From Candidatus Yanofskybacteria bacterium (GTDB lineage Bacteria > Patescibacteriota > Minisyncoccia > 2-02-FULL-40-12 > GWA2-44-9): DNA of 51,076 nucleotides. How positions within the stretch are numbered: the first letter of the stretch is position 1; each line of letters starts with the position of its first letter. The translations under genes and the position numbers were made by a program. Of this stretch, positions 1 through 51,076 are shown one piece after another. The stretch spans positions 208,087 to 259,162 of the forward strand of contig DOSG01000008.1 of the NCBI GenBank assembly GCA_003514055.1. Direction: 5' to 3'. The notes below the pieces were generated by a model, which made no database searches, had not been told where the DNA came from, and worked only from the letters and a program-made list of their open reading frames with translations.

Positions 1-269
1 GGATAAATATTATTATCAAACTCAGTAGACAATGAATTTAGTTTATCGATGATATTGGCAGAATATCTATTGTCTATATAGAAATAGGCTTTCTCGCCAA
101 TTTTTTTCAAAGTCGCTGTTACCTGGGAATTGCCATACTTATCGAATTGCTTATCAACATTGAAAATCTTAATCTCGCCCATTACATCGGCTCTAACAGG
201 ACCCGCAATCGCAAAGAATGGCATCGCTACTGCCAAGACTAAAAGGCCGTATTTAAGCGATTTCTTCAT
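1..269 (-). CDS. Secreted protein, N-terminal part only (runs off window start); resembles the N-terminus of M30/M6-like metallopeptidases
   Basis: Not in the ORF track. ATG at 269 opens MKKSLKYGLLVLAVAMPFFAIAGPVRADVMGEIKIFNVDKQFDKYGNSQVTATLKKIGEKAYFYIDNRYSANIIDKLNSLSTEFDNNIY, open to the window edge. Signal-peptide-like N-terminus. Family guessed from the ATL..G..YFY.D...L..EFD..IY pattern; no HExxH is visible in the window. Confidence 0.6.
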   Translation of the reverse strand, partial: MKKSLKYGLLVLAVAMPFFAIAGPVRADVMGEIKIFNVDKQFDKYGNSQVTATLKKIGEKAYFYIDNRYSANIIDKLNSLSTEFDNNIY

Positions 270-326
270 ATCTTAAGTATACTAGAAAATACGTGGTCGC
301 CCAACCCCAATATGGGCGAGATTAGA

Positions 327-355
327 TTGACTATCAGTCAATAATTTGATATAAT
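327..355 (+). promoter_or_regulatory. Sigma70-type promoter of the priming glycosyltransferase
   Basis: TTGACT (327-332), 17 nt spacer, TATAAT (350-355); ATG at 368. Confidence 0.75.
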
Positions 356-367
356 TGAGGCATAGTC

Positions 368-1726
368 ATGAAAAGATTCTCTCTGCTGATCAGCGACATC
401 ATCATATTATATGCCTCCTTGGCTATAATGATTTTATTTCGCTACGGATCAAGATTCAGCGAACAATTCAACATTCATTTAATCCCCTTCTTGGTAATCT
501 TCGGCCTCTGGATTATCACTTTTTACATACTGAATTTATACGAGATCCAAACTCTTAAAAACGGCTATTCGTTTTATGTTGATTTCATAAAAGCCATTAC
601 CATATCTTTTTCAATCTCAGTTGCTTTCTTCTATCTATTCCCACTATACGGGATTACGCCTAAAACAAACCTGATTGTCTTTTCTCTTATATTCTTACTA
701 CTAGGATTCTTAAATCGATTCGGACTAAATGCTCTCCTAGAAAATGCCTTTAAGAAAAGGCTGGTGATAGTCGGCATCAATCATCAATCGCTAGAGCTAG
801 CTAGGCACATCAAGGACAATCCACAACTGGGATATCGCTTAGCCCACGTCGTTGACCTTACCTCCGTAACCGAAAAAATTGAAGAAGAATTTAAGGAATT
901 CAGTGTCGTCAGAGGCATAACCAAGCTTCAGGAAATCATTAACTCCGAAAAAATTGACGTTATCATTATCAGTCCCGACGCCTACCAGGTGCCGAAGATC
1001 ATCGAACTATTTTATGGCGCTCTAGAGAAAAAGGTTAATTTCTACGACTTATCGCTTTTTTATGAACAAGTAACTGGCATGGTGCCACTTGGAACCATAA
1101 ATCAAACATGGTTTATAGGAAATTTAACTGAAGGCAGTAAGAATAGCTACGAGACGATTAAGAGAGGCACAGACATCGTCATTTCCATAGTCGTGGGGGC
1201 AGTTTTCTTGGTCATATATCCATTTGCAGTCCTAGCTATTAAGCTAAGTTCAAGTGGGCCGATATTTTATCATCAGAAAAGAGTCGGATTACATGGTAAG
1301 GTTTTTAAAATGATTAAATTCAGGACCATGCCAATAGACGCCGAGAAAGATGGCGCCATCTGGGCGAGTGAGAATGATACCCGAGCTAACAATGTTGGCA
1401 GATTCATGCGTAGGACCAGGATAGATGAACTGCCTCAGGTATGGAATATTCTCAAGGATGAAATGTCATTTGTCGGACCAAGAGCCGAGAGACCAGAATT
1501 TCACAAGCAGCTACAGGACGGCGTTCCCTTTTACGAAGAAAGGTATTTAATAAAACCTGGGCTAACCGGGTGGGCTCAGATCAATTATCGCTACGGAGCC
1601 TCCATAAACGATGCCGCCGAGAAGCTTAAATATGACCTCTACTACATAAAAAACAGATCCTTGCCCCTAGACATAGGTATACTCCTAAAAACCATCCGCA
1701 TAGCCCTCCAGCAAGCCGGCAGATAG
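368..1726 (+). CDS. Priming polyprenyl-phosphate glycosylphosphotransferase (WcaJ/WbaP-like bacterial sugar transferase)
   Basis: 452 aa; N-terminal TM helices, central Rossmann-like VIVG domain, C-terminal KRGTDI, FKMIKFRTM, RIDELPQVWNILKDEMSFVGPRAERP, KPGLTGWAQI and KLKYDLYY motifs. Confidence 0.93.
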   Translation: MKRFSLLISDIIILYASLAIMILFRYGSRFSEQFNIHLIPFLVIFGLWIITFYILNLYEIQTLKNGYSFYVDFIKAITISFSISVAFFYLFPLYGITPKTNLIVFSLIFLLLGFLNRFGLNALLENAFKKRLVIVGINHQSLELARHIKDNPQLGYRLAHVVDLTSVTEKIEEEFKEFSVVRGITKLQEIINSEKIDVIIISPDAYQVPKIIELFYGALEKKVNFYDLSLFYEQVTGMVPLGTINQTWFIGNLTEGSKNSYETIKRGTDIVISIVVGAVFLVIYPFAVLAIKLSSSGPIFYHQKRVGLHGKVFKMIKFRTMPIDAEKDGAIWASENDTRANNVGRFMRRTRIDELPQVWNILKDEMSFVGPRAERPEFHKQLQDGVPFYEERYLIKPGLTGWAQINYRYGASINDAAEKLKYDLYYIKNRSLPLDIGILLKTIRIALQQAGR

Positions 1727-1757
1727 GGAAATTAAAAAAATAATGTGCTCGGAATTT

Positions 1758-1795
1758 GAAAGAGCCCGACTCGCCTAGGCGAGTCGGGCTCTTTC
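1758..1795. terminator. Perfect 38-bp palindrome between convergent genes; probable bidirectional terminator
   Basis: GAAAGAGCCCGACTCGCCT|AGGCGAGTCGGGCTCTTTC is its own reverse complement; lies between stops at 1726 (+) and 1837 (-). Confidence 0.8.
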
Positions 1796-1836
1796 TCAAT
1801 GCTCAGAATTCAAAATTAAAAGTTGCTTCTGATGAC

Positions 1837-4113
1837 CTACCATTGCCTGCCCATCCCCCTGACAAAGCTTTGCGCCGCGGATAAAAGCTCAGGATTGTAT
1901 TGAGCGGCTAAGTGAGCTTGGGCGACAGCTTCATCGATATTACCCATCTTCTGATATACGGCTGCCAGAGTTGCATGATAATTAGCCTCAGATATTAAAT
2001 CTCTCTTCTCTTTTATTTCATTTATTTTGATTATCCCCTCATAGGCATACGCTAAGCTGGCATAGTTAGACTCTCTCAAATATATTTGGCTTAATTTCGC
2101 ATAATCAAGCTCCCCCGGAGAGAATCCTCTGGTAATCCCTTCCCAGACCAATCTAGCCCCCTCATCCGTGAACCCCATGTCATATTTAACCATTCCCAGG
2201 TACCAATATGATATGCCCACCTCTGGATTCAACTTAACCGCTTCTTCGAAATATCTCACAGCATTAACGTTGTCTTTTTTATTCAAGTATCCCTGGGCAA
2301 CCTCATAATACGTTCTAACAAATTTAGGCGCCAACTCCAGCGCCTCTAGCGAATATTTAAGAGCCTCGTCATTGTGTGGCGAGCTCGGATCACCTCGACC
2401 AAGCATTACGTGAAGCCTAGACAAGTAAAGTTTAGGCAAATAATCGACGGGGAAATTATCGGCATTCTTTTCTTCTTCACTAACTGCCAGCTTAAGGGCA
2501 TCGCCGACTAATGGATCATTGGGGTTGGCTACCATGAATTCTAGGACATACTGAGCGAATTTATTCCTTATCTCATATTCAATTGGGACATTATATGACA
2601 TTGCCTTTTTATATTGCTCAACAGTATTCTTGAAATTAGTATCCGAAGCTATAATCATAGCCCTAGTAGTGGCATAATTAGCCGAGACCGAAGGAATATT
2701 GGTCTTGAATATAACGAACAGCATCACGATAAACAAAACAGTTCCGATGGGACCAACTAGCCATTTCTTGACGAGTGGCCTTCCTGAGCCATCGCCTTTG
2801 ATTGCTTGCCGACTACCAGACTCGTCAACGTCAGACATAAAGTAAACGAATCCCAGCAAGAAGAAAAAGGTAATAAAGTTAGCCGAAGTATCAAATATGA
2901 AAGCATTATGGATTATATAGGCCACAATTAAGGCAACTAAGCCAATGGCGATATGGAGATATTCATCTCTCCTCTTAATAACATCCCGAAGAGATTTAAG
3001 AGTTGCAAAAAACATGAATAGGTAAGCTGCAAATCCTATCAGACCCATAGTGACCAGGACCTCTACGAACATATTGTGAGCGCGATCAAATAAGGTTTCT
3101 GCGCCGGGGCCAGTATAGAATTTGGGGTTAAAATATTTCGAGAATGGGATATTGAAATTCTCCGGTCCCCAACCCACGAGCATAGTCTTCGGACTTTCTT
3201 TCCAGCCTTCAAATCCGGCTGTCCAAGCCCAGATTCTAGTCTGAACAGTAAAGTTAGTCGGCGAGAAGTTGGTTATTCTCTCAAAATAACCAGAATTAAT
3301 TGCACCAGTACCCCTAAGAACTCCGGCTAAGATAATAAATACTACGAATAGGGTAACCAGGCCTACAAGGGCTCGCTTAGCAAGCCTAGACCTAGTAATC
3401 CAAAGATAGAGAGAGGTGTAAACCAACACGCCACCGCCAAGGGCAAGGATTGAACCTCTAACCGCTGTCATCATAACTGCAATAGCACAGATTACCGCCG
3501 CTAAACCATAGATCCATCTTTCCTTATCCGAGATAGCTTTTCTAAAAAATAGGGCCAAGGACATGAAGACTATAAATAATTGATAGCCAGCGAATAGCGC
3601 CGCATTGCCGATAGTCCCGAATATTCTGGTTCTGCCTTGCCCGCCCACAAAAAAGCTTGAATTGGTCTTTTGACCAAAGCCATACAGAGCCGACAGCACA
3701 CCAACAATAGCCATGAACTTAAATAAAGATAACCACTCTTCTTTTCTTTTAAATGTAGATATTAAAATTATAAAGAATACGAAATAGTGCCAAAAAGTCC
3801 ATAAGCCACCCATTCTTTCTAGCGCCCCCCAGAAACTTTGAGCCACTTGAGAGCTGGTAATCGTGGCCAATGTAAAAGCCAATGTAAAAGCCAAAAAACT
3901 CCAAACCAATTTATTGAACTTCGGCAGATATGCCCTATCCAGCAGAACCAGCATCACATAAAAAACGAACATCAGCTCGACTATGCTTCTAAAAACAATT
4001 ACCTTGCCAAAGTGAAATGGTGACAAGAATTGCGAAAAAATGATCAATGGCACCAAGGCCACAGCGTATACCCCGACTTTTAGTATTTTAAGTAAGATAG
4101 ATTCTTTTAGCAT
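1837..4113 (-). CDS. O-antigen ligase (Wzy_C)/O-oligosaccharyltransferase family membrane protein with C-terminal TPR repeats
   Basis: 758 aa, many TM helices; RIFGTIGNAALFAGY, TAVRGS, R..AW..G, GWGPENF and DRAHNMFVEVLVTMGLIG (conserved HN); TPR-like C-terminus (AVRYFEEAVKLNP). Confidence 0.88.
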   Translation of the reverse strand: MLKESILLKILKVGVYAVALVPLIIFSQFLSPFHFGKVIVFRSIVELMFVFYVMLVLLDRAYLPKFNKLVWSFLAFTLAFTLATITSSQVAQSFWGALERMGGLWTFWHYFVFFIILISTFKRKEEWLSLFKFMAIVGVLSALYGFGQKTNSSFFVGGQGRTRIFGTIGNAALFAGYQLFIVFMSLALFFRKAISDKERWIYGLAAVICAIAVMMTAVRGSILALGGGVLVYTSLYLWITRSRLAKRALVGLVTLFVVFIILAGVLRGTGAINSGYFERITNFSPTNFTVQTRIWAWTAGFEGWKESPKTMLVGWGPENFNIPFSKYFNPKFYTGPGAETLFDRAHNMFVEVLVTMGLIGFAAYLFMFFATLKSLRDVIKRRDEYLHIAIGLVALIVAYIIHNAFIFDTSANFITFFFLLGFVYFMSDVDESGSRQAIKGDGSGRPLVKKWLVGPIGTVLFIVMLFVIFKTNIPSVSANYATTRAMIIASDTNFKNTVEQYKKAMSYNVPIEYEIRNKFAQYVLEFMVANPNDPLVGDALKLAVSEEEKNADNFPVDYLPKLYLSRLHVMLGRGDPSSPHNDEALKYSLEALELAPKFVRTYYEVAQGYLNKKDNVNAVRYFEEAVKLNPEVGISYWYLGMVKYDMGFTDEGARLVWEGITRGFSPGELDYAKLSQIYLRESNYASLAYAYEGIIKINEIKEKRDLISEANYHATLAAVYQKMGNIDEAVAQAHLAAQYNPELLSAAQSFVRGMGRQW

Positions 4114-4116
4114 GCT

Positions 4117-5460
4117 CTAAATTTTGCCTGATTTTAACTTTTTATACAAATATATAAATGAGGCTACGTGAGACACAGCGAACCAAGTAGTAACCATCCA
4201 AACTCCGCCCCAAATTCCATAATGCTTCAAAGAATATAATCCTGCGGGTATTCCGATCGCTAGCACGATGGTATTTATTAAAATCGACACCTTGACCTTA
4301 TTAATCGCTCGCCACATTGGGCCCAGCCCAACGCCAAGGCCATTGAATATTCCATATATAATAAAACCATAAGCATACTGGACGCTAGGCATAAAGCTCT
4401 CGCCATATAGAATCTTGAAAGCTATCGGAGAGATAACAGCCGCACAGATCACCAGGAATGCAGAGAAGATAACTGAGTAAAAGGTGACTCTCAAAAAACT
4501 TGACCTCATCTTCTCGAGGCTCTCTTCTCGAAGTCTTGGGAATTCTATATTCAACATTGTTGAGATTGGGCCCAGAAGACTCAACGCTAAGTTAGCGAAA
4601 CCGAAAGGTATCTTGTAGAATGCAACGTCGCTAGAAACAAAATATATACCAGCTAATGAAATCGGCAAGAAAGAAAACAGGGTTGCCATATTTCTATCAA
4701 GTGCCACCCAGAAACTATACCTGATAAACTTTCTCCAACTAACAGAGATGGCCTTACGAAAAATCTGACCCAGCGAAGGGATAAAACTATCGACAGATAA
4801 AAGTCGGTTCCATGAAAGTCCAATTATGATAAAAACGATTAAAGACCCAATGAGATGCCCGATGGCCGCTCCCAATATCTTGTACCCAGAGAATACTAAC
4901 AAAAGGGATAGCCCCCAACGTACAAATAGATCAATAAAGATAAAGATAGTTGCCGTAGCTATTTTCCTCTCTGCCTGAAACGCCACCTGAGATACAGAGA
5001 AAAGGAGATTAGAGATAATCGAAGCCAAGACAACTATTGCGGCGAATAAACCGATATCGTATCTATGGTACAAGAGATTAGAAATGATCGGCAGGAGAAC
5101 CAACCCAATCGCCACCACGATCCCGATGATCGAGGCGATCTTAAGCAAGAAGCCCAGCGCTTCAGCGATAGTATCTCGATCTCTTCGAGCATAGGCTCCG
5201 GCCACGATACTTGTAATCCCATCTCCCACGCCCGTGGCCATGAAAATACCGGCCAGCGAGGCCAAGCTAAACGCCAAAGCGTAGACGCCAAAAAGTTCTG
5301 GCTGTAGCAGCCGAGCGATAAATATCCCGGCTACCGCCTGAAGCAAGGTACCCAAAACACTCCCCACCTGGAGAGTAATTACATTCTTGAAGAATCTACT
5401 CCCAATATAACGCAGTAATCCCTCCATAGTCATTCGAGAATTATAGACTCCGCTTGGCAT
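4117..5460 (-). CDS. Wzx-like oligosaccharide flippase
   Basis: About 12 TM helices, ARLLQPELFGVYAL and FKILYGESF motifs. True start is probably the ATG at 5433 (MTMEG). Confidence 0.85.
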   Translation of the reverse strand: MPSGVYNSRMTMEGLLRYIGSRFFKNVITLQVGSVLGTLLQAVAGIFIARLLQPELFGVYALAFSLASLAGIFMATGVGDGITSIVAGAYARRDRDTIAEALGFLLKIASIIGIVVAIGLVLLPIISNLLYHRYDIGLFAAIVVLASIISNLLFSVSQVAFQAERKIATATIFIFIDLFVRWGLSLLLVFSGYKILGAAIGHLIGSLIVFIIIGLSWNRLLSVDSFIPSLGQIFRKAISVSWRKFIRYSFWVALDRNMATLFSFLPISLAGIYFVSSDVAFYKIPFGFANLALSLLGPISTMLNIEFPRLREESLEKMRSSFLRVTFYSVIFSAFLVICAAVISPIAFKILYGESFMPSVQYAYGFIIYGIFNGLGVGLGPMWRAINKVKVSILINTIVLAIGIPAGLYSLKHYGIWGGVWMVTTWFAVSHVASFIYLYKKLKSGKI

Positions 5461-6613
5461 ATCCCTGAAGTATCTCGCGAGTAACCGAAGCTATATTCTG
5501 GGCCTGCCGTTGACTCATCTGCGGTAGAAGAGGAAGGGTTAAAATATTGCTACCAACCCTTTCGGCACATAGAAAGTTCCCGAGCTCATAGCCAAATTTT
5601 TCTCTATACAACTTATGCAAATGGATTGGTTTATAATGAACAACGGCAAATATCCCATTATCACGTAGCGCCCGCACTATTTCATCTCTGCCAACTTTAA
5701 ATCTTTCAGGATCTAGAACCAAGGTGTATAGATGCAAAGAGTGCCGATACCCATCCTGAAACTTGCTTTGCAAACTAACTCCCTCAATTTTAGAAAACAC
5801 GGCATCATACAGACGCGCATATCTCTCACGAATAGATAGACTCTTCTCAAGCCTCCTCAGCTGGACCCTTCCCATAGCAGAAACTATATCATTAATATTG
5901 TATTTATAACCTAACTCCACCACTTCATTAATTAAAATATCTCTTTTCCTAAAACGATCCCAAGCATCATTACTCAGCCCATGTAACCGTAGTATCTTTG
6001 CGCGTTTGATCTTCGAACTATCGTTTGATGCCAAGAATCCTCCGTCGGCAGTTGTAAGATTTTTGTTAGCATAGAAGCTAAAACATGTGATATTGGACGA
6101 ATCTCCAACCATTCTATTCCCGATTCTAGCTCCAATAGCATGAGCGGCGTCTTCGACAACAAATATATTATGCTTACGTGCGATTCTATTAATAGCCCGC
6201 ATATTACACGGCAAACCGCCGAAATGAACAACGATAATGCCCTTGGTTTTGGGAGTAATAGCTTTCTCGATTTTATCTTCATCTATATTAAGAGTATCGG
6301 CCTTAATATCCACAAAAACTGGTTTCGCTCCCATATACAGGACAACATTGGCAGTAGCTGCGAATGTTAATGGCGTAGTGATAATTTCGTCACTAGGCAT
6401 AACCCCATTGAGAATCAACGCCAAATGTAGAGCAGCTGTACACGAATTTAATAGAGCCCCATCTTTTACGCCAAGATAATCGACTAACTCTCTCTCGAAT
6501 TTTATGCTTTCATTACCAAAGCCGATCCAATTAGAGCGAAGCACGGCCTCAATAGCGCGACGCTCATCGCTTCCCATATCTGGTTCTCCAAAAAATATCA
6601 TCTTCTTAGGCAT
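5441..6613 (-). CDS. DegT/DnrJ/EryC1/StrS PLP-dependent sugar aminotransferase
   Basis: NSCTAALHLAL, VEDAAHAIG, FSFYANKNLTTADGG (PLP lysine), GYKYN motifs. Confidence 0.95.
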   Translation of the reverse strand: MPKKMIFFGEPDMGSDERRAIEAVLRSNWIGFGNESIKFERELVDYLGVKDGALLNSCTAALHLALILNGVMPSDEIITTPLTFAATANVVLYMGAKPVFVDIKADTLNIDEDKIEKAITPKTKGIIVVHFGGLPCNMRAINRIARKHNIFVVEDAAHAIGARIGNRMVGDSSNITCFSFYANKNLTTADGGFLASNDSSKIKRAKILRLHGLSNDAWDRFRKRDILINEVVELGYKYNINDIVSAMGRVQLRRLEKSLSIRERYARLYDAVFSKIEGVSLQSKFQDGYRHSLHLYTLVLDPERFKVGRDEIVRALRDNGIFAVVHYKPIHLHKLYREKFGYELGNFLCAERVGSNILTLPLLPQMSQRQAQNIASVTREILQGYAKRSL

Positions 6614-7865
6614 GCTTATCTATGATTAGTTCTTTATATAAAGATACTAAACGTTTATTGATTTTGTGTAAATCGAACTTCTCAACCACGAAAATTCGGG
6701 CATTAAGGCTGAATTCTTTTAATAACCCTGGATTCTCAATAAAAGCTTTAACCTTTTCGGCCACAGCACGAAAGTCGCCCTCCTTGACGATAAATCCCGT
6801 CTTCCCATTATCTATTCCATCGGGAATACCTACGTGATCCGTGCTAACCACTGGCAATCCGCTTGCTTGCCCTTCCAATAATACAAACGGTAAATCGTCC
6901 GTATCTCCGTTAGGGGCCTTCTTACTCGGCTGAACCATTAAGTGCATGCCATAAAAAAGCTCCAAGGTATTCTGATGCGTAAGCATGCCCTCGAATTTTA
7001 TAAAATTCGCTACACCCAGCCGCTTAGCAAGTTCTTTAATATTCTTCTTGTAAATAGCATCTCCGTCGCCGACTACGTGTAATTCTACATTCGGATATTC
7101 TTCTACAATAACCCGCGTGGCCCTCAATAAATCTTCGATCCCCTTTTTCTCAACGAATCTACCAACAAATATAATTTTGAACTTCTCGCCAAAACGATAA
7201 CTTTTCTCGTTAAAATTATAGTTTTGAGGAATAATACCAGTATAGTGAACTACCAGCTTCTCCGGCGGAAAACCTAAGCCGACGAAGCGATCTCTCATCT
7301 CTTCGGTCATTACGAGAATCATCGATGCTTCCTTTTTTAATTTATCGTAGACATGAAGACCCTTGGACTGGATATATTTACTAGAATCTTGCCCGTAAAA
7401 AGTAACTATAAAATTCTGACGTATATTGAGAATATCTCTGAGAATAAGATATCTGTTGGCGATCATCCCGAAATGACAATGCACTACATCGTACCTATCA
7501 ATCTTGCCTAGCAATGGCGCCGCCCAGAGTAAATATTTAAAGGTAAGGACCGATTTGCCGTATTCCTTATAATTCAGCGACCGAAAAAGGGTAATGGGCG
7601 AATAATAAATACACCTTGCAAACGCAAGAGTAGCCAAAGCAATTCTATGAAATTTGTTTTCAGGAAATTCCAGGTATATAGTCCGACCCATAAGCCCATA
7701 TTTTTTTACCTTATCTGAGATGGCCGATGCTTTCCCCTTATTGAAAGCGAAGATATCAATTTCTACTCCCATATCGATAAGGTCCGTAATTTGTTCAACA
7801 AGCCATGACTCAGATATAACTGGAAAAGTACCAATAAAAAAAGCTATTTTTAATTTTTTATTCAT
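6606..7865 (-). CDS. wcaL: GT4 glycosyltransferase, WcaL-like
   Basis: FPVISESWLVEQITDLID, HCHFG, VTFYGQD, FVGRFVEKKG and P.VLLEGQASGLPVVSTDHVGIP match the WcaL-type GT4 pattern; orthology not proven. Confidence 0.8.
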   Translation of the reverse strand: MNKKLKIAFFIGTFPVISESWLVEQITDLIDMGVEIDIFAFNKGKASAISDKVKKYGLMGRTIYLEFPENKFHRIALATLAFARCIYYSPITLFRSLNYKEYGKSVLTFKYLLWAAPLLGKIDRYDVVHCHFGMIANRYLILRDILNIRQNFIVTFYGQDSSKYIQSKGLHVYDKLKKEASMILVMTEEMRDRFVGLGFPPEKLVVHYTGIIPQNYNFNEKSYRFGEKFKIIFVGRFVEKKGIEDLLRATRVIVEEYPNVELHVVGDGDAIYKKNIKELAKRLGVANFIKFEGMLTHQNTLELFYGMHLMVQPSKKAPNGDTDDLPFVLLEGQASGLPVVSTDHVGIPDGIDNGKTGFIVKEGDFRAVAEKVKAFIENPGLLKEFSLNARIFVVEKFDLHKINKRLVSLYKELIIDKHA

Positions 7866-7886
7866 CGCTCAGTTAATGCAAAAACA

Positions 7887-8651
7887 TTAGGAGATAGTTT
7901 TATTTTTATTCCTACAGATTGCAAGCATATATCTAGCATTATCACTTAAAAGTGGCCTGACTATCGGTCCATCAGCCAATACAAAAGCTGAATGCACCCT
8001 AGATGCTATATACGAACTCATGAATGAGCCTAAATGGAGAAAAAGTCTCACTAGTCGATTAGCATAATACTTTTTTACGAATCGCTGGCCATACCAGCCC
8101 TCTATAACAAAAAAGGGATCCAATAATTTTTCTGCCTTTTCTTTTGTAAAATCGACACGATAGAATTTAGTCAAAAAATGTTTGTGAAAGGGGTTACGAT
8201 AGATTATTTTCTCATTTGGAACAGAGAAGATGAGTAGCCCCGACGGCTTCAATATCCTAGAAACTTCTTTCGGAAATTCGGCGTAACCATCTAGGTGATG
8301 CCAGGCGGCCAGACAGACAACCATGTCAAAACTCTCGTCTGGGAAATTAGTGCTCGTGGCATCGGCTACCGAAAAAGAAACTCCAGGGTACGTCCGAGAT
8401 GCATGCTTAACAATATCGGGATTGTTATCTATGCTGAAAACTTTTCGTGCTCCTGCGTTTTTTAGCATGTTAGAACCATATCCTTCTCCGCAGGCAATAT
8501 CTAGAATAATTTTATCCGCAGCAAACCGTTTAACAAATATATAAGCCTGAACATGATCTTCGCTAACTCTTTTTGGACTTACGCCGGGATAGCATCTTTC
8601 ACTAAAATCAAAAGCGAATTCGTCTTTCTCGGCCATGGGCTGATTCTTCAT
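7887..8651 (-). CDS. Class I SAM-dependent methyltransferase
   Basis: ILDIACGEGYG motif I; FPDESFDMVV; RILKPSGLLIFSVPN. Confidence 0.92.
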   Translation of the reverse strand: MKNQPMAEKDEFAFDFSERCYPGVSPKRVSEDHVQAYIFVKRFAADKIILDIACGEGYGSNMLKNAGARKVFSIDNNPDIVKHASRTYPGVSFSVADATSTNFPDESFDMVVCLAAWHHLDGYAEFPKEVSRILKPSGLLIFSVPNEKIIYRNPFHKHFLTKFYRVDFTKEKAEKLLDPFFVIEGWYGQRFVKKYYANRLVRLFLHLGSFMSSYIASRVHSAFVLADGPIVRPLLSDNARYMLAICRNKNKTIS

Positions 8652-8659
8652 GTGCCAAT

Positions 8660-8688
8660 ATCATACTTAAATCATGGAGGATTGTCCA
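8660..8688 (-). promoter_or_regulatory. Internal sigma70-type promoter, near-leaderless
   Basis: Minus strand TGGACA (8688-8683), 17 nt, TATGAT (8665-8660), 8 nt, then ATG at 8651. Confidence 0.55.
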
Positions 8689-8719
8689 CATATCTAGATA
8701 GCGCGCATGCGTATCTTAT

Positions 8720-9352
8720 TTATTTTATAGCCACAACTTGGTTGACAATTGACATCTCAAAATTACGATCGTATCTTTCAAATAAAATCGCACAAATATT
8801 AAAGACGAGAACCAATGGTTTCCAAAATGGATTCCGAAGATTGATTACAGACAGCTGGATCAACGAGTAAATATATCCGTTGCTAGGTCGTATTGAAATA
8901 TCCGAGAATCCCGCTTCCTTGAGTAAACCTTCCAAGCCATATTGGGTATATCGATAAAAATCATTGGGCGCTTCATGAAGCGGCCAAACCATCGGCGTGG
9001 TCAGCACTAACATTCCACCTGGCTTTAATATTCGATAAACTTCATTAACCGCATTTTGAGGTTTTTTAATATGTTCGAGGACTTCGGTGCATACAACGCA
9101 ATCCGCGAATCCATCCTTAAGCATAATTTTTTGGTTTAAATCGGAAATAATAATTTCTGGCCTGCCAGTACGGTTTTCTATATCAAGATAGACGTATCTA
9201 TCGCAAACGATAAATTTGCGATATGGGGAACTGCCCGCGCCCACGTCGACAACGGTTCCAAAGACCTTACCATTCATCGAATCGGCAAGAAAATGGTTAA
9301 TGACCCGATGGGCCAAATATCGCGTCGAGGAAAGGTTCTTTAATCTAATCAT
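8720..9352 (-). CDS. Class I SAM-dependent methyltransferase (Methyltransf_11-like)
   Basis: VVDVGAGSSPY, DCVVCTEVLEH, ILKPGG, HEAPNDFYRYT motifs. Confidence 0.92.
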   Translation of the reverse strand: MIRLKNLSSTRYLAHRVINHFLADSMNGKVFGTVVDVGAGSSPYRKFIVCDRYVYLDIENRTGRPEIIISDLNQKIMLKDGFADCVVCTEVLEHIKKPQNAVNEVYRILKPGGMLVLTTPMVWPLHEAPNDFYRYTQYGLEGLLKEAGFSDISIRPSNGYIYSLIQLSVINLRNPFWKPLVLVFNICAILFERYDRNFEMSIVNQVVAIK

Positions 9353-9399
9353 GGGGGTCTTTCATTTTATTTAGAAATTCTCGAATGGTATAAGAGTCA

Positions 9400-9775
9400 C
9401 GATTAATGGTTGAGCCTCGACTCGCTTCAAAATAGCGCTCAATGCTATCAGTCATATATTGAACAATGAGCCTGAGGCACCCTAAATATCATCTTAACCA
9501 GTTTATCGGGAAATTTATTTATACTACAGCAGACAATCTCTATAAAATAAAGCTAATCCAAGGACAAATCCAATTACCGCAGCTCAGGTCATACCGGCAA
9601 CTCCATATAATCACATCCGTGGCGAGTTCGGCTAGTCGAGCCTGGGATATCCCTCAACGAACAACCTCTGACGGAAAATCTTATGAAGATTTCTACCGCT
9701 ACTGAAATAATCTTGCCACTCCCTTCGCCAAACCTCATTAACCTCATCCTGGTCTATATGTTTATCTTTATCCAT
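9400..9775 (-). pseudogene. Decayed methyltransferase paralogous to 12027..12812
   Basis: ATG at 9775 (overlapping the flippase end) gives MDKDKHIDQDEVNEVWRREWQDYFSSGRNLHKIFRQRLFVEGYPRLD* (stop 9632-9634). It aligns with QENINKIWKEKWE...LREIFSSRIFPEAFP of the 12812 protein. Downstream only broken fragments remain (e.g. FPDKLVKMIF); the left boundary is approximate. Confidence 0.7.
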
Positions 9776-11253
9776 ACGTACGATTCTTTAAATTTACCGC
9801 CAACAAGCTTATCCAATAATAAAATAGCAATCACATAAACGATCACCCCCGCGAAGATATAAGATATTAGAACTACGAAACTATCAATCGACTTAAATGA
9901 TCTGAGACTCGTCAGAACAAGACACATGATAGCGCTTCCAAGTAATGGTAGCATCGATTGGCCGATAATCGAAAAAGGATTAATTTTTATTTCCCGTACC
10001 AGCCTGTAGGCATATACTAACTGCGCCGCAAATAATCCTAGTAAGGCGGCGATGGCGGTACCAGTTATTCCATACATCCTCGTTAGTGGCGAGATAACTG
10101 CAAACAGAACTACAGCTTGGAAAGCCATGGTAATTATGGAAACATAGGGCTTGCCCACTCCCAAAAAGACCGGCCCAACTAAAAATTCAAATGATTTTAG
10201 TAACCCAAATAAAATAGCCACGTACAGAACCGGCACCATTGAGAGCCAACGCGACCCATACACGTACCTGACGATATCTGGCGCTAAAACAAACATGCCT
10301 ACAGAAGCTGGAATTATGATCGCCGAGATCATCCTAGCGATCCTCGTAAAAGCAAGACGCATCCTATCCTTGTCTTCTTGCATCTTGGCATAAAGAGGAA
10401 AAAATATAGCACCTAGAGTTTTAACGAATTCAACGGCTGGCAAGGTACCTAACGCGAATGCCATTTGATAAAAAGCTAGCTGATCTACTGACAATAATTT
10501 TCCTATCGCGAGAGAGTCTCCTCTTGTGGCGAAAAAGGAGACTATACCGCCTAGGGCTATCCATCTGCCGAATTTAAATAAATGCCAGGACCCTCCAAAA
10601 TCGAAATTTAACCGCGGCCTATACGGATGACACAAGTAGGAGAGAATCAAGTAGGCCAGCCTGCCGATAACAGCACCAATAACCATCGCCCAAGCGTTTT
10701 TAGATATTAGAGCCGCCAAAATTACCGCACCTATCTGAATCAAATTACCAAAAACGTCATAGAAAAACTGTCGGTTTAGGGCCAATTCTTTCTGGAGGAT
10801 TACTATGCCTATATTCTCAAGCCCCTCCATCAAGGCCAGAAGACCCAACACTCTTATCATCATGACGATGGCATCATTGTCAAAAAATCTTCCGAATAGA
10901 TTAGCGCTAAAGAACATAACCACAGCCAAAAATATCCCTCTTATAACATTCGCCGTCCAGGCATTATCCAAATATTTTCTAACATCCTTTTTCTCCTGTA
11001 TTATCGCCGAATTTATCCCAAGCTGAACAAATACGCTAACAGTACTAAGCCCTAGAGAAGCCAAGGCAAAAAGACCGATGTCGTGTGGGAAAATCAAACG
11101 CGCTACGATTATTGTCCTAACGAACTGGGAACCTTTCATTAGAGTTCTTTCGAAAAACAAAATCAAACCACCACGAGCCACCTGTTGGCCCATAGTTTCG
11201 GCTGTTTCCCAAACCCCAAAAAGTTTTTTCCAAATTCGAACAAAAAGTGTCAT
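9754..11253 (-). CDS. Wzx-like flippase (WzxC/PST family)
   Basis: 499 aa; IVARLIFPHDIGLFAL, LGINSAIIQ, GDSLAIGKLL...LAFYQMAF, YVYGSRW motifs. Confidence 0.9.
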   Translation of the reverse strand: MTLFVRIWKKLFGVWETAETMGQQVARGGLILFFERTLMKGSQFVRTIIVARLIFPHDIGLFALASLGLSTVSVFVQLGINSAIIQEKKDVRKYLDNAWTANVIRGIFLAVVMFFSANLFGRFFDNDAIVMMIRVLGLLALMEGLENIGIVILQKELALNRQFFYDVFGNLIQIGAVILAALISKNAWAMVIGAVIGRLAYLILSYLCHPYRPRLNFDFGGSWHLFKFGRWIALGGIVSFFATRGDSLAIGKLLSVDQLAFYQMAFALGTLPAVEFVKTLGAIFFPLYAKMQEDKDRMRLAFTRIARMISAIIIPASVGMFVLAPDIVRYVYGSRWLSMVPVLYVAILFGLLKSFEFLVGPVFLGVGKPYVSIITMAFQAVVLFAVISPLTRMYGITGTAIAALLGLFAAQLVYAYRLVREIKINPFSIIGQSMLPLLGSAIMCLVLTSLRSFKSIDSFVVLISYIFAGVIVYVIAILLLDKLVGGKFKESYVWIKINI

Positions 11254-11300
11254 ACTATTCTTTTAATGCTACACCGTAAATCTTCGTAAATTTAGACGCG

Positions 11301-11945
11301 TCAATCTTTTAATAAAATATATAGGTCTTCTTTCTTCAGACCATTCCCGTAAAAGAACCTACCCATTTGGAAATCGGCATACTCATCTACTCTGTCTTGA
11401 TATCTTTCAAGATTCTTCACGGCAATAGCGAAACAATATTATAGCAAGCGTGGTCGGCCTGAGATAATCGCCATAGCTCGATTTTATGTGTATGTTCTGA
11501 ATAACTGGAACGACCAACACAACCACGCCACTGCTTAACTCGCATAGATTCTTAAAAGCTGTCTGGAAATCAAGTACATGTTCGAGAGTAGTATGGTTGA
11601 AAACAACATCGAATCTCCCCCCACAAGTTCATTTCTGAGAGGAAGCATTAAATCTAGCCCCAGCTCTTCGACTCCAGAATCCACCATAGAACCGAATCCC
11701 TTTTGCTTTGACGGAGCGTTAGGCACGGCGTAGCTAAGCTTCCTGGTAAGATATTCCCGATAATAACCACCTTCCTTGTCTCGGTCATCCCAGCCAGAAA
11801 CATTGATAACGCTACCATCAAGAACAGGAGCGTATTCCCGAAGCATTTCATTCGAAAAATGCCTGGCATTTACTAAAGATTTATCTAAAACTCTATTGGC
11901 GATTCCTCGTACGCATCTATGGAAAAAAAATAATATTTTAGACAT
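11301..11945 (-). pseudogene. Frameshifted methyltransferase-like gene (two lesions)
   Basis: From ATG 11945 (MSKIL...VINVSGWDDRDKEGG). The frame breaks at a G6 run (11617-11622); the shifted frame continues RFDVVFNHTTLEHVLDFQTAFKNLCELSSGVVVLVVPVIQNIHIKSSYGDYLRPTTLA. A second shift gives FAIAVKNLERYQDRVDEYADFQMGRFFYGNGLKKEDLYILLKD* ending at 11301. The track ORF 11535..12008 is the out-of-frame product. Confidence 0.8.
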
Positions 11946-12026
11946 GGTGATTGTCGGCAAACTCGCCTTGGGTTGGCGGTATCTCTGATGATTATGAGCT
12001 GGAATCATGATAAGTCGATATTTAAA

Positions 12027-12812
12027 CTATTTTTGACCCACAATCACTATCTCAAATCCAAAATTTCTTGAGAAAAATCGATTAGTATATTTATCTAAAA
12101 TTTTAGAAATCCTATTGACTACGCGACCTAATAGGCTAAAAAACTGATGATGGTTTCTCAATCTGAATATCCCATAGCCCACATAAAACCCATCGGTGGC
12201 GATAATTCTTATGTTCTCTTTTTCCATTACTTCTTTTAGCTCCTGTCTTGAAAATGATTTTTCGTATCCATATACATATTTTCTACCTGTCAGCGTAAGA
12301 AACCGCTTGTATAAAGTATGAAAATTCCAAAAATTGACCACCGCAATCACTATCCTCCCACCAGGCTTAGTGATTCTTCGTATCTCTTGGATCGCTTTCC
12401 GATAGTCGTGAAGATGTTGAATCACCAAATCCGAGAAGACGACATCAAAATGATCATTGGGGAAAGCGCTCGCCAAGATGTCATCTTTCTGAAACGATAC
12501 ATTCTCGATTCCCGCTTCCACCGCAAGTCTTCGAGGGATCGAAAGGGCTTCGTCCAGGATGTCCGAAATTGTAATAGAACTTTTCGAGAAATCTTGAGCC
12601 AACCTTAAGCCATATTTCCCCGTTCCACAACCGACATCAAGCAAATTATTAAATTTGCTCGGGATATATTTTTTAATAACTGGGAATGCTTCAGGGAAAA
12701 TACGACTGCTAAAAATTTCTCGCAAGCTTAATCCACGCGCCATCTCCCATTTTTCCTTCCAGATTTTATTAATATTTTCCTGAACTTGTTGTTCCGACAT
12801 GTTCATTACCAT
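12027..12812 (-). CDS. Class I SAM-dependent methyltransferase
   Basis: LLDVGCGTGKYG, FPNDHFDVVFSDLVIQH, RITKPGG. Confidence 0.92.
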   Translation of the reverse strand: MVMNMSEQQVQENINKIWKEKWEMARGLSLREIFSSRIFPEAFPVIKKYIPSKFNNLLDVGCGTGKYGLRLAQDFSKSSITISDILDEALSIPRRLAVEAGIENVSFQKDDILASAFPNDHFDVVFSDLVIQHLHDYRKAIQEIRRITKPGGRIVIAVVNFWNFHTLYKRFLTLTGRKYVYGYEKSFSRQELKEVMEKENIRIIATDGFYVGYGIFRLRNHHQFFSLLGRVVNRISKILDKYTNRFFSRNFGFEIVIVGQK

Positions 12813-14495
12813 CTAAGTTTTACGCATAAGGCCAAATCCAAAAGAAGTGTGATAGTCCCTTATCTCGTTTTTATTTATAAAGTCCATAAAGGCATTATTG
12901 TGTTTAATATCGTCAGATAATAAAAATCCACCACGTGATACATGCGGCCAAACTGCCACATATTCAAATGTCATATTTTGATAACTATGATCGCTATCGT
13001 GATAAAAAATGTTAACGGAACCAAGCTTACTAAGAAGCTCTGGTAGTTTCTCTCTGGACTTACCCAAAATCAATTCCCATCGACTTCTTAATTCTTGAGG
13101 TACAAGCCAACCAGGCATCTCCCCCTCTGGCACGAACCCCTTAAACTCCGGGCGGCCAGTATCTGCGACGAACATTTCTGGAGAGTCCCCCTTAAAGTAT
13201 TGTGGGAAGTCTATCGAGTATAACTTTCCTTTTTTGTTTTCATTCAATGCTTGCAAAATCGCCCAGCTCGAGCGGCCGCTCGCTACTCCAGTTTCTATAA
13301 TTACCTCCGGCCTCATGAGTCGAATCAACACATAAAGCATCATAACTTCAAAATCACCTGCATGACCGAAAGAAAATTTCTTCTTCATGAAGTCTTTGGT
13401 TTGGACAATATTCACCATATCTCTCATCGTTTTCGTATCTCCATACAATGAGTTGATTATCCTTTGTAATGATGCGATTACCTTATTTCTTTCGACATAC
13501 CTGGCCAATATTGTTTTTAGGTACATCTTTTTAAGTATTCTCTTCAAAAATACGCCGCCCAGCATAGAGATAAATCCGCGGACATATTCGACTCTTGGAT
13601 AAGTGAAGAATGCTTTGGCAAAGTATTCCAGCGATTTTATTCGCTGCTTGTTGTCTTTATACAAAAGGGCAAGCTCTGAATAGCGGCGAGAGAGCTGGCG
13701 CGGGTGTTTCCGATAATCAATGTCGTGCTTTTGGATAAACACATGCAGGCCCAAGATTCTATTCGGTAAATTACTCGGCCCGCCAAGCTGATTGCCGTGA
13801 ACATGTAACTTTAGCAAGACCTGGTTGATGGAATAGAATTTAACCTTCGCCTTAGCCATGCGTAAGGTTAAGTCCCATTCCTGATTTTTGAGTAATTTCT
13901 CGTCAAATAAAAATCCTCTATCCAAAACATTCTTTCTGGCTAAAATAGAGCTGGTCCATGCAAATGACTTGTTTAAAACGTCTAGATATGGCTCAATCAA
14001 TCCTTCTCTGCTGTATTTATTGAGATACAAGCGCTTATCATTCTCGCCAACCGCCTCAAAACCACAGAAACACAAACCAGCTTCTGGATTTTCAGTCAAA
14101 GCTCTTACTTGCAGTTCAAGTTTCAGAGGCAGCCACTCATCGTCATCGTCTAGAAAAGCTATGAATTCGCCGGCTGAGTTCTTGATGCCGGTATTGCGCG
14201 CGGCTGGCGCACCACACTCTTGCTCGTGGGGTATGTATCTAATACGATTGTCACTAAATGATTTAGCCACATCGCGAGCTCGTTCATGCACACCGTCGTC
14301 AACAATAATAATCTCAAAGTCTTGGTATGTTTGGACCAGCACGGAATTAACCGCTCGCTTGAGCATCGCCGGCCGATTATGGGTTGGAATGATAACGGAA
14401 ACTTTAGGCATTATTGGATGTGATATTCTCTTTAATGTCGCGTAGTCTTTTCTCGACAACGAAAAGTCAACGAATCCTTTCTCTCCGACGACCAA
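12813..14495 (-). CDS. GT2 glycosyltransferase fused to a C-terminal class I methyltransferase (Methyltransf_24-like)
   Basis: N-terminal VSVIIPTHNR, DDG, AARNTG, AFLDDDD; C-terminal IIETGVASGRSS, LYSID, FYHDSDHSY, LSDD. True start is probably ATG 14411 (MPKVSV). Confidence 0.88.
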   Translation of the reverse strand: MVVGEKGFVDFSLSRKDYATLKRISHPIMPKVSVIIPTHNRPAMLKRAVNSVLVQTYQDFEIIIVDDGVHERARDVAKSFSDNRIRYIPHEQECGAPAARNTGIKNSAGEFIAFLDDDDEWLPLKLELQVRALTENPEAGLCFCGFEAVGENDKRLYLNKYSREGLIEPYLDVLNKSFAWTSSILARKNVLDRGFLFDEKLLKNQEWDLTLRMAKAKVKFYSINQVLLKLHVHGNQLGGPSNLPNRILGLHVFIQKHDIDYRKHPRQLSRRYSELALLYKDNKQRIKSLEYFAKAFFTYPRVEYVRGFISMLGGVFLKRILKKMYLKTILARYVERNKVIASLQRIINSLYGDTKTMRDMVNIVQTKDFMKKKFSFGHAGDFEVMMLYVLIRLMRPEVIIETGVASGRSSWAILQALNENKKGKLYSIDFPQYFKGDSPEMFVADTGRPEFKGFVPEGEMPGWLVPQELRSRWELILGKSREKLPELLSKLGSVNIFYHDSDHSYQNMTFEYVAVWPHVSRGGFLLSDDIKHNNAFMDFINKNEIRDYHTSFGFGLMRKT

Positions 14496-14504
14496 AATTA
14501 TTTT

Positions 14505-15533
14505 CTATTTATTACGAACCGACTCCCTAAAGACGTTCTCCAATTTATCGGTCAACTCTTGCCAGGTCGGTAGATTTCGCACGTGAATCAGAGCGTTATT
14601 TGCTATTTTTCTTCTCAGATTGGGATATGCTATTAATTCTTCTAATTTGTTCGATAAGTCTTCGGCATCGCCCTTCTTCGCGATGAGAGCCGTCTCTCGA
14701 TCATGCACATAGTCACCAACACTCACGTTATCATAGATAGCGAGTGCCGCACAAGCTGCCATCGCCCACCGATGAGCGATGGGGCGACTATCATCGATGG
14801 AACAGCCCAGATATATATCAGAGTTGGCAAAAAGGCGAGCTAACTTTTCACCAACGACATCGTAGTGATACTCGTCACAAGATTCATTGATATTCTTAAT
14901 TCTTGTTCCATAAAGGATTAACCGCACGTTCGGATATTTTTTTTGCAAGTTTCTTACTATGGCGACACCCTCCTTGGTTCTCTTCCATTTGTAATCATGA
15001 TGGAGCATAAGAACTCGTATAGTAGTATCATCCGGCCGTCTATCTCTCTTCCTAGGATTGAAAAGGTCGCAATCGACTGCGTTAAAGAGAACTTCAGTCT
15101 CTTGGTTAAACTCATTTTTGAATATTTCATACAGCCAGGTTCCATTCACGAATTTTTTGAAAGGAAGCCGATAGACCTTGTCCACGATAGCTGGATCTCC
15201 ATGGTACATCCTTTCGTCATGCTGTATATATTGAAACTTTACGCCGTGAGTGCTAATAGCTTGCAATTTCTGGGCAACTTTCCATGAATCTGCGAAAAAA
15301 ACATCCGCATCACGAAGATCAGAAAAATTTTTGACCCTAGTTATTCTAACTCTACTAGTTTTTGATAAAAGAGGATGACTATTAAATAGATTTCTTATAT
15401 ATCGAGTCGGGCTCCCACTTTCGACGGCGACGATTACATCATGTCCCCTTTTAGATAGTTCATCCGCAAAGGTCATCGAAACACTCACTCCCCCCGCAAG
15501 TTTTAAATGTGGAACTAAAATATTAATTTTCAT
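14505..15533 (-). CDS. GT4 glycosyltransferase
   Basis: LAGGVSV N-terminus, YIQHDE, NAVDCDLF, AMAACAALA, AEDLSNKLEELI. Confidence 0.85.
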   Translation of the reverse strand: MKINILVPHLKLAGGVSVSMTFADELSKRGHDVIVAVESGSPTRYIRNLFNSHPLLSKTSRVRITRVKNFSDLRDADVFFADSWKVAQKLQAISTHGVKFQYIQHDERMYHGDPAIVDKVYRLPFKKFVNGTWLYEIFKNEFNQETEVLFNAVDCDLFNPRKRDRRPDDTTIRVLMLHHDYKWKRTKEGVAIVRNLQKKYPNVRLILYGTRIKNINESCDEYHYDVVGEKLARLFANSDIYLGCSIDDSRPIAHRWAMAACAALAIYDNVSVGDYVHDRETALIAKKGDAEDLSNKLEELIAYPNLRRKIANNALIHVRNLPTWQELTDKLENVFRESVRNK

Positions 15534-15540
15534 ATTAAAA

Positions 15541-16095
15541 CTAAAACAATTTAGCCTCCGGCCTGTCCAACCAGCTAGCTAATGTCTGAGCCTTGGCGTC
15601 TTTTTCGGAAAGTATTGGCGTCTCTATCGGCCATTTAATACCTATGGCAGGATCATTCCAAAGAATCCCCGATTCAGCATTCTTGTTGTATTCTCCCGTG
15701 CACTTATACTGAACTTCCGCCACGTCACTCAAAACGCAAAACCCCCTAGCAAATCCGGCCGGAGCGTAAACCTGTTTTCTGTTTTCAGCACTTGCCTCTA
15801 CCCCAATCCACTTACCGACGGTGGGCGAGTCCTTTCTTATATCTACTGCGACAAGAAAAGCACTTCCCACGGTGACTCGCATGAGCTTCCCCATCGGCGG
15901 CTCCCACTGAAAGTGAAGTCCTCTTAGAACATTCCTAGCCGACCTTGAATGATTGTCTTGGACGAAATCCTCCCCAATCCCCAGCTCTTTAAATAGGCTT
16001 TTCTTATAAACCTCGACAAAAAAACCTCGCTCATCTCCCATCACTTCAGGGGTCACGATAAGAATGTCGGCTATTTCCGTTTTTTCTATGGTCAT
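15541..16095 (-). CDS. rfbC: dTDP-4-dehydrorhamnose 3,5-epimerase
   Basis: GDERGFFVE, FVQDNHSRS, VLRGLHFQ, AVDIRKDSPT, GFARGF, YKCT, GILWNDPAIGIKWP. Confidence 0.96.
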   Translation of the reverse strand: MTIEKTEIADILIVTPEVMGDERGFFVEVYKKSLFKELGIGEDFVQDNHSRSARNVLRGLHFQWEPPMGKLMRVTVGSAFLVAVDIRKDSPTVGKWIGVEASAENRKQVYAPAGFARGFCVLSDVAEVQYKCTGEYNKNAESGILWNDPAIGIKWPIETPILSEKDAKAQTLASWLDRPEAKLF

Positions 16096-16096
16096 T

Positions 16097-17068
16097 TTAT
16101 AATTTTATTCCTTTAGACATAATCTTGTTAAAGACTTTTATATTATAAAATCGGTCATCCCCATAGCTTATTCCGGGCTTAATATTTTTATTTAAGTCTC
16201 CCAGAATTTCCTCTATTGATCCGCTGAAATTAAAGCCGAACTTTTTCTTTATTTTTTGAGTTGAAACTCTGTAATTTCTAAAACTCTTTTTCTTGTTCCA
16301 TTCAATGGCGATCTTCTTGTTATGATGATCTAAAAAATAACTTTGGACTCGCTTCGCGACCTCTCCAACTTTAAAATTACCAGAGCTAAGATTGTATACA
16401 CCGGAAATATTTTTCCTGGATTCTATCGCGAATACATAGGCACTAATGGCATCGGACATCGACAGTAGTGGCCTCCAGATATTTGGATTATCAACGGTTA
16501 TTTTTCCAACAGTCTGCGCCCGCATATACATCGTATTGACCATTAGATCAAACCTCATTCTAGGACTAAAACCAGATAAGGTGCCCTGTCTAAAGCATAC
16601 AACGTCAAACTTGCTATCGGAAAATTTTCTGACAGCGAACTCCCCCTGCCACTTCGAAATACCATACGGATAGATGCTTATAGTTTCTGAATTCTCGGTA
16701 TTAATTTTATCTACGCTATTACCATATATTGAACAAGAACTTGCATATATAAATCTGGGTACTCCTGCTCTTTTCGCGATATAGGCCAGGTAGCTTGGGC
16801 TAGAACCATTGTAAATAAAATTTAAAGACGGAGAAAATTCGGCCATTGGATCGTTAGATAAGCCAGCTAAAAAAACAACGGCGTCGAAGCCTCTTACGCG
16901 CTCTTCTTTCAAGGAGAAAATGTCTCCCTTAATTTTTTCTACCTTCTTGTCCAAAAAATCTCCGAACCAGAAGAGATCTAAAACCGTCACCTTATGCCCT
17001 TTGTCCGCTAAATAGTTCGAGAGCCTTGTCCCGATGTATCCAGCGCCACCAGCAATTAATATTTTCAT
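16097..17068 (-). CDS. NAD-dependent epimerase/dehydratase (extended SDR)
   Basis: GGAGYIG, LAGLSNDP, ASSCSIYG, YGISK (YxxxK), RMRFDLMVN. Confidence 0.92.
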   Translation of the reverse strand: MKILIAGGAGYIGTRLSNYLADKGHKVTVLDLFWFGDFLDKKVEKIKGDIFSLKEERVRGFDAVVFLAGLSNDPMAEFSPSLNFIYNGSSPSYLAYIAKRAGVPRFIYASSCSIYGNSVDKINTENSETISIYPYGISKWQGEFAVRKFSDSKFDVVCFRQGTLSGFSPRMRFDLMVNTMYMRAQTVGKITVDNPNIWRPLLSMSDAISAYVFAIESRKNISGVYNLSSGNFKVGEVAKRVQSYFLDHHNKKIAIEWNKKKSFRNYRVSTQKIKKKFGFNFSGSIEEILGDLNKNIKPGISYGDDRFYNIKVFNKIMSKGIKL

Positions 17069-17071
17069 AGA

Positions 17072-17788
17072 TTAGATACTTTTTAAAATTTCCTTTAATT
17101 TTTTCGTATTCATCGATGTGTCCCTTGGCACGAAAAACATCGCCTCTCTTCTCGTAATATTCTTGACATCTTTTTTCCCAAGCATCTTTGCGAGCTGTTT
17201 TACGGTTTTCCTCTTTGTTCCAACATTGATAACCCCCAACGCTCCGCTTATTTTAGCTAGTTTTAGAATATGTGGAGCTATGATCTTCAAGCTATCTCTT
17301 GATGTATATTGATCGATAAATGCCCTATCGTAGGGAAAAACATCGGGAGAAAAGGATGTTCTTACTATTAAAGAATTGTCGTAGGCCCGCACCACGCATT
17401 CTCCGCCCAGCTTAGACCAAGCATATATATTTTGCGGCAGCAATTCATCTTCCTCAATATAGCCACCTCTATCTCCTTTATACACGTAGTCTGTCGATAT
17501 GTAAATCAGCTTTATACCGTTTTTAGCGCACTCGCGTGCGACGTTAAAGGTACCCACCACATTTACAAGCATTGCCAAAATTGGTTCATTATTACACTGC
17601 ATTGGGCCCGTCAACGCTGCACAATGAATAAAAACGCTTGGTCTGTGTTTCTCGATCGCCCTAGAGACGGATTCAGGCTTTGAGATGTCCATCTCCCTAT
17701 GCGTGGGCGCGCATATCTTACCATCTAAGGATTTTAAATATTTACCAAGACGACCGCTACCTCCGGAAATTAATATTTTATTTTTCAT
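17072..17788 (-). CDS. rfbD: dTDP-4-dehydrorhamnose reductase-like (RmlD family), short form
   Basis: ISGGSGRLG, IHCAALT, IYISTDYVY, PQNIYAWSKLGGE; 238 aa is shorter than a canonical RmlD, so substrate is uncertain. Confidence 0.7.
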   Translation of the reverse strand: MKNKILISGGSGRLGKYLKSLDGKICAPTHREMDISKPESVSRAIEKHRPSVFIHCAALTGPMQCNNEPILAMLVNVVGTFNVARECAKNGIKLIYISTDYVYKGDRGGYIEEDELLPQNIYAWSKLGGECVVRAYDNSLIVRTSFSPDVFPYDRAFIDQYTSRDSLKIIAPHILKLAKISGALGVINVGTKRKTVKQLAKMLGKKDVKNITRREAMFFVPRDTSMNTKKLKEILKSI

Positions 17789-18872
17789 ATTTTATTTTAT
17801 TTATCAGATCGCCGACCACGAATTCCGGCATTAATTTTTTATCAAATAATTCTTTAGCATTCGCAACTATTGTTTTATATAGATCAGGATTTTGCTTTAT
17901 TAATAGAATTTTTTTGGCTAAATCATCGGCACTCTCTCGCTGACACAAAATAATATTCTTATCGTTCTCGAATACTTCTCTTATCGCCAAAGAGTCCTCT
18001 GTAATGACTGGCCTATCTAGCGCGATCGCTTCGTATAATTTATTGGGGATAACTCTTTTAGCTTTCTCCGAACCGCCAAATATTCCGAGAGAGATATCGC
18101 AAATATCTATATACTTGGCCACATCTTCGTAAGAAACCCTATCTATAAAATTTATATTTTTAATATCCAGGCTAGAAGATAGGCGCCGCACTTCTTTGTA
18201 TGTCTGTCCACTACCGATTAAATTGAATTTAATATCCTGATAGGTCTCGAGTTTCTTAGCTGCCAGGACCACATTCTCTACCCCCTGAAGGGGGATGTAT
18301 CTGCCATGAAAATTTACAAGAAAAATATTTTTGTCTTTTTTCATTATGCGTCCGCTCCTTGCCATCGATACAAGAAGATTCTTGTCTGCGCCCACCAACA
18401 CTCTGATAAATTTATTTTTGTCTGCGCTGAACAGATCGCAGAAATATTCTATATGGGCGTTTGTGTCTAATAAGATGTAATCAGCTAGATAGCATCCCAT
18501 CCAATCAATGAACCAATAATACGCAGCCTTTAAGCTCTTTCTGCCTATCAAATTTCTATCATTCACATAGGTATCATATATAGAATAATGCGCATCCCAA
18601 AAAATGGGCTTACTTGATATCGCCTTGATTAACAATACTAGCCATCTAGACGTATCTGAAGAGCCGACAATAATAAAATCTGATTTTCTGTGACTATTTA
18701 AGTATGCTTGGGTTAATTTAATAAATTTCAAAAAACGATTTTTCGTTGAGAAATTGCAAAGTGAGACCTCTAAGCCATTAGCCCTAAGGCCCTCTACGAT
18801 GACGCTATTCCTGATATACCGAGGATTAAAATCTCCAAAATAACAAATGTTCATATTATTTTTTATTGGCAA
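17778..18872 (-). CDS. GT4 glycosyltransferase
   Basis: FHGRYIPLQGVE, DISLGIFG, KRVIPNKLYEAIA. Confidence 0.9.
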   Translation of the reverse strand: MPIKNNMNICYFGDFNPRYIRNSVIVEGLRANGLEVSLCNFSTKNRFLKFIKLTQAYLNSHRKSDFIIVGSSDTSRWLVLLIKAISSKPIFWDAHYSIYDTYVNDRNLIGRKSLKAAYYWFIDWMGCYLADYILLDTNAHIEYFCDLFSADKNKFIRVLVGADKNLLVSMARSGRIMKKDKNIFLVNFHGRYIPLQGVENVVLAAKKLETYQDIKFNLIGSGQTYKEVRRLSSSLDIKNINFIDRVSYEDVAKYIDICDISLGIFGGSEKAKRVIPNKLYEAIALDRPVITEDSLAIREVFENDKNIILCQRESADDLAKKILLIKQNPDLYKTIVANAKELFDKKLMPEFVVGDLINKIKYEK

Positions 18873-19512
18873 CTAGATAATAGCCACTTGTTAGAATATT
18901 GTTTTCTCTAGATTGCTTTCTTATATCGCCAAACTCATCTCTTATTAAAGATGGCATTGCATTTATGAGTCTAGCCAGAGCAAATACCATGATCTTTGTC
19001 GCCATGCCACCGAGTAAATCCGTTTGAAAACCAATTCTTTGCAGTAAAACGGCAAACGCATCCTTCGTTCCCACCTCTTCCACCAAGCTGATTACATTCC
19101 AATCTTTAAAAAGATATCTCAGTCCATATTTGGTATATCTAAAGTAATCTCCAGGAGCATCGTGAATCGGAAAAATAAACCTAGTTGTGAGTATGAGCTT
19201 GCCTCCAACTTTAAGCACCCTCTTCATCTCAGATATAGCCACATGCGGAGAATGCAGATGCTCAAGGACCTCTGTGCATAAAATTATATCAAACTTACCA
19301 TCTTCAAAAGGCAAATCATGAGCATCCGCCACGACATCGACCCCCCTACCTTTATTTACGTCCAGACCGATCCTATTCTTGAAATAATGAGAATAAGGAG
19401 AGTTCGAACATCCTAGGTCTAGCGTTAATCTATCCGAGCTATTCTCTGATATAAATTTTTCCAACTCAACACGTGTTATTTTTCTAGTCAGAAACTTATT
19501 TAGAGATTTCAT
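18856..19512 (-). CDS. Class I SAM-dependent methyltransferase
   Basis: TLDLGCSNSPY, VVADAHDLPFEDGKFD, CTEVLEH, HDAPGDYFRYT. Confidence 0.92.
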   Translation of the reverse strand: MKSLNKFLTRKITRVELEKFISENSSDRLTLDLGCSNSPYSHYFKNRIGLDVNKGRGVDVVADAHDLPFEDGKFDIILCTEVLEHLHSPHVAISEMKRVLKVGGKLILTTRFIFPIHDAPGDYFRYTKYGLRYLFKDWNVISLVEEVGTKDAFAVLLQRIGFQTDLLGGMATKIMVFALARLINAMPSLIRDEFGDIRKQSRENNILTSGYYLVANKK

Positions 19513-21271
19513 TGTGCTCTATATGATTTATTATTTTAGTCGCCCTACCATCCCAGGATATATCTTTTAAATTTTTTAATACATTCGCCTCTAAATCATG
19601 CCTGAGCTCTTCGTCTCTGGCCAAATGCAATACAGTATCTCTGAGATCCTCTACGTTGCCAACCTCATAAAACACGGCTCCACTTTCCGACAACGCAGAC
19701 TTTAAAGTATCTATATTAGAAGCGACAATGGCTTTCCCTGCAGCCATAAATTCATAAACCTTTATCGGAGAGGTTGTCTTCCCGTGAGCATTGTTGGGAA
19801 GTGGAATTACGACAACATCTATGGCCCTAAGATAAGTCGGTATTTTGCCATATTCTACATGGCCTGCAAATTCTATGTTGTCCGAGCGAACCATGGACTT
19901 ATATTTATTTACTAGATTATCTGGACCCCCCACGATAAGTAATCTAGCCATACTCAAACTTATCTTGTTAAAGGCTTCTATTAAATCCCCGACGCCCTTA
20001 TCATTCCCAACCGCTTCTAGGCTACCAACATATCCAAATATAATATCATTAGAATCGATACCAAGACTACGCCTAGCCTCATCTTTGGTCAGTTTTATAT
20101 TAAAATAATCCAGATCTACTCCATTCGGAGCCACTAACACTTTATCTAGGTTGAGCTTATAATGCTGCCTGAGTAGCTCCAACGTTCCCTCAGAGTTGAC
20201 TATAATCCTCCTAGCATTTTTCAATATTAATCCGATGAAAGCCTTTGATCTCTTGGATCGGTAATCGTGAATTTCGGCGATTGGCTTCAAGCCCATAATG
20301 GATAACAGCAAGAGGATCGCGTAATCACGGGAATAAAAAGTAGCCCCACCGCCCGCATGTTTAATTACATAAAGCCAACTAGACGCGACAAAGCTTAATG
20401 ATCTGACATAATACGCCAGCTTTCTAGGGATCACCTTGATAAAAAACAAATCAATACTAGGCAACCTTTTGATCTCAAAATTTCTTTCTACTTTATAATA
20501 AGAGAACGGATCTTCTTTTATCCTGGCCACGTGCCAAGGGATAACTAACTCAATCTGGACTCCAGTCCTAGCAAAAGCCTCACAAGACTTCATGATTTGG
20601 ACTCCCCTCGCCTTTACCGTTGGCAGCTCGACATTTGTGATATATATTATTCGCTTACTCGGCTGGATAAATTTAATCAGCTCGGGACTCAGCTCCTTAT
20701 CAAGGCCGACCGTCTGAGTATGCAAATAAACATGCTCAGACGAAGAGGCTAAAGCTCTTCTGGCTAGGGCATAGTTTTCGGCCAAACAACTTTGCCATCG
20801 TCTCAGATACTCTGTTCCGAATCTATCCCTGGCCCAATAGCCCCTATCCTTAGATCTTTCTATGGAATCCTCGATTGATACATCCATGATAATTACTTTA
20901 TCGACTAAGAACAGCTTACTGGCCATTTCCTTCATACTGGAATACATCAAAATGTCGTCGGGTGTAGATAATAGATTCTGCAGTAAGCCCTGGTCTATAA
21001 TCGCATTTTTATATTTTTTCGCTTTTTGATACTTGGCATTCCCGTACAAGAATATGTTTATCAGCTTATACCTGAATAGCTCTGAATTTAAAACGAGCTT
21101 TAAAAATAGATAAGAGAATATTACCGGGTGCAAAAAGGCAAACGCAAGATTATACAAAAACAATTCTAGTTTATTGTTTATTTTAACGATCTTAAATCCA
21201 AAAGAAGATTCAAGTTTACGAGCAGTTGTAGTTTTGCCAGAGGCTGGCAACCCAAATAGTTCTACGATCAT
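19496..21271 (-). CDS. P-loop kinase-like domain fused to a GT4 glycosyltransferase
   Basis: N-terminal Walker A GLPASGKTT and IIDQGLLQ; C-terminal PNGVD, YVGSL, SPIKVYEFMAAGKAIVAS. Confidence 0.85.
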   Translation of the reverse strand: MIVELFGLPASGKTTTARKLESSFGFKIVKINNKLELFLYNLAFAFLHPVIFSYLFLKLVLNSELFRYKLINIFLYGNAKYQKAKKYKNAIIDQGLLQNLLSTPDDILMYSSMKEMASKLFLVDKVIIMDVSIEDSIERSKDRGYWARDRFGTEYLRRWQSCLAENYALARRALASSSEHVYLHTQTVGLDKELSPELIKFIQPSKRIIYITNVELPTVKARGVQIMKSCEAFARTGVQIELVIPWHVARIKEDPFSYYKVERNFEIKRLPSIDLFFIKVIPRKLAYYVRSLSFVASSWLYVIKHAGGGATFYSRDYAILLLLSIMGLKPIAEIHDYRSKRSKAFIGLILKNARRIIVNSEGTLELLRQHYKLNLDKVLVAPNGVDLDYFNIKLTKDEARRSLGIDSNDIIFGYVGSLEAVGNDKGVGDLIEAFNKISLSMARLLIVGGPDNLVNKYKSMVRSDNIEFAGHVEYGKIPTYLRAIDVVVIPLPNNAHGKTTSPIKVYEFMAAGKAIVASNIDTLKSALSESGAVFYEVGNVEDLRDTVLHLARDEELRHDLEANVLKNLKDISWDGRATKIINHIEHNEISK

Positions 21272-23043
21272 GGCTTTGAAAATATAATCGAGTAAGACTC
21301 GACGAATAAGCTATTAATGCCATCCAAAGAACCCCTTCCTATAAGCCTTTTGATTAAGCGATTCATGCGCGGAGATTTGAAGAATGGGAAACCCATGGTC
21401 ACCGGGCGAATGCTTTCTATCGATAGGCCCCTACTTTTGAGTAGCTTAGCCAGCCTATCTGGATGTATCTGCTTGATATGGAATTCTGGTATCTCCCTAT
21501 TCGCTAACCTGTAACGCCAGTACTGAGGGAATTTAGTAATTATCATGCCCCTGCCTCCGGACACGATTAGGTCTGATATTTTCCCTACGGCAATATCTTT
21601 ATCCGAGATATACTCCAAAGCACGTGAAGAAAAGAACAAGTCATATTTTTTAGCAGGCTCAAATTTAATGAAATCTGTATTTACGAAACCTATATCACCC
21701 CTACCGATGAGATTTTTTCTTGCCAATTCCAACATCTCGGAAGAGATATCAACCAGATCGAATTTGGCCGCAGGATTTTTATCTACAAATAACCTGGTCC
21801 ACGTACCCGGGCCAGGTCCAATCTCTAGGTAATTATTGAACTTAACCGTTTTGCTAAATTTCTGAACTTCTTCTAGCGTCATATTGTACCCAGCCCTAGC
21901 TATCTCACTCTTGAACCAACGATGCCTCTCGTAGTCGCCACCAAAATCTATTTTGATCTTTCTATCGTAGTAATCCCCCACGTCGTTTTGGTTCTTTATA
22001 ATCTTAGAAACTCGGCTCACAAGGCCAACTAGATCATGCTCTCCGACTACTATTTCTCTCAATTTGTTACCAACGACTTCGACTTCTTGTTCGGAAAGGC
22101 CAAATATATATTTTATTCTCTCTGCTAGACCCGCATGATCATTCTTCTCATACATAAGACTAGGGCTCAGGTCACCCAATACATCTCGCAAAGCTTCATT
22201 GCAAGTAAGCACGGGCACGCCGCAAGACATGGCTTCCAAGATGGCCTTATCGAGGCTCCCGGTGTGACTCATATTAACGAACAGGCCTGAAGCTCCGAGA
22301 ATAGCCGACAAGGCATTATTAGCCGCAGCACCAGTAAAAGAAATTTTAGACTCCAAGCCATTATCTTTGACCATAGACTTCAGACGAACGAGATACTCTT
22401 CATCAGGGCTAGTAGCCGGGGCACCGACGATCCTTACTTTGATCGTATTAAAGAGATCAATTCTGGTTTCTTTAATGACAAGTATAGCCCTTATCAGAGT
22501 CTCATAGTCTTTAGATGGTGATATCCTACCGATCGAAACGATATTACGTCTTTCTTTCTTGTCGGCTGGATTAGAATTAAAAATAGTTGTGTTTATGCCC
22601 TGGCCAACAATTCTTTTTTTGCTAGTCTCGATGCGATAACCTTCATCTGTCGAAGTAAAAGCTATGTCGGTAAAAACATTCGCTAACCTCAACTTTGAAC
22701 TGACGCGGCCATGAGCATACCAGAGAGAAGATTTTTTGCCTTTCATTCTCCAGATCAATCCGCCCAATACCATCCAGATCGGATTCATGTGAACAAAAAC
22801 AGAATCATAATCTAGGGTCATGATGTGTTTATAAAAATTAAAGAGCTGGACGACCTTGCCCTCCCCTCTATCTTTACCGAGGGAAAATACCTTAACATTG
22901 CTTGGCAGACTATAAGCTCTCTTTTCTAGGCATAATATGCTTACAGCCTCAAAATGCTTAGAAAATTCATTCAGCCAACCAATAAAAAAGCCTAGGAGCT
23001 GATCGTTCTCATCTACTTTCTGAGTAATAATTAGAAGCTTCAT
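21268..23043 (-). CDS. GT4 glycosyltransferase fused to a C-terminal class I methyltransferase
   Basis: SIGRISPSKDYE, SLDKAILEAMSCGVPV; C-terminal YLEIGPGPGTWT, DLVDISSEML, YDLFFSSRALEY. Confidence 0.88.
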   Translation of the reverse strand: MKLLIITQKVDENDQLLGFFIGWLNEFSKHFEAVSILCLEKRAYSLPSNVKVFSLGKDRGEGKVVQLFNFYKHIMTLDYDSVFVHMNPIWMVLGGLIWRMKGKKSSLWYAHGRVSSKLRLANVFTDIAFTSTDEGYRIETSKKRIVGQGINTTIFNSNPADKKERRNIVSIGRISPSKDYETLIRAILVIKETRIDLFNTIKVRIVGAPATSPDEEYLVRLKSMVKDNGLESKISFTGAAANNALSAILGASGLFVNMSHTGSLDKAILEAMSCGVPVLTCNEALRDVLGDLSPSLMYEKNDHAGLAERIKYIFGLSEQEVEVVGNKLREIVVGEHDLVGLVSRVSKIIKNQNDVGDYYDRKIKIDFGGDYERHRWFKSEIARAGYNMTLEEVQKFSKTVKFNNYLEIGPGPGTWTRLFVDKNPAAKFDLVDISSEMLELARKNLIGRGDIGFVNTDFIKFEPAKKYDLFFSSRALEYISDKDIAVGKISDLIVSGGRGMIITKFPQYWRYRLANREIPEFHIKQIHPDRLAKLLKSRGLSIESIRPVTMGFPFFKSPRMNRLIKRLIGRGSLDGINSLFVESYSIIFSKP

Positions 23044-24207
23044 TTAAATTAGAGATTTTATATTATCGGCATAATTTTTGATGGCCACGGTCTTATCAAA
23101 TCTCGATAAGTCGGTTTCAACTTTGATATCTTTCGCTTCTTTGAAGGCTTTTATAGCTTGGTCTGATGACCAGTCGATAATCCGCCCGTTATTAGAATTC
23201 AAAACGTCCGGGACTATCCCTACTAGCGTAGCTATGACCGGAATACCGCAAGCTAGGGCTTCTAAGATAACTCTGGGGCCGCCTTCATTGTAGGATAACA
23301 TTATTAGCGCGCGAGATTCATTTATAAGTTTGGCAACCTCGGCGGAATCTTTGGCCCAACCATAAAGAATGACACGGTCATTCAATTTTGAATTTTGAAT
23401 TTCTAATTTTAAATAATTATGAAGGGCGCCGTTGCCGACGATTAAGATCTTGAGATTGGATTTTTTGGCTATCTCTAGTAATATGTCTAATCCCTTGTTT
23501 TTCTCTAGGCGTCCAACAAAAATTAGATCGTACTTTTTCTCTAAATTCATGAGCTTAAAAATGTCTAAGTCAATATAAAAAGCTGGAATATATTTGATCT
23601 TACTCTCCGATACTCCTGCCTTTTTCAAGAAACCGGGCACTTCGTTTTTATTGATTACTCTAATCGCTTTAGCCTTGGAAGAATCGATAGATATAAAAAT
23701 TCTGGTCAAAAATTTATAAAAGAATTCTCTAAGATCAGAAGTCCTAGGGTAACCAGGTATGTGCATTATTTCAAGAACATATGGAACTTTGATCTTATTC
23801 CAGAGCATTCTTGCTCCGAGGCCATTATAGAATGGCGGATACTCGTGGACGGTCATGACCCAATTTTGATTTTCTAATTCCCAATGGCGGTCTTTGCCGC
23901 CTAAAAGACCGCCATTAGCGCTTAAAATTTTTAGACCTTCAAAATAAATCCAGAATGGCTGGAGGATTTTGGGCCAGGGTGAGGGATGAATGAAAACGTT
24001 GCCGAAGAATTTATTCTCATAACGAAGGGCGCCTTTTCCGGCAGCTGCCGGAGCCAAAAGACCGCGATCATTCCGGACTCTTGGGCAGATGATGTCGATA
24101 CGATCCCAGTGTTTATGGAATTCCTCAAGAGTATTATAAAAAGCGCCGCGCTTCCCTTCGGCCAATGCAGACGCACCAACACCGGAAATCATTAGTAAGC
24201 GAGCCAA
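23044..24207 (-). CDS. GT4 glycosyltransferase containing two in-frame palindromic insertions
   Basis: FVGRLEKNKG, EGGPRVILEALACGIPV; foreign-looking segments DRGLLAPAAAGKGALR and NGGLLGGKDRH. Confidence 0.88.
   Translation of the reverse strand: MARLLMISGVGASALAEGKRGAFYNTLEEFHKHWDRIDIICPRVRNDRGLLAPAAAGKGALRYENKFFGNVFIHPSPWPKILQPFWIYFEGLKILSANGGLLGGKDRHWELENQNWVMTVHEYPPFYNGLGARMLWNKIKVPYVLEIMHIPGYPRTSDLREFFYKFLTRIFISIDSSKAKAIRVINKNEVPGFLKKAGVSESKIKYIPAFYIDLDIFKLMNLEKKYDLIFVGRLEKNKGLDILLEIAKKSNLKILIVGNGALHNYLKLEIQNSKLNDRVILYGWAKDSAEVAKLINESRALIMLSYNEGGPRVILEALACGIPVIATLVGIVPDVLNSNNGRIIDWSSDQAIKAFKEAKDIKVETDLSRFDKTVAIKNYADNIKSLI
23883..23916. repeat. Palindromic element copy A (in CDS)
   Basis: AATGGCGGTCTTT-GCCGCCTA-AAAGACCGCCATT; 34 bp (23886-23919) identical to intergenic 43378-43411. 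Confidence 0.9.
24022..24065. repeat. Palindromic element copy F (in CDS; hybrid arms, nested inner palindrome)
   Basis: ACGAAGGGCGCCTTT + TCCGGCAGCTGCCGGA (perfect 16-bp palindrome, 24037-24052) + GCCAAAAGACCGC. Confidence 0.8.
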
Positions 24208-24208
24208 T

Positions 24209-25408
24209 CTATTTTAAATTAGTAAATTTATTAGGCAGTAAAACTTCTTCTATCAAAGTGACAGTTTCTCCATACATCCTTTCTAGGCTGAATTCTGCAA
24301 CGGTCTTTTTACCCTCTTCGATAAATTTCTCCTTAAGCTCGGGCATATTGTGTAGAGTCTTGATGGCTTCAATCAAATTAAATTCATCATTATACCTGAC
24401 CATAAAACCATTCTCGCCCTGGTTGATTATCTCTTTGTTGCCACCAACGGCAGTGGTAATCACCGGAACTCCGGCTGCCATAACCTCCAATATCTGATGG
24501 GAGAAACCTTCGTAGCCGGTATTGAGCACAAAAACATCAGAAGCGGCGAGATATAGAGCTAGCTCATCCTTGGTCTTGGCACCAACCACAAAAACTTTTC
24601 GATCCAGGCCCATGTTCTTAACCATACTTTCGAGAACTTTTTTCTCGGGACCATCGCCAATAATAACCAACCTGAAGAATTGTCCAACTTCGAAAAGTTT
24701 GGGCATAATCTTGATCAACATTTTAAAACCCTTCCACGGAACCAGTCTTCCGATAGAAACGATCACGTTGCCAGCTATTCCTATTTTCTTCCGAGCTTCT
24801 TCTCTGGCGATATCCAATGGCTTAAAATCGGTTCCGTTATATACGACTCTTATCTTTTCGCCATATACGCCCCAGCCCTTAACGACACCGGAAAGATATT
24901 CGGACGGCACGATTACGGCATTCGCGTTCTCGCATATTTTTTTCTGAATCTTATGAAGCAGTCCAATCTTGCCGCGTTTTGGTTCTTTCTGGAAATCGTT
25001 CACCATCAAATAAGTCTTTCCGGTGTTGATCGCCTTCTCCCAGGCACTGTCACCCACGATTTTGACGATAAATTTCTTCTTATAAGATTTGGCCGCCTTA
25101 AAGGCCCAGTAACCAGCGCTTATGGAATTGAGCGCTAGGACTAGATCGGCCTTCTTAGCCAATCTTCTGGCCTTAAGATAATACGACAGATATTTGATAA
25201 CTTTGGGGGGCCTTCTCCAAACACGAACTATCTTAAATGGCAGACTATCATCTTCTTTGACTTTCCATTTATTGGTATATGTTAAAACGATCACTTGGTG
25301 ACCATTCTCAGTGAGCTTCTTTCCCAAGGTTTTCGCATATGAAGCTGGCCCACCGATGTCGGGAGGGAAAATGCCAGTACAGATTAGGATTTTTGATTTT
25401 TCAGTCAA
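24209..25408 (-). CDS. GT4 glycosyltransferase
   Basis: GIFPPDIGGPASY, SIGRLVPWKG, YEGFSHQILEVMAAGVPV. Confidence 0.93.
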   Translation of the reverse strand: MTEKSKILICTGIFPPDIGGPASYAKTLGKKLTENGHQVIVLTYTNKWKVKEDDSLPFKIVRVWRRPPKVIKYLSYYLKARRLAKKADLVLALNSISAGYWAFKAAKSYKKKFIVKIVGDSAWEKAINTGKTYLMVNDFQKEPKRGKIGLLHKIQKKICENANAVIVPSEYLSGVVKGWGVYGEKIRVVYNGTDFKPLDIAREEARKKIGIAGNVIVSIGRLVPWKGFKMLIKIMPKLFEVGQFFRLVIIGDGPEKKVLESMVKNMGLDRKVFVVGAKTKDELALYLAASDVFVLNTGYEGFSHQILEVMAAGVPVITTAVGGNKEIINQGENGFMVRYNDEFNLIEAIKTLHNMPELKEKFIEEGKKTVAEFSLERMYGETVTLIEEVLLPNKFTNLK

Positions 25409-25429
25409 AAGAGTAATTTTGAATTTATT

Positions 25430-26137
25430 CTACTTCTGGACAAATAGATTATACCTGATTATGTGCCAAATGGCGGCAAGGCCGTCTTTCCATGTAATCT
25501 TCTTACCGTCGCCGTAGGTCCTGCCATGATAAGAAATGCCAACCTCGTAAATTCTAAGCTTATGTTTGGATATCTGCGCGGTTATCTCCGGCTCTATACC
25601 GAACCTTTCGGCGGTCAAACACGGTAATATCTCCTTTATAGCCTTCCCAGTGAAGACTTTATACCCAGTTTCCATATCTGACAAATTCAGATTAGTGAGT
25701 ATGTTCGAAAGATATGTTAAGTATTTATTTGCCGCATAGTGCCAGAAATACAGTATCCTGCGAGGATGTACAGTGACAAATCGAGACCCATAGACTACGT
25801 CAGCGTGGCCATCTACGATAGGCTGGATAATAGTTGCATATTGATTCGGATCATATTCGAGATCTGCATCTTGAATTATAACGATGTCGCCAGTTGCCCC
25901 TTTAAATCCTTCTCGAATGGCGGCGCCCTTGCCTCGATTCTCAGCCATGAAAATAACTTGGTGTCTAGATTGATATTTTCTTAGAATCTCCCGCGTTCTA
26001 TCTTTCGAACCGTCATCAACTAAAATTACCTCTTTCGAATATGGTAAATCGACCTTCTCCACGGTAGAGATAACCTTCTCTATGGTCTTTTCTTCGTTAT
26101 ATATCGGAATTACAATACTAATCTTTTTTATAAACAT
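25430..26137 (-). CDS. GT2 glycosyltransferase, polyprenol-phosphate mannosyltransferase (DPM1)-like
   Basis: SIVIPIYNE, VDDGSKD, NRGKGAA, IIQDADLEYDP, SDMETGYK, GIEPEIT. Confidence 0.92.
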   Translation of the reverse strand: MFIKKISIVIPIYNEEKTIEKVISTVEKVDLPYSKEVILVDDGSKDRTREILRKYQSRHQVIFMAENRGKGAAIREGFKGATGDIVIIQDADLEYDPNQYATIIQPIVDGHADVVYGSRFVTVHPRRILYFWHYAANKYLTYLSNILTNLNLSDMETGYKVFTGKAIKEILPCLTAERFGIEPEITAQISKHKLRIYEVGISYHGRTYGDGKKITWKDGLAAIWHIIRYNLFVQK

Positions 26138-26149
26138 AAAAGGTAAATA

Positions 26150-26242
26150 CTAAGCACTAAATTCTAAATCCTAACAATTAAGATCTCAGAACTTTTTTTA
26201 CAGATTCATAAATACTAAATTCTAAGCCCTAGATCCTAAACA
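26150..26242. repeat. Two arrays of degenerate 7-bp tandem repeats (CTAAATY-like)
   Basis: CTAAGCA CTAAATT CTAAATC CTAACAA (26150-26177) and CTAAATT CTAAGCC CTAGATC CTAAACA (26215-26242), each preceded by TAAATA. Confidence 0.75.
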
Positions 26243-26273
26243 AATTATGAACCATAAGAATAAACTCTAAATA

Positions 26274-27491
26274 TTAATTTGGAATGAAGTTATAGATTTC
26301 TTGGAACTTTTCAGAAATTGATTGCCAGCTATATTTATTTTTAGCCAATTCTCTGCCGTTCTCAATCAGCCTTCTCCTTAAATCAACGTCAGACAGAACC
26401 ATTTTTATCTTCTTTGCCAAGTCTTCGTGATCGCCGACCCCACAAAAAAGACCAGTGACTCCATCTTCCAGAAAATCTACGATTCCACCGACACGAGTAC
26501 CGATTATTGGCACACCCACAGCCATAGCCTCCAAAAATGCATTACCTAGCCCTTCCGAATAAGATGGCCTGGCAAATACATCGGCCATACTTAAATAACC
26601 CGGTAGATCTTCGTAGTAGATATCCCCGGCGAAGATGATTCTATCAGACACGCCCAACTCTACGGTTAGACTCTCTAGCTCGTCAGCCATTGGCCCAGAT
26701 CCGATGATCACCAACCGAGTCTTTAAATTTCCGATAACCTCATCTAGCCGAGCAAAGGCCTTTATTAAAACATCGACGCCGTTCTTAGGTACCAATCGCG
26801 ATACAGTCATGACTATTCTTTCATCTTCGCGAATATTTAATCTCGACTTCATCTCTGACCCCTCAAAATCTAGTTTCTTGAATAAGTCCGAGTCGACTCC
26901 GTTGGGTATCACGATTATAGTTGCTTTCTTATTTAATTTTCGAGCAAATTCGGCCAGATAGTTGCTAATGGCCGTTATCTTATCGGACTTTTTGATGACT
27001 AGGCCTCTCATCATCTTAAGAAGCGCGCCTTGGCTATCCAACTCTTTCCCTTCTTGAAGTGTTGTGATTAACGAAACGTTGGGATCGAAGATCTTAACCA
27101 GGTAAGCGGCGATCGCGCCGTAGGAAGCTTGATATGCGTGGAGACGGCTATAGACACCGTAGCAATGGCGGTCTTTTCCGGCAGTTGCCGGAGCGAAAAG
27201 ACCGCCATTGCCGGCGAGGCTGCGGGCTTTGAAAAAGCCGAGTATCGGGAGGAGATATTTATCGAATTTAAATCCCAGCCCCAGCCTATGGACTTTAATA
27301 TTGCCTACTTGTTCGGTCTTCTTGTTGGCTCTCGAGAAACGGGCTGTAATTAAATCAAAGCTAATCTCAGGAAGCCTTCGGCAGATTTCTTCCATGGCTA
27401 TTTCTGAGCCTCCGATCATTGGCCTAAAAGCCGTGGAAAATAGTAAAATTCTCTTTGATTCTGGTTCCATTTTATGATACCATCGTCTCAT
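26274..27491 (-). CDS. GT4 glycosyltransferase with one in-frame palindromic insertion
   Basis: IGGSEIA, IPNGVD, TVSRLVPKNG, EGLGNAFLEAMAVGVP; insertion NGGLFAPATAGKDRH. Start may be ATG 27470 (MEPES). Confidence 0.92.
   Translation of the reverse strand: MRRWYHKMEPESKRILLFSTAFRPMIGGSEIAMEEICRRLPEISFDLITARFSRANKKTEQVGNIKVHRLGLGFKFDKYLLPILGFFKARSLAGNGGLFAPATAGKDRHCYGVYSRLHAYQASYGAIAAYLVKIFDPNVSLITTLQEGKELDSQGALLKMMRGLVIKKSDKITAISNYLAEFARKLNKKATIIVIPNGVDSDLFKKLDFEGSEMKSRLNIREDERIVMTVSRLVPKNGVDVLIKAFARLDEVIGNLKTRLVIIGSGPMADELESLTVELGVSDRIIFAGDIYYEDLPGYLSMADVFARPSYSEGLGNAFLEAMAVGVPIIGTRVGGIVDFLEDGVTGLFCGVGDHEDLAKKIKMVLSDVDLRRRLIENGRELAKNKYSWQSISEKFQEIYNFIPN
27162..27211. repeat. Palindromic element copy E (in CDS; nested inner palindrome)
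   Basis: GCAATGGCGGTCTTTT ... AAAAGACCGCCATTGC (16-bp arms) around TCCGGCAGTTGCCGGA. Confidence 0.9.
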
Positions 27492-27528
27492 AAATAAGGG
27501 CTTAGTTCAACCTAATTAGCTAGATAAA

Positions 27529-28683
27529 ATGAGGATTCTATTCATTATCACTCAATCAGAGTTTGGCGGCGCCCAGCGCTTTATTTTTAATTTAGTAAAT
27601 AAGCTAAGAGTTGGCCCAAAATACGAGATTACCGTGGCCACGGGAAGCGATGGCGGCGGCAACCTGCTAAAATCAGTTCAGAATATTGGCCTACCGATTC
27701 ACGAGATTAAGCATTTAAAACGAAATATAAGCATCGGACACGATATACTTGCGATATTTGAGATTAGAAATTTAATTCATGAGACTAAGCCTGATGTTCT
27801 ATTCTTAAATAGTTCCAAGGCTGGCTTTATCGGCGCCCTAGCGGCAAAGTTTCCAATGCGTATCAAAAACTTAAAGATTGTCTATCGCATTGGCGGATGG
27901 ACATTTAATGATCCCTGGCCAAATTGGAAGAAAAAGATGTGGGCTATCCTAGAGAGAATTAGCGCCCGCTGGAAAGATTATATAATCGTCAACTGCAAAT
28001 CTGACTACGATCAAGCTCACAAACTAAAGATTCGCCCCAGGAACAAGCTAGTCTTGGTTCATAATGGCATCGATCCGTACAAAATCAATTTACTCACCAA
28101 AGAAGAGGCTAGGCTAAAATTATTTGAGAAAATCTCTAGACAATGGGGCAAGGTGTTCCAGGTTAAAAGAATCGTCGGCACCATAGCCAATCTCTACCCG
28201 GTCAAAGCTCTTGAATATTTCGTAGAGACCGCTGATTATTTCAAGAAAGACGAAGATACTATTTTTGTAATTATCGGCGAGGGTCAAGAATATGAGAGAC
28301 TCCAAAGTCTGATTAAGACCAAAGGCCTAGAGAAAAGCGTGTTCATAATTAGTCAGCCGACTGAAGCTAGTCAGCTTCTATCCGCCTTTGATGTATTCGT
28401 CCTCGTATCTATTAAGGAAGGCTTCTCCTGGAGCCTTCTAGAGGCTATGACCGCTAAATTACCAGTGATATCCACCGACGTTGGTGCCGCCAAAGAGATG
28501 ATTGAGGATGGTAAGAACGGATTTGTAGTGGAAGCCAGAAAACCAGAACAAATAGCGGCCAGGATAAAGGAGATATTTGATAACAGTCGCCTACAGCAAG
28601 AACTTGGCATCCAAGCCCACCAGACCGTCCTATTCAAATTCAGCCTAGATAAGATGGTCAGCCAGATAGAGAGCTTGCTATAG
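27529..28683 (+). CDS. GT4 glycosyltransferase
   Basis: SEFGGAQR, LNSSKAGFIG, VHNGID, ANLYPVK, KEGFSWSLLEAMTAKLPV. Confidence 0.93.
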   Translation: MRILFIITQSEFGGAQRFIFNLVNKLRVGPKYEITVATGSDGGGNLLKSVQNIGLPIHEIKHLKRNISIGHDILAIFEIRNLIHETKPDVLFLNSSKAGFIGALAAKFPMRIKNLKIVYRIGGWTFNDPWPNWKKKMWAILERISARWKDYIIVNCKSDYDQAHKLKIRPRNKLVLVHNGIDPYKINLLTKEEARLKLFEKISRQWGKVFQVKRIVGTIANLYPVKALEYFVETADYFKKDEDTIFVIIGEGQEYERLQSLIKTKGLEKSVFIISQPTEASQLLSAFDVFVLVSIKEGFSWSLLEAMTAKLPVISTDVGAAKEMIEDGKNGFVVEARKPEQIAARIKEIFDNSRLQQELGIQAHQTVLFKFSLDKMVSQIESLL

Positions 28684-28694
28684 TTTCTCTATCT

Positions 28695-28729
28695 GGAAAT
28701 TCTAATTATTAAAATCTAAATCCTAAATA
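28695..28729. repeat. Degenerate 7-bp tandem repeat array
   Basis: GGAAATT CTAATTA TTAAAAT CTAAATC CTAAATA in the intergenic gap. Confidence 0.5.
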
Positions 28730-28740
28730 GTCTAAGGTTT

Positions 28741-30246
28741 ATGGATAAAGCTATAGGAAAATTAGCGCTAGTCTGTCTTTTTGTTTTGATCGGATCGCTG
28801 ATGATCCACGGCCTTTATTCTATAAACCAAGATATCGGGCGACACATTAAAATCGGCCAAGTCATATGGGAAACAAAATCTGTCCCCGACACAAATCTTT
28901 TTTCCTTTACCGTCCCGAATCACCCGTTTGTTAATCACCACTGGCTCAGCGAACTGTTCTTCTATGCTTTGAGCAGTATCGTCAGTCTCAAGTGGTTCAT
29001 CATTTTTAAGGCCATTCTTAATTTATCAGCATTCTTGATAGTCTACACGGCCGTGAGAAAAAGATCTTCCGTAAGCGCGATATTGCTACCGTTCTTCCTT
29101 GCGGCCATGGTCTTCGTAGAAAGAACTGACGTTCGTCCAGAAATCTTTAGCTATCTATATCTGGCACTGTTCCTATACATATTAATTAAGGCTAAATATG
29201 AGGCTAGATATCAATGGCTCTATGCTCTACCATTCATACAAGTCCTTTGGACAAATTATCATATCTATTTCGTTCTCGGTCCAATTATGACTCTATTCTT
29301 CTTAATTGATCGTTACGCCCATGACAGAGAGAATCGTCAGATACTAAAAACCTCGGCTATCGTCTTCGGCCTGACTTGCCTAGCGACGCTAATCAATCCG
29401 AGCTTTGTTACCGGAGCTCTTGAGCCGCTTAACATAATGCGCGACTATGGCTACAGTATCGTCGAGAATCAGTCTATATTTTTTCTTACCGATTACGGCA
29501 TATCAAAATTCACTATATCCGTATTCGAACTATCGATAATCGCTTTAGCTATAAGCTTTTTCGTAGCACTCAAAAATGGGGCCAGAAAAATTACATTTGA
29601 AGCTCTTACAGCAATAACCTTCGCAATTCTTGGCATCTACATGATAAGGAACTTTGGTCCTTATTCACTTGTCCTGGCAACTATCGGATCACTAAACTTC
29701 GGATACGTTAAGTCGGAAATCAAGGAACGTGGACTGACGATATTGTACACGTTAGCCACTATCATCATCTTGCTAGTAACACTTCAGGTTATCAATGGGA
29801 ATTTCTACGCCTTCACCGCTAGTGGCAAGAAGTTTAATCTTGAAGTTCCGACTGGCGCCGATAATGCAGTTAATTTTATAAAACAAAATAATATTAGGGG
29901 GCCGGTTTTTAATAACTTCGACATAGGCAGTTTCATGATATGGAAGATGTGGCCGGATGAGAAAGTATTTGTTGATGGCAGGCCCGAAGCCTACGGCGTA
30001 GACTTCTTCGAAAAAATATATAAACCCATGCAGGAGAGTCCCGAAACCTGGGCCAGACTATCAGAAGAATATAAAATAAACTACATTCTATTCGCTCATA
30101 CCGACATAACGCCCTGGGCCCAGACATTTCTAAACTATATCATCACCGATAAAAAATGGGCTATGGTATATATAGATAATAACTCGGTTATATTCTTAAA
30201 AGATACCATCGACAACAAGGCCTTGATTAGTAAATTCCGTAAATAA
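28741..30246 (+). CDS. Polytopic membrane protein, probable GT-C-fold (lipid-linked sugar) glycosyltransferase
   Basis: About 11 TM helices; DIGRHIKIG...FS.T.P.HPFVNHHWLSE first loop, DVRPE, C-terminal FNNFDIGSFMIW and VFVDGRPE; function inferred. Confidence 0.6.
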   Translation: MDKAIGKLALVCLFVLIGSLMIHGLYSINQDIGRHIKIGQVIWETKSVPDTNLFSFTVPNHPFVNHHWLSELFFYALSSIVSLKWFIIFKAILNLSAFLIVYTAVRKRSSVSAILLPFFLAAMVFVERTDVRPEIFSYLYLALFLYILIKAKYEARYQWLYALPFIQVLWTNYHIYFVLGPIMTLFFLIDRYAHDRENRQILKTSAIVFGLTCLATLINPSFVTGALEPLNIMRDYGYSIVENQSIFFLTDYGISKFTISVFELSIIALAISFFVALKNGARKITFEALTAITFAILGIYMIRNFGPYSLVLATIGSLNFGYVKSEIKERGLTILYTLATIIILLVTLQVINGNFYAFTASGKKFNLEVPTGADNAVNFIKQNNIRGPVFNNFDIGSFMIWKMWPDEKVFVDGRPEAYGVDFFEKIYKPMQESPETWARLSEEYKINYILFAHTDITPWAQTFLNYIITDKKWAMVYIDNNSVIFLKDTIDNKALISKFRK

Positions 30247-30289
30247 AAAGACGGTACTGATTCTCTCAATACCGTCATGTCTCGTTATC

Positions 30290-31660
30290 CTAGAAATCTC
30301 CGGTGGCACCACCGCCACCAGAGGAACCGCCGGCGAATCCACTAAATGAAGAATCGCTGCCTCCGCTATCATGACTACCACCACCGTAATACGAACTATC
30401 CAAGTGTGTCGAATGATCCGACCTATAAATAGTGCCACTATCCGACGAATATCTCGGCGGATTGAGAAGATTATCGGCGATAACAAGTAGGGCATAGATG
30501 GATACCCAATTAGGGTTAACCGTCTTAGACTGATTTTCAGCATCACTTAATTTACCTTCTGCTTGGGCAATTTGTCTATCATCGACAATAGCTTTTCCTC
30601 GAACAGTTCCAACTTTCTTCGGAACAGACTCGAGAAGTTCTTTCGATTTCCTCTCGGCTTCCTTTCTTTCACGAATTTTTGATTCAATACTACTAATCAC
30701 TGCATCGGGAGAAATTCGAGCAAGACCACGGAGAACATCTCCGAGAGCATACAATCGTCTCTCCAAAGCACTCAAATTATCTTCTTGAGCAATTGCAAGG
30801 GCGTTGAGATTGCTTTCAATATCAGAAACTATTTGTGGAAGAGCGGCCAATTTGTCATTTGCTGCCCTATATTCGTCTAGCGGAATTTCTTCGGCCAGTT
30901 GTTCCAGTCTTGCCATCGCCGGAAGATATTTTACACGGATAGTTGCTATACCTTCTCGGCCAACATCCATACTATTCTTGATTAAATCTTTGAGCTCATT
31001 GCGACGGCGCCTTCGATATAGAAATACTACGGGCGGACCGAATAAAACTGTCAGGGCGAGCACCACAAGGAATATATATTTAAACGCTACCGCGAACTCG
31101 GCATTTACACGAGCCCGTTCCTCTTCTTGCCTTCTCTTCTCTTCGGCTCGTGCTTCAGCCCGTGCTTGAAATGGTTTTGAGCCCAAATGGTCAATAATCC
31201 CATTGACCGTAGCTTCTGTGCCTGCTGGCCAATTATTAGCCTTAAAGTTCGGAATTGCGTATTGCCGAATTATATTACCCGACGTAATGTCAGTAAGATC
31301 CGGCTCAAGCCCATATCCGACTTCAATGCGAACCTTGCGTTCAGCCGGTGCTAAGAGCATCAAGACACCATTGTCTTTGCCTTTTTCACCGATACCCCAC
31401 TGAGCAAAGAGTTTACTTGCGTAATCCTCTATTGGCATATCGCCAAGCGAAGATACGGTCACCACGGCCAGCTCGATGCCCGTAATATCACGATAAGATC
31501 GTAATCTAGATTCCAAATTCTTAGCCTGATCAACAGTCAAAACATGAGCAAAATCATTCACAAAACCAACTGGCCTGGGAAAAACTTGGCCCAGAGCAGC
31601 ATTGGTCATCAACAGAATAGATATTAACACTAGGCCGATTCGAGCTTGTTGTCTCATCAT
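30290..31660 (-). CDS. TPM (YgcG-like) domain membrane protein with coiled-coil region and Gly/Ser tail
   Basis: GFVNDFAHVL, ELAVVTV, WGIGEKGKDNGVLML, VRIEVGYGLE; GGSSGGGGATGDF terminus; AGGAG SD 7 nt before the ATG. Confidence 0.9.
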   Translation of the reverse strand: MMRQQARIGLVLISILLMTNAALGQVFPRPVGFVNDFAHVLTVDQAKNLESRLRSYRDITGIELAVVTVSSLGDMPIEDYASKLFAQWGIGEKGKDNGVLMLLAPAERKVRIEVGYGLEPDLTDITSGNIIRQYAIPNFKANNWPAGTEATVNGIIDHLGSKPFQARAEARAEEKRRQEEERARVNAEFAVAFKYIFLVVLALTVLFGPPVVFLYRRRRRNELKDLIKNSMDVGREGIATIRVKYLPAMARLEQLAEEIPLDEYRAANDKLAALPQIVSDIESNLNALAIAQEDNLSALERRLYALGDVLRGLARISPDAVISSIESKIRERKEAERKSKELLESVPKKVGTVRGKAIVDDRQIAQAEGKLSDAENQSKTVNPNWVSIYALLVIADNLLNPPRYSSDSGTIYRSDHSTHLDSSYYGGGSHDSGGSDSSFSGFAGGSSGGGGATGDF

Positions 31661-31711
31661 CCTGTGTCTCCTGTCCTGATTGGAAAGTTACTAGAATTAA
31701 CCGATGGGCAT

Positions 31712-31739
31712 ATTATACAACTAATTCATTAAAAATCAA
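31712..31739 (-). promoter_or_regulatory. Sigma70-type promoter of the TPM gene
   Basis: TTGATT (31739-31734), 16 nt, TATAAT (31717-31712). Confidence 0.55.
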
Positions 31740-31774
31740 GGTTCGCTATGTTGGCTTCAAGAAACCACGCACCC

Positions 31775-31883
31775 TTCGATCATAGAGACATTGCTCCCTT
31801 GGGCCAAAACATTCTTAAACTACATTGTTACTGATAAGAAATGAGCCATGATATATGTCGATGATGACTCGGTTATATTCTTA
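31775..31883 (+). pseudogene. Degenerate second copy of the 3' end of 28741..30246
   Basis: FDHRDIAP[+1 nt]WAKTFLNYIVTDKK*AMIYVDDDSVIFL versus FAHTDITPWAQTFLNYIITDKKWAMVYIDNNSVIFL (30091-30198); 85 of 108 nt identical by hand. Confidence 0.85.
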
Positions 31884-32426
31884 TTTCCCGATGGCGGCCT
31901 TCGAAACCAAGAAGGCCGCCATCATAATAAGCACCGACAGAGCGATCAGAAACCTGCCAAGACCGAGTGCGAATATGCTACCAATAATTGTAGCCGATTC
32001 TCTTTCGGGCTCGTAACTAATTAAATTATCAGGCGACCCGACGTCGGCTGAAGGCATCGACAATATCTTGCTGTCATAATGGCTTCTGCCAGAGACACTA
32101 ACGAGATTGCCATTAAGCGATTCCGGAACTGGAGAGCTAGTCAAACTTGGAGTTGGCGTGGGGCTAGAAATAAAAAAATTACCTACCGAACCAAGTTTCT
32201 CTGAATAGATCTTCGCCTTCGGAGTAGGACTGATCAAGCCAGAGACAGCGCCAACTGGACCAATTTGGTTAATCGAGCTAGTCGCCTCTTCGACAACGCC
32301 GCTAAGCGTATGGCCCAAATCGCTAGATAGTCTACCGGTAATCTCAGATGCCTCTGCAGACGAGAAAAACCAAAGACCTGCAACCAGTAAAATCGGGCTT
32401 AGTAGCCTATATGCTTTGAAAGCCAT
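31881..32426 (-). CDS. Hypothetical surface protein with signal peptide, Ser/Pro/Thr linker and C-terminal TM anchor
   Basis: The track ORF starts at 32480, inside the upstream gene; ATG 32426 (MAFKAYRLLSPILL...AEA) is the plausible start. Its last codons are a palindromic element. Confidence 0.7.
   Translation of the reverse strand: MAFKAYRLLSPILLVAGLWFFSSAEASEITGRLSSDLGHTLSGVVEEATSSINQIGPVGAVSGLISPTPKAKIYSEKLGSVGNFFISSPTPTPSLTSSPVPESLNGNLVSVSGRSHYDSKILSMPSADVGSPDNLISYEPERESATIIGSIFALGLGRFLIALSVLIMMAAFLVSKAAIGK
31890..31923. repeat. Palindromic element copy H (diverged, compensatory changes)
   Basis: GATGGCGGCCTTC-GAAACCAA-GAAGGCCGCCATC, preceded by TTCCC as in copies A and C. Confidence 0.8.
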
Positions 32427-33531
32427 AATTTGTGTAGTATGGCCCACCGATAGAGCCAGGCGGTATCCTAACCTCGACAACGACTTGCACTTGTCGACCA
32501 GCAGTCACGGCATCTAAATCGCTACTAAGCTTCATTGGATTTGAATAAGTGCCAGAATTGTTTACGATAATCGACCTATTGGGAACATCAGCATTAGATG
32601 ATTGGACCGAATATATCCTCACATTATTAGCAGTAGCTATTATATTAGATCCGCTAGACCAATCATCAAATTTCAAAGACAGATCCTCTTGATTCATCGG
32701 AACCGTGATATCGAAAGCCCATTTCCAGCCATGATCGAAGTTCCCATCGGCTATCGCCGAACTCCTGAGTATAGTTATATTAGTTACCGATATATCACTG
32801 ACATCGCCTGGCTCGCTCGTTGACGTGGGAGATGGACTTGGCGATGAGACCGGAGAAGGTGTTGCCGTAGGCGATGAACTTGGTTCAGGCGTTGGAGAAT
32901 ACGATGAGCTTGGAGTCGGCGATGAAGATGGAGTAGACTCTAAGCCGTCGAACCCAACTGACAAAGATATGAGATCATGGCTTGTATGGGTCTCAGCTGA
33001 AGGATTTCTGAAAGCAAGAAACCTTATCTTTAAATTATTAATCTTGGAAACACTATTTACGATATCCGTCAGATCAAAGTTATCGATGACATCATTATTC
33101 AGGGCCCCTTCCGTTGTTAGTAATAATTGATGAGAGAAATCTACGCCATCCCAGATTTCTAGCTTAGCTCCAGCCAGAGCCCCAGACCTTCTATACTTAT
33201 GGGATATAGATACGGAATTTATAGTTGAGTCTCCCGCAATGTTGGGAGAAAAGATAAATTCTAGATATTTACTTTCGTCGTAGGTGCCATCGTTGGGCCA
33301 AGGTTCGTTACTCTGGATACGAGTATTATCGTTAGCGCTTAATTTAGATATATCGATAGCACTAAAACTAGCCGAAACGTCGGAGCTATCATCAAAACCG
33401 TTGCTGATTGTATAGTTCTGATTAGTACTCGCACTAATATCAGACGATGTAGTAAGCCAGCCAAAACCCCATATAGAGACGCTCACTATAAGAATCGCGG
33501 CAGAAAAAGATTTTTTCAGCTCATCGTTCAT
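32407..33531 (-). CDS. Hypothetical secreted/surface protein; two beta-rich domains joined by a Ser/Pro/Thr linker
   Basis: N-terminal hydrophobic segment, STPSSSPTPSSSYSPTPEPSSSPT linker. Confidence 0.75.
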   Translation of the reverse strand: MNDELKKSFSAAILIVSVSIWGFGWLTTSSDISASTNQNYTISNGFDDSSDVSASFSAIDISKLSANDNTRIQSNEPWPNDGTYDESKYLEFIFSPNIAGDSTINSVSISHKYRRSGALAGAKLEIWDGVDFSHQLLLTTEGALNNDVIDNFDLTDIVNSVSKINNLKIRFLAFRNPSAETHTSHDLISLSVGFDGLESTPSSSPTPSSSYSPTPEPSSSPTATPSPVSSPSPSPTSTSEPGDVSDISVTNITILRSSAIADGNFDHGWKWAFDITVPMNQEDLSLKFDDWSSGSNIIATANNVRIYSVQSSNADVPNRSIIVNNSGTYSNPMKLSSDLDAVTAGRQVQVVVEVRIPPGSIGGPYYTNYGFQSI

Positions 33532-33563
33532 GCGATACCAATGTTTCTTACATTATAACTCCA

Positions 33564-35534
33564 CTACTTGAGCCCATCAAGAAGCTTAGCAAAAGCCTGA
33601 GCAAGCTCGGCGTCTAGTCCAGGCAAAGACATCCCATCTTTTATATTTTTCAACGCTTCGTCACGATCATCCATCGCTCTATACGTCACGGCCAAGTTAT
33701 AATAAGTTGTCGGATCCGATGGCTTTATTCTCTTAACCTCTTCTAGCATTTTTATAGCTTCCTCGGGCTGATTGTTTTTCGCATATATTGAGGCTAAATT
33801 CTGGTAGGCAAACGGGAAGTTATTATCCTTCTCGATAGCAAGCCTATAATATTCCGTCGCTTTCTCGGTATCCCCTCTGTCTCGATAGATGTTTCCGAGA
33901 TTGTAGTATGGCTGAGGATATATATTATTTTTGTCAGCGATAATCTGCTCATATATTCTGGCCGCATCGTCTAGGCGACCCTTATCTGAGTATATATTAC
34001 CTAGATTATTCAATATTCTGATGCTTCCGGGATTATATCTAATTATCTCTTCATAAAACGCTATGGGATTACCCCAGATTAGGTTTCTCCTTATCGATTG
34101 GACGGCGAAAAATAACAGATAACCAATGACAACCAGCCAAAATAGCCAAGTCATCACCGCACAAAGGCGCCCTTTGTATCCGCCAGGGGCGGATAGGCGC
34201 CGACCGCCTTCGCAAGATTGTAAGATGCCCCACAGCTTGTCCAAGTAGAAGGCCAATAACGCGAAGAATCCGATCAATGGCAGGTATAGCCAATGCTCAT
34301 AGATGATGGCATTAATCGGAATTATGCCTGAAACCATACTTAAAGACACAAAGAACCAGGACCAACCGAAGAACCAAATCCTAAAGTTAGAAATTTCCCA
34401 ATGGCGGTCTTTGAAGCCTAAAAGACCGCCATTGCCAGCCGAGGCGATCTCCGACCCCCGAGCTTGGAACTTTCGCATTTCTTTTCTGCTTATATGCCGG
34501 TCTTTGCCTGCCTGCGCAGACGGGCCGCCTAAAAGACCGCCGTCTAAATATTTAGGGCTTAGTGCTTCCTTTCTGTATAAAATGACCCCGATAGCCACGA
34601 TCGCCATTATTGCTAGAAATCCGAGCCAGACTGGCCATTGGAAAAATGAAGTATGTACCGAAAAATCCCTTTCCATGTGCAAACCCGTAGGAACAAATAT
34701 AAGCCTTATATACTCGAGAAATACATGGAAGAAAGTATATATTCTATAAATTAGATTATCGGCATAAACATTCGAAGCATTGTAGAAGTTGAGGGTATTC
34801 TGAAAATTGAGGACGGTAAGTCTCAGGATTCCATAGACTCCGGAAATTGCGAAAAATGGAATCGCCTTAACGATCCCCTGCCACAAAGACTTAAAGAACT
34901 TGTCTCGAGAAAGGAAGGATACGTAGAAGACTACCAGAAGTACTGGCAGTAATATGGCCGTCTCTCGGCTTAGAACGGCTAGAATCATAGATGCGAGACC
35001 TAACGTCCGATACAAGACCTTTTTGGAGCTATCCACATTGATTCTAATGAAAGCCGCAAGAGCCAGAAGCATAAAGAAGACGGACATTGGATCTCCACGG
35101 CCAGATATGTATGACACGGCTTCAACTTGGAGTGGACTCAGCAGAAAAAGCATAGACGCAAAGAAAGAGATAGTCTTCTTCCGAAATACGTACAGAAGGA
35201 TCAGGAATGCAAGTATGGCATTAAAAACGTGGAAGGCATTACTGAGTAAATGATATCCGAAAGGATCGGTGCCAGAGATCGCATAGTTAAAGGCGAAAGT
35301 TAAGAGAAGAAAGGGACGATAATAGTTACTATTTAGGCCGAAACCAGACAATACGTCTTTAGTAAATATTTCCTTGAGATGAGAGAAATCATGAACATAA
35401 TTATTGCCCACTATCCAGTCATCATCGTCCCAGAATAGCCCGTTGTTAAGATTAAAGGCATAGACCCCCGCGCCCAACAACACGATGAGGGCAATCAGCC
35501 CAATATTCTTTTTTATTGTATCAGTAAAAGACAT
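33564..35534 (-). CDS. TMTC-like membrane protein (GT-C-like N-terminus, C-terminal TPRs); candidate protein O-glycosyltransferase, with three palindromic insertions
   Basis: FWDDDDWIVGN, YYRPF, PFGYHLLS, EAVSYISGRGD, SRETAI, YEHWLYLP; TPRs (NNLGNIY, YYNLGNIY, AYQNLASIY). Confidence 0.82.
   Translation of the reverse strand: MSFTDTIKKNIGLIALIVLLGAGVYAFNLNNGLFWDDDDWIVGNNYVHDFSHLKEIFTKDVLSGFGLNSNYYRPFLLLTFAFNYAISGTDPFGYHLLSNAFHVFNAILAFLILLYVFRKKTISFFASMLFLLSPLQVEAVSYISGRGDPMSVFFMLLALAAFIRINVDSSKKVLYRTLGLASMILAVLSRETAILLPVLLVVFYVSFLSRDKFFKSLWQGIVKAIPFFAISGVYGILRLTVLNFQNTLNFYNASNVYADNLIYRIYTFFHVFLEYIRLIFVPTGLHMERDFSVHTSFFQWPVWLGFLAIMAIVAIGVILYRKEALSPKYLDGGLLGGPSAQAGKDRHISRKEMRKFQARGSEIASAGNGGLLGFKDRHWEISNFRIWFFGWSWFFVSLSMVSGIIPINAIIYEHWLYLPLIGFFALLAFYLDKLWGILQSCEGGRRLSAPGGYKGRLCAVMTWLFWLVVIGYLLFFAVQSIRRNLIWGNPIAFYEEIIRYNPGSIRILNNLGNIYSDKGRLDDAARIYEQIIADKNNIYPQPYYNLGNIYRDRGDTEKATEYYRLAIEKDNNFPFAYQNLASIYAKNNQPEEAIKMLEEVKRIKPSDPTTYYNLAVTYRAMDDRDEALKNIKDGMSLPGLDAELAQAFAKLLDGLK
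34161..34208. repeat. Compound palindromic element copy G (in CDS)
   Basis: ACAAAGG-CGC-CCTTTGT, then TATCCGCC-AGG-GGCGGATA, then GGCGCCGACCGCC; encodes GGRRLSAPGGYKGRLC. Confidence 0.7.
34400..34433. repeat. Palindromic element copy C (in CDS)
   Basis: AATGGCGGTCTTT-GAAGCCTA-AAAGACCGCCATT; encodes NGGLLGFKDRH. Confidence 0.9.
34494..34543. repeat. Palindromic element copy D (in CDS; nested near-palindrome)
   Basis: ATGCCGGTCTTTG + CCTGCCTGCGCAGACGGG + CCGCCTAAAAGACCGCCGT; encodes DGGLLGGPSAQAGKDRH. Confidence 0.85.
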
Positions 35535-35571
35535 GAAGTAATTATGCCAAGAATGAAGGAGATATTGTACG

Positions 35572-36324
35572 CTATTTAATCAGATCTTCTAGTCGTGCAA
35601 CATTAGTAGCGGCTTCTTGATTAGACGGATATCTAGTAGCCAAGTCCCTCCACTGGTAAAGCGCTCCGGAAAGATCCATGTTCTTCTCTAGATAAATGGC
35701 ATAGGCCTTAACTAGATCATACTGCCCCCCACTTTTGTCTATGCCGTCTTTATATATGTTCTGAATCTGAACATGTGATATTTTAAAATGGTTTAACTCA
35801 AGAGAAATATAGTCGGTCCAGTGACTTACCACGTCTGGCCTCAATTGTGTTGACTTCTGGATTGCTAGAAGAGCTGAGTCATAATCTTTCATAATGACCA
35901 GCAACGACGATAGCTCAGCATATGTAGCCGCAGACAGTGGATTCGCGGGGTCAGATTGAAGAGCTAGCTGATAAGCCGTCTTTGCAGCTGCATAATTTTT
36001 CAGACCAAGTTCAGCGCGGGCCAATGCTTGATACCAAATAAATTTGTCACTAAGCGTAGTTTCGCTGCTAAATCGTTTAATAACCTCCTGTGCCTGCTCC
36101 TTACGTTTCGTATAGACTATCTCTTCTTTAGTAAGAACTCTGCTAGGTTTTGCCGCGTTTGGCGTAGACGTTGGACTGACTTCTACCTTGATATCTAACG
36201 AGTTCACCGACGGAGAAGGCCCTAAAAGAGATGTCGGTTTATCCTTTTTGAAATAAATACTCGCCACAGCTACGATGGCAATCACAATAATGCTAATCGC
36301 TATATAGATGTTTTTCTTTTTCAT
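35572..36324 (-). CDS. Membrane-anchored TPR-like protein
   Basis: Single N-terminal TM, Ser/Pro linker, helical repeats (AAAKTAYQLALQSDP, ALLAIQKSTQLRP). Confidence 0.75.
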   Translation of the reverse strand: MKKKNIYIAISIIVIAIVAVASIYFKKDKPTSLLGPSPSVNSLDIKVEVSPTSTPNAAKPSRVLTKEEIVYTKRKEQAQEVIKRFSSETTLSDKFIWYQALARAELGLKNYAAAKTAYQLALQSDPANPLSAATYAELSSLLVIMKDYDSALLAIQKSTQLRPDVVSHWTDYISLELNHFKISHVQIQNIYKDGIDKSGGQYDLVKAYAIYLEKNMDLSGALYQWRDLATRYPSNQEAATNVARLEDLIK

Positions 36325-36341
36325 GGTAACAGTTTAAACAA

Positions 36342-37397
36342 TTATCTAGAGTAACTCGACACCTGACTTACTGAAGTATATTCGGATCCCCTGGAATACC
36401 AATTGAACTCCATAGAATTAACGCAAAAAACCTTTTTGAAGAAATCGGCATCATCAATCAGGGCTTGCGCACTCGTAGTATTAACCCAATGCAAAATACC
36501 TGCATCTTCTCCGGTAGTTTCTATCCCATACACCTTCTGGTCATCAGTTTCACAGTTTCTGATCAACCCAGACGTTACCATAGTATCTCGTACAGTAGAA
36601 GTTATGCTTTTAACCTTATTAAATCCACCCAGGTGGCCATAGAAATTGAATATTATCGGATTAAGGAATAGCCTCTTGTAGCCCCAGGCATTCGCTATAT
36701 AGATATCGGGGTCAGTAGAGTTGATCGCTGAGATCGTATCCCCTTCGGTTAGATTTATGGCGGTCAGACTAGTAAAGCCCCTCGAAACTGGAGTAGCCAT
36801 ATTGACTGGATTGGGATTGCCGCTAGGAGTCGGAGAGAAAGATGGACTTGGCGTAGCAGAAGGAATTGGGGTTGGCGTGACTACGGTTCCCGGAAGCGTG
36901 ACAGCATTCCCATAAATAGGTACGCCGACTTGCGTTACAGACTCAGTATCACCGAAGATAAGATTCTTGAAACCAACTCGTACGATACCGGTCGCCGATG
37001 ATGACGGTGTACCACGAATCATGAACGTCTTTGTCGTTTGATAGTTTATCGTAATCTGAGAGAAAGAAAGAATATCTGGCTGATCGCCTGTCGCTGGATA
37101 TTCTTTTACAACGGTATTGGCGCCAGCAGTTACGTTGTATACAACGATGTTGGCAAAATTCTGTAAACCATTAATCGTATCAGTTCCGAGCTGAAAACCA
37201 GTAAGATGAAGGTCGCCAAATGTAGATGAGATATCAATCTTCGCCAAGTCAGCGAGCTGAGCATTTACATCGAGAGACTTTGCTGGAGGCGTACTAACAT
37301 TAAGTACCGCGTTAACCGTTAATCCATCTGCGTTAACAGCTAGAGTGGGTAGACCCAGACAAACGACCGCTATGAATAATCGTAATGAGTATCTCAT
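36342..37397 (-). CDS. Secreted surface protein with a C-terminal domain shared with the S-layer-like protein
   Basis: Signal peptide, beta-rich domain, TPTPIPSATPSPS linker, last 136 aa homologous to residues 44-177 of 37484..40885. Confidence 0.8.
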   Translation of the reverse strand: MRYSLRLFIAVVCLGLPTLAVNADGLTVNAVLNVSTPPAKSLDVNAQLADLAKIDISSTFGDLHLTGFQLGTDTINGLQNFANIVVYNVTAGANTVVKEYPATGDQPDILSFSQITINYQTTKTFMIRGTPSSSATGIVRVGFKNLIFGDTESVTQVGVPIYGNAVTLPGTVVTPTPIPSATPSPSFSPTPSGNPNPVNMATPVSRGFTSLTAINLTEGDTISAINSTDPDIYIANAWGYKRLFLNPIIFNFYGHLGGFNKVKSITSTVRDTMVTSGLIRNCETDDQKVYGIETTGEDAGILHWVNTTSAQALIDDADFFKKVFCVNSMEFNWYSRGSEYTSVSQVSSYSR

Positions 37398-37429
37398 AGT
37401 ACAATAATATCATAATCTAGTTTCCGTGT

Positions 37430-37461
37430 AACCAAAAACCGCCCGAAGGCGGTCTTTGGTT
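37430..37461 (-). terminator. Intrinsic terminator of the S-layer-like gene
   Basis: Minus strand AACCAAAGACCGCC-TTCG-GGCGGTTTTTGGTT: cUUCGg loop, one G-U pair, U-rich 3' side. Confidence 0.85.
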
Positions 37462-37483
37462 TTACTTATCTAATACCGAGGTG

Positions 37484-40400
37484 CTAGATAGATAGTGACT
37501 GGCTAGTACCAATCGTCTGTATTAAGTAGTCGTTCATCCAATCATCCGTTGAAGTCGAGTGGGTAACAGCTGAGCTGTCAGACCATACAACTGAAGGCGA
37601 TGTAGAAGATAGAGTACTTCTTACGACCACAGCGTCATCCGTGATAGCTGAGCTAGACGGGTTAGCTATAGACGTAACGATTGATGCAGGAGCTACTGGG
37701 ACCGCAGTGACATCCACCTGCAACCTGTAAACGTGACCAATTGAATCAATCGGTCTCTCGTTAGTGAAGGTAAATGCTACCTGTCCGGTTCCAACTGCGA
37801 CTAGATCTAGATCAGCACTGGCGCTAGCGATAGAAGTCAAGCTGCTAATGTCTACGCCATCTTCGAAAAGTCTGTAGTCAGCGCTTAAAGCAGAAGAACC
37901 TCCTCCGATTTGGACGTTAACGGACTTAGCGATAGTGAATACTAATCTGTCTAGGTATACCGCCTGACTTCCAGATGAGGTTACCTTCGTTTGGAAGATA
38001 TCCTTCGCACCGGTTGCTAGGCTAGAACTCGATAAGGCTTGGTTAGCGAATACCGGGTAAGCAGTGTGGGAGATGATCGAATTACCGGTATAAGTTGCCG
38101 TAGCATAACCATTTGCGGTAGTTATGGTTCCAGAACTGTTGCGATATTTCAACCCATCCAATCTCACGATTACTAAACCTCCAGTATCGTTACGGCTAAT
38201 ACCAACATCTGCTAGCTGAACGGAAACTGTAAATGTCTGCTTTCCATCGGTCTGAGCTAACACCTTATTAACGCCAACGAAGGATGCTGATCCGGTTGTT
38301 GGGTTAACGGTGGCAGAACTCAACAAGACACCATTTCCATCCTTGAGCAATAGATTCGCTATTGCGCCAGATGAAGAAGCTGCTGTGCTTGAAAGATCTA
38401 CATAGACCTCATCAAGAGTGTAGTCGTCATAGGCTGGTTGGAGTGTAAACGAATATGCATTTACTGTATCTCCGCCCTTAGCTAACCTACTACCCGCGAT
38501 CGAACCGTTAGCCTTGGTTAATGAACCAGCGGCATAAGTAACGGTCTGACCATTAACACCAGTAGCAGTTGATGTGGTGCTAGAACCGGTAGTTATACCG
38601 ACTGCATCCATCTCAAAGTTCATATAACCAGCTGCGACTGTTGAAGTTAAGTTTGACCAAACCTCAACCTGGTAGGTCTTGTTCTTAGGCATCGTGAAGT
38701 TGACCGAGTAGCTGTTACTTGCAGTATCAGACAAGGTCGTCTTGACTGGCGATGTGTAAACCAATGTTCCAGCATCGTTGTAAACCTTCAAATAAGTATC
38801 CGACAAGTTCGAGGCTTTCATTGTGCTACCGCTGTTATCAGAATCCAAGTTAATCGTATTGACGCTTAGGTCTTCTGACGAAGCTGCTGCCAATGTGAAG
38901 TGGCCCATCTTGAAGTTATTCTTCGGAGCCACAACTGACTGGTTAGCATATCCACTGTACTTACCAGCTGAGAAAGAGCCGGTCTTTACGGTAACGCTGT
39001 TGCCAGTCTTTGCTGTGATATCAGTATAGTCCAAAGAAGTCATTCTCTGAACTGTACCTGTGGTTGCAACAATATTCGCAACGATTGTGTCGTTAGCGGC
39101 TGTATTGTCTGTACCATCGGCATCGTAGACGTCAGCTCTGACCTCCAACATTTTTGGAGTGCCTGGCGTGACTATGAACGATGAACCAAATGTGTATTCG
39201 GTGAAGACGGTTGACCAGCTATCTTCATTTAGGCTCTTAGTCGAACCGATCTGGACACCATCCAAAAAGATAGCTCCATTTCTTAATTGTCCAACATTCG
39301 AAGCTGCTGTCGATCCGCCATTACTGCTGGTGAAGCTATACTTCATGCTCTCAACTTTCATCTTCTCACCAGTAGCTTTGACTTCAAATTTAGCCAAGCT
39401 TACACCGGAAGCTCCCTTAACAACATCTCCCGTAGCTGAGTCGGTAGCCTTTGTAAAGGTAAGGACACCAGCTGCGATAGTCTGCGTTCCAGCGCTAGAA
39501 GCGGTGAAGGTTGTGCTATTGACCTGAGTTAAGATCGGCTGACCATACTGAGTGTCAACAGTGAAGAAATCTGGGGCCTGTCTAACAGATAGGTAGAAAT
39601 TTCTACCAGAACCATTTATGACATCGGCCATAACCTTAACTACTCTTCCACCAGTTTCCAATCTGACTGGAGCGCCAGTTAAGTCAAATAGAACATAACC
39701 ATTGCTGTCAGGTAGAGAAACGGCTGAACCCTTCTGAACTCCATCAACATATAATCTGAAGTTCTGAACATCGCCACTGTTTATTGAACCGATAACTCTG
39801 AACTGAACGCTCATGAGATTAGCAGCTCTAGTGTTAACGGTAACGGTATTCTGCCAAACATTTATGTCTGAGGCAGGGCTCAAGCTTGTGTTAGTAGAAA
39901 CGCCATTGGAAGTTGCCAATGAAACTGTTCCTAATGTTGCATTCGCAGGAGTGAATAAGTTACCAGATACACTCGCATTCATGCCGTTGAATTGAACCAA
40001 CTGCACGCCTACTGTATTACCGGTACTGGTAGCATCCAAATCAGCTCTTACAGAGATGGTCTTTGAACCAGAAACTGTAAATATTCCAACTGAATCGTTG
40101 AAGCTGATAACACCACTTGCTACGCTAGCGGCATCAGTTAATCTCTTTGCGCCATCGTACAAGTAAACATTGGTCAAATCAGTATCGGCTGAAACGCCAA
40201 TTCTGTTGAGTTTCAAGCTGGTGACTGTGCCACTACCAGTGAAGGTAAAGTGAGCTAAGTCTGCAGCAGCCTGACCCTTGACTAATGTTCCGGCAGCCGG
40301 ATTATCAGAGGCTAAGCCAACTGACAAATTCGTGCCTGGCTGGACTGAACCACCTCTTGTGTAAACAGGAATCTGGTTAACTGAGGTGTAGTCTGAACCC

Positions 40401-40885
40401 TTCTGGTACCAGTTGAATTCATTCTGGTTGATGACGAAAACCTTTTTAAAGAAGTTCGGGTCATCGGCAACGGCCTGAGCTCCGGTTGTGTTCACCCAGT
40501 GTAAAACTGCAGTGTCCTCACCAGTTGACTGAAGACCGTAGACCTTCTGATCACCATCGAGTCTGAACAATCCCGATGTCGGGAAAGCATCTCTGGCGAC
40601 AGCTGATACGTTCTTAACGTTGGCGAAACCGCCAAGGTGACCGTAGAAGCTGAAAATGACTGGGTTCAAGAATAATCTCTTGTAGCCCTGTTCATTTACG
40701 ATATAGATGTCCGGATCTGACGAACCAGCAGCACTAATAGTGTTGCCTTCTGTTAGACCGTAGTCTGACGGCATCGCGGCATTCGCTACTGGAGCGAGTA
40801 CTGCGAAACCTGATAACGACAATATAGTCGTTATGGCGGTAAGAGTTGCGACAACTCTCAAAGCCCTTTTCGATAAATTACTCAT
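37484..40885 (-). CDS. Large secreted S-layer-like/cell-surface protein with tandem Ig-like beta domains
   Basis: 1133 aa, signal peptide ending APVANA, Ser/Thr/Gly/Ala/Val-rich, no Cys, repeated beta-sandwich-like segments, own strong terminator. Confidence 0.8.
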   Translation of the reverse strand: MSNLSKRALRVVATLTAITTILSLSGFAVLAPVANAAMPSDYGLTEGNTISAAGSSDPDIYIVNEQGYKRLFLNPVIFSFYGHLGGFANVKNVSAVARDAFPTSGLFRLDGDQKVYGLQSTGEDTAVLHWVNTTGAQAVADDPNFFKKVFVINQNEFNWYQKGSDYTSVNQIPVYTRGGSVQPGTNLSVGLASDNPAAGTLVKGQAAADLAHFTFTGSGTVTSLKLNRIGVSADTDLTNVYLYDGAKRLTDAASVASGVISFNDSVGIFTVSGSKTISVRADLDATSTGNTVGVQLVQFNGMNASVSGNLFTPANATLGTVSLATSNGVSTNTSLSPASDINVWQNTVTVNTRAANLMSVQFRVIGSINSGDVQNFRLYVDGVQKGSAVSLPDSNGYVLFDLTGAPVRLETGGRVVKVMADVINGSGRNFYLSVRQAPDFFTVDTQYGQPILTQVNSTTFTASSAGTQTIAAGVLTFTKATDSATGDVVKGASGVSLAKFEVKATGEKMKVESMKYSFTSSNGGSTAASNVGQLRNGAIFLDGVQIGSTKSLNEDSWSTVFTEYTFGSSFIVTPGTPKMLEVRADVYDADGTDNTAANDTIVANIVATTGTVQRMTSLDYTDITAKTGNSVTVKTGSFSAGKYSGYANQSVVAPKNNFKMGHFTLAAASSEDLSVNTINLDSDNSGSTMKASNLSDTYLKVYNDAGTLVYTSPVKTTLSDTASNSYSVNFTMPKNKTYQVEVWSNLTSTVAAGYMNFEMDAVGITTGSSTTSTATGVNGQTVTYAAGSLTKANGSIAGSRLAKGGDTVNAYSFTLQPAYDDYTLDEVYVDLSSTAASSSGAIANLLLKDGNGVLLSSATVNPTTGSASFVGVNKVLAQTDGKQTFTVSVQLADVGISRNDTGGLVIVRLDGLKYRNSSGTITTANGYATATYTGNSIISHTAYPVFANQALSSSSLATGAKDIFQTKVTSSGSQAVYLDRLVFTIAKSVNVQIGGGSSALSADYRLFEDGVDISSLTSIASASADLDLVAVGTGQVAFTFTNERPIDSIGHVYRLQVDVTAVPVAPASIVTSIANPSSSAITDDAVVVRSTLSSTSPSVVWSDSSAVTHSTSTDDWMNDYLIQTIGTSQSLSI

Positions 40886-41051
40886 TTTATTTTTACTTTT
40901 ACTTTTGTACTGGGCTGTATTATCTATCGCGTTAAGCGAGGATAAATCGACCAGCGACAGAACAAAAGATTTTTATTATCAATTAATTACTCTTCATCCA
41001 TGTAATCTTTCTGTAATTTCTTTAACGACACCTTTACTAAAATAATCTCTT

Positions 41052-41162
41052 TCGAAACTACCCAAGATGTCGACGAGTTCTGCTAAGCCTACTTATACGC
41101 TTTCGCGTGGTGAGATTCATCATGTTTCGACCTAACAAATCTCGGCTAAGTGGCCTATCGAC
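41052..41162 (-). ncRNA. Candidate structured cis-regulatory RNA (multistem with pseudoknot) upstream of the S-layer-like gene
   Basis: Nested stems GTCGAT/GTCGAC, CTTAGCC/GGCTTAG, GAGATTTGTT/GATGAATCTC, an ACGC-GAAA-GCGT hairpin, and loop TCGAAAC complementary to downstream GTTTCGA; no family assignable by eye. Confidence 0.45.
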
Positions 41163-41299
41163 TGCAAAACCCTATATTACTCAATATATTAACTTTCTAT
41201 ACTTGATCTAATTTTCAACGATCATTCCTGATCTGCCCACCTCTACAAATCTATTTGACTTGCAAGGGTGGACGTACCAGCCTTCACATAAACAATAAA

Positions 41300-41318
41300 G
41301 CAGCCAAAACCTGGCTAC
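41300..41318 (-). terminator. Terminator-like hairpin in the upstream region
   Basis: GTAGCCA-GGTTT-TGGCTGC followed by TTTATTGTTT on the minus strand. Confidence 0.45.
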
Positions 41319-41432
41319 CGTGCGTTGTTTTCTGCAAATTTATTGCTCATATTTATAATTGTTTTTGGTTCTATTTTGACCACTTGTTGGCTTAAACCCT
41401 TATTATTATGACTAGTCTACGTGGTCTGTTTA

Positions 41433-41461
41433 ATACTAGCGCAAACTACCTAAAAAGTCAA
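41433..41461 (-). promoter_or_regulatory. Sigma70-type promoter about 550 nt upstream of the S-layer-like gene
   Basis: TTGACT (41461-41456), 17 nt, TAGTAT (41438-41433). Confidence 0.6.
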
Positions 41462-41502
41462 TTGGTTTTCTAATTAATTTTAAGGCAGCTTTTTGGCTCT
41501 TA

Positions 41503-41522
41503 TTGCTCATATTTATGAGCAA
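41503..41522. promoter_or_regulatory. Candidate operator palindrome
   Basis: TTGCTCATA-TT-TATGAGCAA; the 17-mer TTATTGCTCATATTTAT occurs at 41500-41516 and again at 41340-41356. Confidence 0.5.
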
Positions 41523-41617
41523 ACGTACACAACTTCTACTAATGAATAAATTATACTTTTTAAGTTTGGCGGCCACAATAGGCAAATTGTGGATAAACAA
41601 AGGATTTAGGCCGACAA

Positions 41618-42604
41618 TTAAAAACCGGCAGCGCTATTCCTCTGGCCAGGCGTTCCATTAATCGCATTGCCCTTAGAATCAAGGCCATTCTTAATCAATC
41701 CATTGTTCGACCTCCAATTCGATCTATCATTACTAGAAGCTGACGGATCCACTCTTTCCATAGAACTCTTGGTCTCGTTATCTCCGGCAAACCAACCAGA
41801 CGAACAGTTCACCTCGTCTATGATTTGGCCAGCACTATTTACTAACTGGACGGCCTCGCCGCTGTTATTAAGGCCAGCCTTACTGAAGCTAACAGCCAGA
41901 TCAGCCCAAACGTCAGAGATCGTATTGTTGTCGGTCCTTTCTATTAAATAATAACCTCGCGCAGGGATACTCTTTGATAAGCTCAACGTGAAGCCGCCAT
42001 CTGCTGTTTTTAGTGACAATCCCGAAAGACTGACTGCAATTTCGTTTGGGTTGTACAATTCGATCCACTCATCGTTAGTCGCGGCAGAGGTCCCCATCCA
42101 GGCAATTTCATTTATAACGACCGCGCGCGGTGAGGTAGTTAATTCTGGCGCTGGCGTAGCAGATGAAGTAGCAATAGGTGTCGGTGTTGAACTTGGTGTC
42201 AAATTTGGTGTCGGTGAAACTGGAGCTGACGATGGACTTGGCAACGACGCAGATGTTGGCCTTGCAGATGGTGACTGCAATACGACGGGAGCGGGAGTAA
42301 TCACAGGAGACACACCAGCAGTAATAGCCTGAGGACTAGGTGACATTATTGGTGACAAGCTGGGCTTTGGTGACATTATTGGTGACAACTTCGGTGACAC
42401 GAGCTTGTCACCTATCTTGTCACCAATAATATTAGCGGCTAAAGGAGTGTCCGCGCCGCTTAGTGAGTCGACGGAAAAGTAATCGCCGTTATCCGAGTTA
42501 AAATACGTAACTGTTTTTTGAGATAGCAAAAAGACGCCTAAAAGCGCCGCGGCAGAGATGAAGAAAAATAGGAAACGTAGTTTAGACGAATTTTCGTCTT
42601 CCAT
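41618..42604 (-). CDS. Membrane-anchored lamin-tail-domain (LTD) protein
   Basis: VVINEIAWMGT, NDEWIELYN, LNNSGEAVQL, GTPGQRNS motifs; N-terminal TM and Ser/Pro/Thr stalk. Confidence 0.88.
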   Translation of the reverse strand: MEDENSSKLRFLFFFISAAALLGVFLLSQKTVTYFNSDNGDYFSVDSLSGADTPLAANIIGDKIGDKLVSPKLSPIMSPKPSLSPIMSPSPQAITAGVSPVITPAPVVLQSPSARPTSASLPSPSSAPVSPTPNLTPSSTPTPIATSSATPAPELTTSPRAVVINEIAWMGTSAATNDEWIELYNPNEIAVSLSGLSLKTADGGFTLSLSKSIPARGYYLIERTDNNTISDVWADLAVSFSKAGLNNSGEAVQLVNSAGQIIDEVNCSSGWFAGDNETKSSMERVDPSASSNDRSNWRSNNGLIKNGLDSKGNAINGTPGQRNSAAGF

Positions 42605-42638
42605 GTTTTATTCAGTATAGCAGAATAGTGTCGTTCAT

Positions 42639-42686
42639 TAAATACGAAGGGCGCCTTTGAGGCCAAAAAGGCGCCCTTCGTATTTA
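42639..42686 (-). terminator. 20-bp-stem hairpin downstream of the wHTH gene (palindromic element family)
   Basis: TAAATACGAAGGGCGCCTTT-GAGGCCAA-AAAGGCGCCCTTCGTATTTA; a lone right arm AAAGACCGCCATT follows at 42699-42711. Confidence 0.7.
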
Positions 42687-42718
42687 TTTCGCTGACTGAA
42701 AGACCGCCATTGATATTA

Positions 42719-43306
42719 TTAGCTGACTTCGACGGAATAGCGCACCGCCTTATTATCTTCCTTCCTTTGGATAAAACCCTGATCGGTGAGTTCCTTCAGG
42801 CTCCTCTTCACGGTTCTCTCGGATATAAGATTGAATTCTTCGATTACTTGCTTGGTCCTAACGCTTGGGACCTGCTTGATGAATTCGAGTATTCTTTCTT
42901 TCGTAGGAGAAAGATCTTGGTTTGCCTGTCGTTGAATGAGATTCTTTTTCTGCGGTAATTTCTGAGCTGGGACTTTCTTGATCAACTTATCGCCATCACC
43001 TTGCACCTCACTAGCAGATTTAAGAATGTCTAGCTTGAGTCTTAGAAAATTTTTCTTAGCCAAAAGTAGGGGACCAGGAGATACGGTTTTGAGATGCTCT
43101 AGGTAATCAAGAGTTTCTAACATCTTATCAATCGGATTGATTATTCTTTTTACTTGCGACTCCCCTTCGGTTTTTTTATAAACTACGATGAGCTCCGAAA
43201 GATTCAAATACATTTTACGCACAAAGAAAGGATCTTTAGTCCCCGCCATTAACTTTGCCGTAGATACAAGGCATCCAATAAATTTGTTGACTCTATCCTC
43301 TGCCAT
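42719..43306 (-). CDS. Putative transcriptional regulator: helical N-terminal domain plus C-terminal winged HTH (DeoR/ArsR-like)
   Basis: LSPTKERILEFIK...VRTKQVIEEF.LISERTVKRSLKELTDQGFIQRK. Confidence 0.8.
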   Translation of the reverse strand: MAEDRVNKFIGCLVSTAKLMAGTKDPFFVRKMYLNLSELIVVYKKTEGESQVKRIINPIDKMLETLDYLEHLKTVSPGPLLLAKKNFLRLKLDILKSASEVQGDGDKLIKKVPAQKLPQKKNLIQRQANQDLSPTKERILEFIKQVPSVRTKQVIEEFNLISERTVKRSLKELTDQGFIQRKEDNKAVRYSVEVS

Positions 43307-43318
43307 TTGATTGATTAC

Positions 43319-43347
43319 ATTAAAGTAGTTATGAGAAGTTTAGTCAA
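43319..43347 (-). promoter_or_regulatory. Sigma70-type promoter of the wHTH gene
   Basis: TTGACT (43347-43342), 17 nt, TTTAAT (43324-43319); ATG at 43306. Confidence 0.6.
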
Positions 43348-43374
43348 TACGGATGATGGCTACAAGAGGAACAC

Positions 43375-43408
43375 AACGGCGGTCTTTGCCGCCTAAAAGA
43401 CCGCCATT
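43375..43408. repeat. Palindromic element copy B (intergenic)
   Basis: AACGGCGGTCTTT-GCCGCCTA-AAAGACCGCCATT; the single arm change is a G-U pair on the minus strand. Confidence 0.9.
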
Positions 43409-43473
43409 AGCCCGAACGAGAGGTTAGCCATTGCTATTAAGGCAGCAAAAAACGAAGAGTATCTTTTCGTTTT

Positions 43474-43508
43474 ATATAAGAACGCCCCTACAAGGGGCGT
43501 TCTTATAT
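43474..43508 (-). terminator. 16-bp-stem hairpin after the glycoside hydrolase operon
   Basis: ATATAAGAACGCCCCT-ACA-AGGGGCGTTCTTATAT, 15 nt past the stop at 43524. Confidence 0.7.
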
Positions 43509-43523
43509 TCACTTAGATAGTGG

Positions 43524-44543
43524 CTATTTGTTCTCGTAGAGAAGCTTAGCTCGATCCCAATATTCAGGATGGCCATGTTCGCGCATCCAATACCACCATT
43601 CTAAACCCCAAAAATATTGTTGGTCAAAACCAGATCCATTTACTAGAGCGATCATCTCATTGAACTTATCGATGCCCATGCGGTCAAGCAATACTTCCAT
43701 AGGAGCTTCTATGATTGGCTGTAATAACCACGGCTCAGATGATACCTCAATAGCGATCATCGGCTTGGTTCCTAATATCATTTTAACTAAATTCTTTTTC
43801 ATATTGAAAAACCAGGGACCGATAGGATAGCGGAAGGTCAGATCGAATTTACGATTCCAAATATATAGATACTGGCTAGTTCCAAAAACATCTCCGGCCT
43901 GGTAAGCGTTGGCCCAGGTACCGAACTCACCACTATCGGTAACTAGAATTTTTCTTGATGGATCTAGCTTCCTGACTAGCGCAATCTCTTTCTGTAGAAA
44001 CTCTTTATCTAGATCTCCACAATGCATATTACTGAAGAAGGCCAAAAACGGTTCATTCTCGACCTGCCAGTATTTTATATTCTCATAACCCTTGTATCTG
44101 TTTACGACTACCTCAATTATCTCTAAGATTTTCTCTTGTTGTTTATCCTTGGGCAGATCTTTGGCCCATTCAGGGACATGGCATTCTGGCCAGCCGGGAA
44201 GTCGTCGGCCCACAGCCAAGATTACAGATGCATTTCTCTTCTTGGCTTCGTTCATCTGAAAATCTAACTCTTTAAAATTATATTTATCGTCCGCTGGTTC
44301 AGTTAGCGGCCAATGAGCTGAGAAACGGAAATCTCTAACCTTCAACTCGTCCAGTGACGCGAGATAAACTTTCTTCCAGTCTAATTTCAGCTCATCTGAG
44401 TGAAATTTACTAAAAGACGCTCCACGAACAATTTTGTCCGGATCGGGCTTAGAATAATCAAAGGAGAGCAAGAGCAATAGAACAACAATTGCTGCTAATG
44501 TTAAAAATATTTTTGACGATATGATTCTTTTAAATATCTGCAT
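43524..44543 (-). CDS. Membrane-anchored clan GH-A glycoside hydrolase (GH42/GH5-like)
   Basis: GRRLPGWPECHVPEW, WQVENEP (acid/base), TDSGE, IEVSSEPW (nucleophile region), WGLEWWYW. Confidence 0.8.
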   Translation of the reverse strand: MQIFKRIISSKIFLTLAAIVVLLLLLSFDYSKPDPDKIVRGASFSKFHSDELKLDWKKVYLASLDELKVRDFRFSAHWPLTEPADDKYNFKELDFQMNEAKKRNASVILAVGRRLPGWPECHVPEWAKDLPKDKQQEKILEIIEVVVNRYKGYENIKYWQVENEPFLAFFSNMHCGDLDKEFLQKEIALVRKLDPSRKILVTDSGEFGTWANAYQAGDVFGTSQYLYIWNRKFDLTFRYPIGPWFFNMKKNLVKMILGTKPMIAIEVSSEPWLLQPIIEAPMEVLLDRMGIDKFNEMIALVNGSGFDQQYFWGLEWWYWMREHGHPEYWDRAKLLYENK

Positions 44544-45421
44544 TATATTTTAGTAAATAAGATTAAGAAGCCATCAAGGATAAAAATTAGTCCAGCTATT
44601 TTTATAATCATAGACTTGCGATCTAGATTTTCGCCAATTCCAGGGATAATCTGCCTAAATGCGATCGCAATCATAAATACAAAGAAATATTGAAGGCCAG
44701 ACAGTCCATTTATTAGAGCGGCGTTGCCCTTGTAGATAGCGTAATAGAGAATTATAAATCCAGCCGCTGCGATAATCTTATTTGCCAGGAAAAGGTATTT
44801 AGACGAGCTAGACGACTGTCGAAAAGATGCAAAAATTTCTTTACGAGCATTAATAAAAAGAAGAGAGAGTAGTGCCGCGGCAACAAAGCCCATGCGTGTC
44901 CAGAATATGCCATTGATAAGGTCTGAATGTGAGAATGCCCATTTTAGTAGAGTGAAAGATAGGCCCGAGAAGGCACCGGCGATGATGGCTATGCCTAACA
45001 TTTTCCAGTTCATGCGACTCAGAATGAGCATACCAAAAACCATCAGACCAAGAGCCACAATATGGGCCTGGTTCAAAACGCTAGCATCCAGAATTAGATA
45101 CGAGAAAACAAATGTGAAAACCGCAGTGGAAGCGCCGACTTTGGTCGAAGCCGATGTTATTTCTCCAATTCTTATAGCTCGATAAAGGAATATTAGGCCT
45201 AGAAAAAATGCGGCGCCGGAGGCAATGGCCACGGCCAAGAAAGACCATCCAGGGAAACCAACACCAAAAGGGATTAAGACCACTGTCGTTATGCTCAACA
45301 AGGCTACCCAAAAAGAATAGGCGAAGGGCCTAGGTATTGGAGCGTGTAGTAAATATTTATCAAAAATGAATGCAACTGCGTTTATCAGATACGCCGCTAG
45401 AGCTAGATATAGCCAGGTCAT
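44543..45421 (-). CDS. EamA/DMT family transporter
   Basis: Ten TM helices in two repeats; start and stop overlap the flanking GH genes by 1 nt. Confidence 0.8.
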   Translation of the reverse strand: MTWLYLALAAYLINAVAFIFDKYLLHAPIPRPFAYSFWVALLSITTVVLIPFGVGFPGWSFLAVAIASGAAFFLGLIFLYRAIRIGEITSASTKVGASTAVFTFVFSYLILDASVLNQAHIVALGLMVFGMLILSRMNWKMLGIAIIAGAFSGLSFTLLKWAFSHSDLINGIFWTRMGFVAAALLSLLFINARKEIFASFRQSSSSSKYLFLANKIIAAAGFIILYYAIYKGNAALINGLSGLQYFFVFMIAIAFRQIIPGIGENLDRKSMIIKIAGLIFILDGFLILFTKI

Positions 45422-46716
45422 TAGTATTCAAAGTTATTGTCTCTACATATTTTAGCATATTCAAGAGCAGAAGAACGAATCTTACGAGATTGATTATGGG
45501 CATAATCAATCTCAACCAAGCCGAAACGTGGACCATAGCCATGATGCCATTCGAAATTGTCTAAAAGAGACCAATACATATAGCCTCGGACATCAACTCC
45601 ATCTTGCATTGCTCGCCAAATCCAATAGAGATGATCTTTTATAAACTTTTCTCGACGAGAGTCAGCCGCATCGGCAATCCCATTTTCAGTTACGTAGACC
45701 GGCTTATTATATTTAGTCTTTAGGCCAGCTAGAACTTTGCATATACCTTCAGGATATATTTCCCAGCCCATATCTTCGACATAATCTAGCTTTGGTAAGA
45801 CAGAATAGCTTCCTGGTAGTCTTGCAATGTTGTAATAATTAAGACCTATAAAATCATAGTAGGGATAAGCCCTAGAGAGAAGAAAGAAGTTACGATAATA
45901 TTCGACTAACTTGCCCAGCCCTAATATCTTTAGATACCATGGCGCGACAATCCAAGCATTATTTTCCGTAACTCCAATTTGGGGCTCCTTAATATTATGC
46001 GACGCATGGGGAACCTCGGGCTCAGTCGGCGGAACATACTCTTTACTTGATGGCGCGGTCGGGGATTGGGAATATATTTCTTTAATCGTTTTATAGGCTA
46101 ATATGTGCGACCGAATAATGTTCTTATCGACTCGGAGCATCTTTAAAAAACTTCTAAACTGAGGCGGCCATATGCCTCTAAAATAAGCCATTCCAGAATA
46201 GATCGTAGTCCCCTCGTTAAAAGTTATCCACAGGCTGGCATCATCTCTCAAGCCCTCAACTACAAACCTTACAAACCTTACAAAACGTTCTGGTGATTTC
46301 TTATTTAGAAATCCTCCATCATTGGCAAACCAAACTGGATTAGTAAAATGCCACAACGTGATCATTGGCTCTATCCCCCGCTCTTTGAGCGCCCTGACTA
46401 CCTCTATGTAATGCTGCATCGCTTTCTGATCAAACTTACCTTCTTCTGGTTCGATGCGTGACCACTCAATCGAAAGACGGTGAATATTCTGGTTCAACTG
46501 TTTAGCTATATCAAAATCTTCTTGATATCTATTGAGGCTATCGCAAGCTAGGCCAGATACGAAATCGGCCGAGCTAAGGCCTTGCGCCTTAAGCTCACCC
46601 GCCCTCTTCTTAGATTTCTCCCATTCCGACCAATCGTTATAATTATTTCCTTCGATTTGATGAGATGAAGTAGCGCTCCCCCACCAAAATCCTTTTGGAA
46701 ATTCTATTTTCTGCAT
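45421..46716 (-). CDS. GH1 beta-glucosidase family protein
   Basis: WGSATSSHQIEG, RLSIEWSRIEP, TLWHF, TFNEG (acid/base), GLNYY, VTENG (nucleophile), WSLLDNFEW. Confidence 0.95.
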   Translation of the reverse strand: MQKIEFPKGFWWGSATSSHQIEGNNYNDWSEWEKSKKRAGELKAQGLSSADFVSGLACDSLNRYQEDFDIAKQLNQNIHRLSIEWSRIEPEEGKFDQKAMQHYIEVVRALKERGIEPMITLWHFTNPVWFANDGGFLNKKSPERFVRFVRFVVEGLRDDASLWITFNEGTTIYSGMAYFRGIWPPQFRSFLKMLRVDKNIIRSHILAYKTIKEIYSQSPTAPSSKEYVPPTEPEVPHASHNIKEPQIGVTENNAWIVAPWYLKILGLGKLVEYYRNFFLLSRAYPYYDFIGLNYYNIARLPGSYSVLPKLDYVEDMGWEIYPEGICKVLAGLKTKYNKPVYVTENGIADAADSRREKFIKDHLYWIWRAMQDGVDVRGYMYWSLLDNFEWHHGYGPRFGLVEIDYAHNQSRKIRSSALEYAKICRDNNFEY

Positions 46717-46758
46717 ATTGATATCCTAACACAAACGACGTAATCATCTAGCCACTCG

Positions 46759-46800
46759 AGCATACAAAGGGCGCCCCATAGGGGGCGCCCTTTGTATGCT
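46759..46800 (-). terminator. 19-bp-stem hairpin downstream of the FKBP gene (palindromic element family)
   Basis: AGCATACAAAGGGCGCCCC-ATAG-GGGGCGCCCTTTGTATGCT. Confidence 0.7.
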
Positions 46801-46856
46801 TTTCTATAAACTAAGTTTTAAGTCACTACATCTACGACATGTATGCCTCAGGATCG

Positions 46857-47420
46857 TTACTGAGCAGAGGCCTGACCCGGAGTGACACCCAAAAGCTCGA
46901 TCTCGAAGACTAGCACCGAATTGGCCGGAATCTTTCCCATTGCCTGCTCTCCATAACCGAACTGTGGCGGTATAATCAACTTTCTCTTGCCGCCGATCTT
47001 CATGCCAGAAACGCCAACCTCCCAGCCTTGTATAACCTGGCCCGCACCAATAGTAAATTCAAATGGCTGATTTCTGTCGTAAGAGCTATCAAACTTCGTA
47101 CCATCGAGAAGAGTCCCCACGTAGTTGACCTTGACGCTATCGCCTTGCTTAGCCTCAGCGCCTGTACCAACGACTAGGTCTTGCCCGGAGATTTTATCCA
47201 TTGGGATTTGATCTGCTGATGGATTTTGAGATTGCTGATCTCGCGGTGGCTGTCCTTGATCTCCGGCTGGCGTGCTCGATGGCGAAGCCGAAGGGCTCGG
47301 TAGCGGCGAAGTTAAATCGATTATAGAGGCCACCGGAGAATTTGTTTTGGACAGAAAAAACCACACAGCCGCAGTCACAAAAACTACCAACACAATTAAG
47401 ATAAAAGTATTTTTTATCAT
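46857..47420 (-). CDS. Membrane-anchored FKBP-type peptidyl-prolyl isomerase
   Basis: VNYVGTLLDGTKFDSSYDR, GQVIQGWE, GGKRKLIIPP, IPANSVLVFEIELL. Confidence 0.96.
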   Translation of the reverse strand: MIKNTFILIVLVVFVTAAVWFFLSKTNSPVASIIDLTSPLPSPSASPSSTPAGDQGQPPRDQQSQNPSADQIPMDKISGQDLVVGTGAEAKQGDSVKVNYVGTLLDGTKFDSSYDRNQPFEFTIGAGQVIQGWEVGVSGMKIGGKRKLIIPPQFGYGEQAMGKIPANSVLVFEIELLGVTPGQASAQ

Positions 47421-47426
47421 TTATAA

Positions 47427-48410
47427 TTACTTTTTTACTGGTAAGTATAGCTTAGGATCAATCGTTCTGTCAAAACATTTCTCGCCAATCGAATGTTGCC
47501 AGTTTTCATCATATGGAGAACTATCAATTTTAGCCGTGCCAGCAGGAGTCACTCCCTCGTCTCCAGTGGCCGCTTCGAAAGCGGCGCAAAGCTTAAACTT
47601 ATAATTAGGTTTTTGGTTAGTGACTACTTCATATCGATAACTCGCTCCCGTGCTAGGGTCGCTAGGGACAACCCATCCATTAAGCGGGTCGTTGATATCG
47701 TTTAGATCTATTGGCAGCTTCTCGTTGTTCATCCAATATTCAACTATGCGACTCTGTATCACGCTTAGATTGGAAACCCTCATGTCATCCATCTTGATCT
47801 TCCTCTGATTAGTGGGTAGCCCGATAATATAAATGCCAAATGCGATCGCAGCTGCAACGACAACGATAACTAACCACGAAAGCCATTTTATATTCTTCGA
47901 ACTGGGATCTCTCAATTCTAGTATATAGTAGTAGAACGATGAACCAGCTATAAATAATATGGCCAAAGCCTTGAGTATGAATCTGACGGTCAATTCCCCG
48001 CCCAGAAGACCCCTGAATACGGCTATAAAATCACCAACTACGACTATGGCGGCGATGAATAACGTTAAATAGATTAGCCATTTTCTTATCCTCATCTCTT
48101 GCTTCTCGGCATGTCTTAAGATGTCTTTTCTTAAAAATCTAGCTATAAACAGGAAGATCGGGAAAACGATTATTAAGAACGAGAGGGGCCCAATCATCAT
48201 CTGATAATAACTGCTGCTATTAACGACAAAGCCGTTAGTAAAAACTAAGTCTGGGTAATATCTGTTTATTATTTGAAAGACTAATATCCCGAAGCTTACA
48301 CAACTGGTTATTAGGGACACCAGAGCCGCCAGGTACAGAAAGGTATCTCTCGGTAGGTTTTTTCCACTACTTTCGACCATTCCATGATTATTTGGGTTCA
48401 TATTTTCCAT
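47427..48410 (-). CDS. DUF5671-like membrane protein
   Basis: PRDTFLYL, RKWLIYLTLFIAA, LLGGELTVRFILK, D..RVSNL..IQ, DPSTGASYRY, FKLCAAF; family recalled from CPR proteins. Confidence 0.75.
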   Translation of the reverse strand: MENMNPNNHGMVESSGKNLPRDTFLYLAALVSLITSCVSFGILVFQIINRYYPDLVFTNGFVVNSSSYYQMMIGPLSFLIIVFPIFLFIARFLRKDILRHAEKQEMRIRKWLIYLTLFIAAIVVVGDFIAVFRGLLGGELTVRFILKALAILFIAGSSFYYYILELRDPSSKNIKWLSWLVIVVVAAAIAFGIYIIGLPTNQRKIKMDDMRVSNLSVIQSRIVEYWMNNEKLPIDLNDINDPLNGWVVPSDPSTGASYRYEVVTNQKPNYKFKLCAAFEAATGDEGVTPAGTAKIDSSPYDENWQHSIGEKCFDRTIDPKLYLPVKK

Positions 48411-48416
48411 ATGTTA

Positions 48417-48445
48417 ATCCTAGATGAATTAGGCATATAAAGCAA
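48417..48445 (-). promoter_or_regulatory. Sigma70-type leaderless promoter
   Basis: TTGCTT (48445-48440), 17 nt, TAGGAT (48422-48417), 6 nt, ATG 48410. Confidence 0.6.
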
Positions 48446-48510
48446 AGGCATACCGAGCGCGTAGATCGAATTAGTTTTCAACTTCTATTTTTATCGATTT
48501 GCAGATATAA

Positions 48511-49860
48511 TTGCATGATATGGAAGAAGAAATAATAACCCCACAAAAGAAATCTTGGAAAATTTTCCAAACTAGAAAGGGCATTGCTCTACTTATTATC
48601 ATCGGGATACTCGTCGCTGGATCCGCTAGCAGTTATTTCATTTTCAAACATAAACTCAGCTCAGACAATTCTGCCAGCATCTCTTCTGCTCAAAACAAGG
48701 ATATCTATGTACAATTTCTGAGCGAGATATGGGATACGATAAAGACCAGCCACTGGGAAAAGCAGCAAGACGACGCCTTAGCCAATTTATACAAGCTAGG
48801 TACGGAAAAAGTTATTGGAAAACCAGTCGACGTAACGCCCAAAACGAAAGAAGACGTTCAAGCAATGACAGAATTGGCAATGAAAGATATGGATGCGACC
48901 AAAAAGAAGGAATTCGCAACATCGCTGTCGGATATAGTTCTTGCCAATCTAAAACCATTCGGTAGGTCTAGATTATTCGGACAAAAGCAGCAGGAGGATC
49001 TTAAGAATACTGTGGAAAATCGTGATCCAAATGCCGACCTATACGCGACTCTCGATGTCGAAAAAGATGCCACGAAAGAAGAAATAGATAAAAAATATAC
49101 AGAGAAAGTTAAAACTGTAGATGCGACCAAACCCGAAGGCAAGCAAGAGCTGGCGAAATTAGAACGAGCAAAAAATGCCCTAGCCAGTCCCGACGCCAGA
49201 AAAGCATACGACGAGATCGGCGTCGAGCCCACGGTTATTACCAAGCTGATTAAGCCAGATATATTTTACATGCACATAACTAAGGTTTCTCCGCAAACCT
49301 TCGATGAGTTTCAGAAGGCTGCGAATTCAACAGATAAGCAAAATTTAAAATCGTTAATAATTGACCTGCGTGGCAATATTGGCGGCGCAGTAGATATACT
49401 CCCCTATTTCCTAGGACCATTTATCGGACCAGATAATTACGCCTATGATTTCTTCCATCAGGGAGAATATACGCCGTACAAGACTAAGATTGGCTGGATG
49501 CCGAGCCTAGTAAAGTTCAAGAAAGTTGTAGTCCTGATAGATGGCGAAAGCCAATCTTCGGCCGAGATTATGGCCGCTACATTTAAGAAATATAACGTTG
49601 GGATTGTCGTTGGAACCCACACTAAGGGCTGGGGAACAATCGAACAATTAATGCCAGTGAAAACCGTTCTCGATTCTAAAGAATCATATTCGATACTGAT
49701 GGTCCACAGTCTAACCCTTCGCGACGATGGACAACCAGTCGAAGGCAAAGGCGTTGATCCGTTAATAAATATCACAGATAAAGACTGGGATAAACAACTC
49801 ATGGAGTATGTCAGCTCTTCGAATTTAGTTGAAGCGGTTAAAGGATTCATCAAAAAGTAA
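48511..49860 (+). CDS. S41 (CtpA-like) peptidase with an inserted J-like domain
   Basis: LIIDLRGNIGG, VLIDGESQSSAE, GIVVGTHTKG, GKGVDP; J-like segment DLYATLDV...RKAYD. The track start is TTG; ATG 48520 is more likely. Confidence 0.85.
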   Translation: MHDMEEEIITPQKKSWKIFQTRKGIALLIIIGILVAGSASSYFIFKHKLSSDNSASISSAQNKDIYVQFLSEIWDTIKTSHWEKQQDDALANLYKLGTEKVIGKPVDVTPKTKEDVQAMTELAMKDMDATKKKEFATSLSDIVLANLKPFGRSRLFGQKQQEDLKNTVENRDPNADLYATLDVEKDATKEEIDKKYTEKVKTVDATKPEGKQELAKLERAKNALASPDARKAYDEIGVEPTVITKLIKPDIFYMHITKVSPQTFDEFQKAANSTDKQNLKSLIIDLRGNIGGAVDILPYFLGPFIGPDNYAYDFFHQGEYTPYKTKIGWMPSLVKFKKVVVLIDGESQSSAEIMAATFKKYNVGIVVGTHTKGWGTIEQLMPVKTVLDSKESYSILMVHSLTLRDDGQPVEGKGVDPLINITDKDWDKQLMEYVSSSNLVEAVKGFIKK

Positions 49861-49937
49861 TACTCGACTCACTGGACAGAGTCGCCAAAAAGCGGTAAAT
49901 TCACGCGGGTTCTTTGACATGCTTAGGGGCATAAACA

Positions 49938-50615
49938 ATGGAAATACCAAGCATTCCCGATAAACACATGGCCAGACTTGCCTTTGTTGGCGCTGACTAC
50001 GTAAAACGATTTGCTGAAGATTGGTATGATCGAGCATTCAGATCAAGCCTAGGCGAACGAGTAAGACGCATCCCCGCTTCAGGAAAAGCTGTCATCGAGC
50101 CATTAACATATCTGCTCCACAGCTACTTCGCAGAAAGATTTCCCGACGATACTCCGACTAAGAAATTTCTATCCAGCGTGCTCGAAGATCTCCCTTCTGA
50201 ATTTTGTAAGCGCATGCTAGATGATGGTCTCGTCGAAGACCATGCTCAAGAGCAGGTCATCGACGTGCACGCCATCAGAGTTAAGCCGATTTTCGAACTT
50301 TCGGATGAAGAGCTAGCCGACGTACTGGCTTGGTTTAGCAAACTGAATCCAGTCGAACAAGCACAGGCAAAGAGATTTATAACCGAAGCCTCTCTCGATG
50401 AACTAAGAAAAATCTTGGCCGTGGACGATGAGTTTCGAGCCAAGTTAATGAGCTTATTCGCCGCAGAGGTCAGGCCTTCAATACTGTCGGCTGTACGAAA
50501 ATTCATCAAAGAACAAAGCTTAGAATTGTCAGATGTCATTCGACAAATGAATGCCATGATTGCGACACAACGCAAACGCCTCCGAGAAAAACGTCTCGGA
50601 AAGGAAGGAAGGTAG
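49938..50615 (+). CDS. Hypothetical helical protein
   Basis: 225-aa ORF, no recognised motif; stop 3 nt before the next start. Confidence 0.65.
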   Translation: MEIPSIPDKHMARLAFVGADYVKRFAEDWYDRAFRSSLGERVRRIPASGKAVIEPLTYLLHSYFAERFPDDTPTKKFLSSVLEDLPSEFCKRMLDDGLVEDHAQEQVIDVHAIRVKPIFELSDEELADVLAWFSKLNPVEQAQAKRFITEASLDELRKILAVDDEFRAKLMSLFAAEVRPSILSAVRKFIKEQSLELSDVIRQMNAMIATQRKRLREKRLGKEGR

Positions 50616-50618
50616 GCC

Positions 50619-51076
50619 GTGAAAGATCTGCTAAATCTCGTCGGAAACAGTGCTGGGCTAGCCTATGAAGGCGGAGCCTGGGCGATTTCGGCTTACATAG
50701 CAAAAATCAAGAGAGCGTTTACGGTTTTTGGCTTTGGCCTTATCGCGGCGGCTATATTGTTCCTGATAGGATCTCTGACCAAAACCGGCGCACTCTTCAG
50801 TGTCGGCATTATCATTGCCCTGTTCGGGCTTATCTATTGTCTGCTCATTTTATCCATAGTCATTATTGGAGCAAGAGTTGTAGCCAAAAAAGTCCCAGAA
50901 GTCGGCAGATTTATTGGCTCCTTGATAATGGTTATTATCTTGTGGTCTTTCATAGCACTCTATGTATTTATTACCCATGTCTGGGAACAGCCATTGCTGT
51001 TCGCTGGGTTGCTAGCTACTGCAGGACTGATCTCCATAATCACCGTCCTCGTTGGGGACGTAATTGACCTGAATGC
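50619..51076 (+). CDS. Hypothetical polytopic membrane protein, partial (runs off window end)
   Basis: Not in the ORF track. GTG at 50619 after AAGGAAGG opens MKDLLNLVGNSAGLAYEGGAWAISAYIAKIKRAFTVFGFGLIAAAILFLIG..., open to the edge, with at least 5 hydrophobic segments. Confidence 0.75.
   Translation, partial: MKDLLNLVGNSAGLAYEGGAWAISAYIAKIKRAFTVFGFGLIAAAILFLIGSLTKTGALFSVGIIIALFGLIYCLLILSIVIIGARVVAKKVPEVGRFIGSLIMVIILWSFIALYVFITHVWEQPLLFAGLLATAGLISIITVLVGDVIDLN

Follow-up and report, generated by a model that had tools for sequence, protein, structure and literature searches.

A dispersed family of short palindromes, probably REP/RPE-like, between genes and in frame within genes of Candidatus Yanofskybacteria

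How does one short hairpin come to lie both between genes and, in frame, inside genes of unrelated function? The question is raised by a stretch of 51,076 nucleotides (the window) from the MAG of a small uncultured groundwater bacterium, Candidatus Yanofskybacteria (CPR/Patescibacteria), in which a hairpin repeat of about 34 bases, termed F1, is present between genes as well as in frame inside enzyme genes.

Definition and copies of the F1 family

The exact F1 pattern ATGGCGGYCTT-N-AAGRCCGCCAT gave four matches with none expected, and the pattern ATGGCGGNCTT-N5..30-AAGNCCGCCAT matched exactly at 23884, 27165, 31891 and 34401 and not once in 100 shuffles. The hairpin family that a sequence-only reading of this DNA had listed is therefore real, but several of its sites had to be reassigned. 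When up to one mismatch was allowed in the 11-mer F1 arm, 17 matches were obtained in the 51-kb window against 2.7 expected, adding 34494/34533, 43376/43397, 24058 and a lone arm at 42700. Diverged and half copies included, seven to eight F1 sites are spread over 20 kb of the 51-kb window, and the same 51 kb holds two to three sites of a sister family, F2 (AAAGGGCGCCTTT), some members of which lie 3' of genes. The following copies were distinguished:

23883..23916, minus strand: F1, 13-bp stem and 8-nt loop, in frame in GT4 enzyme 1 (ORF 23044..24207), N98-H108 NGGLLGGKDRH
24022..24068, minus strand: F1/F2 hybrid hairpin, in frame in GT4 enzyme 1, about D47-R62 DRGLLAPAAAGKGALR
27162..27211, minus strand: F1, 17-bp outer stem, in frame in GT4 enzyme 2 (ORF 26274..27491), encoding NGGLFAPATAGKDRH
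31890..31923, minus strand: F1 variant, 13-bp stem and 8-nt loop, compensated arms GGCGGCCTTC / GAAGGCCGCC, at the end of ORF 31881..32480
34161..34205, minus strand: F2 remnant (ACAAAGGGCGCCTTTGT) with a small nested hairpin, ATCCGCC-CCT-GGCGGAT, in frame in the TMTC-like protein, about ...GGYKGRLC
34400..34433, minus strand: F1, 13-14-bp stem and 8-nt loop TAGGCTTC, in frame in the TMTC-like protein (ORF 33564..35534), N368-H378 NGGLLGFKDRH
34494..34543, minus strand: F1, diverged arms and 26-nt loop, in frame in the TMTC-like protein, D331-H347 DGGLLGGPSAQAGKDRH
42639..42686, minus strand: F2, 20-bp stem and loop TTGGCCTC, intergenic, 3' of ORF 42719..43306
42699..42711, minus strand: lone F1 arm (AATGGCGGTCTTT, minus strand), 8 nt 3' of the stop codon of ORF 42719..43306
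43375..43408, minus strand: F1, 13-bp stem and 8-nt loop, intergenic, between ORFs 43524..44543 and 42719..43306
46759..46800, no strand assigned: F2-like hairpin AGCATACAAAGGGCGCCCC / GGGGCGCCCTTTGTATGCT, intergenic, 3' of the FKBP gene 46857..47420

The proposed form, a hairpin of about 34 bp with an N8 loop, holds for the copies at 23883, 31890, 34400 and 43375, but the loops of two others are longer: that of 27162 (about 16-20 nt) is itself a hairpin (TCCGGCAgtTGCCGGA), and that of 34494 consists of the usual 8 nt (TAGGCGGC) and an 18-nt palindrome, CCGTCTGCGCAGGCAGGC. At 24022, previously taken for an F1 copy, only one arm is F1-like (ATCGCGGTCTTTT); the other is F2 (AAAAGGCGCCCTTCGT), a CCGGCAGCTGCCGG palindrome is nested between them, and the hybrid folds weakly (z = -0.6). 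The site at 34161 is an F2 remnant and not, as assumed, a diverged F1, while 42699 is indeed a half copy. The F2 hairpin at 42639 has its apex as in F1 and scores 43.6 bits against the F1 model. The hairpins at 23883 and 43375, at unrelated sites 19.5 kb apart, are identical in 33 of 34 positions, or in 36 of 37 with the shared AGC flank; the reported 34/34 identity exists as an exact 34-nt run, shifted by 3 nt relative to where the hairpin begins. Of about 13 independent copies, 5 have AATT(T)CCC directly 5' of the stem; on the + strand, AATTCCC precedes the stem at 23883, ATTTCCC at 31890 and AATTTCCC at 34400.

Seven of the 11 F1/F2 sites in the window, whose coding share is 92.5%, are intragenic, and the other four are intergenic and all 3' of genes. 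As had been noticed, all seven lie within unbroken minus-strand ORFs (23044..24207, 26274..27491, 31881..32480 and 33564..35534). The minus (coding) strand of F1 reads AAT GGC GGT CTT TTA GGC NNC AAA GAC CGC CAT, which encodes NGGLLG(G/F)KDRH; four of the six reading frames through F1 are open, and the favoured one yields a flexible peptide. Six (N/D)GGL...KDRH peptides in the same frame had been counted, of which four are clear and two diverged (DRGLLAPAAAGKGALR; GGRRLSAPGGYKGRL), and the copy at 31890 is read in a different frame, in which ORF 31881..32480 takes from it both its final 13 codons (MAAFLVSKAAIGK) and its stop context. Judging from the intact frames, the peptides are probably translated. 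A strand bias of F1 relative to replication could not be told apart from gene orientation.

Insert peptides and the corresponding sites in relatives

Copies were also found in at least eight related contigs, and a search of the GTDB species genomes (n=185,579) with the exact pattern returned no family members. The two GT4 enzymes and the TMTC-like protein were aligned with their orthologues (50-73% identity), as had been proposed, and in all three alignments the insert positions were empty and the peptides missing; relative to its GT4 orthologues, the 23883 copy amounts to a 15-residue insertion. In P0242, P0251 and P0260 the orthologous GT4 carries the same element elsewhere, and related genomes also have it, on other CPR contigs, in an unrelated 534-aa ORF and in intergenic DNA adjoining housekeeping genes. 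Among the relatives compared, no presence/absence pair was close enough to fix the exact insertion boundaries. The peptide was carried by 9 of 360 homologues, all among the closest relatives. Because the orthologous sites are empty, the element lies elsewhere in the same GT4 and in unrelated genes, and peptide carriers are few, the sequence comparison identifies the F1 copies as lineage-specific inserted DNA, in line with the earlier idea of a spreading element that adds peptide to proteins.

That NGGL..KDRH is an ancient functional peptide motif, or that the copies are assembly artefacts, is hardly credible and is already refuted by these comparisons; nothing beyond the recurrence of the peptide speaks for it. 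The peptide is confined to a handful of the closest relatives and occupies different positions in orthologues, its DNA has a near-identical copy (36/37) between genes, and its synonymous sites are conserved. Two further public assemblies of this organism, making three, contain the copies, as do independent JGI and SRA samples; the copies are therefore no artefact of this assembly.

The insert positions had been thought to look like loops, which agrees with the structural predictions. In AlphaFold models, pLDDT was below 50 at residues 102-110 (23883 insert) and 54-63 (24022 insert) of GT4 enzyme 1 and at residues 96-110 (27162 insert) of GT4 enzyme 2, and, bar the N-terminus of GT4 enzyme 2, such segments coincided with insert peptides only, suggesting that these are the only disordered internal loops of the enzymes. 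The TMTC inserts fall in an inter-helix loop of variable length. Intragenic copies are found only where the frame is free of stops, and mostly as a Gly-rich NGGL-x-KDRH peptide in a disordered surface or inter-helix loop.

Conservation of the hairpins and possible routes of spread

Stem pairing amounts to 98%, four of 13 pairs are changed on both sides, and hairpin stability gave z from -6 to -11.5. Copies are near-identical while flanking codons differ by 30-35%; between L066 and L063 the element is identical in 43 of 46 positions, the flanking codons in 25-38 of 46, and synonymous sites within copies are conserved. Arm variants are common to the copies of one genome (GGGAGTC/GACTCCC in intergenic and TMTC-loop copies of L081), the same 44-46-nt palindrome occurs in two unrelated genes of another (L063:3720, L063:9412), and a 240-nt tract around two copies is 100% identical between strains that are otherwise 88% identical. 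The palindrome is kept through compensatory changes and its copies resemble one another much more closely than does the coding DNA around them; the unit copied is the DNA hairpin, which lands inside genes and downstream of genes.

Such conservation at the nucleotide level could reflect host function instead of selfish spread. F1 copies would then be nucleic-acid structures under selection, recruited repeatedly (e.g. as mRNA 3'-end stabilisers, transcription/translation pause sites or binding sites of CPR proteins), with selfish transposition secondary or absent. Conservation far above that of flanking codons, synonymous sites included, and the compensatory base-pair changes are consistent with this, as are the position of intergenic copies just 3' of genes and the persistence of perfect 19-20-bp F2 palindromes at one TMTC site in lineages whose proteins share only 59% identity. 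However, unrelated proteins carry the intragenic copies in disordered loops, at positions that are empty in orthologues, clear decay was observed at L079 site 2, in the L081 TMTC loop and at 24022 and 34161 of the window, and F1 has no Rfam match, so that host function appears unlikely as the main explanation. An intrinsic terminator is a GC-rich stem followed by a U-tract; in a loose scan only the intergenic copy at 43375 passed, and the intragenic copies have neither T-tract nor U-tail.

F1, F2 and a further sister, F3, with arms in an inside-out arrangement, form a superfamily of GC-rich, near-perfect palindromes of 34-50 bp, whose loops may hold a second, nested palindrome. Hairpin loops and occupied sites are hot spots for further palindromes. 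The GT4 site at 24022 holds an F2 hairpin in L079, a frame-3 F1 in L066 and the hybrid in the window, and at the 34161 site L068 and L080 carry perfect 19-20-bp F2 palindromes that are flipped relative to each other. At the 27162 site, an 85%-identical relative (P0122/L078) has a short-loop form, from which the window copy differs by its nested loop palindrome. The TMTC loop corresponding to 34494 contains a decayed copy with lineage-specific arms in L081, and the same half-site was found both head-to-head and tail-to-tail.

Hot spots, nesting, flips and concerted evolution would also follow if no dedicated transposase were involved and palindromes were formed and renewed on the spot, hairpin-prone sites being cut (e.g. 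by SbcCD-type nucleases), with repair through template switching or ectopic gene conversion. The re-occupation of sites by different hairpins, the nesting in loops, the flip between L068 and L080, the inside-out arms of F3 and the failure to find a transposase or target duplication all fit this reading. It leaves unexplained, however, how a 36/37-identical copy first reached an unrelated site 19.5 kb away and why L063:3720 and L063:9412 share a palindrome, and we consider it decidedly unlikely.

A dependence of CPR bacteria on DNA uptake is generally assumed. DNA uptake sequences are defined as short motifs with a strong excess of single copies, also in genes, where they arise by substitution. 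F1 arms might accordingly be uptake-signal-like motifs of a naturally competent CPR cell, enriched through biased uptake and recombination and commonly arranged in pairs, as inverted repeats; the 240-nt identical tract looks like recent recombination, and the two orientations of the half-site would fit as well as the presumed reliance on uptake. But solitary arms are near-absent, with one exact in 51 kb and three other 1-mismatch singles at chance level (2.7 expected), and whole hairpins were inserted instead of motifs arising by point substitution, which makes this explanation very improbable.

Taken together, F1, F2 and F3 probably constitute a REP/RPE-like dispersed palindrome superfamily of a narrow Candidatus Yanofskybacteria clade, the mobility of which we infer from the comparative patterns. 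Spread would be driven in trans by an enzyme encoded outside the window, most likely a HUH (Y1) transposase, of the RAYT or IS200/IS605 type, that recognises single-strand hairpins and might use AATT(T)CCC 5' of the stem as a tag. Gene conversion among copies may homogenise them, and selection would purge insertions in other frames or in structured protein parts. As previously noted, no transposase or RAYT was detected in the 51-kb window by Pfam, and tblastn with E. coli RayT, a weak test, gave no match in 235 kb of related sequence. In an alignment of 12 copies, the flanks contained no GTAG/CGTC tag and, in the search for target duplication that had been suggested, consisted of inverted extensions or unrelated sequence without direct repeats; GTAG lies 1 nt from the stem of the 27162 copy, which is outside the 12. 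These negative results, and the fact that AATT(T)CCC is not universal, speak against a mobile repeat.

A more far-reaching version, which we judge quite unlikely, is that a hairpin-specific CPR enzyme system favours the single-stranded loops of hairpins already present as insertion sites for palindromes and keeps copies identical by conversion, the palindromes being actively maintained structures with their own propagation logic in reading frames. If so, 'Russian-doll' nesting, flips and inside-out junctions would result, proteins would gain a renewable disordered loop at fixed hot spots, and a mode of loop-targeted transposition or homing undescribed for REPs would be at work.

Relation to known systems

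MITEs have terminal inverted repeats, a target-site duplication and an internal, non-palindromic IS-derived core. F1 was rejected as a MITE, the 12 copies lacking flanking direct repeats, the core being an 8-nt loop and no parent IS being seen. IS200/IS605 elements and their hairpin derivatives (REP/RAYT, PATE) transpose as single strands, with recognition of the hairpin and no target duplication. F1 resembles these derivatives in its hairpin unit, the missing target duplication and the short conserved oligonucleotide that some copies have 5' of the stem, but no TnpA or RAYT gene was seen and the tag is not universal.

Coding palindromes are also known from organelle genomes, namely Nematomorpha mitochondria (PMC6649704) and the palindromic repeats of Volvox organelles (PMC2670323). 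F1 shares with them inverted repeats in coding sequence, which in the organelle cases are perfect and have both arms translated, but some of these are far longer (up to 284 bp; PMC6649704; PMC2670323) and organelle-borne, with no evidence of common sequence or mechanism.

RPEs, as summarised in two later papers, are palindromes inserted in frame in unrelated genes and in non-coding DNA of a reduced genome, with peptides tolerated at the protein surface and a size of about 100-150 bp for the classical RPE-1 to RPE-3 (Ogata et al. 2000, via PMC10969869, PMC3733652). F1 likewise lies in frame in ORFs of unrelated function and in non-coding DNA of a reduced-genome host, at loop positions compatible with the fold (AlphaFold; TMTC loop alignment). 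At 34-50 bp it is shorter than classical RPEs and nearer to RPE-4 and RPE-6; it belongs to another phylum and probably to an unrelated sequence family, and its unit size and Yanofskybacteria host set it apart from RPE-1..10.

Intragenic REPs are GC-rich dispersed palindromes of 20-40 bp tagged by GTAG or CGTC (Di Nocera et al. 2013, PMC3733652). Their variants are species-specific and occur as singletons, dimers and clusters, mostly 3' of ORFs, although some lie wholly inside ORFs and their short peptides are thought to sit in loops or linkers; the short palindromes RPE-4 and RPE-6 in Rickettsia ORFs were equated with short CGTC REPs (PMC3733652). F1 agrees with REP-type elements (20-40 bp, GC-rich, imperfect, at many unrelated sites) in size and dispersal, with a stem of 13-19 bp and a unit of 34-50 bp, and in its location 3' of genes and inside ORFs. 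Unlike REPs, it lacks a GTAG/CGTC tag and has AATT(T)CCC 5' of the stem in some copies, no RAYT has so far turned up in the 51-kb window or, by tblastn, in 235 kb of related sequence, its CPR host has a reduced genome, most window copies are intragenic instead of extragenic, and palindromes are nested in loops. No report of F1-type palindromes in CPR bacteria was found in the literature. The precedent of REPs and RPEs named in the sequence-only reading holds, but novelty was overstated there, since 20-40 bp REPs in ORFs, RPE-4 and RPE-6 included, were known and intragenic REPs are an established phenomenon (PMC3733652; PMC10969869). F1 is a new sequence family of a known kind of repeat, because intragenic 20-40 bp REPs have already been described in other phyla (PMC3733652).

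Palindrome families in a glycan-biosynthesis locus

The window (41% G+C) holds a locus for glycan biosynthesis and the cell envelope, and nearly all its genes lie on the minus strand. According to Pfam, the products include numerous glycosyltransferases (GT4 and GT2), methyltransferases, sugar epimerases and flippases, together with an O-antigen-ligase-like protein, a membrane protein with TPRs and large surface proteins. Along the window the cumulative GC skew decreases monotonically, in agreement with the minus strand as leading strand. The 'Candidatus Yanofskybacteria' MAGs GCA_003509745.1 and GCA_001001065.1 encode proteins 100% identical to those of the window and match it at 99.97-100%, with NN gaps as the sole differences. 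In DOMZ01000032 and LCIK01000012, from the same organism, NN gaps or missing stretches were located at window 34776-34872, 23224-23378, 20428-20527 and 19323-19382, and these split or shorten gene calls: the gene for the TMTC-like protein (ORF 33564..35534) appears as pieces of 227 aa and 370 aa, and P0241 is shortened to 330 aa. P0241 was rejected as an independent orthologue because it stems from the same organism in a gapped assembly.

The palindrome family described by the sequence-only reading proved to be real. Exact matches of ATGGCGGNCTT-N5..30-AAGNCCGCCAT were found at 23884, 27165, 31891 and 34401, and none in shuffled sequences. When one mismatch was allowed, the 11-mer arm yielded 17 matches against 2.7 expected, adding 34494/34533, 43376/43397 and 24058 as well as a lone arm at 42700. 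A covariance model built from 12 copies detected no additional copy in the window. On the minus strand the unit of this family (F1) reads AAT GGC GGT CTT TTA GGC NNC AAA GAC CGC CAT, encoding NGGLLG(G/F)KDRH. The F1 hairpins and those of two sister arrangements (F2 and F3) are as follows.

Palindromes of the window and of related contigs
F1, 23883, 34400, 43375 and 31890: stem of 13-14 bp, loop of 8 nt
F1, 27162 and 34494: long loops, each with a second palindrome inside
F2, 42639-42686 and 46759-46800: intergenic hairpins, each close 3' of a gene
F3, L062:5278-5307 and 6886-6915, L081:20525-20564: F1 half-sites joined right arm to left arm, ACAAAGGCTGCCATTG-CG-CAATGGCAGCCTTTGT

One of the two long F1 loops carries the nested palindrome TCCGGCAnnTGCCGGA, and the other adds CCGTCTGCGCAGGCAGGC after the usual 8 nt. 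Folded as single-stranded DNA, the short form reaches -13.5 kcal/mol (z = -6.2) and forms with extended stems down to -20 kcal/mol (z = -11.5). F2 is a second palindrome, ACAAAGGGCGCCTTTG..CAAAGGCGCCCTTTGT, which has the apex CTTT-TTGGCCTC-AAAG in common with F1 and is scored at 43.6 bits by the F1 model. F3, seen in related contigs, consists of F1 arms turned inside out (AAAGRCWGCCATTG-CG-CAATGGCWGYCTTT); at the homologous intergenic spot, contig L068 carries a complete F1 hairpin followed by a degenerate additional left arm. Two positions previously listed as family copies, 34161 and 24022, turned out not to be plain F1. The former is half of an F2 plus a small nested hairpin, and at the same codons contigs L068 and L080 have perfect F2 palindromes of 19-20 bp, flipped between the two with a compensated base pair. 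The latter has arms of both kinds, one F1-like and one F2, and a nested CCGGCAGCTGCCGG. In another contig (L060:95-128 and 169-211), the region downstream of rplU contains an F1 and an F2 hairpin of opposite orientation, separated by about 45 nt, a pair that resembles a REP doublet.

Perfect GC-rich hairpins of 11-19 bp outside any repeat family lie directly 3' of genes at 1758-1795, 28662-28696 and 43474-43508, and are probably ordinary terminators of the organism, mostly lacking long T-tracts. For F1 itself, a terminator reading and an origin as an assembly artefact were both considered and discounted. Neither Rfam nor a tRNA scan gave a match in the window.

Intragenic copies and their encoded peptides

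Judged by alignment with orthologues, the intragenic F1 copies are insertions. In GT4 enzyme 1 (ORF 23044..24207), ANGGLLGGKDRHWEL has no counterpart in any of the independent orthologues aligned (57-71% identity), all of which show a clean gap of 15 residues there. In GT4 enzyme 2 (ORF 26274..27491) the F1 peptide is missing from all orthologues at ≤56% identity, and P0122, which is 85% identical, has it with the short loop (NNGGLLGGKDRH). In the TMTC-like protein, about 55 residues across both F1 copies lie between hydrophobic segments, in a loop that the other orthologues have in short and variable form. Only 9 of 360 homologues returned possess the F1 peptide, all of them closest relatives; an ancient peptide motif was considered and likewise discounted. 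Three homologues (P0242, P0251, P0260) carry (N/D)YNGGL(L/F)G(F/L)KDRHCN elsewhere in GT4 enzyme 1, at a position that is empty in the window and holds a decayed peptide in P0243.

Because orthologues of each GT4 paralogue without the insert exist, the two insertions are independent events; in both enzymes the insert comes after the same long helix in the N-terminal Rossmann domain. AlphaFold models of the two enzymes were confident overall (pLDDT 84-85, pTM 0.80-0.81). Values below 50 were obtained only for residues 54-63 and 102-110 of GT4 enzyme 1 and for residues 96-110 and the N-terminus of GT4 enzyme 2, and these low-confidence segments coincide with the hairpin-encoded peptides.

The F1 consensus contains a stop in two of six frames, and TAGGCTTC-type loops also contain one in the reverse orientation of the favoured frame. 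The NGGL..KDRH frame is used at six independent intragenic sites, other frames once each (MAAF.. at a C-terminus, 31890; WLSF..RQP, L066:985). Such a bias is compatible with selection in favour of a flexible, Gly-rich peptide, and the mechanism of insertion may contribute to it. All window copies whose orientation can be resolved, including the intergenic copy at 43375 and the F2 at 42641, share one orientation, which is mostly confounded with gene orientation.

A scan of JGI metagenomes revealed more F1 members in CPR-like contigs, two of them in the same frame within large ORFs (a 534-aa ORF and a GT4 orthologue) and several intergenic, adjoining housekeeping genes. Among 185,579 GTDB species genomes the exact pattern gave 59 matches, all single terminator-like hairpins in unrelated taxa and no family member, and IMG/VR viral contigs gave no F1 match; the family is therefore narrow.

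Two other repeats were noted within genes. GGTGACA-rich inverted repeats at 42339-42430 (arms of 23-27 nt, 81-88% complementarity) encode IIGDKIGDKLVSPKLSPIMSP in a lamin-tail-domain protein (ORF 41618..42604) and have no sequence relation to F1. An AT-rich repeat of 20-28 nt, (TCG)AAATTAGAAATTCAAAATTC(AAA), encoding (S)KLEIQNS(K/N), recurs without a change in three genomes, each time in an unrelated gene: GT4 enzyme 1 (window 23387-23409), GT4 enzyme 2 (L078:634-660) and TsaE (L065:2082-2109). A diverged copy at 23862-23879 abuts an F1 hairpin.

The hairpin as a conserved unit at re-used sites

In a set of 12 distinct copies, pairing holds in 98% of stem cells and 4 of 13 pairs changed on both sides, values that no shuffle reached, with the caveat that the copies are related to one another. 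A rival reading takes the hairpins as a structure that functions for the host. Between L066 and L063 the element is identical at 43 of 46 positions, compared with 25-38 of 46 in 46-nt flanking windows of the same gene. Around both F1 copies of the TMTC-like gene, window 34258-34560 and L068:5600-5840 share about 240 nt that are 100% identical apart from one indel, against ~88% identity in the rest of the gene; this tract could reflect recent recombination or constraint at the nucleotide level. Close upstream of an F1 copy, a 1-nt deletion (L068:5725-5732; GGCTGGCAATGG to GGCTGCAATGG) frameshifts the gene, which is therefore called as the 371-aa fragment P0007; the deletion may be genuine, making the gene a pseudogene, or an error of sequencing at the hairpin.

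The L081 genome has an arm variant of its own, GGGAGTC/GACTCCC, shared by an intergenic copy and a half-decayed TMTC-loop copy, which indicates concerted evolution or repeated re-insertion. A single site in GT4 enzyme 1 holds F2 in L079, F1 in frame 3 in L066 and the hybrid in the window. Identity between the window and L078 is ~94% in the vicinity of the GT4 enzyme 2 site; at the site itself they differ by a 12-nt longer loop forming a nested hairpin, diverged immediate flanks and a 75-nt extra insertion, which adjoins the F1 copy and holds the AT-rich repeat. As hairpins at the same sites vary between lineages, the occupied sites are hot spots, and a second rival holds that the palindromes arise locally at such hot spots without a transposase.

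Mobility and relation to known repeats

Neither target-site duplications nor flanking direct repeats were found in 12 aligned copies. One F1 subfamily extends the palindrome to GATTAC..GTAATC, a 19-bp stem. On the strand with GNNGCCWA in the loop, AATT(T)CCC directly precedes the stem in five independent copies, one of them F2, and is absent from some others; it recalls the 5' tag of REPs (repetitive extragenic palindromes) and the 5' cleavage or target oligonucleotide of IS200/IS605. Pfam identified no transposase across essentially all window ORFs, and tblastn with E. coli RayT, a weak test, gave no match in the window and 235 kb of related DNA. That the TMTC-like gene holds a larger composite element was rejected, as the 60-nt spacer between its two F1 copies occurs only at the orthologous site, and the reading of the arms as a DNA uptake signal was discounted.

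The most likely explanation is a palindrome like REPs or RPEs (Rickettsia palindromic elements), which would move in trans as a single-stranded hairpin; conversion would homogenise the copies and selection on frame and protein position would filter insertions. The earlier interpretation, a miniature non-autonomous element that spreads and adds peptide sequence, was judged essentially right. CPR/Patescibacteria have very small genomes thought to be poor in mobile elements, and a REP-like superfamily in this genome would mean that even such genomes are shaped by DNA of a selfish or semi-selfish kind. It adds loops of 11-17 residues to cell-envelope glycosylation enzymes and stays near-identical while host genes diverge. 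The repeats account for length differences and split gene calls in the annotation of these MAGs, mark recombination or indel hot spots and are usable for strain typing; hairpin and AATT(T)CCC tag offer a concrete substrate for finding the responsible enzyme.

The phenomenon has precedents: REPs of 20-40 bp inside genes are documented in several bacteria and the short Rickettsia elements RPE-4 and RPE-6 have been equated with CGTC REPs (PMC3733652). In-frame fusions of MITE and RPE have been reviewed (PMC10969869), and coding palindromes occur in organelles too (PMC6649704, PMC2670323). No description of such palindromic or REP-like elements was found in the literature on CPR, Patescibacteria and Parcubacteria. 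F1 and F2 differ from the two REP superfamilies in their tag and from classical RPEs in size and taxon, and are most suitably classed as a new family within an already known sort of repeat. What is new is the host phylum, together with the nested loops, the re-used sites and a nucleotide conservation exceeding that of the host gene.

Follow-up and report, generated by a model that had tools for sequence, protein, structure and literature searches.

Dispersed short hairpins with recurrent inner stem-loops in genes of Candidatus Yanofskybacteria

The groundwater candidate-phyla-radiation (CPR) bacterium Candidatus Yanofskybacteria carries a family of short hairpin repeats, here called S-hairpins, some of which enclose a second palindrome within their loop. 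We analyzed these copies in a 51,076-nucleotide stretch of contig DOSG01000008.1 (the window) and in related contigs. On balance, the S-hairpins probably constitute a dispersed, nonautonomous repeat of the REP or Rickettsia palindromic element (RPE) kind, whose inner stem-loops define long-form subfamilies, with copy-choice or slippage accounting for their exchange, loss, or gain. A sequence-only reading of the window had pointed to three hairpins with extra inner palindromes (24037-24052, 27177-27192, and 34507-34524), and both their sequences and their positions proved to be correct.

S-hairpins form a covarying family clustered in a strain-variable region

The outer S1 hairpin consists of (C)AATGGCGGTCTTT, an 8-nt loop, and AAAGACCGCCATT(G), which gives a basic copy of 38 nt. 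In host-gene orientation, the consensus reads (C)AATGG-NNG-YCTTT, an 8-nt loop of the form T-N-GGC-NN-C, and AAAGR-CNN-CCATT(G). The window contains eight S-hairpins with 13- to 20-bp arms, five of them inside genes, and the arm 11-mer (≤1 mismatch) occurs 13 times relative to an expectation of 0.77. These copies, all on the minus strand, are clustered within a strain-variable glycosyltransferase segment at 23.9 to 43.4 kb. S-hairpins were absent from the remaining 50 kb examined, and walking 10 kb past each window end added no copies. Contig L143 comes from the same strain as the window, and the locus is present in GCA_001795955.1, GCA_001795995.1, GCA_003483035.1, and JGI Ga0208977_1000013.

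Three of the eight hairpins flank or end genes. Basic S1 copy #6 (43373..43410; 55.4 bits) is intergenic and lies upstream of a helix-turn-helix (HTH) gene (42719..43306). Directly 3' of the same gene is an S2 variant (42639..42686) with 20-bp arms, a GGGCGCC core, and the loop GAGGCCAA (z = -9.5), and 12 nt from this hairpin is an isolated S1 arm (42699..42711, minus strand) that matches AAAGACCGCCATT on the plus strand. The S3 variant (31888..31925), which pairs GATGGCGGCCTTC with GAAGGCCGCCATC around the loop GAAACCAA (z = -7.5; 52.6 bits), is located at the 3' end of the open reading frame 31881..32480.

When a covariance model was used to census 217 kb of related contigs from six lineages, extra S-hairpins were found in four lineages, and only related palindromes were found in the other two. 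Pairing in the outer stem is 96.8% complete, 6 of its 14 pairs have changed on both sides, and its covariation score was reached by none of 500 shuffles. Copies in intergenic DNA and in unrelated genes are nucleotide identical, the intact long forms fold as a single extended hairpin (z = -8.2 to -9.8), and the asymmetric loop lies in the sense of local transcription in every copy.

Searches of wider collections were made with several probes. Rfam gave no match at gathering score in the window, a scan of viral contigs for S-hairpins found none, and BLAST searches of phages and plasmids with the long forms returned no match. The concatenated element peptides likewise had no match in a word search, the index of which misses 12-aa motifs, and a motif profile had no match among 1.8 billion representative proteins, the motif being too short for significance. 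A scan of a genome collection for GGCGGTCTTT-N(4-34)-AAAGACCGCC, a pattern that is too generic, contained no family member among the matches listed; those matches were terminators and a Prevotella-type repeat. A metagenome scan for long-loop copies produced four matches, two of which were useful (L127 and L129).

Genic S1-type copies use one reading frame in hypervariable linkers

The five S1-type genic copies in the window are all read in one frame, as NGGLL…GKDRH, within hypervariable protein linkers, and this frame is stop free and encodes a Gly-rich peptide. The same orientation and frame are used at six independent coding-sequence sites, at which between two and all six of the frames are open, and the set includes a gene on the strand opposite its neighbors. 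The S3 variant is read in a different frame from the S1-type copies. The proteins with NGGLL..GKDRH-type peptides are two GT4 enzymes, the TPR membrane protein, and a membrane protein of 505 aa.

The first GT4 glycosyltransferase gene (23044..24207, minus strand; 387 aa) carries two copies. Basic S1 copy #1 (23881..23918; z = -5.4; 58.4 bits) has 13-bp arms and an 8-nt loop that reads GCCGCCTA on the plus strand, and it encodes NGGLLGGKDRHW in frame. Copy #2 (24022..24069), a long form, encodes DRGLLAPAAAGKGALRY. In the second GT4 gene (26274..27491, minus strand; 405 aa), long-form copy #3 (27162..27211) lies in the hypervariable interdomain linker and encodes NGGLFAPATAGKDRHC; its outer arms are a perfect 17 bp, and it folds at -25.1 kcal/mol (z = -8.2). 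The third host gene (33564..35534, minus strand) encodes a 656-aa multipass membrane protein with C-terminal TPR repeats. Basic S1 copy #4 (34398..34435; loop GAAGCCTA; z = -6.1; peptide NGGLLGFKDRHW), long-form copy #5 (34490..34547; peptide DGGLLGGPSAQAGKDRH), and a second insertion hot spot all fall in variable-length loops of this protein. The hot spot (34161..34200, minus strand) consists of GC-rich palindromes, with a TATCCGCC/GGCGGATA hairpin between GGCGCC cores, and relatives have 42- to 44-nt S2'-type palindromes at this position.

Two inner modules recur in the loops of independent hairpins

Each inner palindrome is placed within a GGCGGTCTTT...AAAGACCGCC hairpin, between the left arm GGTCTTT and a remnant of the loop. 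Module A is a perfect 16-nt palindrome in copy #2 (TCCGGCAGCTGCCGGA, 24037-24052) and is 15/16 identical in copy #3 (TCCGGCAGTTGCCGGA, 27177-27192). Module B, in copy #5 (CCTGCCTGCGCAGACGGG, 34507-34524), is an imperfect 18-nt palindrome whose nine positions comprise seven Watson-Crick pairs, one G-T pair, and one mismatch. The loops of copies #2, #3, and #5 are 20, 20, and 26 nt long, respectively, compared to 8 nt in the basic form. The net changes of +12, +12, and +18 thus preserve the frame, as had been claimed from the sequence alone, and the prediction that added lengths should be multiples of 3 only in coding sequences fits in one case, the single intergenic module-A copy, which is +13.

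Chance is excluded as the source of the nested-palindrome pattern. Module A has four strand-matches in the window relative to 0.41 expected, and module B has two relative to 0.00. There are 16 compact GC-rich palindromes in the window, and two near-identical ones sit in hairpin loops, which account for ~0.2% of the sequence. Three outer hairpins, each independent of the others, contain module A: those at window 24037 and 27177 and the intergenic copy L129:14324. Module B is present at three independent sites in two covarying stem types; a distant lineage (~56 to 62% protein identity) carries it in the S1' stem AATGGGAGTCTT/AAGACTCCCATT; all three copies seen in the L137/L139 lineage contain it. 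The seven long-form copies seen use just these two module types. Module position is constant, as is orientation except for a possible flip of module B: the window version differs from the L137-lineage version by one mismatch as the reverse complement and by three in direct comparison.

A search for stand-alone copies of the inner motifs had also been proposed, and neither A nor B was found outside S-type hairpins in ~217 kb from the six related lineages. A candidate free-standing module A at 40289 (TCCGGCAGCCGGA) was rejected, as it encodes a conserved NPAAG and shows no insertion relative to orthologs.

The two modules differ in how they relate to the basic loop. In copy #5, whose arms are partly decayed (10/13 paired; z = -1.1), the entire basic loop GCCGCCTA is kept, and deleting the 18 nt between its GGC...GGC repeats yields the basic loop TAGGCGGC exactly. 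Module B occurs with two loop variants (…GCGGC and …GCTTC), each of which is known without the module as well. The proposal that the loop end is retained holds exactly for copy #5, whereas the module-A copies retain only GCCA or GCGA; the remnant accompanying module A varies (TCGC, TGGC, or TCG), and the module-A form is not the basic loop plus a simple insert. Copy #2 is a chimera: in sense orientation, its left arm is of the S1 type and its right arm (AAAGGCGCCCTTCGT) is of the S2 type. Its outer pairing is 8/13, and it folds no better than shuffled sequences (z = -0.9). In L127, the loop contains a 6-nt slippage duplication in which TCTTTT is doubled.

Orthologous sites differ in the presence of hairpins and modules

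In the GT4 linker that holds copy #3, the window has module A, whereas at this codon the L006 ortholog carries the basic form. The site 3' of the HTH gene has a basic S2 hairpin in the window and an S1' hairpin with module B in L137, and the HTH genes themselves are only 33% identical. At the TPR loop, three lineages carry module B, whereas L144 has the basic length. S-hairpin copies behave like insertions: homologs at ≤59% identity lack them, the copies fall in length-variable linkers, and the 505-aa membrane protein, in which L139 carries a module-B copy, contains none in the window.

Target-site duplications or flanking direct repeats were found at 0 of the 14 listed copies, and there was no conserved cleavage motif at the hairpins, whose flanks vary from copy to copy. 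Neither a transposase nor a RAYT gene is present in the 71 kb made up of the window and a total of 20 kb of flanking sequence. We also considered whether the segment spanning copies #5 and #4, which is 100% identical between the window and L129, is a larger composite element. This possibility was rejected because the TPR gene is a mosaic with other identical tracts equally long; the two copies are in direct rather than inverted orientation.

Relationship to known palindromic elements

Palindromic repeats that are read in frame are a textbook curiosity, described mainly in Rickettsia. RPEs are found in frame in unrelated genes, to which they add a conserved peptide, and also in intergenic DNA (PMC10969869). 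The S-hairpins share these properties as a palindromic repeat of a reduced-genome bacterium, and their peptide is likewise read in a single frame in variable surface or linker segments. They are set apart from the RPE-1 to RPE-10 families by length and host, with RPEs being ~100 to 150 bp long and found in Rickettsia, whereas S-hairpins measure 38 nt (12 to 13 codons) or 50 to 64 nt and belong to a CPR bacterium. To our knowledge, modular inner hairpins are not a described feature of RPEs.

S-hairpins also resemble REP and REPIN sequences in being short, GC-rich, imperfect palindromes of 20 to 40 nt with a genome-specific consensus and covarying stems. However, REPs are extragenic, are often paired as REPINs, and have a conserved 5' GTAG-type head, whereas S-hairpins are mostly intragenic and single and have no GTAG-like head. 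A related Parcubacteria contig (L141) encodes a RAYT-like gene with its own inverted REP hairpins, and the hairpin flanking that gene differs from the S-hairpin. Unlike MITEs, an S-hairpin is an inverted repeat throughout and, in the 14 copies, lacks flanking direct repeats.

Intrinsic terminators differ as well, in that the S1 T-run is loop proximal within the stem rather than after it and most copies are inside genes; S1 hairpins are thus not classical intrinsic terminators. True terminators of the reverse arrangement occur nearby (37434-37457 and L133:19671), and the former was rejected as a family member on the basis of its reversed arm order. The copy at L137:1206-1267 ends in TTTT after a gene.

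Yeast mitochondrial DNA, likewise richer in AT than its small palindromic elements, contains GC clusters, which fall into subclasses and can be in frame in var1. They are organellar and eukaryotic, have other sequences, and have a TAG-flanked target, so the resemblance is one of analogy only. Two further parallels, template-switch mutation at quasipalindromes and deletion of palindromes by slipped mispairing, are mutational mechanisms rather than an element family. We invoke such processes for module loss, for the L127 loop duplication, and for the flip that module B may have undergone, but they leave the recurrence of the same module at unlinked loci unexplained.

Proposed origin of the modules and competing explanations

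If the S-hairpins are a dispersed repeat with long-form subfamilies, copies would settle where they are tolerated, namely in intergenic 3' regions and, within glycosyltransferases and membrane proteins, in hypervariable linkers or loops. Module A or B follows the 8-nt loop segment and precedes the 3' arm, on which it stacks, leaving an asymmetric internal loop. Modules may then be exchanged by copy-choice or gene conversion, with the shared arms serving as homology, and may be lost by slipped-strand deletion of the inner palindrome. Direct evidence for exchange between elements comes from copy #2, in which module A is combined with one arm of the S1 type and one of the S2 type. A composite that acts as the unit would be expected to give the 3/3 copies with module B in one lineage. 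A hairpin-specific enzyme acting on single-stranded DNA, such as a RAYT-type Y1 transposase, might conceivably drive the spread. Since the copies are few and clustered, their spread could be local, or the strain-variable segment could have been imported.

The suggestion that two mini-palindrome families target the loop survives in part: there are two discrete, recurrent modules that are present or absent at orthologous sites, but they are not free-standing. We consider it unlikely that A and B are autonomous mini-palindromic elements that insert specifically at the junction of the S-hairpin loop and the 3' arm. Such insertion would account for module B adding exactly 18 nt to a basic loop that is otherwise intact, for its combination with two loop variants that also exist without it, and for orthologous sites distinguished by the module alone. 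It would also accommodate the same module in S1 stems, covarying S1' stems, and the chimera, and the closer match of the window module B to the reverse complement of the L137-lineage version, as if insertion occurred in either orientation. Nevertheless, the 217-kb census includes no module in another type of hairpin, 16 to 18 nt leaves space only for the module's own stem, and the module keeps a fixed position and polarity with respect to the asymmetric loop; the universal presence of module B in one lineage is simpler if the composite replicates as a unit. The alternative that the palindromes arise in place, again and again, as the hairpin tip undergoes slippage or intrastrand template switching appears very unlikely. 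The L127 duplication, the possible module-B flip, which is typical of a template switch, and several center expansions or palindromes of palindromes (L141:4108-4155, L144:1576-1619, and L145:14366-14410) are in keeping with it. Repeated local switching, which had been offered as one reading of the loops, is nonetheless contradicted by identical or near-identical 16- to 18-nt modules at unlinked loci in different lineages, where local flank templates are absent, and by the restriction of seven long-form copies to two module types. Template switching could still be the single origin of a module.

Selection on the arms offers a different kind of explanation, one we judge quite unlikely: the arms may be a functional motif, such as a site bound by a dimeric protein that recognizes DNA or RNA, a terminator, or a processing hairpin, with the loop content being free to vary. 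Retention of a hairpin with compensatory stem changes at the same 3' position of 33%-identical HTH genes could reflect function as a terminator or protein site rather than selfish spread, and the loop asymmetry always follows the local direction of transcription. In addition, TPM-phosphatase and other genes are preceded by a recurrent "inside-out" palindrome, circularly permuted and similar in its arms (ACAAAGGCWGCCATTGC|GCAATGGCWGCCTTTGT), that adjoins a conserved TTTCTGTGGATAA box. Against this stand the location of most copies within unrelated coding sequences, at sites missing in close homologs, the position of the T-run within the S1 stem, and the lack of an Rfam family match. It is also rather improbable that the hairpins follow a hierarchical grammar in CPR bacteria and Parcubacteria, in which REP-sized, in-frame linker hairpins receive modules A and B that move between or insert into loops, either by templated copy-choice or by the action of an enzyme specific for hairpins of single-stranded DNA. 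If this grammar were real, it would amount to second-order mobile DNA of 16 to 18 nt and continuous remodeling of the surface loops of cell envelope proteins. The dispersed repeat with long-form subfamilies remains our preferred reading.

Implications for small genomes

The S-hairpins extend in-frame palindromes to REP-sized sequences, much smaller than those of Rickettsia, in the envelope glycosylation and membrane protein genes of a CPR bacterium. Their long and short forms, covarying stems, and chimera provide a compact system for studying the copying and homogenization of very short hairpins without an obvious transposase. In practical terms, when genes are called in metagenome-assembled genomes, these hairpins cause differences in length and sites prone to frameshifts. 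Because unrelated palindromes fill the same protein linkers in other Parcubacteria, our analyses suggest that palindromes generally contribute indel variation and novel peptide loops to these tiny genomes, a source that has been overlooked.

The outer hairpin is a dispersed repeat with covarying stems

The sequence-only reading had described three inner palindromes in the loops of larger hairpins, and both their sequences and their placement were confirmed. The arms of these hairpins, GGCGGTCTTT/AAAGACCGCC, are strongly over-represented in the window (13 matches versus 0.77 expected). The members of this repeat, here called S-hairpins, were listed with a covariance model together with searches for half-sites and hairpins. 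The basic copies, at 23881-23918, 34398-34435 (#4), and 43373-43410, have loops of 8 nt, and long-loop copies lie at 24022-24069 (#2; loop of 20 nt), 27162-27211 (#3; 20 nt), and 34490-34547 (#5; 26 nt). Stem variants S3 (31888-31925) and S2 (42639-42686) share the design of S1, and a single isolated arm is present at 42699-42711. The sub-family stems covary (S1, GGCGGTC; S1', GGGAGTC; S3, GGCGGCC; S2, GGGCGCC): 96.8% of the cells in their alignment are paired, both sides have changed in 6 of 14 pairs, and none of 500 shuffles reached the observed covariation score. The intact long form at 27162-27211 is predicted to form a single extended hairpin with a folding energy of -25.1 kcal/mol and z = -8.2. 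Outer arms are decayed or mismatched in the copies at 24022 and 34490, whose predicted folds are no better than those of shuffles.

S-hairpins are translated within genes

Of the eight members in the window, five fall within coding sequences and are translated, namely in glycosyltransferase (GT4) genes 23044..24207 (element peptides NGGLLGGKDRHW and DRGLLAPAAAGKGAL) and 26274..27491 (NGGLFAPATAGKDRH) and in the TPR gene for a multi-pass membrane protein, 33564..35534 (DGGLLGGPSAQAGKDRH and NGGLLGFKDRHW). Copies are nucleotide-identical from one unrelated gene to the next and also in intergenic DNA, which places their homology at the DNA level. The element peptide is confined to the closest relatives among 240 homologs of the two host proteins, and the elements align to linkers or loops of variable length (0 to ~50 residues). 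For a 505-aa membrane protein, a copy is present in a related lineage and absent from the window. Orientation and frame are identical at six independent coding-sequence sites, even though the number of stop-free frames is 2 to 6 out of six. In related contig L139, where the host gene is on the strand opposite to its neighbours, the element orientation tracks the gene.

Hairpin insertions recur at the glycosyltransferase linker that hosts copy #3, a hot spot where other lineages have unrelated in-frame palindromes: at L141:4108-4155, a 48-nt palindrome in which a 23-nt palindrome (ACTTAGTGGCTgAGCCACTAAGT) occurs twice (peptide LVAEPLSKLSGSAT), and at L142:925-963, a 39-nt hairpin, both with ACTTAG...CTAAGT ends. 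The TPR gene contains another hot spot (window 34161-34200; L129:5981-6022; L144:1576-1619), at which the relatives have perfect 42-44-nt palindromes with covarying centres (CCCTACAAAGGGCGCCTTTG.../GCCCTACAAAGGTGCCCTTTGTACAAAGGGCACCTTTGTAGGGC) and the window has a rearranged version around a TATCCGCC/GGCGGATA hairpin. In L129, a 1-nt deletion directly 5' of hairpin #4 (GGCTGGC to GGCT-GC; L129:5746-5815, window equivalent about 34436-34440) divides the TPR gene into two ORFs; the frameshift is either genuine or a product of misassembly at the hairpin.

Two loop modules recur at fixed positions

Module A is represented by two window 16-mers that are 15/16 identical, and module B is an 18-mer that forms an imperfect palindrome. 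In the sense orientation, every long form runs from the left arm through a segment resembling the 8-nt loop (TAGGCGG, TCGGCTT, TCAGCTT, TCGC, TGGC, or TCG) to the module and the right arm, with the module stem predicted to sit directly on the 3' arm and the loop segment to form a 5' bulge. Module B is an exact 18-nt addition; removing 18 nt between GGC repeats from copy #5 yields the basic loop. Window module B differs from the L137 version at one position as the reverse complement and at three in the same orientation, which is compatible with inversion of the module. Copy #2 is chimeric, joining an S1 arm and module A to an S2 arm; its 15-nt arm ACGAAGGGCGCCTTT is identical to that of the S2 hairpin at 42647. 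In contig L127, the loop has been expanded in a different and simple way, by tandem duplication of 6 nt.

Loop content varies among related contigs. L129, ~90% identical to the window in the TPR gene, has the same module-B and basic copies as well as an additional, intergenic hairpin of the module-A form, whose arms are perfect and whose loop is 21 nt long (+13). This hairpin abuts a decayed copy of an "inside-out" palindrome described below. L006, which encodes an ortholog of the 405-aa glycosyltransferase (85% identity), has a basic hairpin (loop TAGGCGGC) at the exact codon of the window's module-A copy. An extra AT-rich insert of ~90 nt with AAATTC/GGATTT-type repeats (L006:~600-700; peptide ...KLEIQNSNPGISDLGFRIYA), not found in the window, adjoins that hairpin. 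The lineage represented by L137-L140 (56% identity to the window in the TPR protein, 62% in the 505-aa protein) has a covarying stem, AATGGGAGTCTT/AAGACTCCCATT, and module B in all three of its copies: an intergenic one whose 18-bp stem is perfect, another within the 505-aa gene, and a decayed one at the site orthologous to #5, where L144, from another lineage, has a decayed element of basic length. The intergenic copy immediately follows a homolog of the window HTH gene 42719..43306, a site at which the window has a basic S2 hairpin.

The modules are probably long-form sub-families of one repeat

The sequence-only reading had offered two origins for the inner palindromes. Independent local template switching is contradicted as the usual cause, because two fixed modules recur at unlinked loci. 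That recurrence agrees with the other proposal, two further mini-palindrome families that target the loop, but neither module was found other than within S-type hairpins in ~217 kb from six related lineages. A near-match at 40289 was rejected as a stand-alone module, being conserved coding sequence. Because stand-alone copies were not found, module position and polarity are fixed, and one lineage has composite copies only, we favour long-form sub-families of a single repeat over autonomous inner elements. Differences in module presence at orthologous sites, together with the chimeric copy #2, show that copies exchange or lose loop content. Exchange would proceed by copy-choice or gene conversion via the shared arms, and loss by slipped-strand deletion of the inner palindrome.

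Relation to known repeats and genomic setting

The closest analogues of S-hairpins are Rickettsia palindromic elements (RPEs) and REPs, although S-hairpins fail the defining features of both. RPEs share the in-frame life in genes (PMC10969869) but differ in length and taxon, whereas REPs share size and shape but are extragenic, with a head motif, doublets, and an associated RAYT. Full-text literature searches returned no account of comparable elements from CPR bacteria; given their incomplete coverage, this is weak evidence. A REP/RAYT route is available in Parcubacteria, since related Parcubacteria contig L141 encodes a RAYT-like 210-aa Y1 transposase with its own REP hairpins (1779-2411, minus strand; Pfam Y1_Tnp match; best NCBIfam match "REP-associated tyrosine transposase," E = 1.7e-10, below cutoff). 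Inverted hairpins ATCTATGCT-9 nt-AGCATAGAT, each followed by GGCGTAGAT, border the transposase gene on either side (1725-1751 and 2512-2540), and a third copy (5032-5058) lies between glycosyltransferase genes. The arrangement is that of a classic RAYT/REP locus, here in a CPR genome. No such transposase was found near the S-hairpin locus.

The intergenic copies may instead be functional, their arms serving as a putative protein site or 3' hairpin; the hairpin's position following the HTH gene is conserved, and several genes are preceded by a permuted palindrome with similar arms, both of which support this possibility. The permuted form, a perfect inside-out palindrome (ACAAAGGCWGCCATTGC|GCAATGGCWGCCTTTGT, then TTTCTGTGGATAA) with arms resembling those of S1 in permuted order, recurs upstream of TPM-phosphatase and other genes (L137:20530-20563; L145:15927-15976 and 14366-14410; L146:12190-12227 and 13769-13816) and may be an operator or promoter motif; the centre of one copy contains an insert of 8 nt, ACAATTGT, that is itself palindromic.

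The source of the window is an uncultured member of Candidatus Yanofskybacteria (Parcubacteria, candidate phyla radiation); NCBI gives this name to a protein identical to the 405-aa glycosyltransferase. Exact copies of window proteins occur in groundwater metagenome contigs and MAGs (JGI 3300002146, Ga0208977_1000013, GCA_001795955.1, GCA_001795995.1, and GCA_003483035.1). The GC content of the window is ~41%, and most genes are on the minus strand, encoding glycosyltransferases, methyltransferases, polysaccharide exporters, and membrane proteins; no tRNA, Rfam match, or transposase was found in it. A perfect 38-nt palindrome between convergent genes (1758-1795; GAAAGAGCCCGACTCGCCT|AGGCGAGTCGGGCTCTTTC) is probably a bidirectional terminator, and terminators resembling it, with a GGGCGCC core, are located at 46759-46800 and 43474-43508. 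Dense direct and inverted GGTGACA-containing repeats (42339-42430; arms up to 27 nt, 81-88% complementary) lie inside the lamin-tail-domain protein gene 41618..42604. The TPR gene (33564-35534) is a mosaic relative to L129:4600-6650, with 100%-identical tracts and tracts at 80-90% identity, a pattern that suggests recombination between related strains.

All S-hairpin copies cluster at 23.9-43.4 kb of the window, and none were found in the remaining 50 kb examined. This segment is present in 7 contigs versus >70 index blocks for the flanks (assembly counts). The glycosyltransferase cluster is strain-variable, and the S-hairpins may have arrived together with it.

Follow-up and report, generated by a model that had tools for sequence, protein, structure and literature searches.

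Introduction

Most known REP/RAYT systems come from Proteobacteria, and by definition they are extragenic. Palindromic elements that are translated in frame are known from Rickettsia; to our knowledge, no enzyme is known for them. These Rickettsia palindromic elements (RPEs) were reportedly described by Ogata et al. in Science in 2000.

The REP/RAYT system (‘REPtron’) has been described in E. coli and Pseudomonas (PMC3479197, PMC3116915, PMC3337134, PMC5581495); what defines it is a Y1 gene that is present once and lies between copies of the palindrome repeated in the same genome (PMC3116915, PMC3337134, PMC3479197). The family that we describe here shares with it short (34–48 nt), GC-rich, repeated palindromes and a single-copy Y1/HUH gene with cognate brackets; in both, the palindromes differ between genomes while the association persists, the arms undergo compensatory changes (already noted as common across REPIN hairpins by Bertels and Rainey, PMC3116915), and the copies lie mostly between genes, near 3′ ends.

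Two other systems invite comparison. The TnpA-Y1 enzymes of IS200/IS605 elements (IS608, ISDra2; PMC6006769) belong to the same enzyme superfamily; in contrast to those elements, the repeats described here do not themselves carry a transposase gene, the genome has one copy of the enzyme gene, and no left-end/right-end pair is evident. RPEs, which are cited in PMC1779305 and PMC10969869, are also in-frame palindromic repeats in the protein-coding genes, including housekeeping genes, of a reduced genome; they too insert extra stretches of peptide where the protein surface tolerates them, and they can modify the ends of genes. However, RPEs are ~100–150 bp long, belong to unrelated sequence families in Rickettsiales, and have no known transposase, whereas the elements described here are about 34–50 nt long, reside in a CPR host, and are accompanied by a candidate enzyme. 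The family behaves like RPEs in that it is translated in frame, but it is not an RPE member.

The genome analyzed here, that of a groundwater CPR bacterium, is a 711-kb assembly in 10 contigs. The window, that is, the whole stretch of DNA analyzed, spans 51,076 nt (C10:208087–259162); positions given without a contig refer to it, and its features are collected in Table 1. We consider it likely, judging from sequence, that the hairpin at 31890–31923 is a copy of a REP-like palindrome family that goes with a single-copy tyrosine transposase of the RAYT type (Y1/HUH, IS200 superfamily).

Table 1. Coordinates of the features discussed, numbered from the first nucleotide of the window.
Feature	Position	Strand	Remarks
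Copy A	23883..23916	-	In frame in GT4 glycosyltransferase gene 23044..24207 (ANGGLLGGKDRHW)
Long-loop variant	24024..24069		Nested CCGGCAGCTGCCGG palindrome; in frame in GT4 gene 23044..24207
Long-loop variant	27164..27209		In frame in GT4 gene 26274..27491 (GNGGLFAPATAGKDRHC)
Intact counterpart of pseudogene fragment	30075..30198	+	Within 501-aa gene 28741..30246
Promoter-like site	31712..31739	-	TTGATT-16-TATAAT, for TPM-domain gene 30290..31660 (TPM_phosphatase, Pfam)
Pseudogene fragment	31759..31883	+	Degenerate copy of 3′ coding part of 28741..30246; cut exactly at element
181-aa ORF	31881..32426/32480	-	Signal-like N-terminal segment, S/T/P-rich body, C-terminal hydrophobic segment
One-sided flank	31883..31889	-	GGGAAAT (plus strand ATTTCCC), adjoins hairpin foot; at this fixed position in 4 of 20 oriented copies
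Element copy under study	31890..31923	-	Perfect 13-bp stem, 8-nt loop
Diverged copy	34163..34211		In frame in membrane/TPR protein gene 33564..35534
Copy with GGGAAAT flank	34400..34433	-	In frame in 33564..35534 (GNGGLLGFKDRHW)
Long-loop copy	34493..34544		In frame in 33564..35534
GGGCGCC-type copy	42646..42679	-	Stem reaching 42639-42686; intergenic, 39 nt past gene end
Intergenic copy	43375..43408	-	One T.G mismatch

The hairpin at 31890–31923

The arms of the hairpin (31890–31902, GATGGCGGCCTTC; 31911–31923, GAAGGCCGCCATC; 13 nt each) are 100% complementary and enclose the 8-nt loop GAAACCAA; read from the minus strand, this loop is TTGGTTTC, and in the orientation of the family it follows T-W-G-G-C-N-N-C. 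Folded as ssDNA, the element reaches −16.9 kcal/mol (z = −7.2, 200 shuffles); as minus-strand RNA it reaches −32.2 kcal/mol (z = −5.2). No second match with three or fewer mismatches was found in the window (0 in 100 shuffles), and no Rfam match at the gathering thresholds was found within it. The covariance model of the family (R1, see below) scores the element at 54.3 bits (E 9.5e-13); taken alone, it is an ordinary member of its palindrome family.

As had been reported in the preliminary description, the element differs from copy A (AATGGCGGTCTTT-GCCGCCTA-AAAGACCGCCATT) by three compensated changes, at arm positions 1, 9, and 13 (A-T to G-C, T-A to C-G, and T-A to C-G), while it has the same stem and loop lengths and keeps the TTCCC flank. 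At arm position 9, where the element has C-G and copy A has T-A, the copy at C10:125605 has C.A, that is, the uncompensated intermediate. The closest kin of the element are the copies at C3:86593 and C7:159480 (GATGGCGGTCTTT-TTGGCTTC-AAAGACCGCCATC), from which it is separated by two compensated changes and one change in the loop.

The 5′ flank is TTTCCC at the 31890 and 34400 copies and ATTCCC at the 23883 copy. Read on the other strand, GGGAAAT is located at a fixed position directly 3′ of the hairpin in 4 of the 20 oriented copies, and a fifth has GGGAATT; the frequency of the GGGAAAT 7-mer in the genome is 5.6e-5 per position, and the occurrence of these flanks on five of the 20, in copies whose stems differ considerably, is far beyond chance. 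The combination of a hairpin with a one-sided GGGAAAT flank is likely to be explained by recognition of the IS200/IS605 type, in which subterminal ssDNA hairpins are recognized together with a short neighboring sequence.

The palindrome family

A hairpin census of the whole assembly identifies ~32 related hairpins. Model R1, which was built from twenty 8-nt-loop copies and for which loci are counted at E ≤ 0.01, gives 72 both-strand matches in its own genome, that is, 37 loci, and 0–9 both-strand matches in each of 40 relatives from the same family or order; the expansion of the family is specific to one genome among those compared. When the copies are oriented by their asymmetric, conserved 8-nt loop, they show polarity. 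Stem positions ATGG...CCAT and CTT...AAG are near-invariant, and the foot of the aligned copies is ACAA/TTGT or GGGAAAT; no GTAG or CGTC tag was found at the foot. A long-loop variant contains a second small palindrome (TCCGGCAGCTGCCGGA) nested in its loop. As their coordinates read, the copies are mostly single; neighbor pairs are located at C1:1353/1431, C10:191110/191299, and 34400/34493 in the window, with differing spacings, and no fixed-spacing doublets were noticed. A cassette-like array on C3 led us to consider integron attC sites; these were set aside, as the elements are 34–47 nt long and no R″/L″ boxes or extrahelical bases were seen.

Covariation of the arms

In the 20 aligned copies, 98.5% of the stem cells are standard pairs, and sliding the 3′ partner by 1–3 columns (a register-shift control) reduces the paired cells to 30–62%. 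The observed covariation was matched by none of 500 column shuffles; changes in the arms are therefore not uncompensated as often as expected by chance. The first census had required pairing, so we ascertained the copies again using only the loop and the inner 4 bp. With this strategy, 20 sites have at least 8 of 9 outer pairs, 8 unrelated sites have at most 5 of 9, and none lies between; the 20 family sites carry 12 distinct outer arms, Watson-Crick pairs fill 174 of their 180 outer cells, and at least 11 compensated state switches are needed to account for the paired columns. Thus, pairing rather than sequence is conserved under both ways of collecting the copies, and the proposal that the hairpin structure itself is maintained is supported.

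These data bear on the reading that the hairpin arose by chance, or is a palindrome to which a protein binds sequence-specifically (such as an operator or a signal of the DNA-uptake type), and only resembles the other copies. Chance is excluded by the shuffles (0 of 100 give a match; fold z = −7.2). Dimeric proteins do bind palindromes, and the ATGG...CCAT and CTT...AAG positions are nearly invariant; however, a binding site would conserve sequence, whereas 8 of the 13 stem pairs change here, on both arms, and the asymmetric conserved loop gives the element a polarity. We regard this reading as extremely improbable. A DNA-uptake sequence in particular was rejected, as the arms change in sequence yet remain paired.

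The preliminary description also offered active correction as an explanation for the compensated changes, and here the copies speak against it: six uncompensated exceptions persist, all of them transition mismatches. Non-Watson-Crick cells number 6 of 260, 4 of them C.A on the loop-defined strand, and one C.A mismatch (GGCCGCC / GGCAGCC) is common to the copies at C10:14431, C10:191110, and C8:29223. The presence of the same mismatch at three loci implies that it was copied along with the entire hairpin and not repaired, which speaks against efficient correction of one arm by the other. Templated correction from arm to arm would make compensation mechanical instead of selected, whether it worked through template switching within a strand (quasipalindrome correction) or through repair of an intermediate folded as a hairpin; it would accord with the strict Watson-Crick pairing, with the near absence of decayed copies (the bimodal distribution of 20 and 8 sites), and with a suggestive non-family 12-bp hairpin in mnmA that has KDKN codons as an arm. 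Against this, the six mismatches persist, and one of them has been propagated in three separate copies; we consider templated correction very unlikely.

A RAYT-like transposase gene bracketed by family palindromes

The requirement for a hairpin is explained, in our proposal, by a gene that had gone unremarked in the preliminary description, a putative RAYT-type transposase gene that is bracketed by palindromes of the family. The ORF encodes 211 aa, contains the HUH motif NHFHLL as well as YIHQNP, and is present in a single copy in the genome; its match to Y1_Tnp (PF01797; C1:21745–22044; 37.2 bits, cut-off 23) is the sole above-cut-off match in the genome. Its sole NCBIfam match is NF047646 (REP_Tyr_transpos; E 2.3e-14), whose score of 53.5 bits is below the 80-bit cut-off, and no PDB sequence match was found for the protein. 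The brackets are the palindrome ACAAAGGGCGCCTTTGTACAAAGGCGCCCTTTGT and a near-identical copy, located ~47 nt and 14 nt from the ends of the gene; both are recognized by model R1. The orthologue in the related genome G027 (61% identical) has ACAATGGGCATCTTTGCA...TGCAAAGATGCCCATTGT on both sides, and the orthologues in G013 and G017 also have palindromes on both sides; among the orthologues in these three related genomes, the arms of the brackets differ from genome to genome and stay complementary. No flanking palindrome was found at the close orthologues in G029 and G036.

The transposase-flanking palindromes have a 4-nt loop and GGGCGCC arms; in the 31890 copy the loop is 8 nt long and the arms are GGCGGCC. 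The copy in mnmA combines the 8-nt loop of the family with the 15-bp arms found in the transposase-flanking palindromes, and this mixed make-up links the two types. The membership of the 4-nt-loop and 8-nt-loop palindromes in what we treat as a single family rests on the model score together with such bridging copies.

By analogy with E. coli TnpA-REP and IS608 TnpA, the enzyme would recognize the element folded as a hairpin in ssDNA. Only lineages in which the arms still pair would go on being copied; compensated ‘masters’ would spread and mismatched copies would be dead ends. Copying restricted to paired hairpins would produce many different, internally complementary arms and few decayed copies.

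From its sequence features, the family can be classed as REP/RAYT-type: it has the core features of these systems, and it has neither their strictly extragenic location nor the GTAG/CGTC tag. It comprises ~37 loci, not hundreds; it is without the conserved GTAG/CGTC end tag of classical REPs (PMC3733652); ~1/3 of the copies are inside reading frames and translated, whereas classical REPs are extragenic; and the host is a 0.7-Mb CPR/Patescibacteria genome in which the enzyme scores below the NCBIfam cut-off for RAYTs. No description of REP/RAYT in CPR/Patescibacteria was found in the literature that we searched.

Location of the copies relative to genes

On our gene map, which is rough and ORF-based (coding density ~0.9), ~21 of the 32 copies are intergenic, many of them 1–40 nt past a stop codon, and ~10 of the 32 are inside long ORFs, in frame and with the ORFs unbroken. 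The intragenic share (~31%, compared with ~90% expected for random insertion) indicates depletion in genes; the orientation relative to the neighboring gene is mixed. A bias relative to replication, which lagging-strand targeting would predict, was considered and rejected: on C10, where the GC skew switches near 30 kb, 8 of 11 orientable copies have their loop-defined strand on the inferred leading strand, which by our rough estimate is not significant. No empty sites, polymorphic assembly, or genus-level relative were found; in the independent assembly JGI 3300025095, the 301 nt aligned around the 31890 element show no difference.

The location of about two-thirds of the copies just past gene ends, which a host function would also predict, raises the question of a host-functional RNA hairpin, that is, a terminator or a stabilizer of mRNA 3′ ends whose arms would be kept paired by host selection on the RNA fold; the 31890 copy would then terminate the 181-aa gene, whose reading frame runs into it. 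Like intrinsic bidirectional terminators, the copies have a GC-rich stem, and the GGGCGCC-type relatives share the layout of A-tract, GC stem, and TTTGT that characterizes the many bidirectional terminators in this genome. In addition, the promoter-like site upstream of the TPM-domain gene places the 31890 element between the end of one gene and the promoter of the next, and the RNA fold is very stable. However, the 31890 copy, unlike intrinsic terminators, is inside a reading frame, and neither it nor the AATGG-type copies have a U-tract; none of these is terminator-like in our scan. About 10 copies are located within genes, among them mnmA and priA, and termination there would do harm; the mixed orientation and the expansion limited to one genome also count against a host function, and the rarity of non-Watson-Crick cells (6/260) is unlike the G.U tolerance expected under selection at the RNA level. 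We therefore consider a host-functional RNA hairpin unlikely. After the 31890 hairpin comes GGGAAAUAAG; beyond the hairpin, the minus strand goes on with GGGAAAUAAGAAUAUAA and the plus strand with AUAAUAAGC. The reading of this copy as a terminator was rejected, as it lacks a U-tract and is absent from the terminator scan. If the copies are REP-like palindromes spread by the transposase, a secondary host effect of the intergenic copies as mRNA 3′ hairpins is possible and is not needed.

The 181-aa ORF and the pseudogene junction

As had been proposed, the element supplies the C-terminus of the 181-aa ORF; the hairpin and its flank contain the last 13 codons (MAAFLVSKAAIGK) and then the stop. 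The minus strand ends ATT ATG ATG GCG GCC TTC TTG GTT TCG AAG GCC GCC ATC GGG AAA TAA, so that the translated end is ...IMMAAFLVSKAAIGK* and the last T of the GGGAAAT flank is the first base of the TAA stop. The frame used here (MAAF...) does differ, again as proposed, from the one in which the copies at 23883, 27164, and 34400 are read (NGGL...KDRH); the MAAF frame is also used by the copy in priA.

The same 181-aa gene, which by its segments would encode a small membrane protein, is called in the JGI assembly. No Pfam family was found for the ORF or for its upstream neighbor; no orthologue was found in the 40 relatives, save one weak partial match, and a search of 5.8 billion proteins returned no match except the protein itself, that is, no homologue outside its own species. 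The hydrophobic segment looks complete before the element begins, and the last 13 residues were thus probably added recently.

On its other side the element abuts a remnant of a gene. This remnant is a genuine pseudogene fragment, as the preliminary description had recognized; its start, placed there at 31775, was 16 nt too far in and is at 31759. The fragment and its intact counterpart are identical at 94 of 125 positions (75%; tblastx E 6e-12), and the fragment carries a 1-nt indel as well as an in-frame stop (TGG to TGA). The two sequences are homologous up to 31883, right against the flank of the element, and the last 48 nt of the fragment were not found on the far side of the element. Their absence makes a rearrangement at the element likelier than a simple insertion, and the earlier suggestion that the element marks a recombination breakpoint is plausible on these sequence grounds. 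An apparent resemblance of the hairpin to the sequence that comes next in the intact paralogue was dismissed as chance (net score about +2, gone in a wider alignment).

In the scenario that we favor, the 31890 copy would have arrived at, or mediated a rearrangement at, the junction of two converging gene ends. This event would have removed the last ~48 nt of the fragment, and the facing ORF would have gained a new tail together with a stop that straddles the boundary between the element and the fragment.

Copies translated within genes

The genes that host copies are mnmA, priA, a GT2, two GT4s, a TPR membrane protein (three copies), and the 181-aa ORF; two reading frames are in use, NGGL..KDRH and MA(A/V)F..K(T/A)AI. 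In MnmA the segment encoded by the element (TKGAFGAKKAPFV) is located in a variable loop and adds 15 residues relative to the closest relatives and 11 relative to E. coli MnmA; in PriA the segment (TMAAFSVEKTAIV) adds 5–8 residues relative to relatives. One small genome thus shows both a RAYT-like gene with its cognate palindromes and copies that are translated in essential genes and at a C-terminus.

A broader idea, which we offer tentatively and think somewhat unlikely, is that a REP/RAYT system acts as a remodeler of coding sequence in ultra-small CPR genomes: the palindromes, translatable in two frames and in both orientations, would be tolerated as extra loops in the essential enzymes MnmA and PriA and, by inserting or recombining where genes end, would write C-terminal tails and stops onto surface proteins such as the 181-aa product, with pairing restored in an ssDNA hairpin intermediate; this last step would amount to genuine active correction. 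If this were true, in-frame palindromes of the RPE kind would gain an identified enzyme for the first time. If the link between the enzyme and the palindromes is causal, the natural compensated variants would provide a ready-made mutagenesis series on the selection of hairpins by Y1 enzymes, as well as a tractable route to how reduced genomes tolerate or use selfish DNA within proteins. For annotation, hairpins of this kind account for unusual insertions and C-termini in proteins of CPR bacteria.

The mnmA gene also contains, 10 nt from its family copy, the non-family hairpin mentioned above; it has a perfect 12-bp stem and an 8-nt loop, and it could be due to chance, as by our own estimate about one 12-bp hairpin is expected genome-wide over the scanned loops. 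One of its arms consists of the conserved KDKN codons, and the other replaces residues that are present in relatives, with the length of the protein unchanged.

Distribution of the family in the genome

The copies of the REP-like palindromic hairpin family are unevenly spread: nine of the approximately 37 in the genome fall within a 20-kb segment of the window occupied by glycosyltransferase and cell-envelope genes, so this segment is a hotspot. A half copy of the family hairpin, GAAAGACCGCCATTG, is also found in the window. On the contig from which the window is taken (C10), the sign of the GC skew switches approximately 30 kb from the contig start, where the gene strand bias also flips; this position is likely a replication origin or terminus.

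Coordinates of the features described (window numbering, or contig numbering of the 711-kb genome, G000)
Feature	Window	Genome (contig:positions)	Locus
Hotspot	23883-43408		
Half copy	~42691-42705		
Long-loop variant	24024-24069		
Long-loop variant	27164-27209		
Long-loop variant	34493-34544		
priA		C10:20345-22288	L005 346-2289
Second mnmA hairpin (outside window)		C10:98574-98605	
GTATTCGGTAGGATTAAGCCCTCGGGCCTGCG... repeat beside family copy		C10:191144-191190	
GTATTCGGTAGGATTAAGCCCTCGGGCCTGCG... repeat beside family copy		C8:29257-29300	
GTATTCGGTAGGATTAAGCCCTCGGGCCTGCG... repeat beside family copy		C1:1386-1430	
Cassette-like array		C3:63586-65332	L007 3586-5332

Family copies in priA and mnmA

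The family element encodes 13 residues, but PriA has gained only 5-8, and the peptide encoded by the 3' arm of the element (KTAIV) aligns with the native (K/P)T(A/E)(I/L)(V/L)HS of its relatives; therefore, either the insertion replaced approximately six native codons or the element landed at a site where the native strand is mimicked by the peptide that the element encodes.

In mnmA, a perfect hairpin with a 12-bp stem and an 8-nt loop, GTTCTTATCTTT-GCCCTGAT-AAAGATAAGAAC, is located 10 nt from the family copy. One arm consists of the conserved KDKN codons; the other encodes GSYL where the MnmA proteins of relatives have NGKL or GKQL, with the length unchanged. It looks as if template switching placed an inverted copy over native mnmA sequence, although the hairpin may have arisen by chance. 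The MnmA loop that holds the family copy carries other, differing insertions in four related genomes (G008, G011, G026, and G027; loci L033, L035, L040, and L041), and the MnmA of G027 has an additional insertion close to the N-terminus, GWFLPAGPPAGRTGR. Insertion in frame at loops that tolerate it may thus be a general feature of the order.

Long-loop and composite forms

In the three long-loop variants, the loop holds a second perfect palindrome, TCCGGCAGCTGCCGGA; these variants represent either nested insertions or the ancestral form, of which the 8-nt loops would be collapsed remnants. A distinct repeat (GTATTCGGTAGGATTAAGCCCTCGGGCCTGCG...) lies immediately beside three family copies, so some copies belong to a larger composite repeat.

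A cassette-like array

An array on contig C3 contains four small, unrelated genes on a single strand. Judged by eye from their translations, the products (155, 175, 161, and 140 residues) resemble a phosphoribosyltransferase, a GrpB-type protein, a nucleotidyltransferase, and a winged-helix protein. The layout is reminiscent of integron cassettes; however, the hairpins are shorter than attC requires. Three of the four genes are followed, 1-7 nt after their ends, by a family hairpin, and a fourth hairpin precedes the first gene at a distance of 32 nt.

Follow-up and report, generated by a model that had tools for sequence, protein, structure and literature searches.

The surface-protein gene and its leader

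The DNA analyzed here (the window, 51,076 nt) carries on its minus strand a gene for a 1133-aa secreted protein. The gene is preceded by a 732-nt intergenic gap (40886-41617), the widest of the window in an otherwise tightly packed genome. The product has a clear signal peptide, a beta-sandwich array, and a conserved C-terminal tail. No Pfam domain was matched, a PDB sequence search was empty, and neither that search nor Foldseek returned a specific S-layer homolog. Homologs were found exclusively in Patescibacteria, under names including Pacebacteria, Yanofskybacteria, Parcubacteria, and Paceibacterota; the closest non-self homolog is 61% identical. An AlphaFold2 model (mean pLDDT 80.6) has a small alpha/beta domain at the N-terminus and, after it, a long run of beta-sandwiches, and Foldseek with this model matched generic Ig-like arrays, adhesins, and pilins alone, with TM of about 0.1. 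The product is predicted to be a large, S-layer-like secreted surface protein; S-layer identity is not proven. Its family is probably the main envelope protein by abundance in a large Paceibacteria/Yanofskybacteria clade. The features of the gap and the gene are as follows, in the direction of transcription.

41596-41550, minus strand: candidate promoter A, with TTATCCACA (41596-41588), 9 nt, TTGTGG (41578-41573), 17 nt, and TATAAT (41555-41550)
41461-41433, minus strand: candidate promoter B, TTGACT-17-TAGTAT, a conserved pattern
41350-41315, minus strand: short upstream reading frame MSNKFAENNAR*, 11 codons, with its stop UAG (41317-41315) inside the 5′ arm of the next feature
41319-41290, minus strand: terminator-like hairpin GGUAGCCA/UGGCUGCU (41319-41299) and U-rich tract
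41280-41228, minus strand: long conserved hairpin seen by folding (CUGGU, GUCCACC, UUGCAAGUC, and their partners)
41230-41193, minus strand: A-rich, mostly single-stranded block, conserved in a 16-leader alignment and reading CAGGAAUGAUCGUUGAAAAUUAGAUCAAGUAUAGAAAG in the window
41172-41075, minus strand: four-helix domain of 98 nt (P1, junction, P2, P3, P4), defined by covariance model, MFE, and covariation
40968-40902, minus strand: composite hairpin P6, with a third GGUCGA at 40952-40947, ending about 17 nt before the AUG
40885-37484, minus strand: gene for the 1133-aa secreted protein

Orthologous loci were collected by protein-guided scans (79 genomic and 79 metagenomic) and gave 101 distinct leaders, which are collinear over their whole length. 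The leader has an unusual density of conserved control elements, and the other intergenic gaps of the genome are tiny. A box of the TTATCCACA type is present in 76 of the 101 leaders, and a -10 element starts 39-41 nt after the box start in 60 of 85 boxes. This box is DnaA-box-like and precedes the -35 of promoter A by a set 9 nt. The pattern of promoter B, TTGAC-N(17-20)-TAnn[AC]T, occurs in 99/101 leaders at a median position of -501. The conserved sigma-70-type promoters so predicted precede the domain by about 260 and 380 nt, and none is conserved beside it. The initial annotation had proposed -10 boxes just upstream of the domain; TATATT (41188-41183) and TAATAT (41179-41174) are both present there and are not conserved. 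A sigma-70-like site lies just upstream in 2/60 domains only, and a promoter directly 5′ of the domain was rejected.

The terminator-like hairpin has covarying arms and is found in 73/101 leaders, 40-130 nt after the predicted start, between the promoters and the domain. Among the 46 leaders with a UAR-CC arm, 23 have an ATG frame that ends exactly at the stop of the arm, 18 of these frames being 10-13 codons long; across the leaders, only 3.2% of UAR triplets terminate a frame of this kind. The hairpin at 41280-41228 is kept at its position in orthologs with different sequence. The A-rich block has the family consensus AGGAnnGAACRUUGAAAA..GAAAAGAAA over 16 leaders, and the same alignment shows the P6 blocks UYCUGUUCUG and GGUCGAUUUAUCC to be conserved. 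No Shine-Dalgarno sequence is present in the A-rich start region AAAAGUAAAAAUAAAAUG, and the nearest RGUCGA copy is 62-67 nt before the AUG. The AUG itself is about 190 nt downstream of the domain, with two hairpins intervening. Folding of the 421 nt ahead of the AUG gives z = -5.65. With transcription from promoter B, the leader would be roughly 540 nt long and the domain one module of it. We infer from sequence features where the leader begins, that transcription passes the terminator-like hairpin, and whether the RNA is processed.

Fold and covariation of the four-helix domain

The domain and the hairpin that directly follows it are composed of the elements below.

41172-41164, minus strand: P1 5′ strand GGGUUUUGC, paired with 41083-41075
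41163-41158, minus strand: junction J1/2, AGUCGA, unpaired in the consensus fold and a second copy of RGUCGA
41157-41147, minus strand: P2 5′ strand, UAGGCC (41157-41152) and ACUUA (41151-41147)
41143-41112, minus strand: P3 hairpin, a covarying stem GAGAUUUGUUA/UGAUGAAUCUC
41132-41123, minus strand: P3 loop GGUCGAAACA, with near-invariant GGUCGA at 41132-41127
41108-41097, minus strand: P4 hairpin ACGC-GAAA-GCGU, from the fold
41095-41084, minus strand: P2 3′ strand, UAAGU (41095-41091), a bulged A, and GGCUUA
41083-41075, minus strand: P1 3′ strand GCAGAACUC, from fold and covariation
41072-41026, minus strand: P5 hairpin, directly 3′ of the domain, containing GUCGAC and GUUUCGA

The domain (41075-41172) folds into one dominant structure with an MFE of -34.1 kcal/mol (z = -4.74; 0/200 shuffles equal). 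The initial annotation had described a pseudoknotted RNA here with somewhat different limits. That span with flanks (41045-41170) is only marginally more stable than its shuffles (z = -1.77), 8/200 of which fold as well. The region is GC-richer than its surroundings, as had been reported, if mildly (0.44 vs 0.28-0.39 in the flanks).

Sequence similarity is almost absent from the domain region among orthologs, except for the words AGUCGA and GGUCGA. An nhmmer search of the 160-nt region against 56 orthologous leaders gave one marginal match only; the domain is conserved at the level of structure and not of sequence. The P1-P2-P3(-P4) layout recurs when about 30 leaders, unrelated in primary sequence, are each folded on their own. 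MAFFT with RNAalifold on 20 domains missed the helices and returned only an invariant UCGAU:GUCGA pairing; an alignment made with a covariance model was therefore used. Model R1 was built from three sequences, the window and its two nearest relatives, and R2 is the second-round model. On both strands of 100 sources (965 kb), R1 gave 32 matches at E <= 10 and R2 gave 63 at E <= 1. All are on the strand of the gene and, with three exceptions, they precede an orthologous ATG by 130-300 nt. The three outliers are a second weak match in locus L011 with each model and a marginal extra match in L095 with R2. The second R1 match in L011 (copies L093, L094) is a different long upstream hairpin and was rejected as a second domain. 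The window holds a single match, with 100.6 bits in R1 and 76.5 bits in R2. In 59 other loci, domain-type matches again fell in the leaders of orthologs and none adjoined loci with paralogs only; the exceptions are L093 and L094 with the L011-type hairpin, L071 with a marginal match (E = 1.6), and L133 with a weak antisense match (E = 5.2). The full four-helix module is found in about 60/100 distinct leaders, and about 40/100 keep the hairpin only.

Over 62 distinct sequences, 85.6% of cells are paired vs 57.4% in shuffled controls, and 0/500 shuffles reach 85.6%. Cells with both sides changed in a compensatory way number 618 vs 197 shuffled, and controls with the partner strand slid give 35-49% paired cells. 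Both-side changes occur at 33/33 pairs of the domain, and a 31-sequence alignment gave a similar result. These alignments were fitted to the model structure and are biased towards it, which affects neither the single-sequence folds nor the strand specificity. The covariation in orthologous leaders that the initial annotation had proposed as a check is thus present, and the evidence supports a structure-conserved, covarying cis RNA that is specific in strand and position.

A small RNA gene in its own right, or a fold that arose by chance in the AT-rich spacer, would fit the large intergenic gap of 732 nt and the modest z of -1.77 for the span first annotated. In about 60 genomes, however, the domain keeps a constant orientation and distance relative to the same gene, neither a promoter nor a terminator flanks it, and covariation together with the domain z-score of -4.74 excludes chance. 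This explanation is highly improbable.

Among the helices, P1 (9 bp) is the best kept, with 90.4% of cells paired and both-side changes at 9/9 pairs. The annotated words GTCGAT (41162-41157) and GTCGAC (41074-41069) are correctly located, but the P1 helix drawn between them shows no both-side change, and one of its pairs is broken in 3/4 close relatives, the nearest relatives reading GCCGAC for GUCGAC. That pairing was rejected for the outer 9-bp helix; GUCGAU belongs to the conserved unpaired junction, and GUCGAC is the 5′ strand of P5. P2 forms by pairing of UAGGCC with GGCUUA and of ACUUA with UAAGU (81.1% of cells paired; both-side changes at 11/11 pairs), and its pair G19-C86 of the window is A-U in loci L101 and L132. 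CTTAGCC (41150-41144) and GGCTTAG (41089-41083) had been proposed as its strands; GGCUUA stands as the 3′ strand, and its 5′ partner is UAGGCC (41157-41152) and not CUUAGCC. P3 is a real helix, as first described from the strands GAGATTTGTT (41143-41134) and GATGAATCTC (41121-41112), with 11 bp, 86.8% of cells paired, and both-side changes at 11/11 pairs. The annotated GAAA hairpin ACGC-GAAA-GCGT (41108-41097) holds as the position of P4, where most, though not all, family members have a hairpin that varies in sequence, length, and loop. The outer stem of P5 changes in a compensatory way, from CGACAUCUU/AAGGUGUCG to CGACGGCUU/AAGUCGUCG in L101 and L132, and no U-tract follows P5 in the window, L101, or L132.

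The domain could also serve as a ribonuclease signal. Cleavage within 41230-41193 would leave P1 as a protective 5′ stem, with GGUCGA serving either to guide the enzyme or to block it. The conserved, unstructured A-rich block directly 5′ of the domain, the close conservation of P1, and the lack of an adjoining promoter are consistent with such processing. This reading is purely conjectural, and we know of no RNase with GGUCGA specificity, which counts against it; it is quite unlikely.

The initial annotation had paired the P3 loop TCGAAAC (41130-41124) with GTTTCGA (41058-41052) in a 7-bp pseudoknot. Both words are in place, but GUUUCGA lies inside P5 in the window, and none of the four closest relatives has it (a deletion in L101 and L132; absent from L154 and L151 as well), although all four keep the P3 loop with little or no change. 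Family-wide, the longest complementarity between loop and downstream sequence averages 4.68 nt vs 4.58 nt in a mismatched-locus control, and pairings comparable to that of the window occur in L007 and L011 only; the pseudoknot was rejected. The T-loop consensus is U-(G/U)-N-R-A. A T-loop reading of the GGUCGAAA loop was dropped on the misfit of its UCGAA pentamer to this consensus, and a GNRA-type reading was considered and dropped alongside it.

The window gave no match in an Rfam 15 cmscan at the gathering score, 40800-41700 gave four unrelated noise matches only at E <= 10, and ten orthologous loci gave nothing beyond one tRNA match. No leader of this sort in Patescibacteria was described in the literature searched. 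The second proposal of the initial annotation, an undescribed cis-regulatory RNA, is supported by a domain that is conserved, covarying, strand-specific, confined to leaders of orthologs, and absent from Rfam 15. The RNA family is new but its general kind, the structured leader of a surface-protein mRNA, is familiar; its invariant loop motif is unusual, as is the elaborate context upstream of it.

The first proposal, a variant riboswitch of ydaO or c-di-GMP flavor, is not supported. Riboswitch aptamers have many highly conserved junction and internal-loop nucleotides, and their ligand pocket is kept across representatives. A multi-helix junction in a 5′ leader, conserved bases in junction and loop, and an orphan status in Rfam would suit an aptamer for another small ligand or a variant of either class. 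Such an aptamer is nevertheless distinctly improbable and is disfavored, because ydaO-yuaA (RF00379), c-di-GMP-I (RF01051), and c-di-GMP-II (RF01786) covariance models were unmatched at E <= 10, only 6 to 11 bases are conserved, the scaffold varies across orthologs (one hairpin, two hairpins, or the junction), and no expression platform is adjacent. No terminator or start-masking helix adjoins the domain, P5 being without a U-tract and the AUG being distant. The pseudoknot and the local promoter of the initial annotation, neither of them conserved, also count against a riboswitch.

The RGUCGA motif and its proposed role

GGTCGA is present in 96/101 distinct leaders at a median position of -165, and RGTCGA occurs 1.72 times per 330-nt leader vs 0.115 expected from the loci as a whole. 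In unconstrained folds, 87/110 GGUCGA sites lie in hairpin loops, closed by covarying stems of widely different sequence. A stem-length control with chimeric flanks gave 7.4 bp vs 4.8 bp, a difference that is weakened by the relatedness of the loci and is supporting only. The window has only 11 copies of GGTCGA on both strands, and the copy at 41132 has by far the best closing stem. Among 60 distinct domains, only the GGUCGA loop hexamer is at least 90% conserved, and the J1/2 AGUCGA (gucga) is 70-90% conserved.

Leaders carry one to four RGUCGA copies, and copy number and scaffold differ by lineage. In the first scaffold type, a single long hairpin is present (e.g., L001, L006, L008). In the second, GGUCGA occurs twice, about 35 nt apart, with GAGUCUUAA before the first (e.g., L023, L058, L062). 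The third is the four-helix junction with AGUCGA in J1/2, found in the window and about 30 others. The module of the window has copies in the P3 loop and in J1/2, in addition to the GGUCGA of P6 (40952-40947).

UCGA is a palindrome, which would allow J1/2 to pair with the P3 loop. Pairing of J1/2 UCGAU with loop GUCGA is possible in 97% of cells, with zero covariation either way. This contact is central to a protein-free stabilizer, in which the hairpins would shield the mRNA from ribonucleases, the A-rich start would be kept open, and the J1/2-loop contact would lock the junction. The 5-bp contact is exactly what RNAalifold predicts from the MAFFT alignment, the leader is very stable over its 421 nt, and stabilizing 5′ UTRs are documented for S-layer genes (PMC3666127, PMC10221546). 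Against this, the loop hexamer is kept in L001, L004, L006, L008, L013, L019, and L009, which have a single hairpin and a degenerate or missing J1/2, and J1/2 changes (GCCAA in L082, GUCAA in L126) occur without a compensating loop change. A tertiary contact alone does not account for six invariant bases in about 96 lineages, and we consider the protein-free stabilizer possible but doubtful.

Recognition by a trans-acting factor is favored over a small-molecule pocket, since an invariant single-stranded motif is carried in one to four copies on the scaffold. The module would act in cis within the long 5′ untranslated leader of the surface-protein mRNA. P1 and P2 enclose the long hairpin P3 and the short hairpin P4, and the sequences of these helices drift freely as long as pairing is kept. 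On this scaffold the P3 loop holds the invariant hexamer GGUCGA and the P1/P2 junction a second copy, AGUCGA; the third copy is in the last hairpin before the start. The exposed copies would be read sequence-specifically by a putative trans-acting factor, most likely an RNA-binding protein and possibly a multimer that touches several copies. The module would then act post-transcriptionally, on the lifetime and/or translation of a very abundant mRNA. The pattern of displayed motifs, taken with the precedent of S-layer leaders, favors this role. A structured 5′-UTR module that shows RGUCGA to a trans factor and so controls mRNA stability or translation is put at roughly an even chance. We infer the transcription from distant promoters, the protein nature of the reader, and the direction of the effect.

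GGUCGA might also dock a Patescibacteria-specific regulator, either protein or RNA, as part of a wider arrangement. With the DnaA-box-like element of promoter A, a second strong promoter, and the upstream frame, it could form a multi-layer circuit that couples synthesis of the main surface protein to replication status and translation capacity in these ultra-small bacteria with reduced genomes. This circuit is rather unlikely.

To our knowledge, gene regulation in Patescibacteria (Candidate Phyla Radiation) is very little known, and almost no cis-regulatory RNAs have been described there. The orphan RNA motif reported here is well supported, with about 60 covarying full modules and a core hairpin in 96/101 leaders. 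Its six-base loop offers a concrete handle for fishing out the putative RNA-binding regulator. The leader is a natural and putatively high-expression one, of potential use in genetic tools for these organisms. If the module proves only a stabilizer, it is still a new family, of a familiar kind. It would gain weight from proof of a dedicated regulator or of a connection to DnaA and translation-coupled attenuation.

Comparison with known leaders

S-layer mRNAs of lactobacilli have long half-lives from long structured 5′ UTRs, as well as tandem promoters; the leader lengthens mRNA half-life, and the start site is kept open (PMC3666127, PMC10221546). The slpA leaders of Lactobacillus acidophilus and L. 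crispatus resemble the leader described here in being long, with stable stem-loops and an exposed start region ahead of a gene for an abundant surface protein. Tandem promoters, found at the S-layer genes of L. brevis and L. acidophilus, are also predicted here. No sequence or structural homology to slpA leaders is present, however, and the leader here is far longer, at about 430-580 nt from promoter B to the ATG. It differs further in its invariant loop hexamer (one to four copies), its four-helix junction, its upstream frame overlapping a terminator, and its occurrence in Patescibacteria.

The E. coli ompA 5′ UTR has a 5′-terminal stabilizer hairpin that gives the mRNA of an abundant envelope protein a longer half-life. 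Both are structured leaders of such mRNAs, but the domain here is off the predicted primary 5′ end and would be terminal only if the transcript is processed. The ydaO-yuaA and c-di-GMP-I/II riboswitches are likewise multi-helix RNAs in 5′ leaders, and some ydaO-controlled genes concern the cell wall. The GGGGA and CCCG elements of ydaO are missing here, as the initial annotation had already remarked, and the conservation is unlike that of an aptamer.

CsrA/RsmA-type leaders have several GGA motifs in hairpin loops, the CsrA motif being A(N)GGA, and one site overlaps the ribosome-binding site. The leaders described here likewise carry one to four copies of a short motif, preferentially within hairpin loops or at unpaired junctions, and their scaffolds vary in sequence. 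The motif here is RGUCGA and not A(N)GGA, with no match to the CsrA GGA consensus, and no copy overlaps a Shine-Dalgarno sequence, which the start region lacks; the display of a short, repeated motif on a variable scaffold is common to both.

Leader and upstream reading frame

Promoter B is near-consensus and is kept in 99 of the 101 orthologous leaders at a median position of 501 nt 5′ of the ATG, which would give a 5′ UTR some 430–580 nt long.

41433-41461, minus strand: promoter B, TTGACT-17-TAGTAT
41286-41352, minus strand: upstream reading frame and terminator-like hairpin region

The upstream frame has 11 codons (ATG at 41350, MSNKFAENNAR, UAG at 41317-41315), and its stop falls within the 5′ arm of the terminator-like hairpin (41319-41299, followed by a U-tract). 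Among the 46 leaders having a UAR-CC arm, 23 carry an ATG frame stopping exactly at the UAR of that arm, against a background of 3.2% taken over all UAR triplets. These frames are 10–13 codons long in 18 of the 23, and the encoded peptide varies in sequence from clade to clade. The frame is absent from class-I leaders. The arrangement suggests that termination is under translation-coupled control.

Repeats and hairpins around the RNA module

41516-41500 and 41356-41340, minus strand: 17-nt direct repeat ATAAATATGAGCAATAA, one copy after each promoter
41193-41280, minus strand: long conserved hairpin (41280-41228), then an A-rich single-stranded block
41690-41721, minus strand: a second GGUCGA, closed by a 9-bp stem containing one mismatch

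Both repeat copies include ATG AGC AAT (Met-Ser-Asn), which resembles the main gene start, ATG AGT AAT, and its A-rich context; as start sites, they might act as decoys or play a regulatory part. Upstream of the four-helix RNA module, the A-rich block is conserved (family consensus AGGAnnGAACRUUGAAAA..GAAAAGAAA) and might serve as a site of RNase entry or of protein binding. The second GGUCGA, the motif found in the P3 loop of the module, falls inside the LTD-domain gene upstream, in its 3′ portion, with promoter A following ~100 nt later; this copy may be due to chance.

Surface-protein gene and paralogues

40886-40905, minus strand: start region of the surface-protein gene, UAAAAGUAAAAAUAAAAUG
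36342-37397, minus strand: 351-aa ORF, immediately 3′ of the surface-protein gene

The surface-protein gene is presumably very highly expressed. Its start region lacks a Shine-Dalgarno sequence; AAAUAGUAAAAAUAAAAUG is common to the orthologues' start regions. The C-terminus of the 351-aa ORF carries a copy of the ~140-aa N-terminal domain of the 1133-aa protein (…TEGDTISA..DPDIYI..GYKRLFLNP…). Further paralogues bearing this domain occur at loci L063–L079, none with the RNA module.

Promoter A and its upstream box

41550-41596, minus strand: DnaA-box-like box TTATCCACA, then promoter A, TTGTGG-17-TATAAT

The box is a perfect DnaA-box-like 9-mer placed 9 nt 5′ of the −35 element of promoter A. 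Only one other perfect copy occurs in the window, and it is intragenic (46224-46232). The 9-mer is common to 76 of the 101 orthologous leaders, and the distance from box start to −10 start is 39–41 nt for 60 of 85 boxes. Some leaders have two box-plus-promoter units, 64–79 nt apart. The 9-mer may be an activator site for the surface-protein gene, bound by DnaA or another factor.
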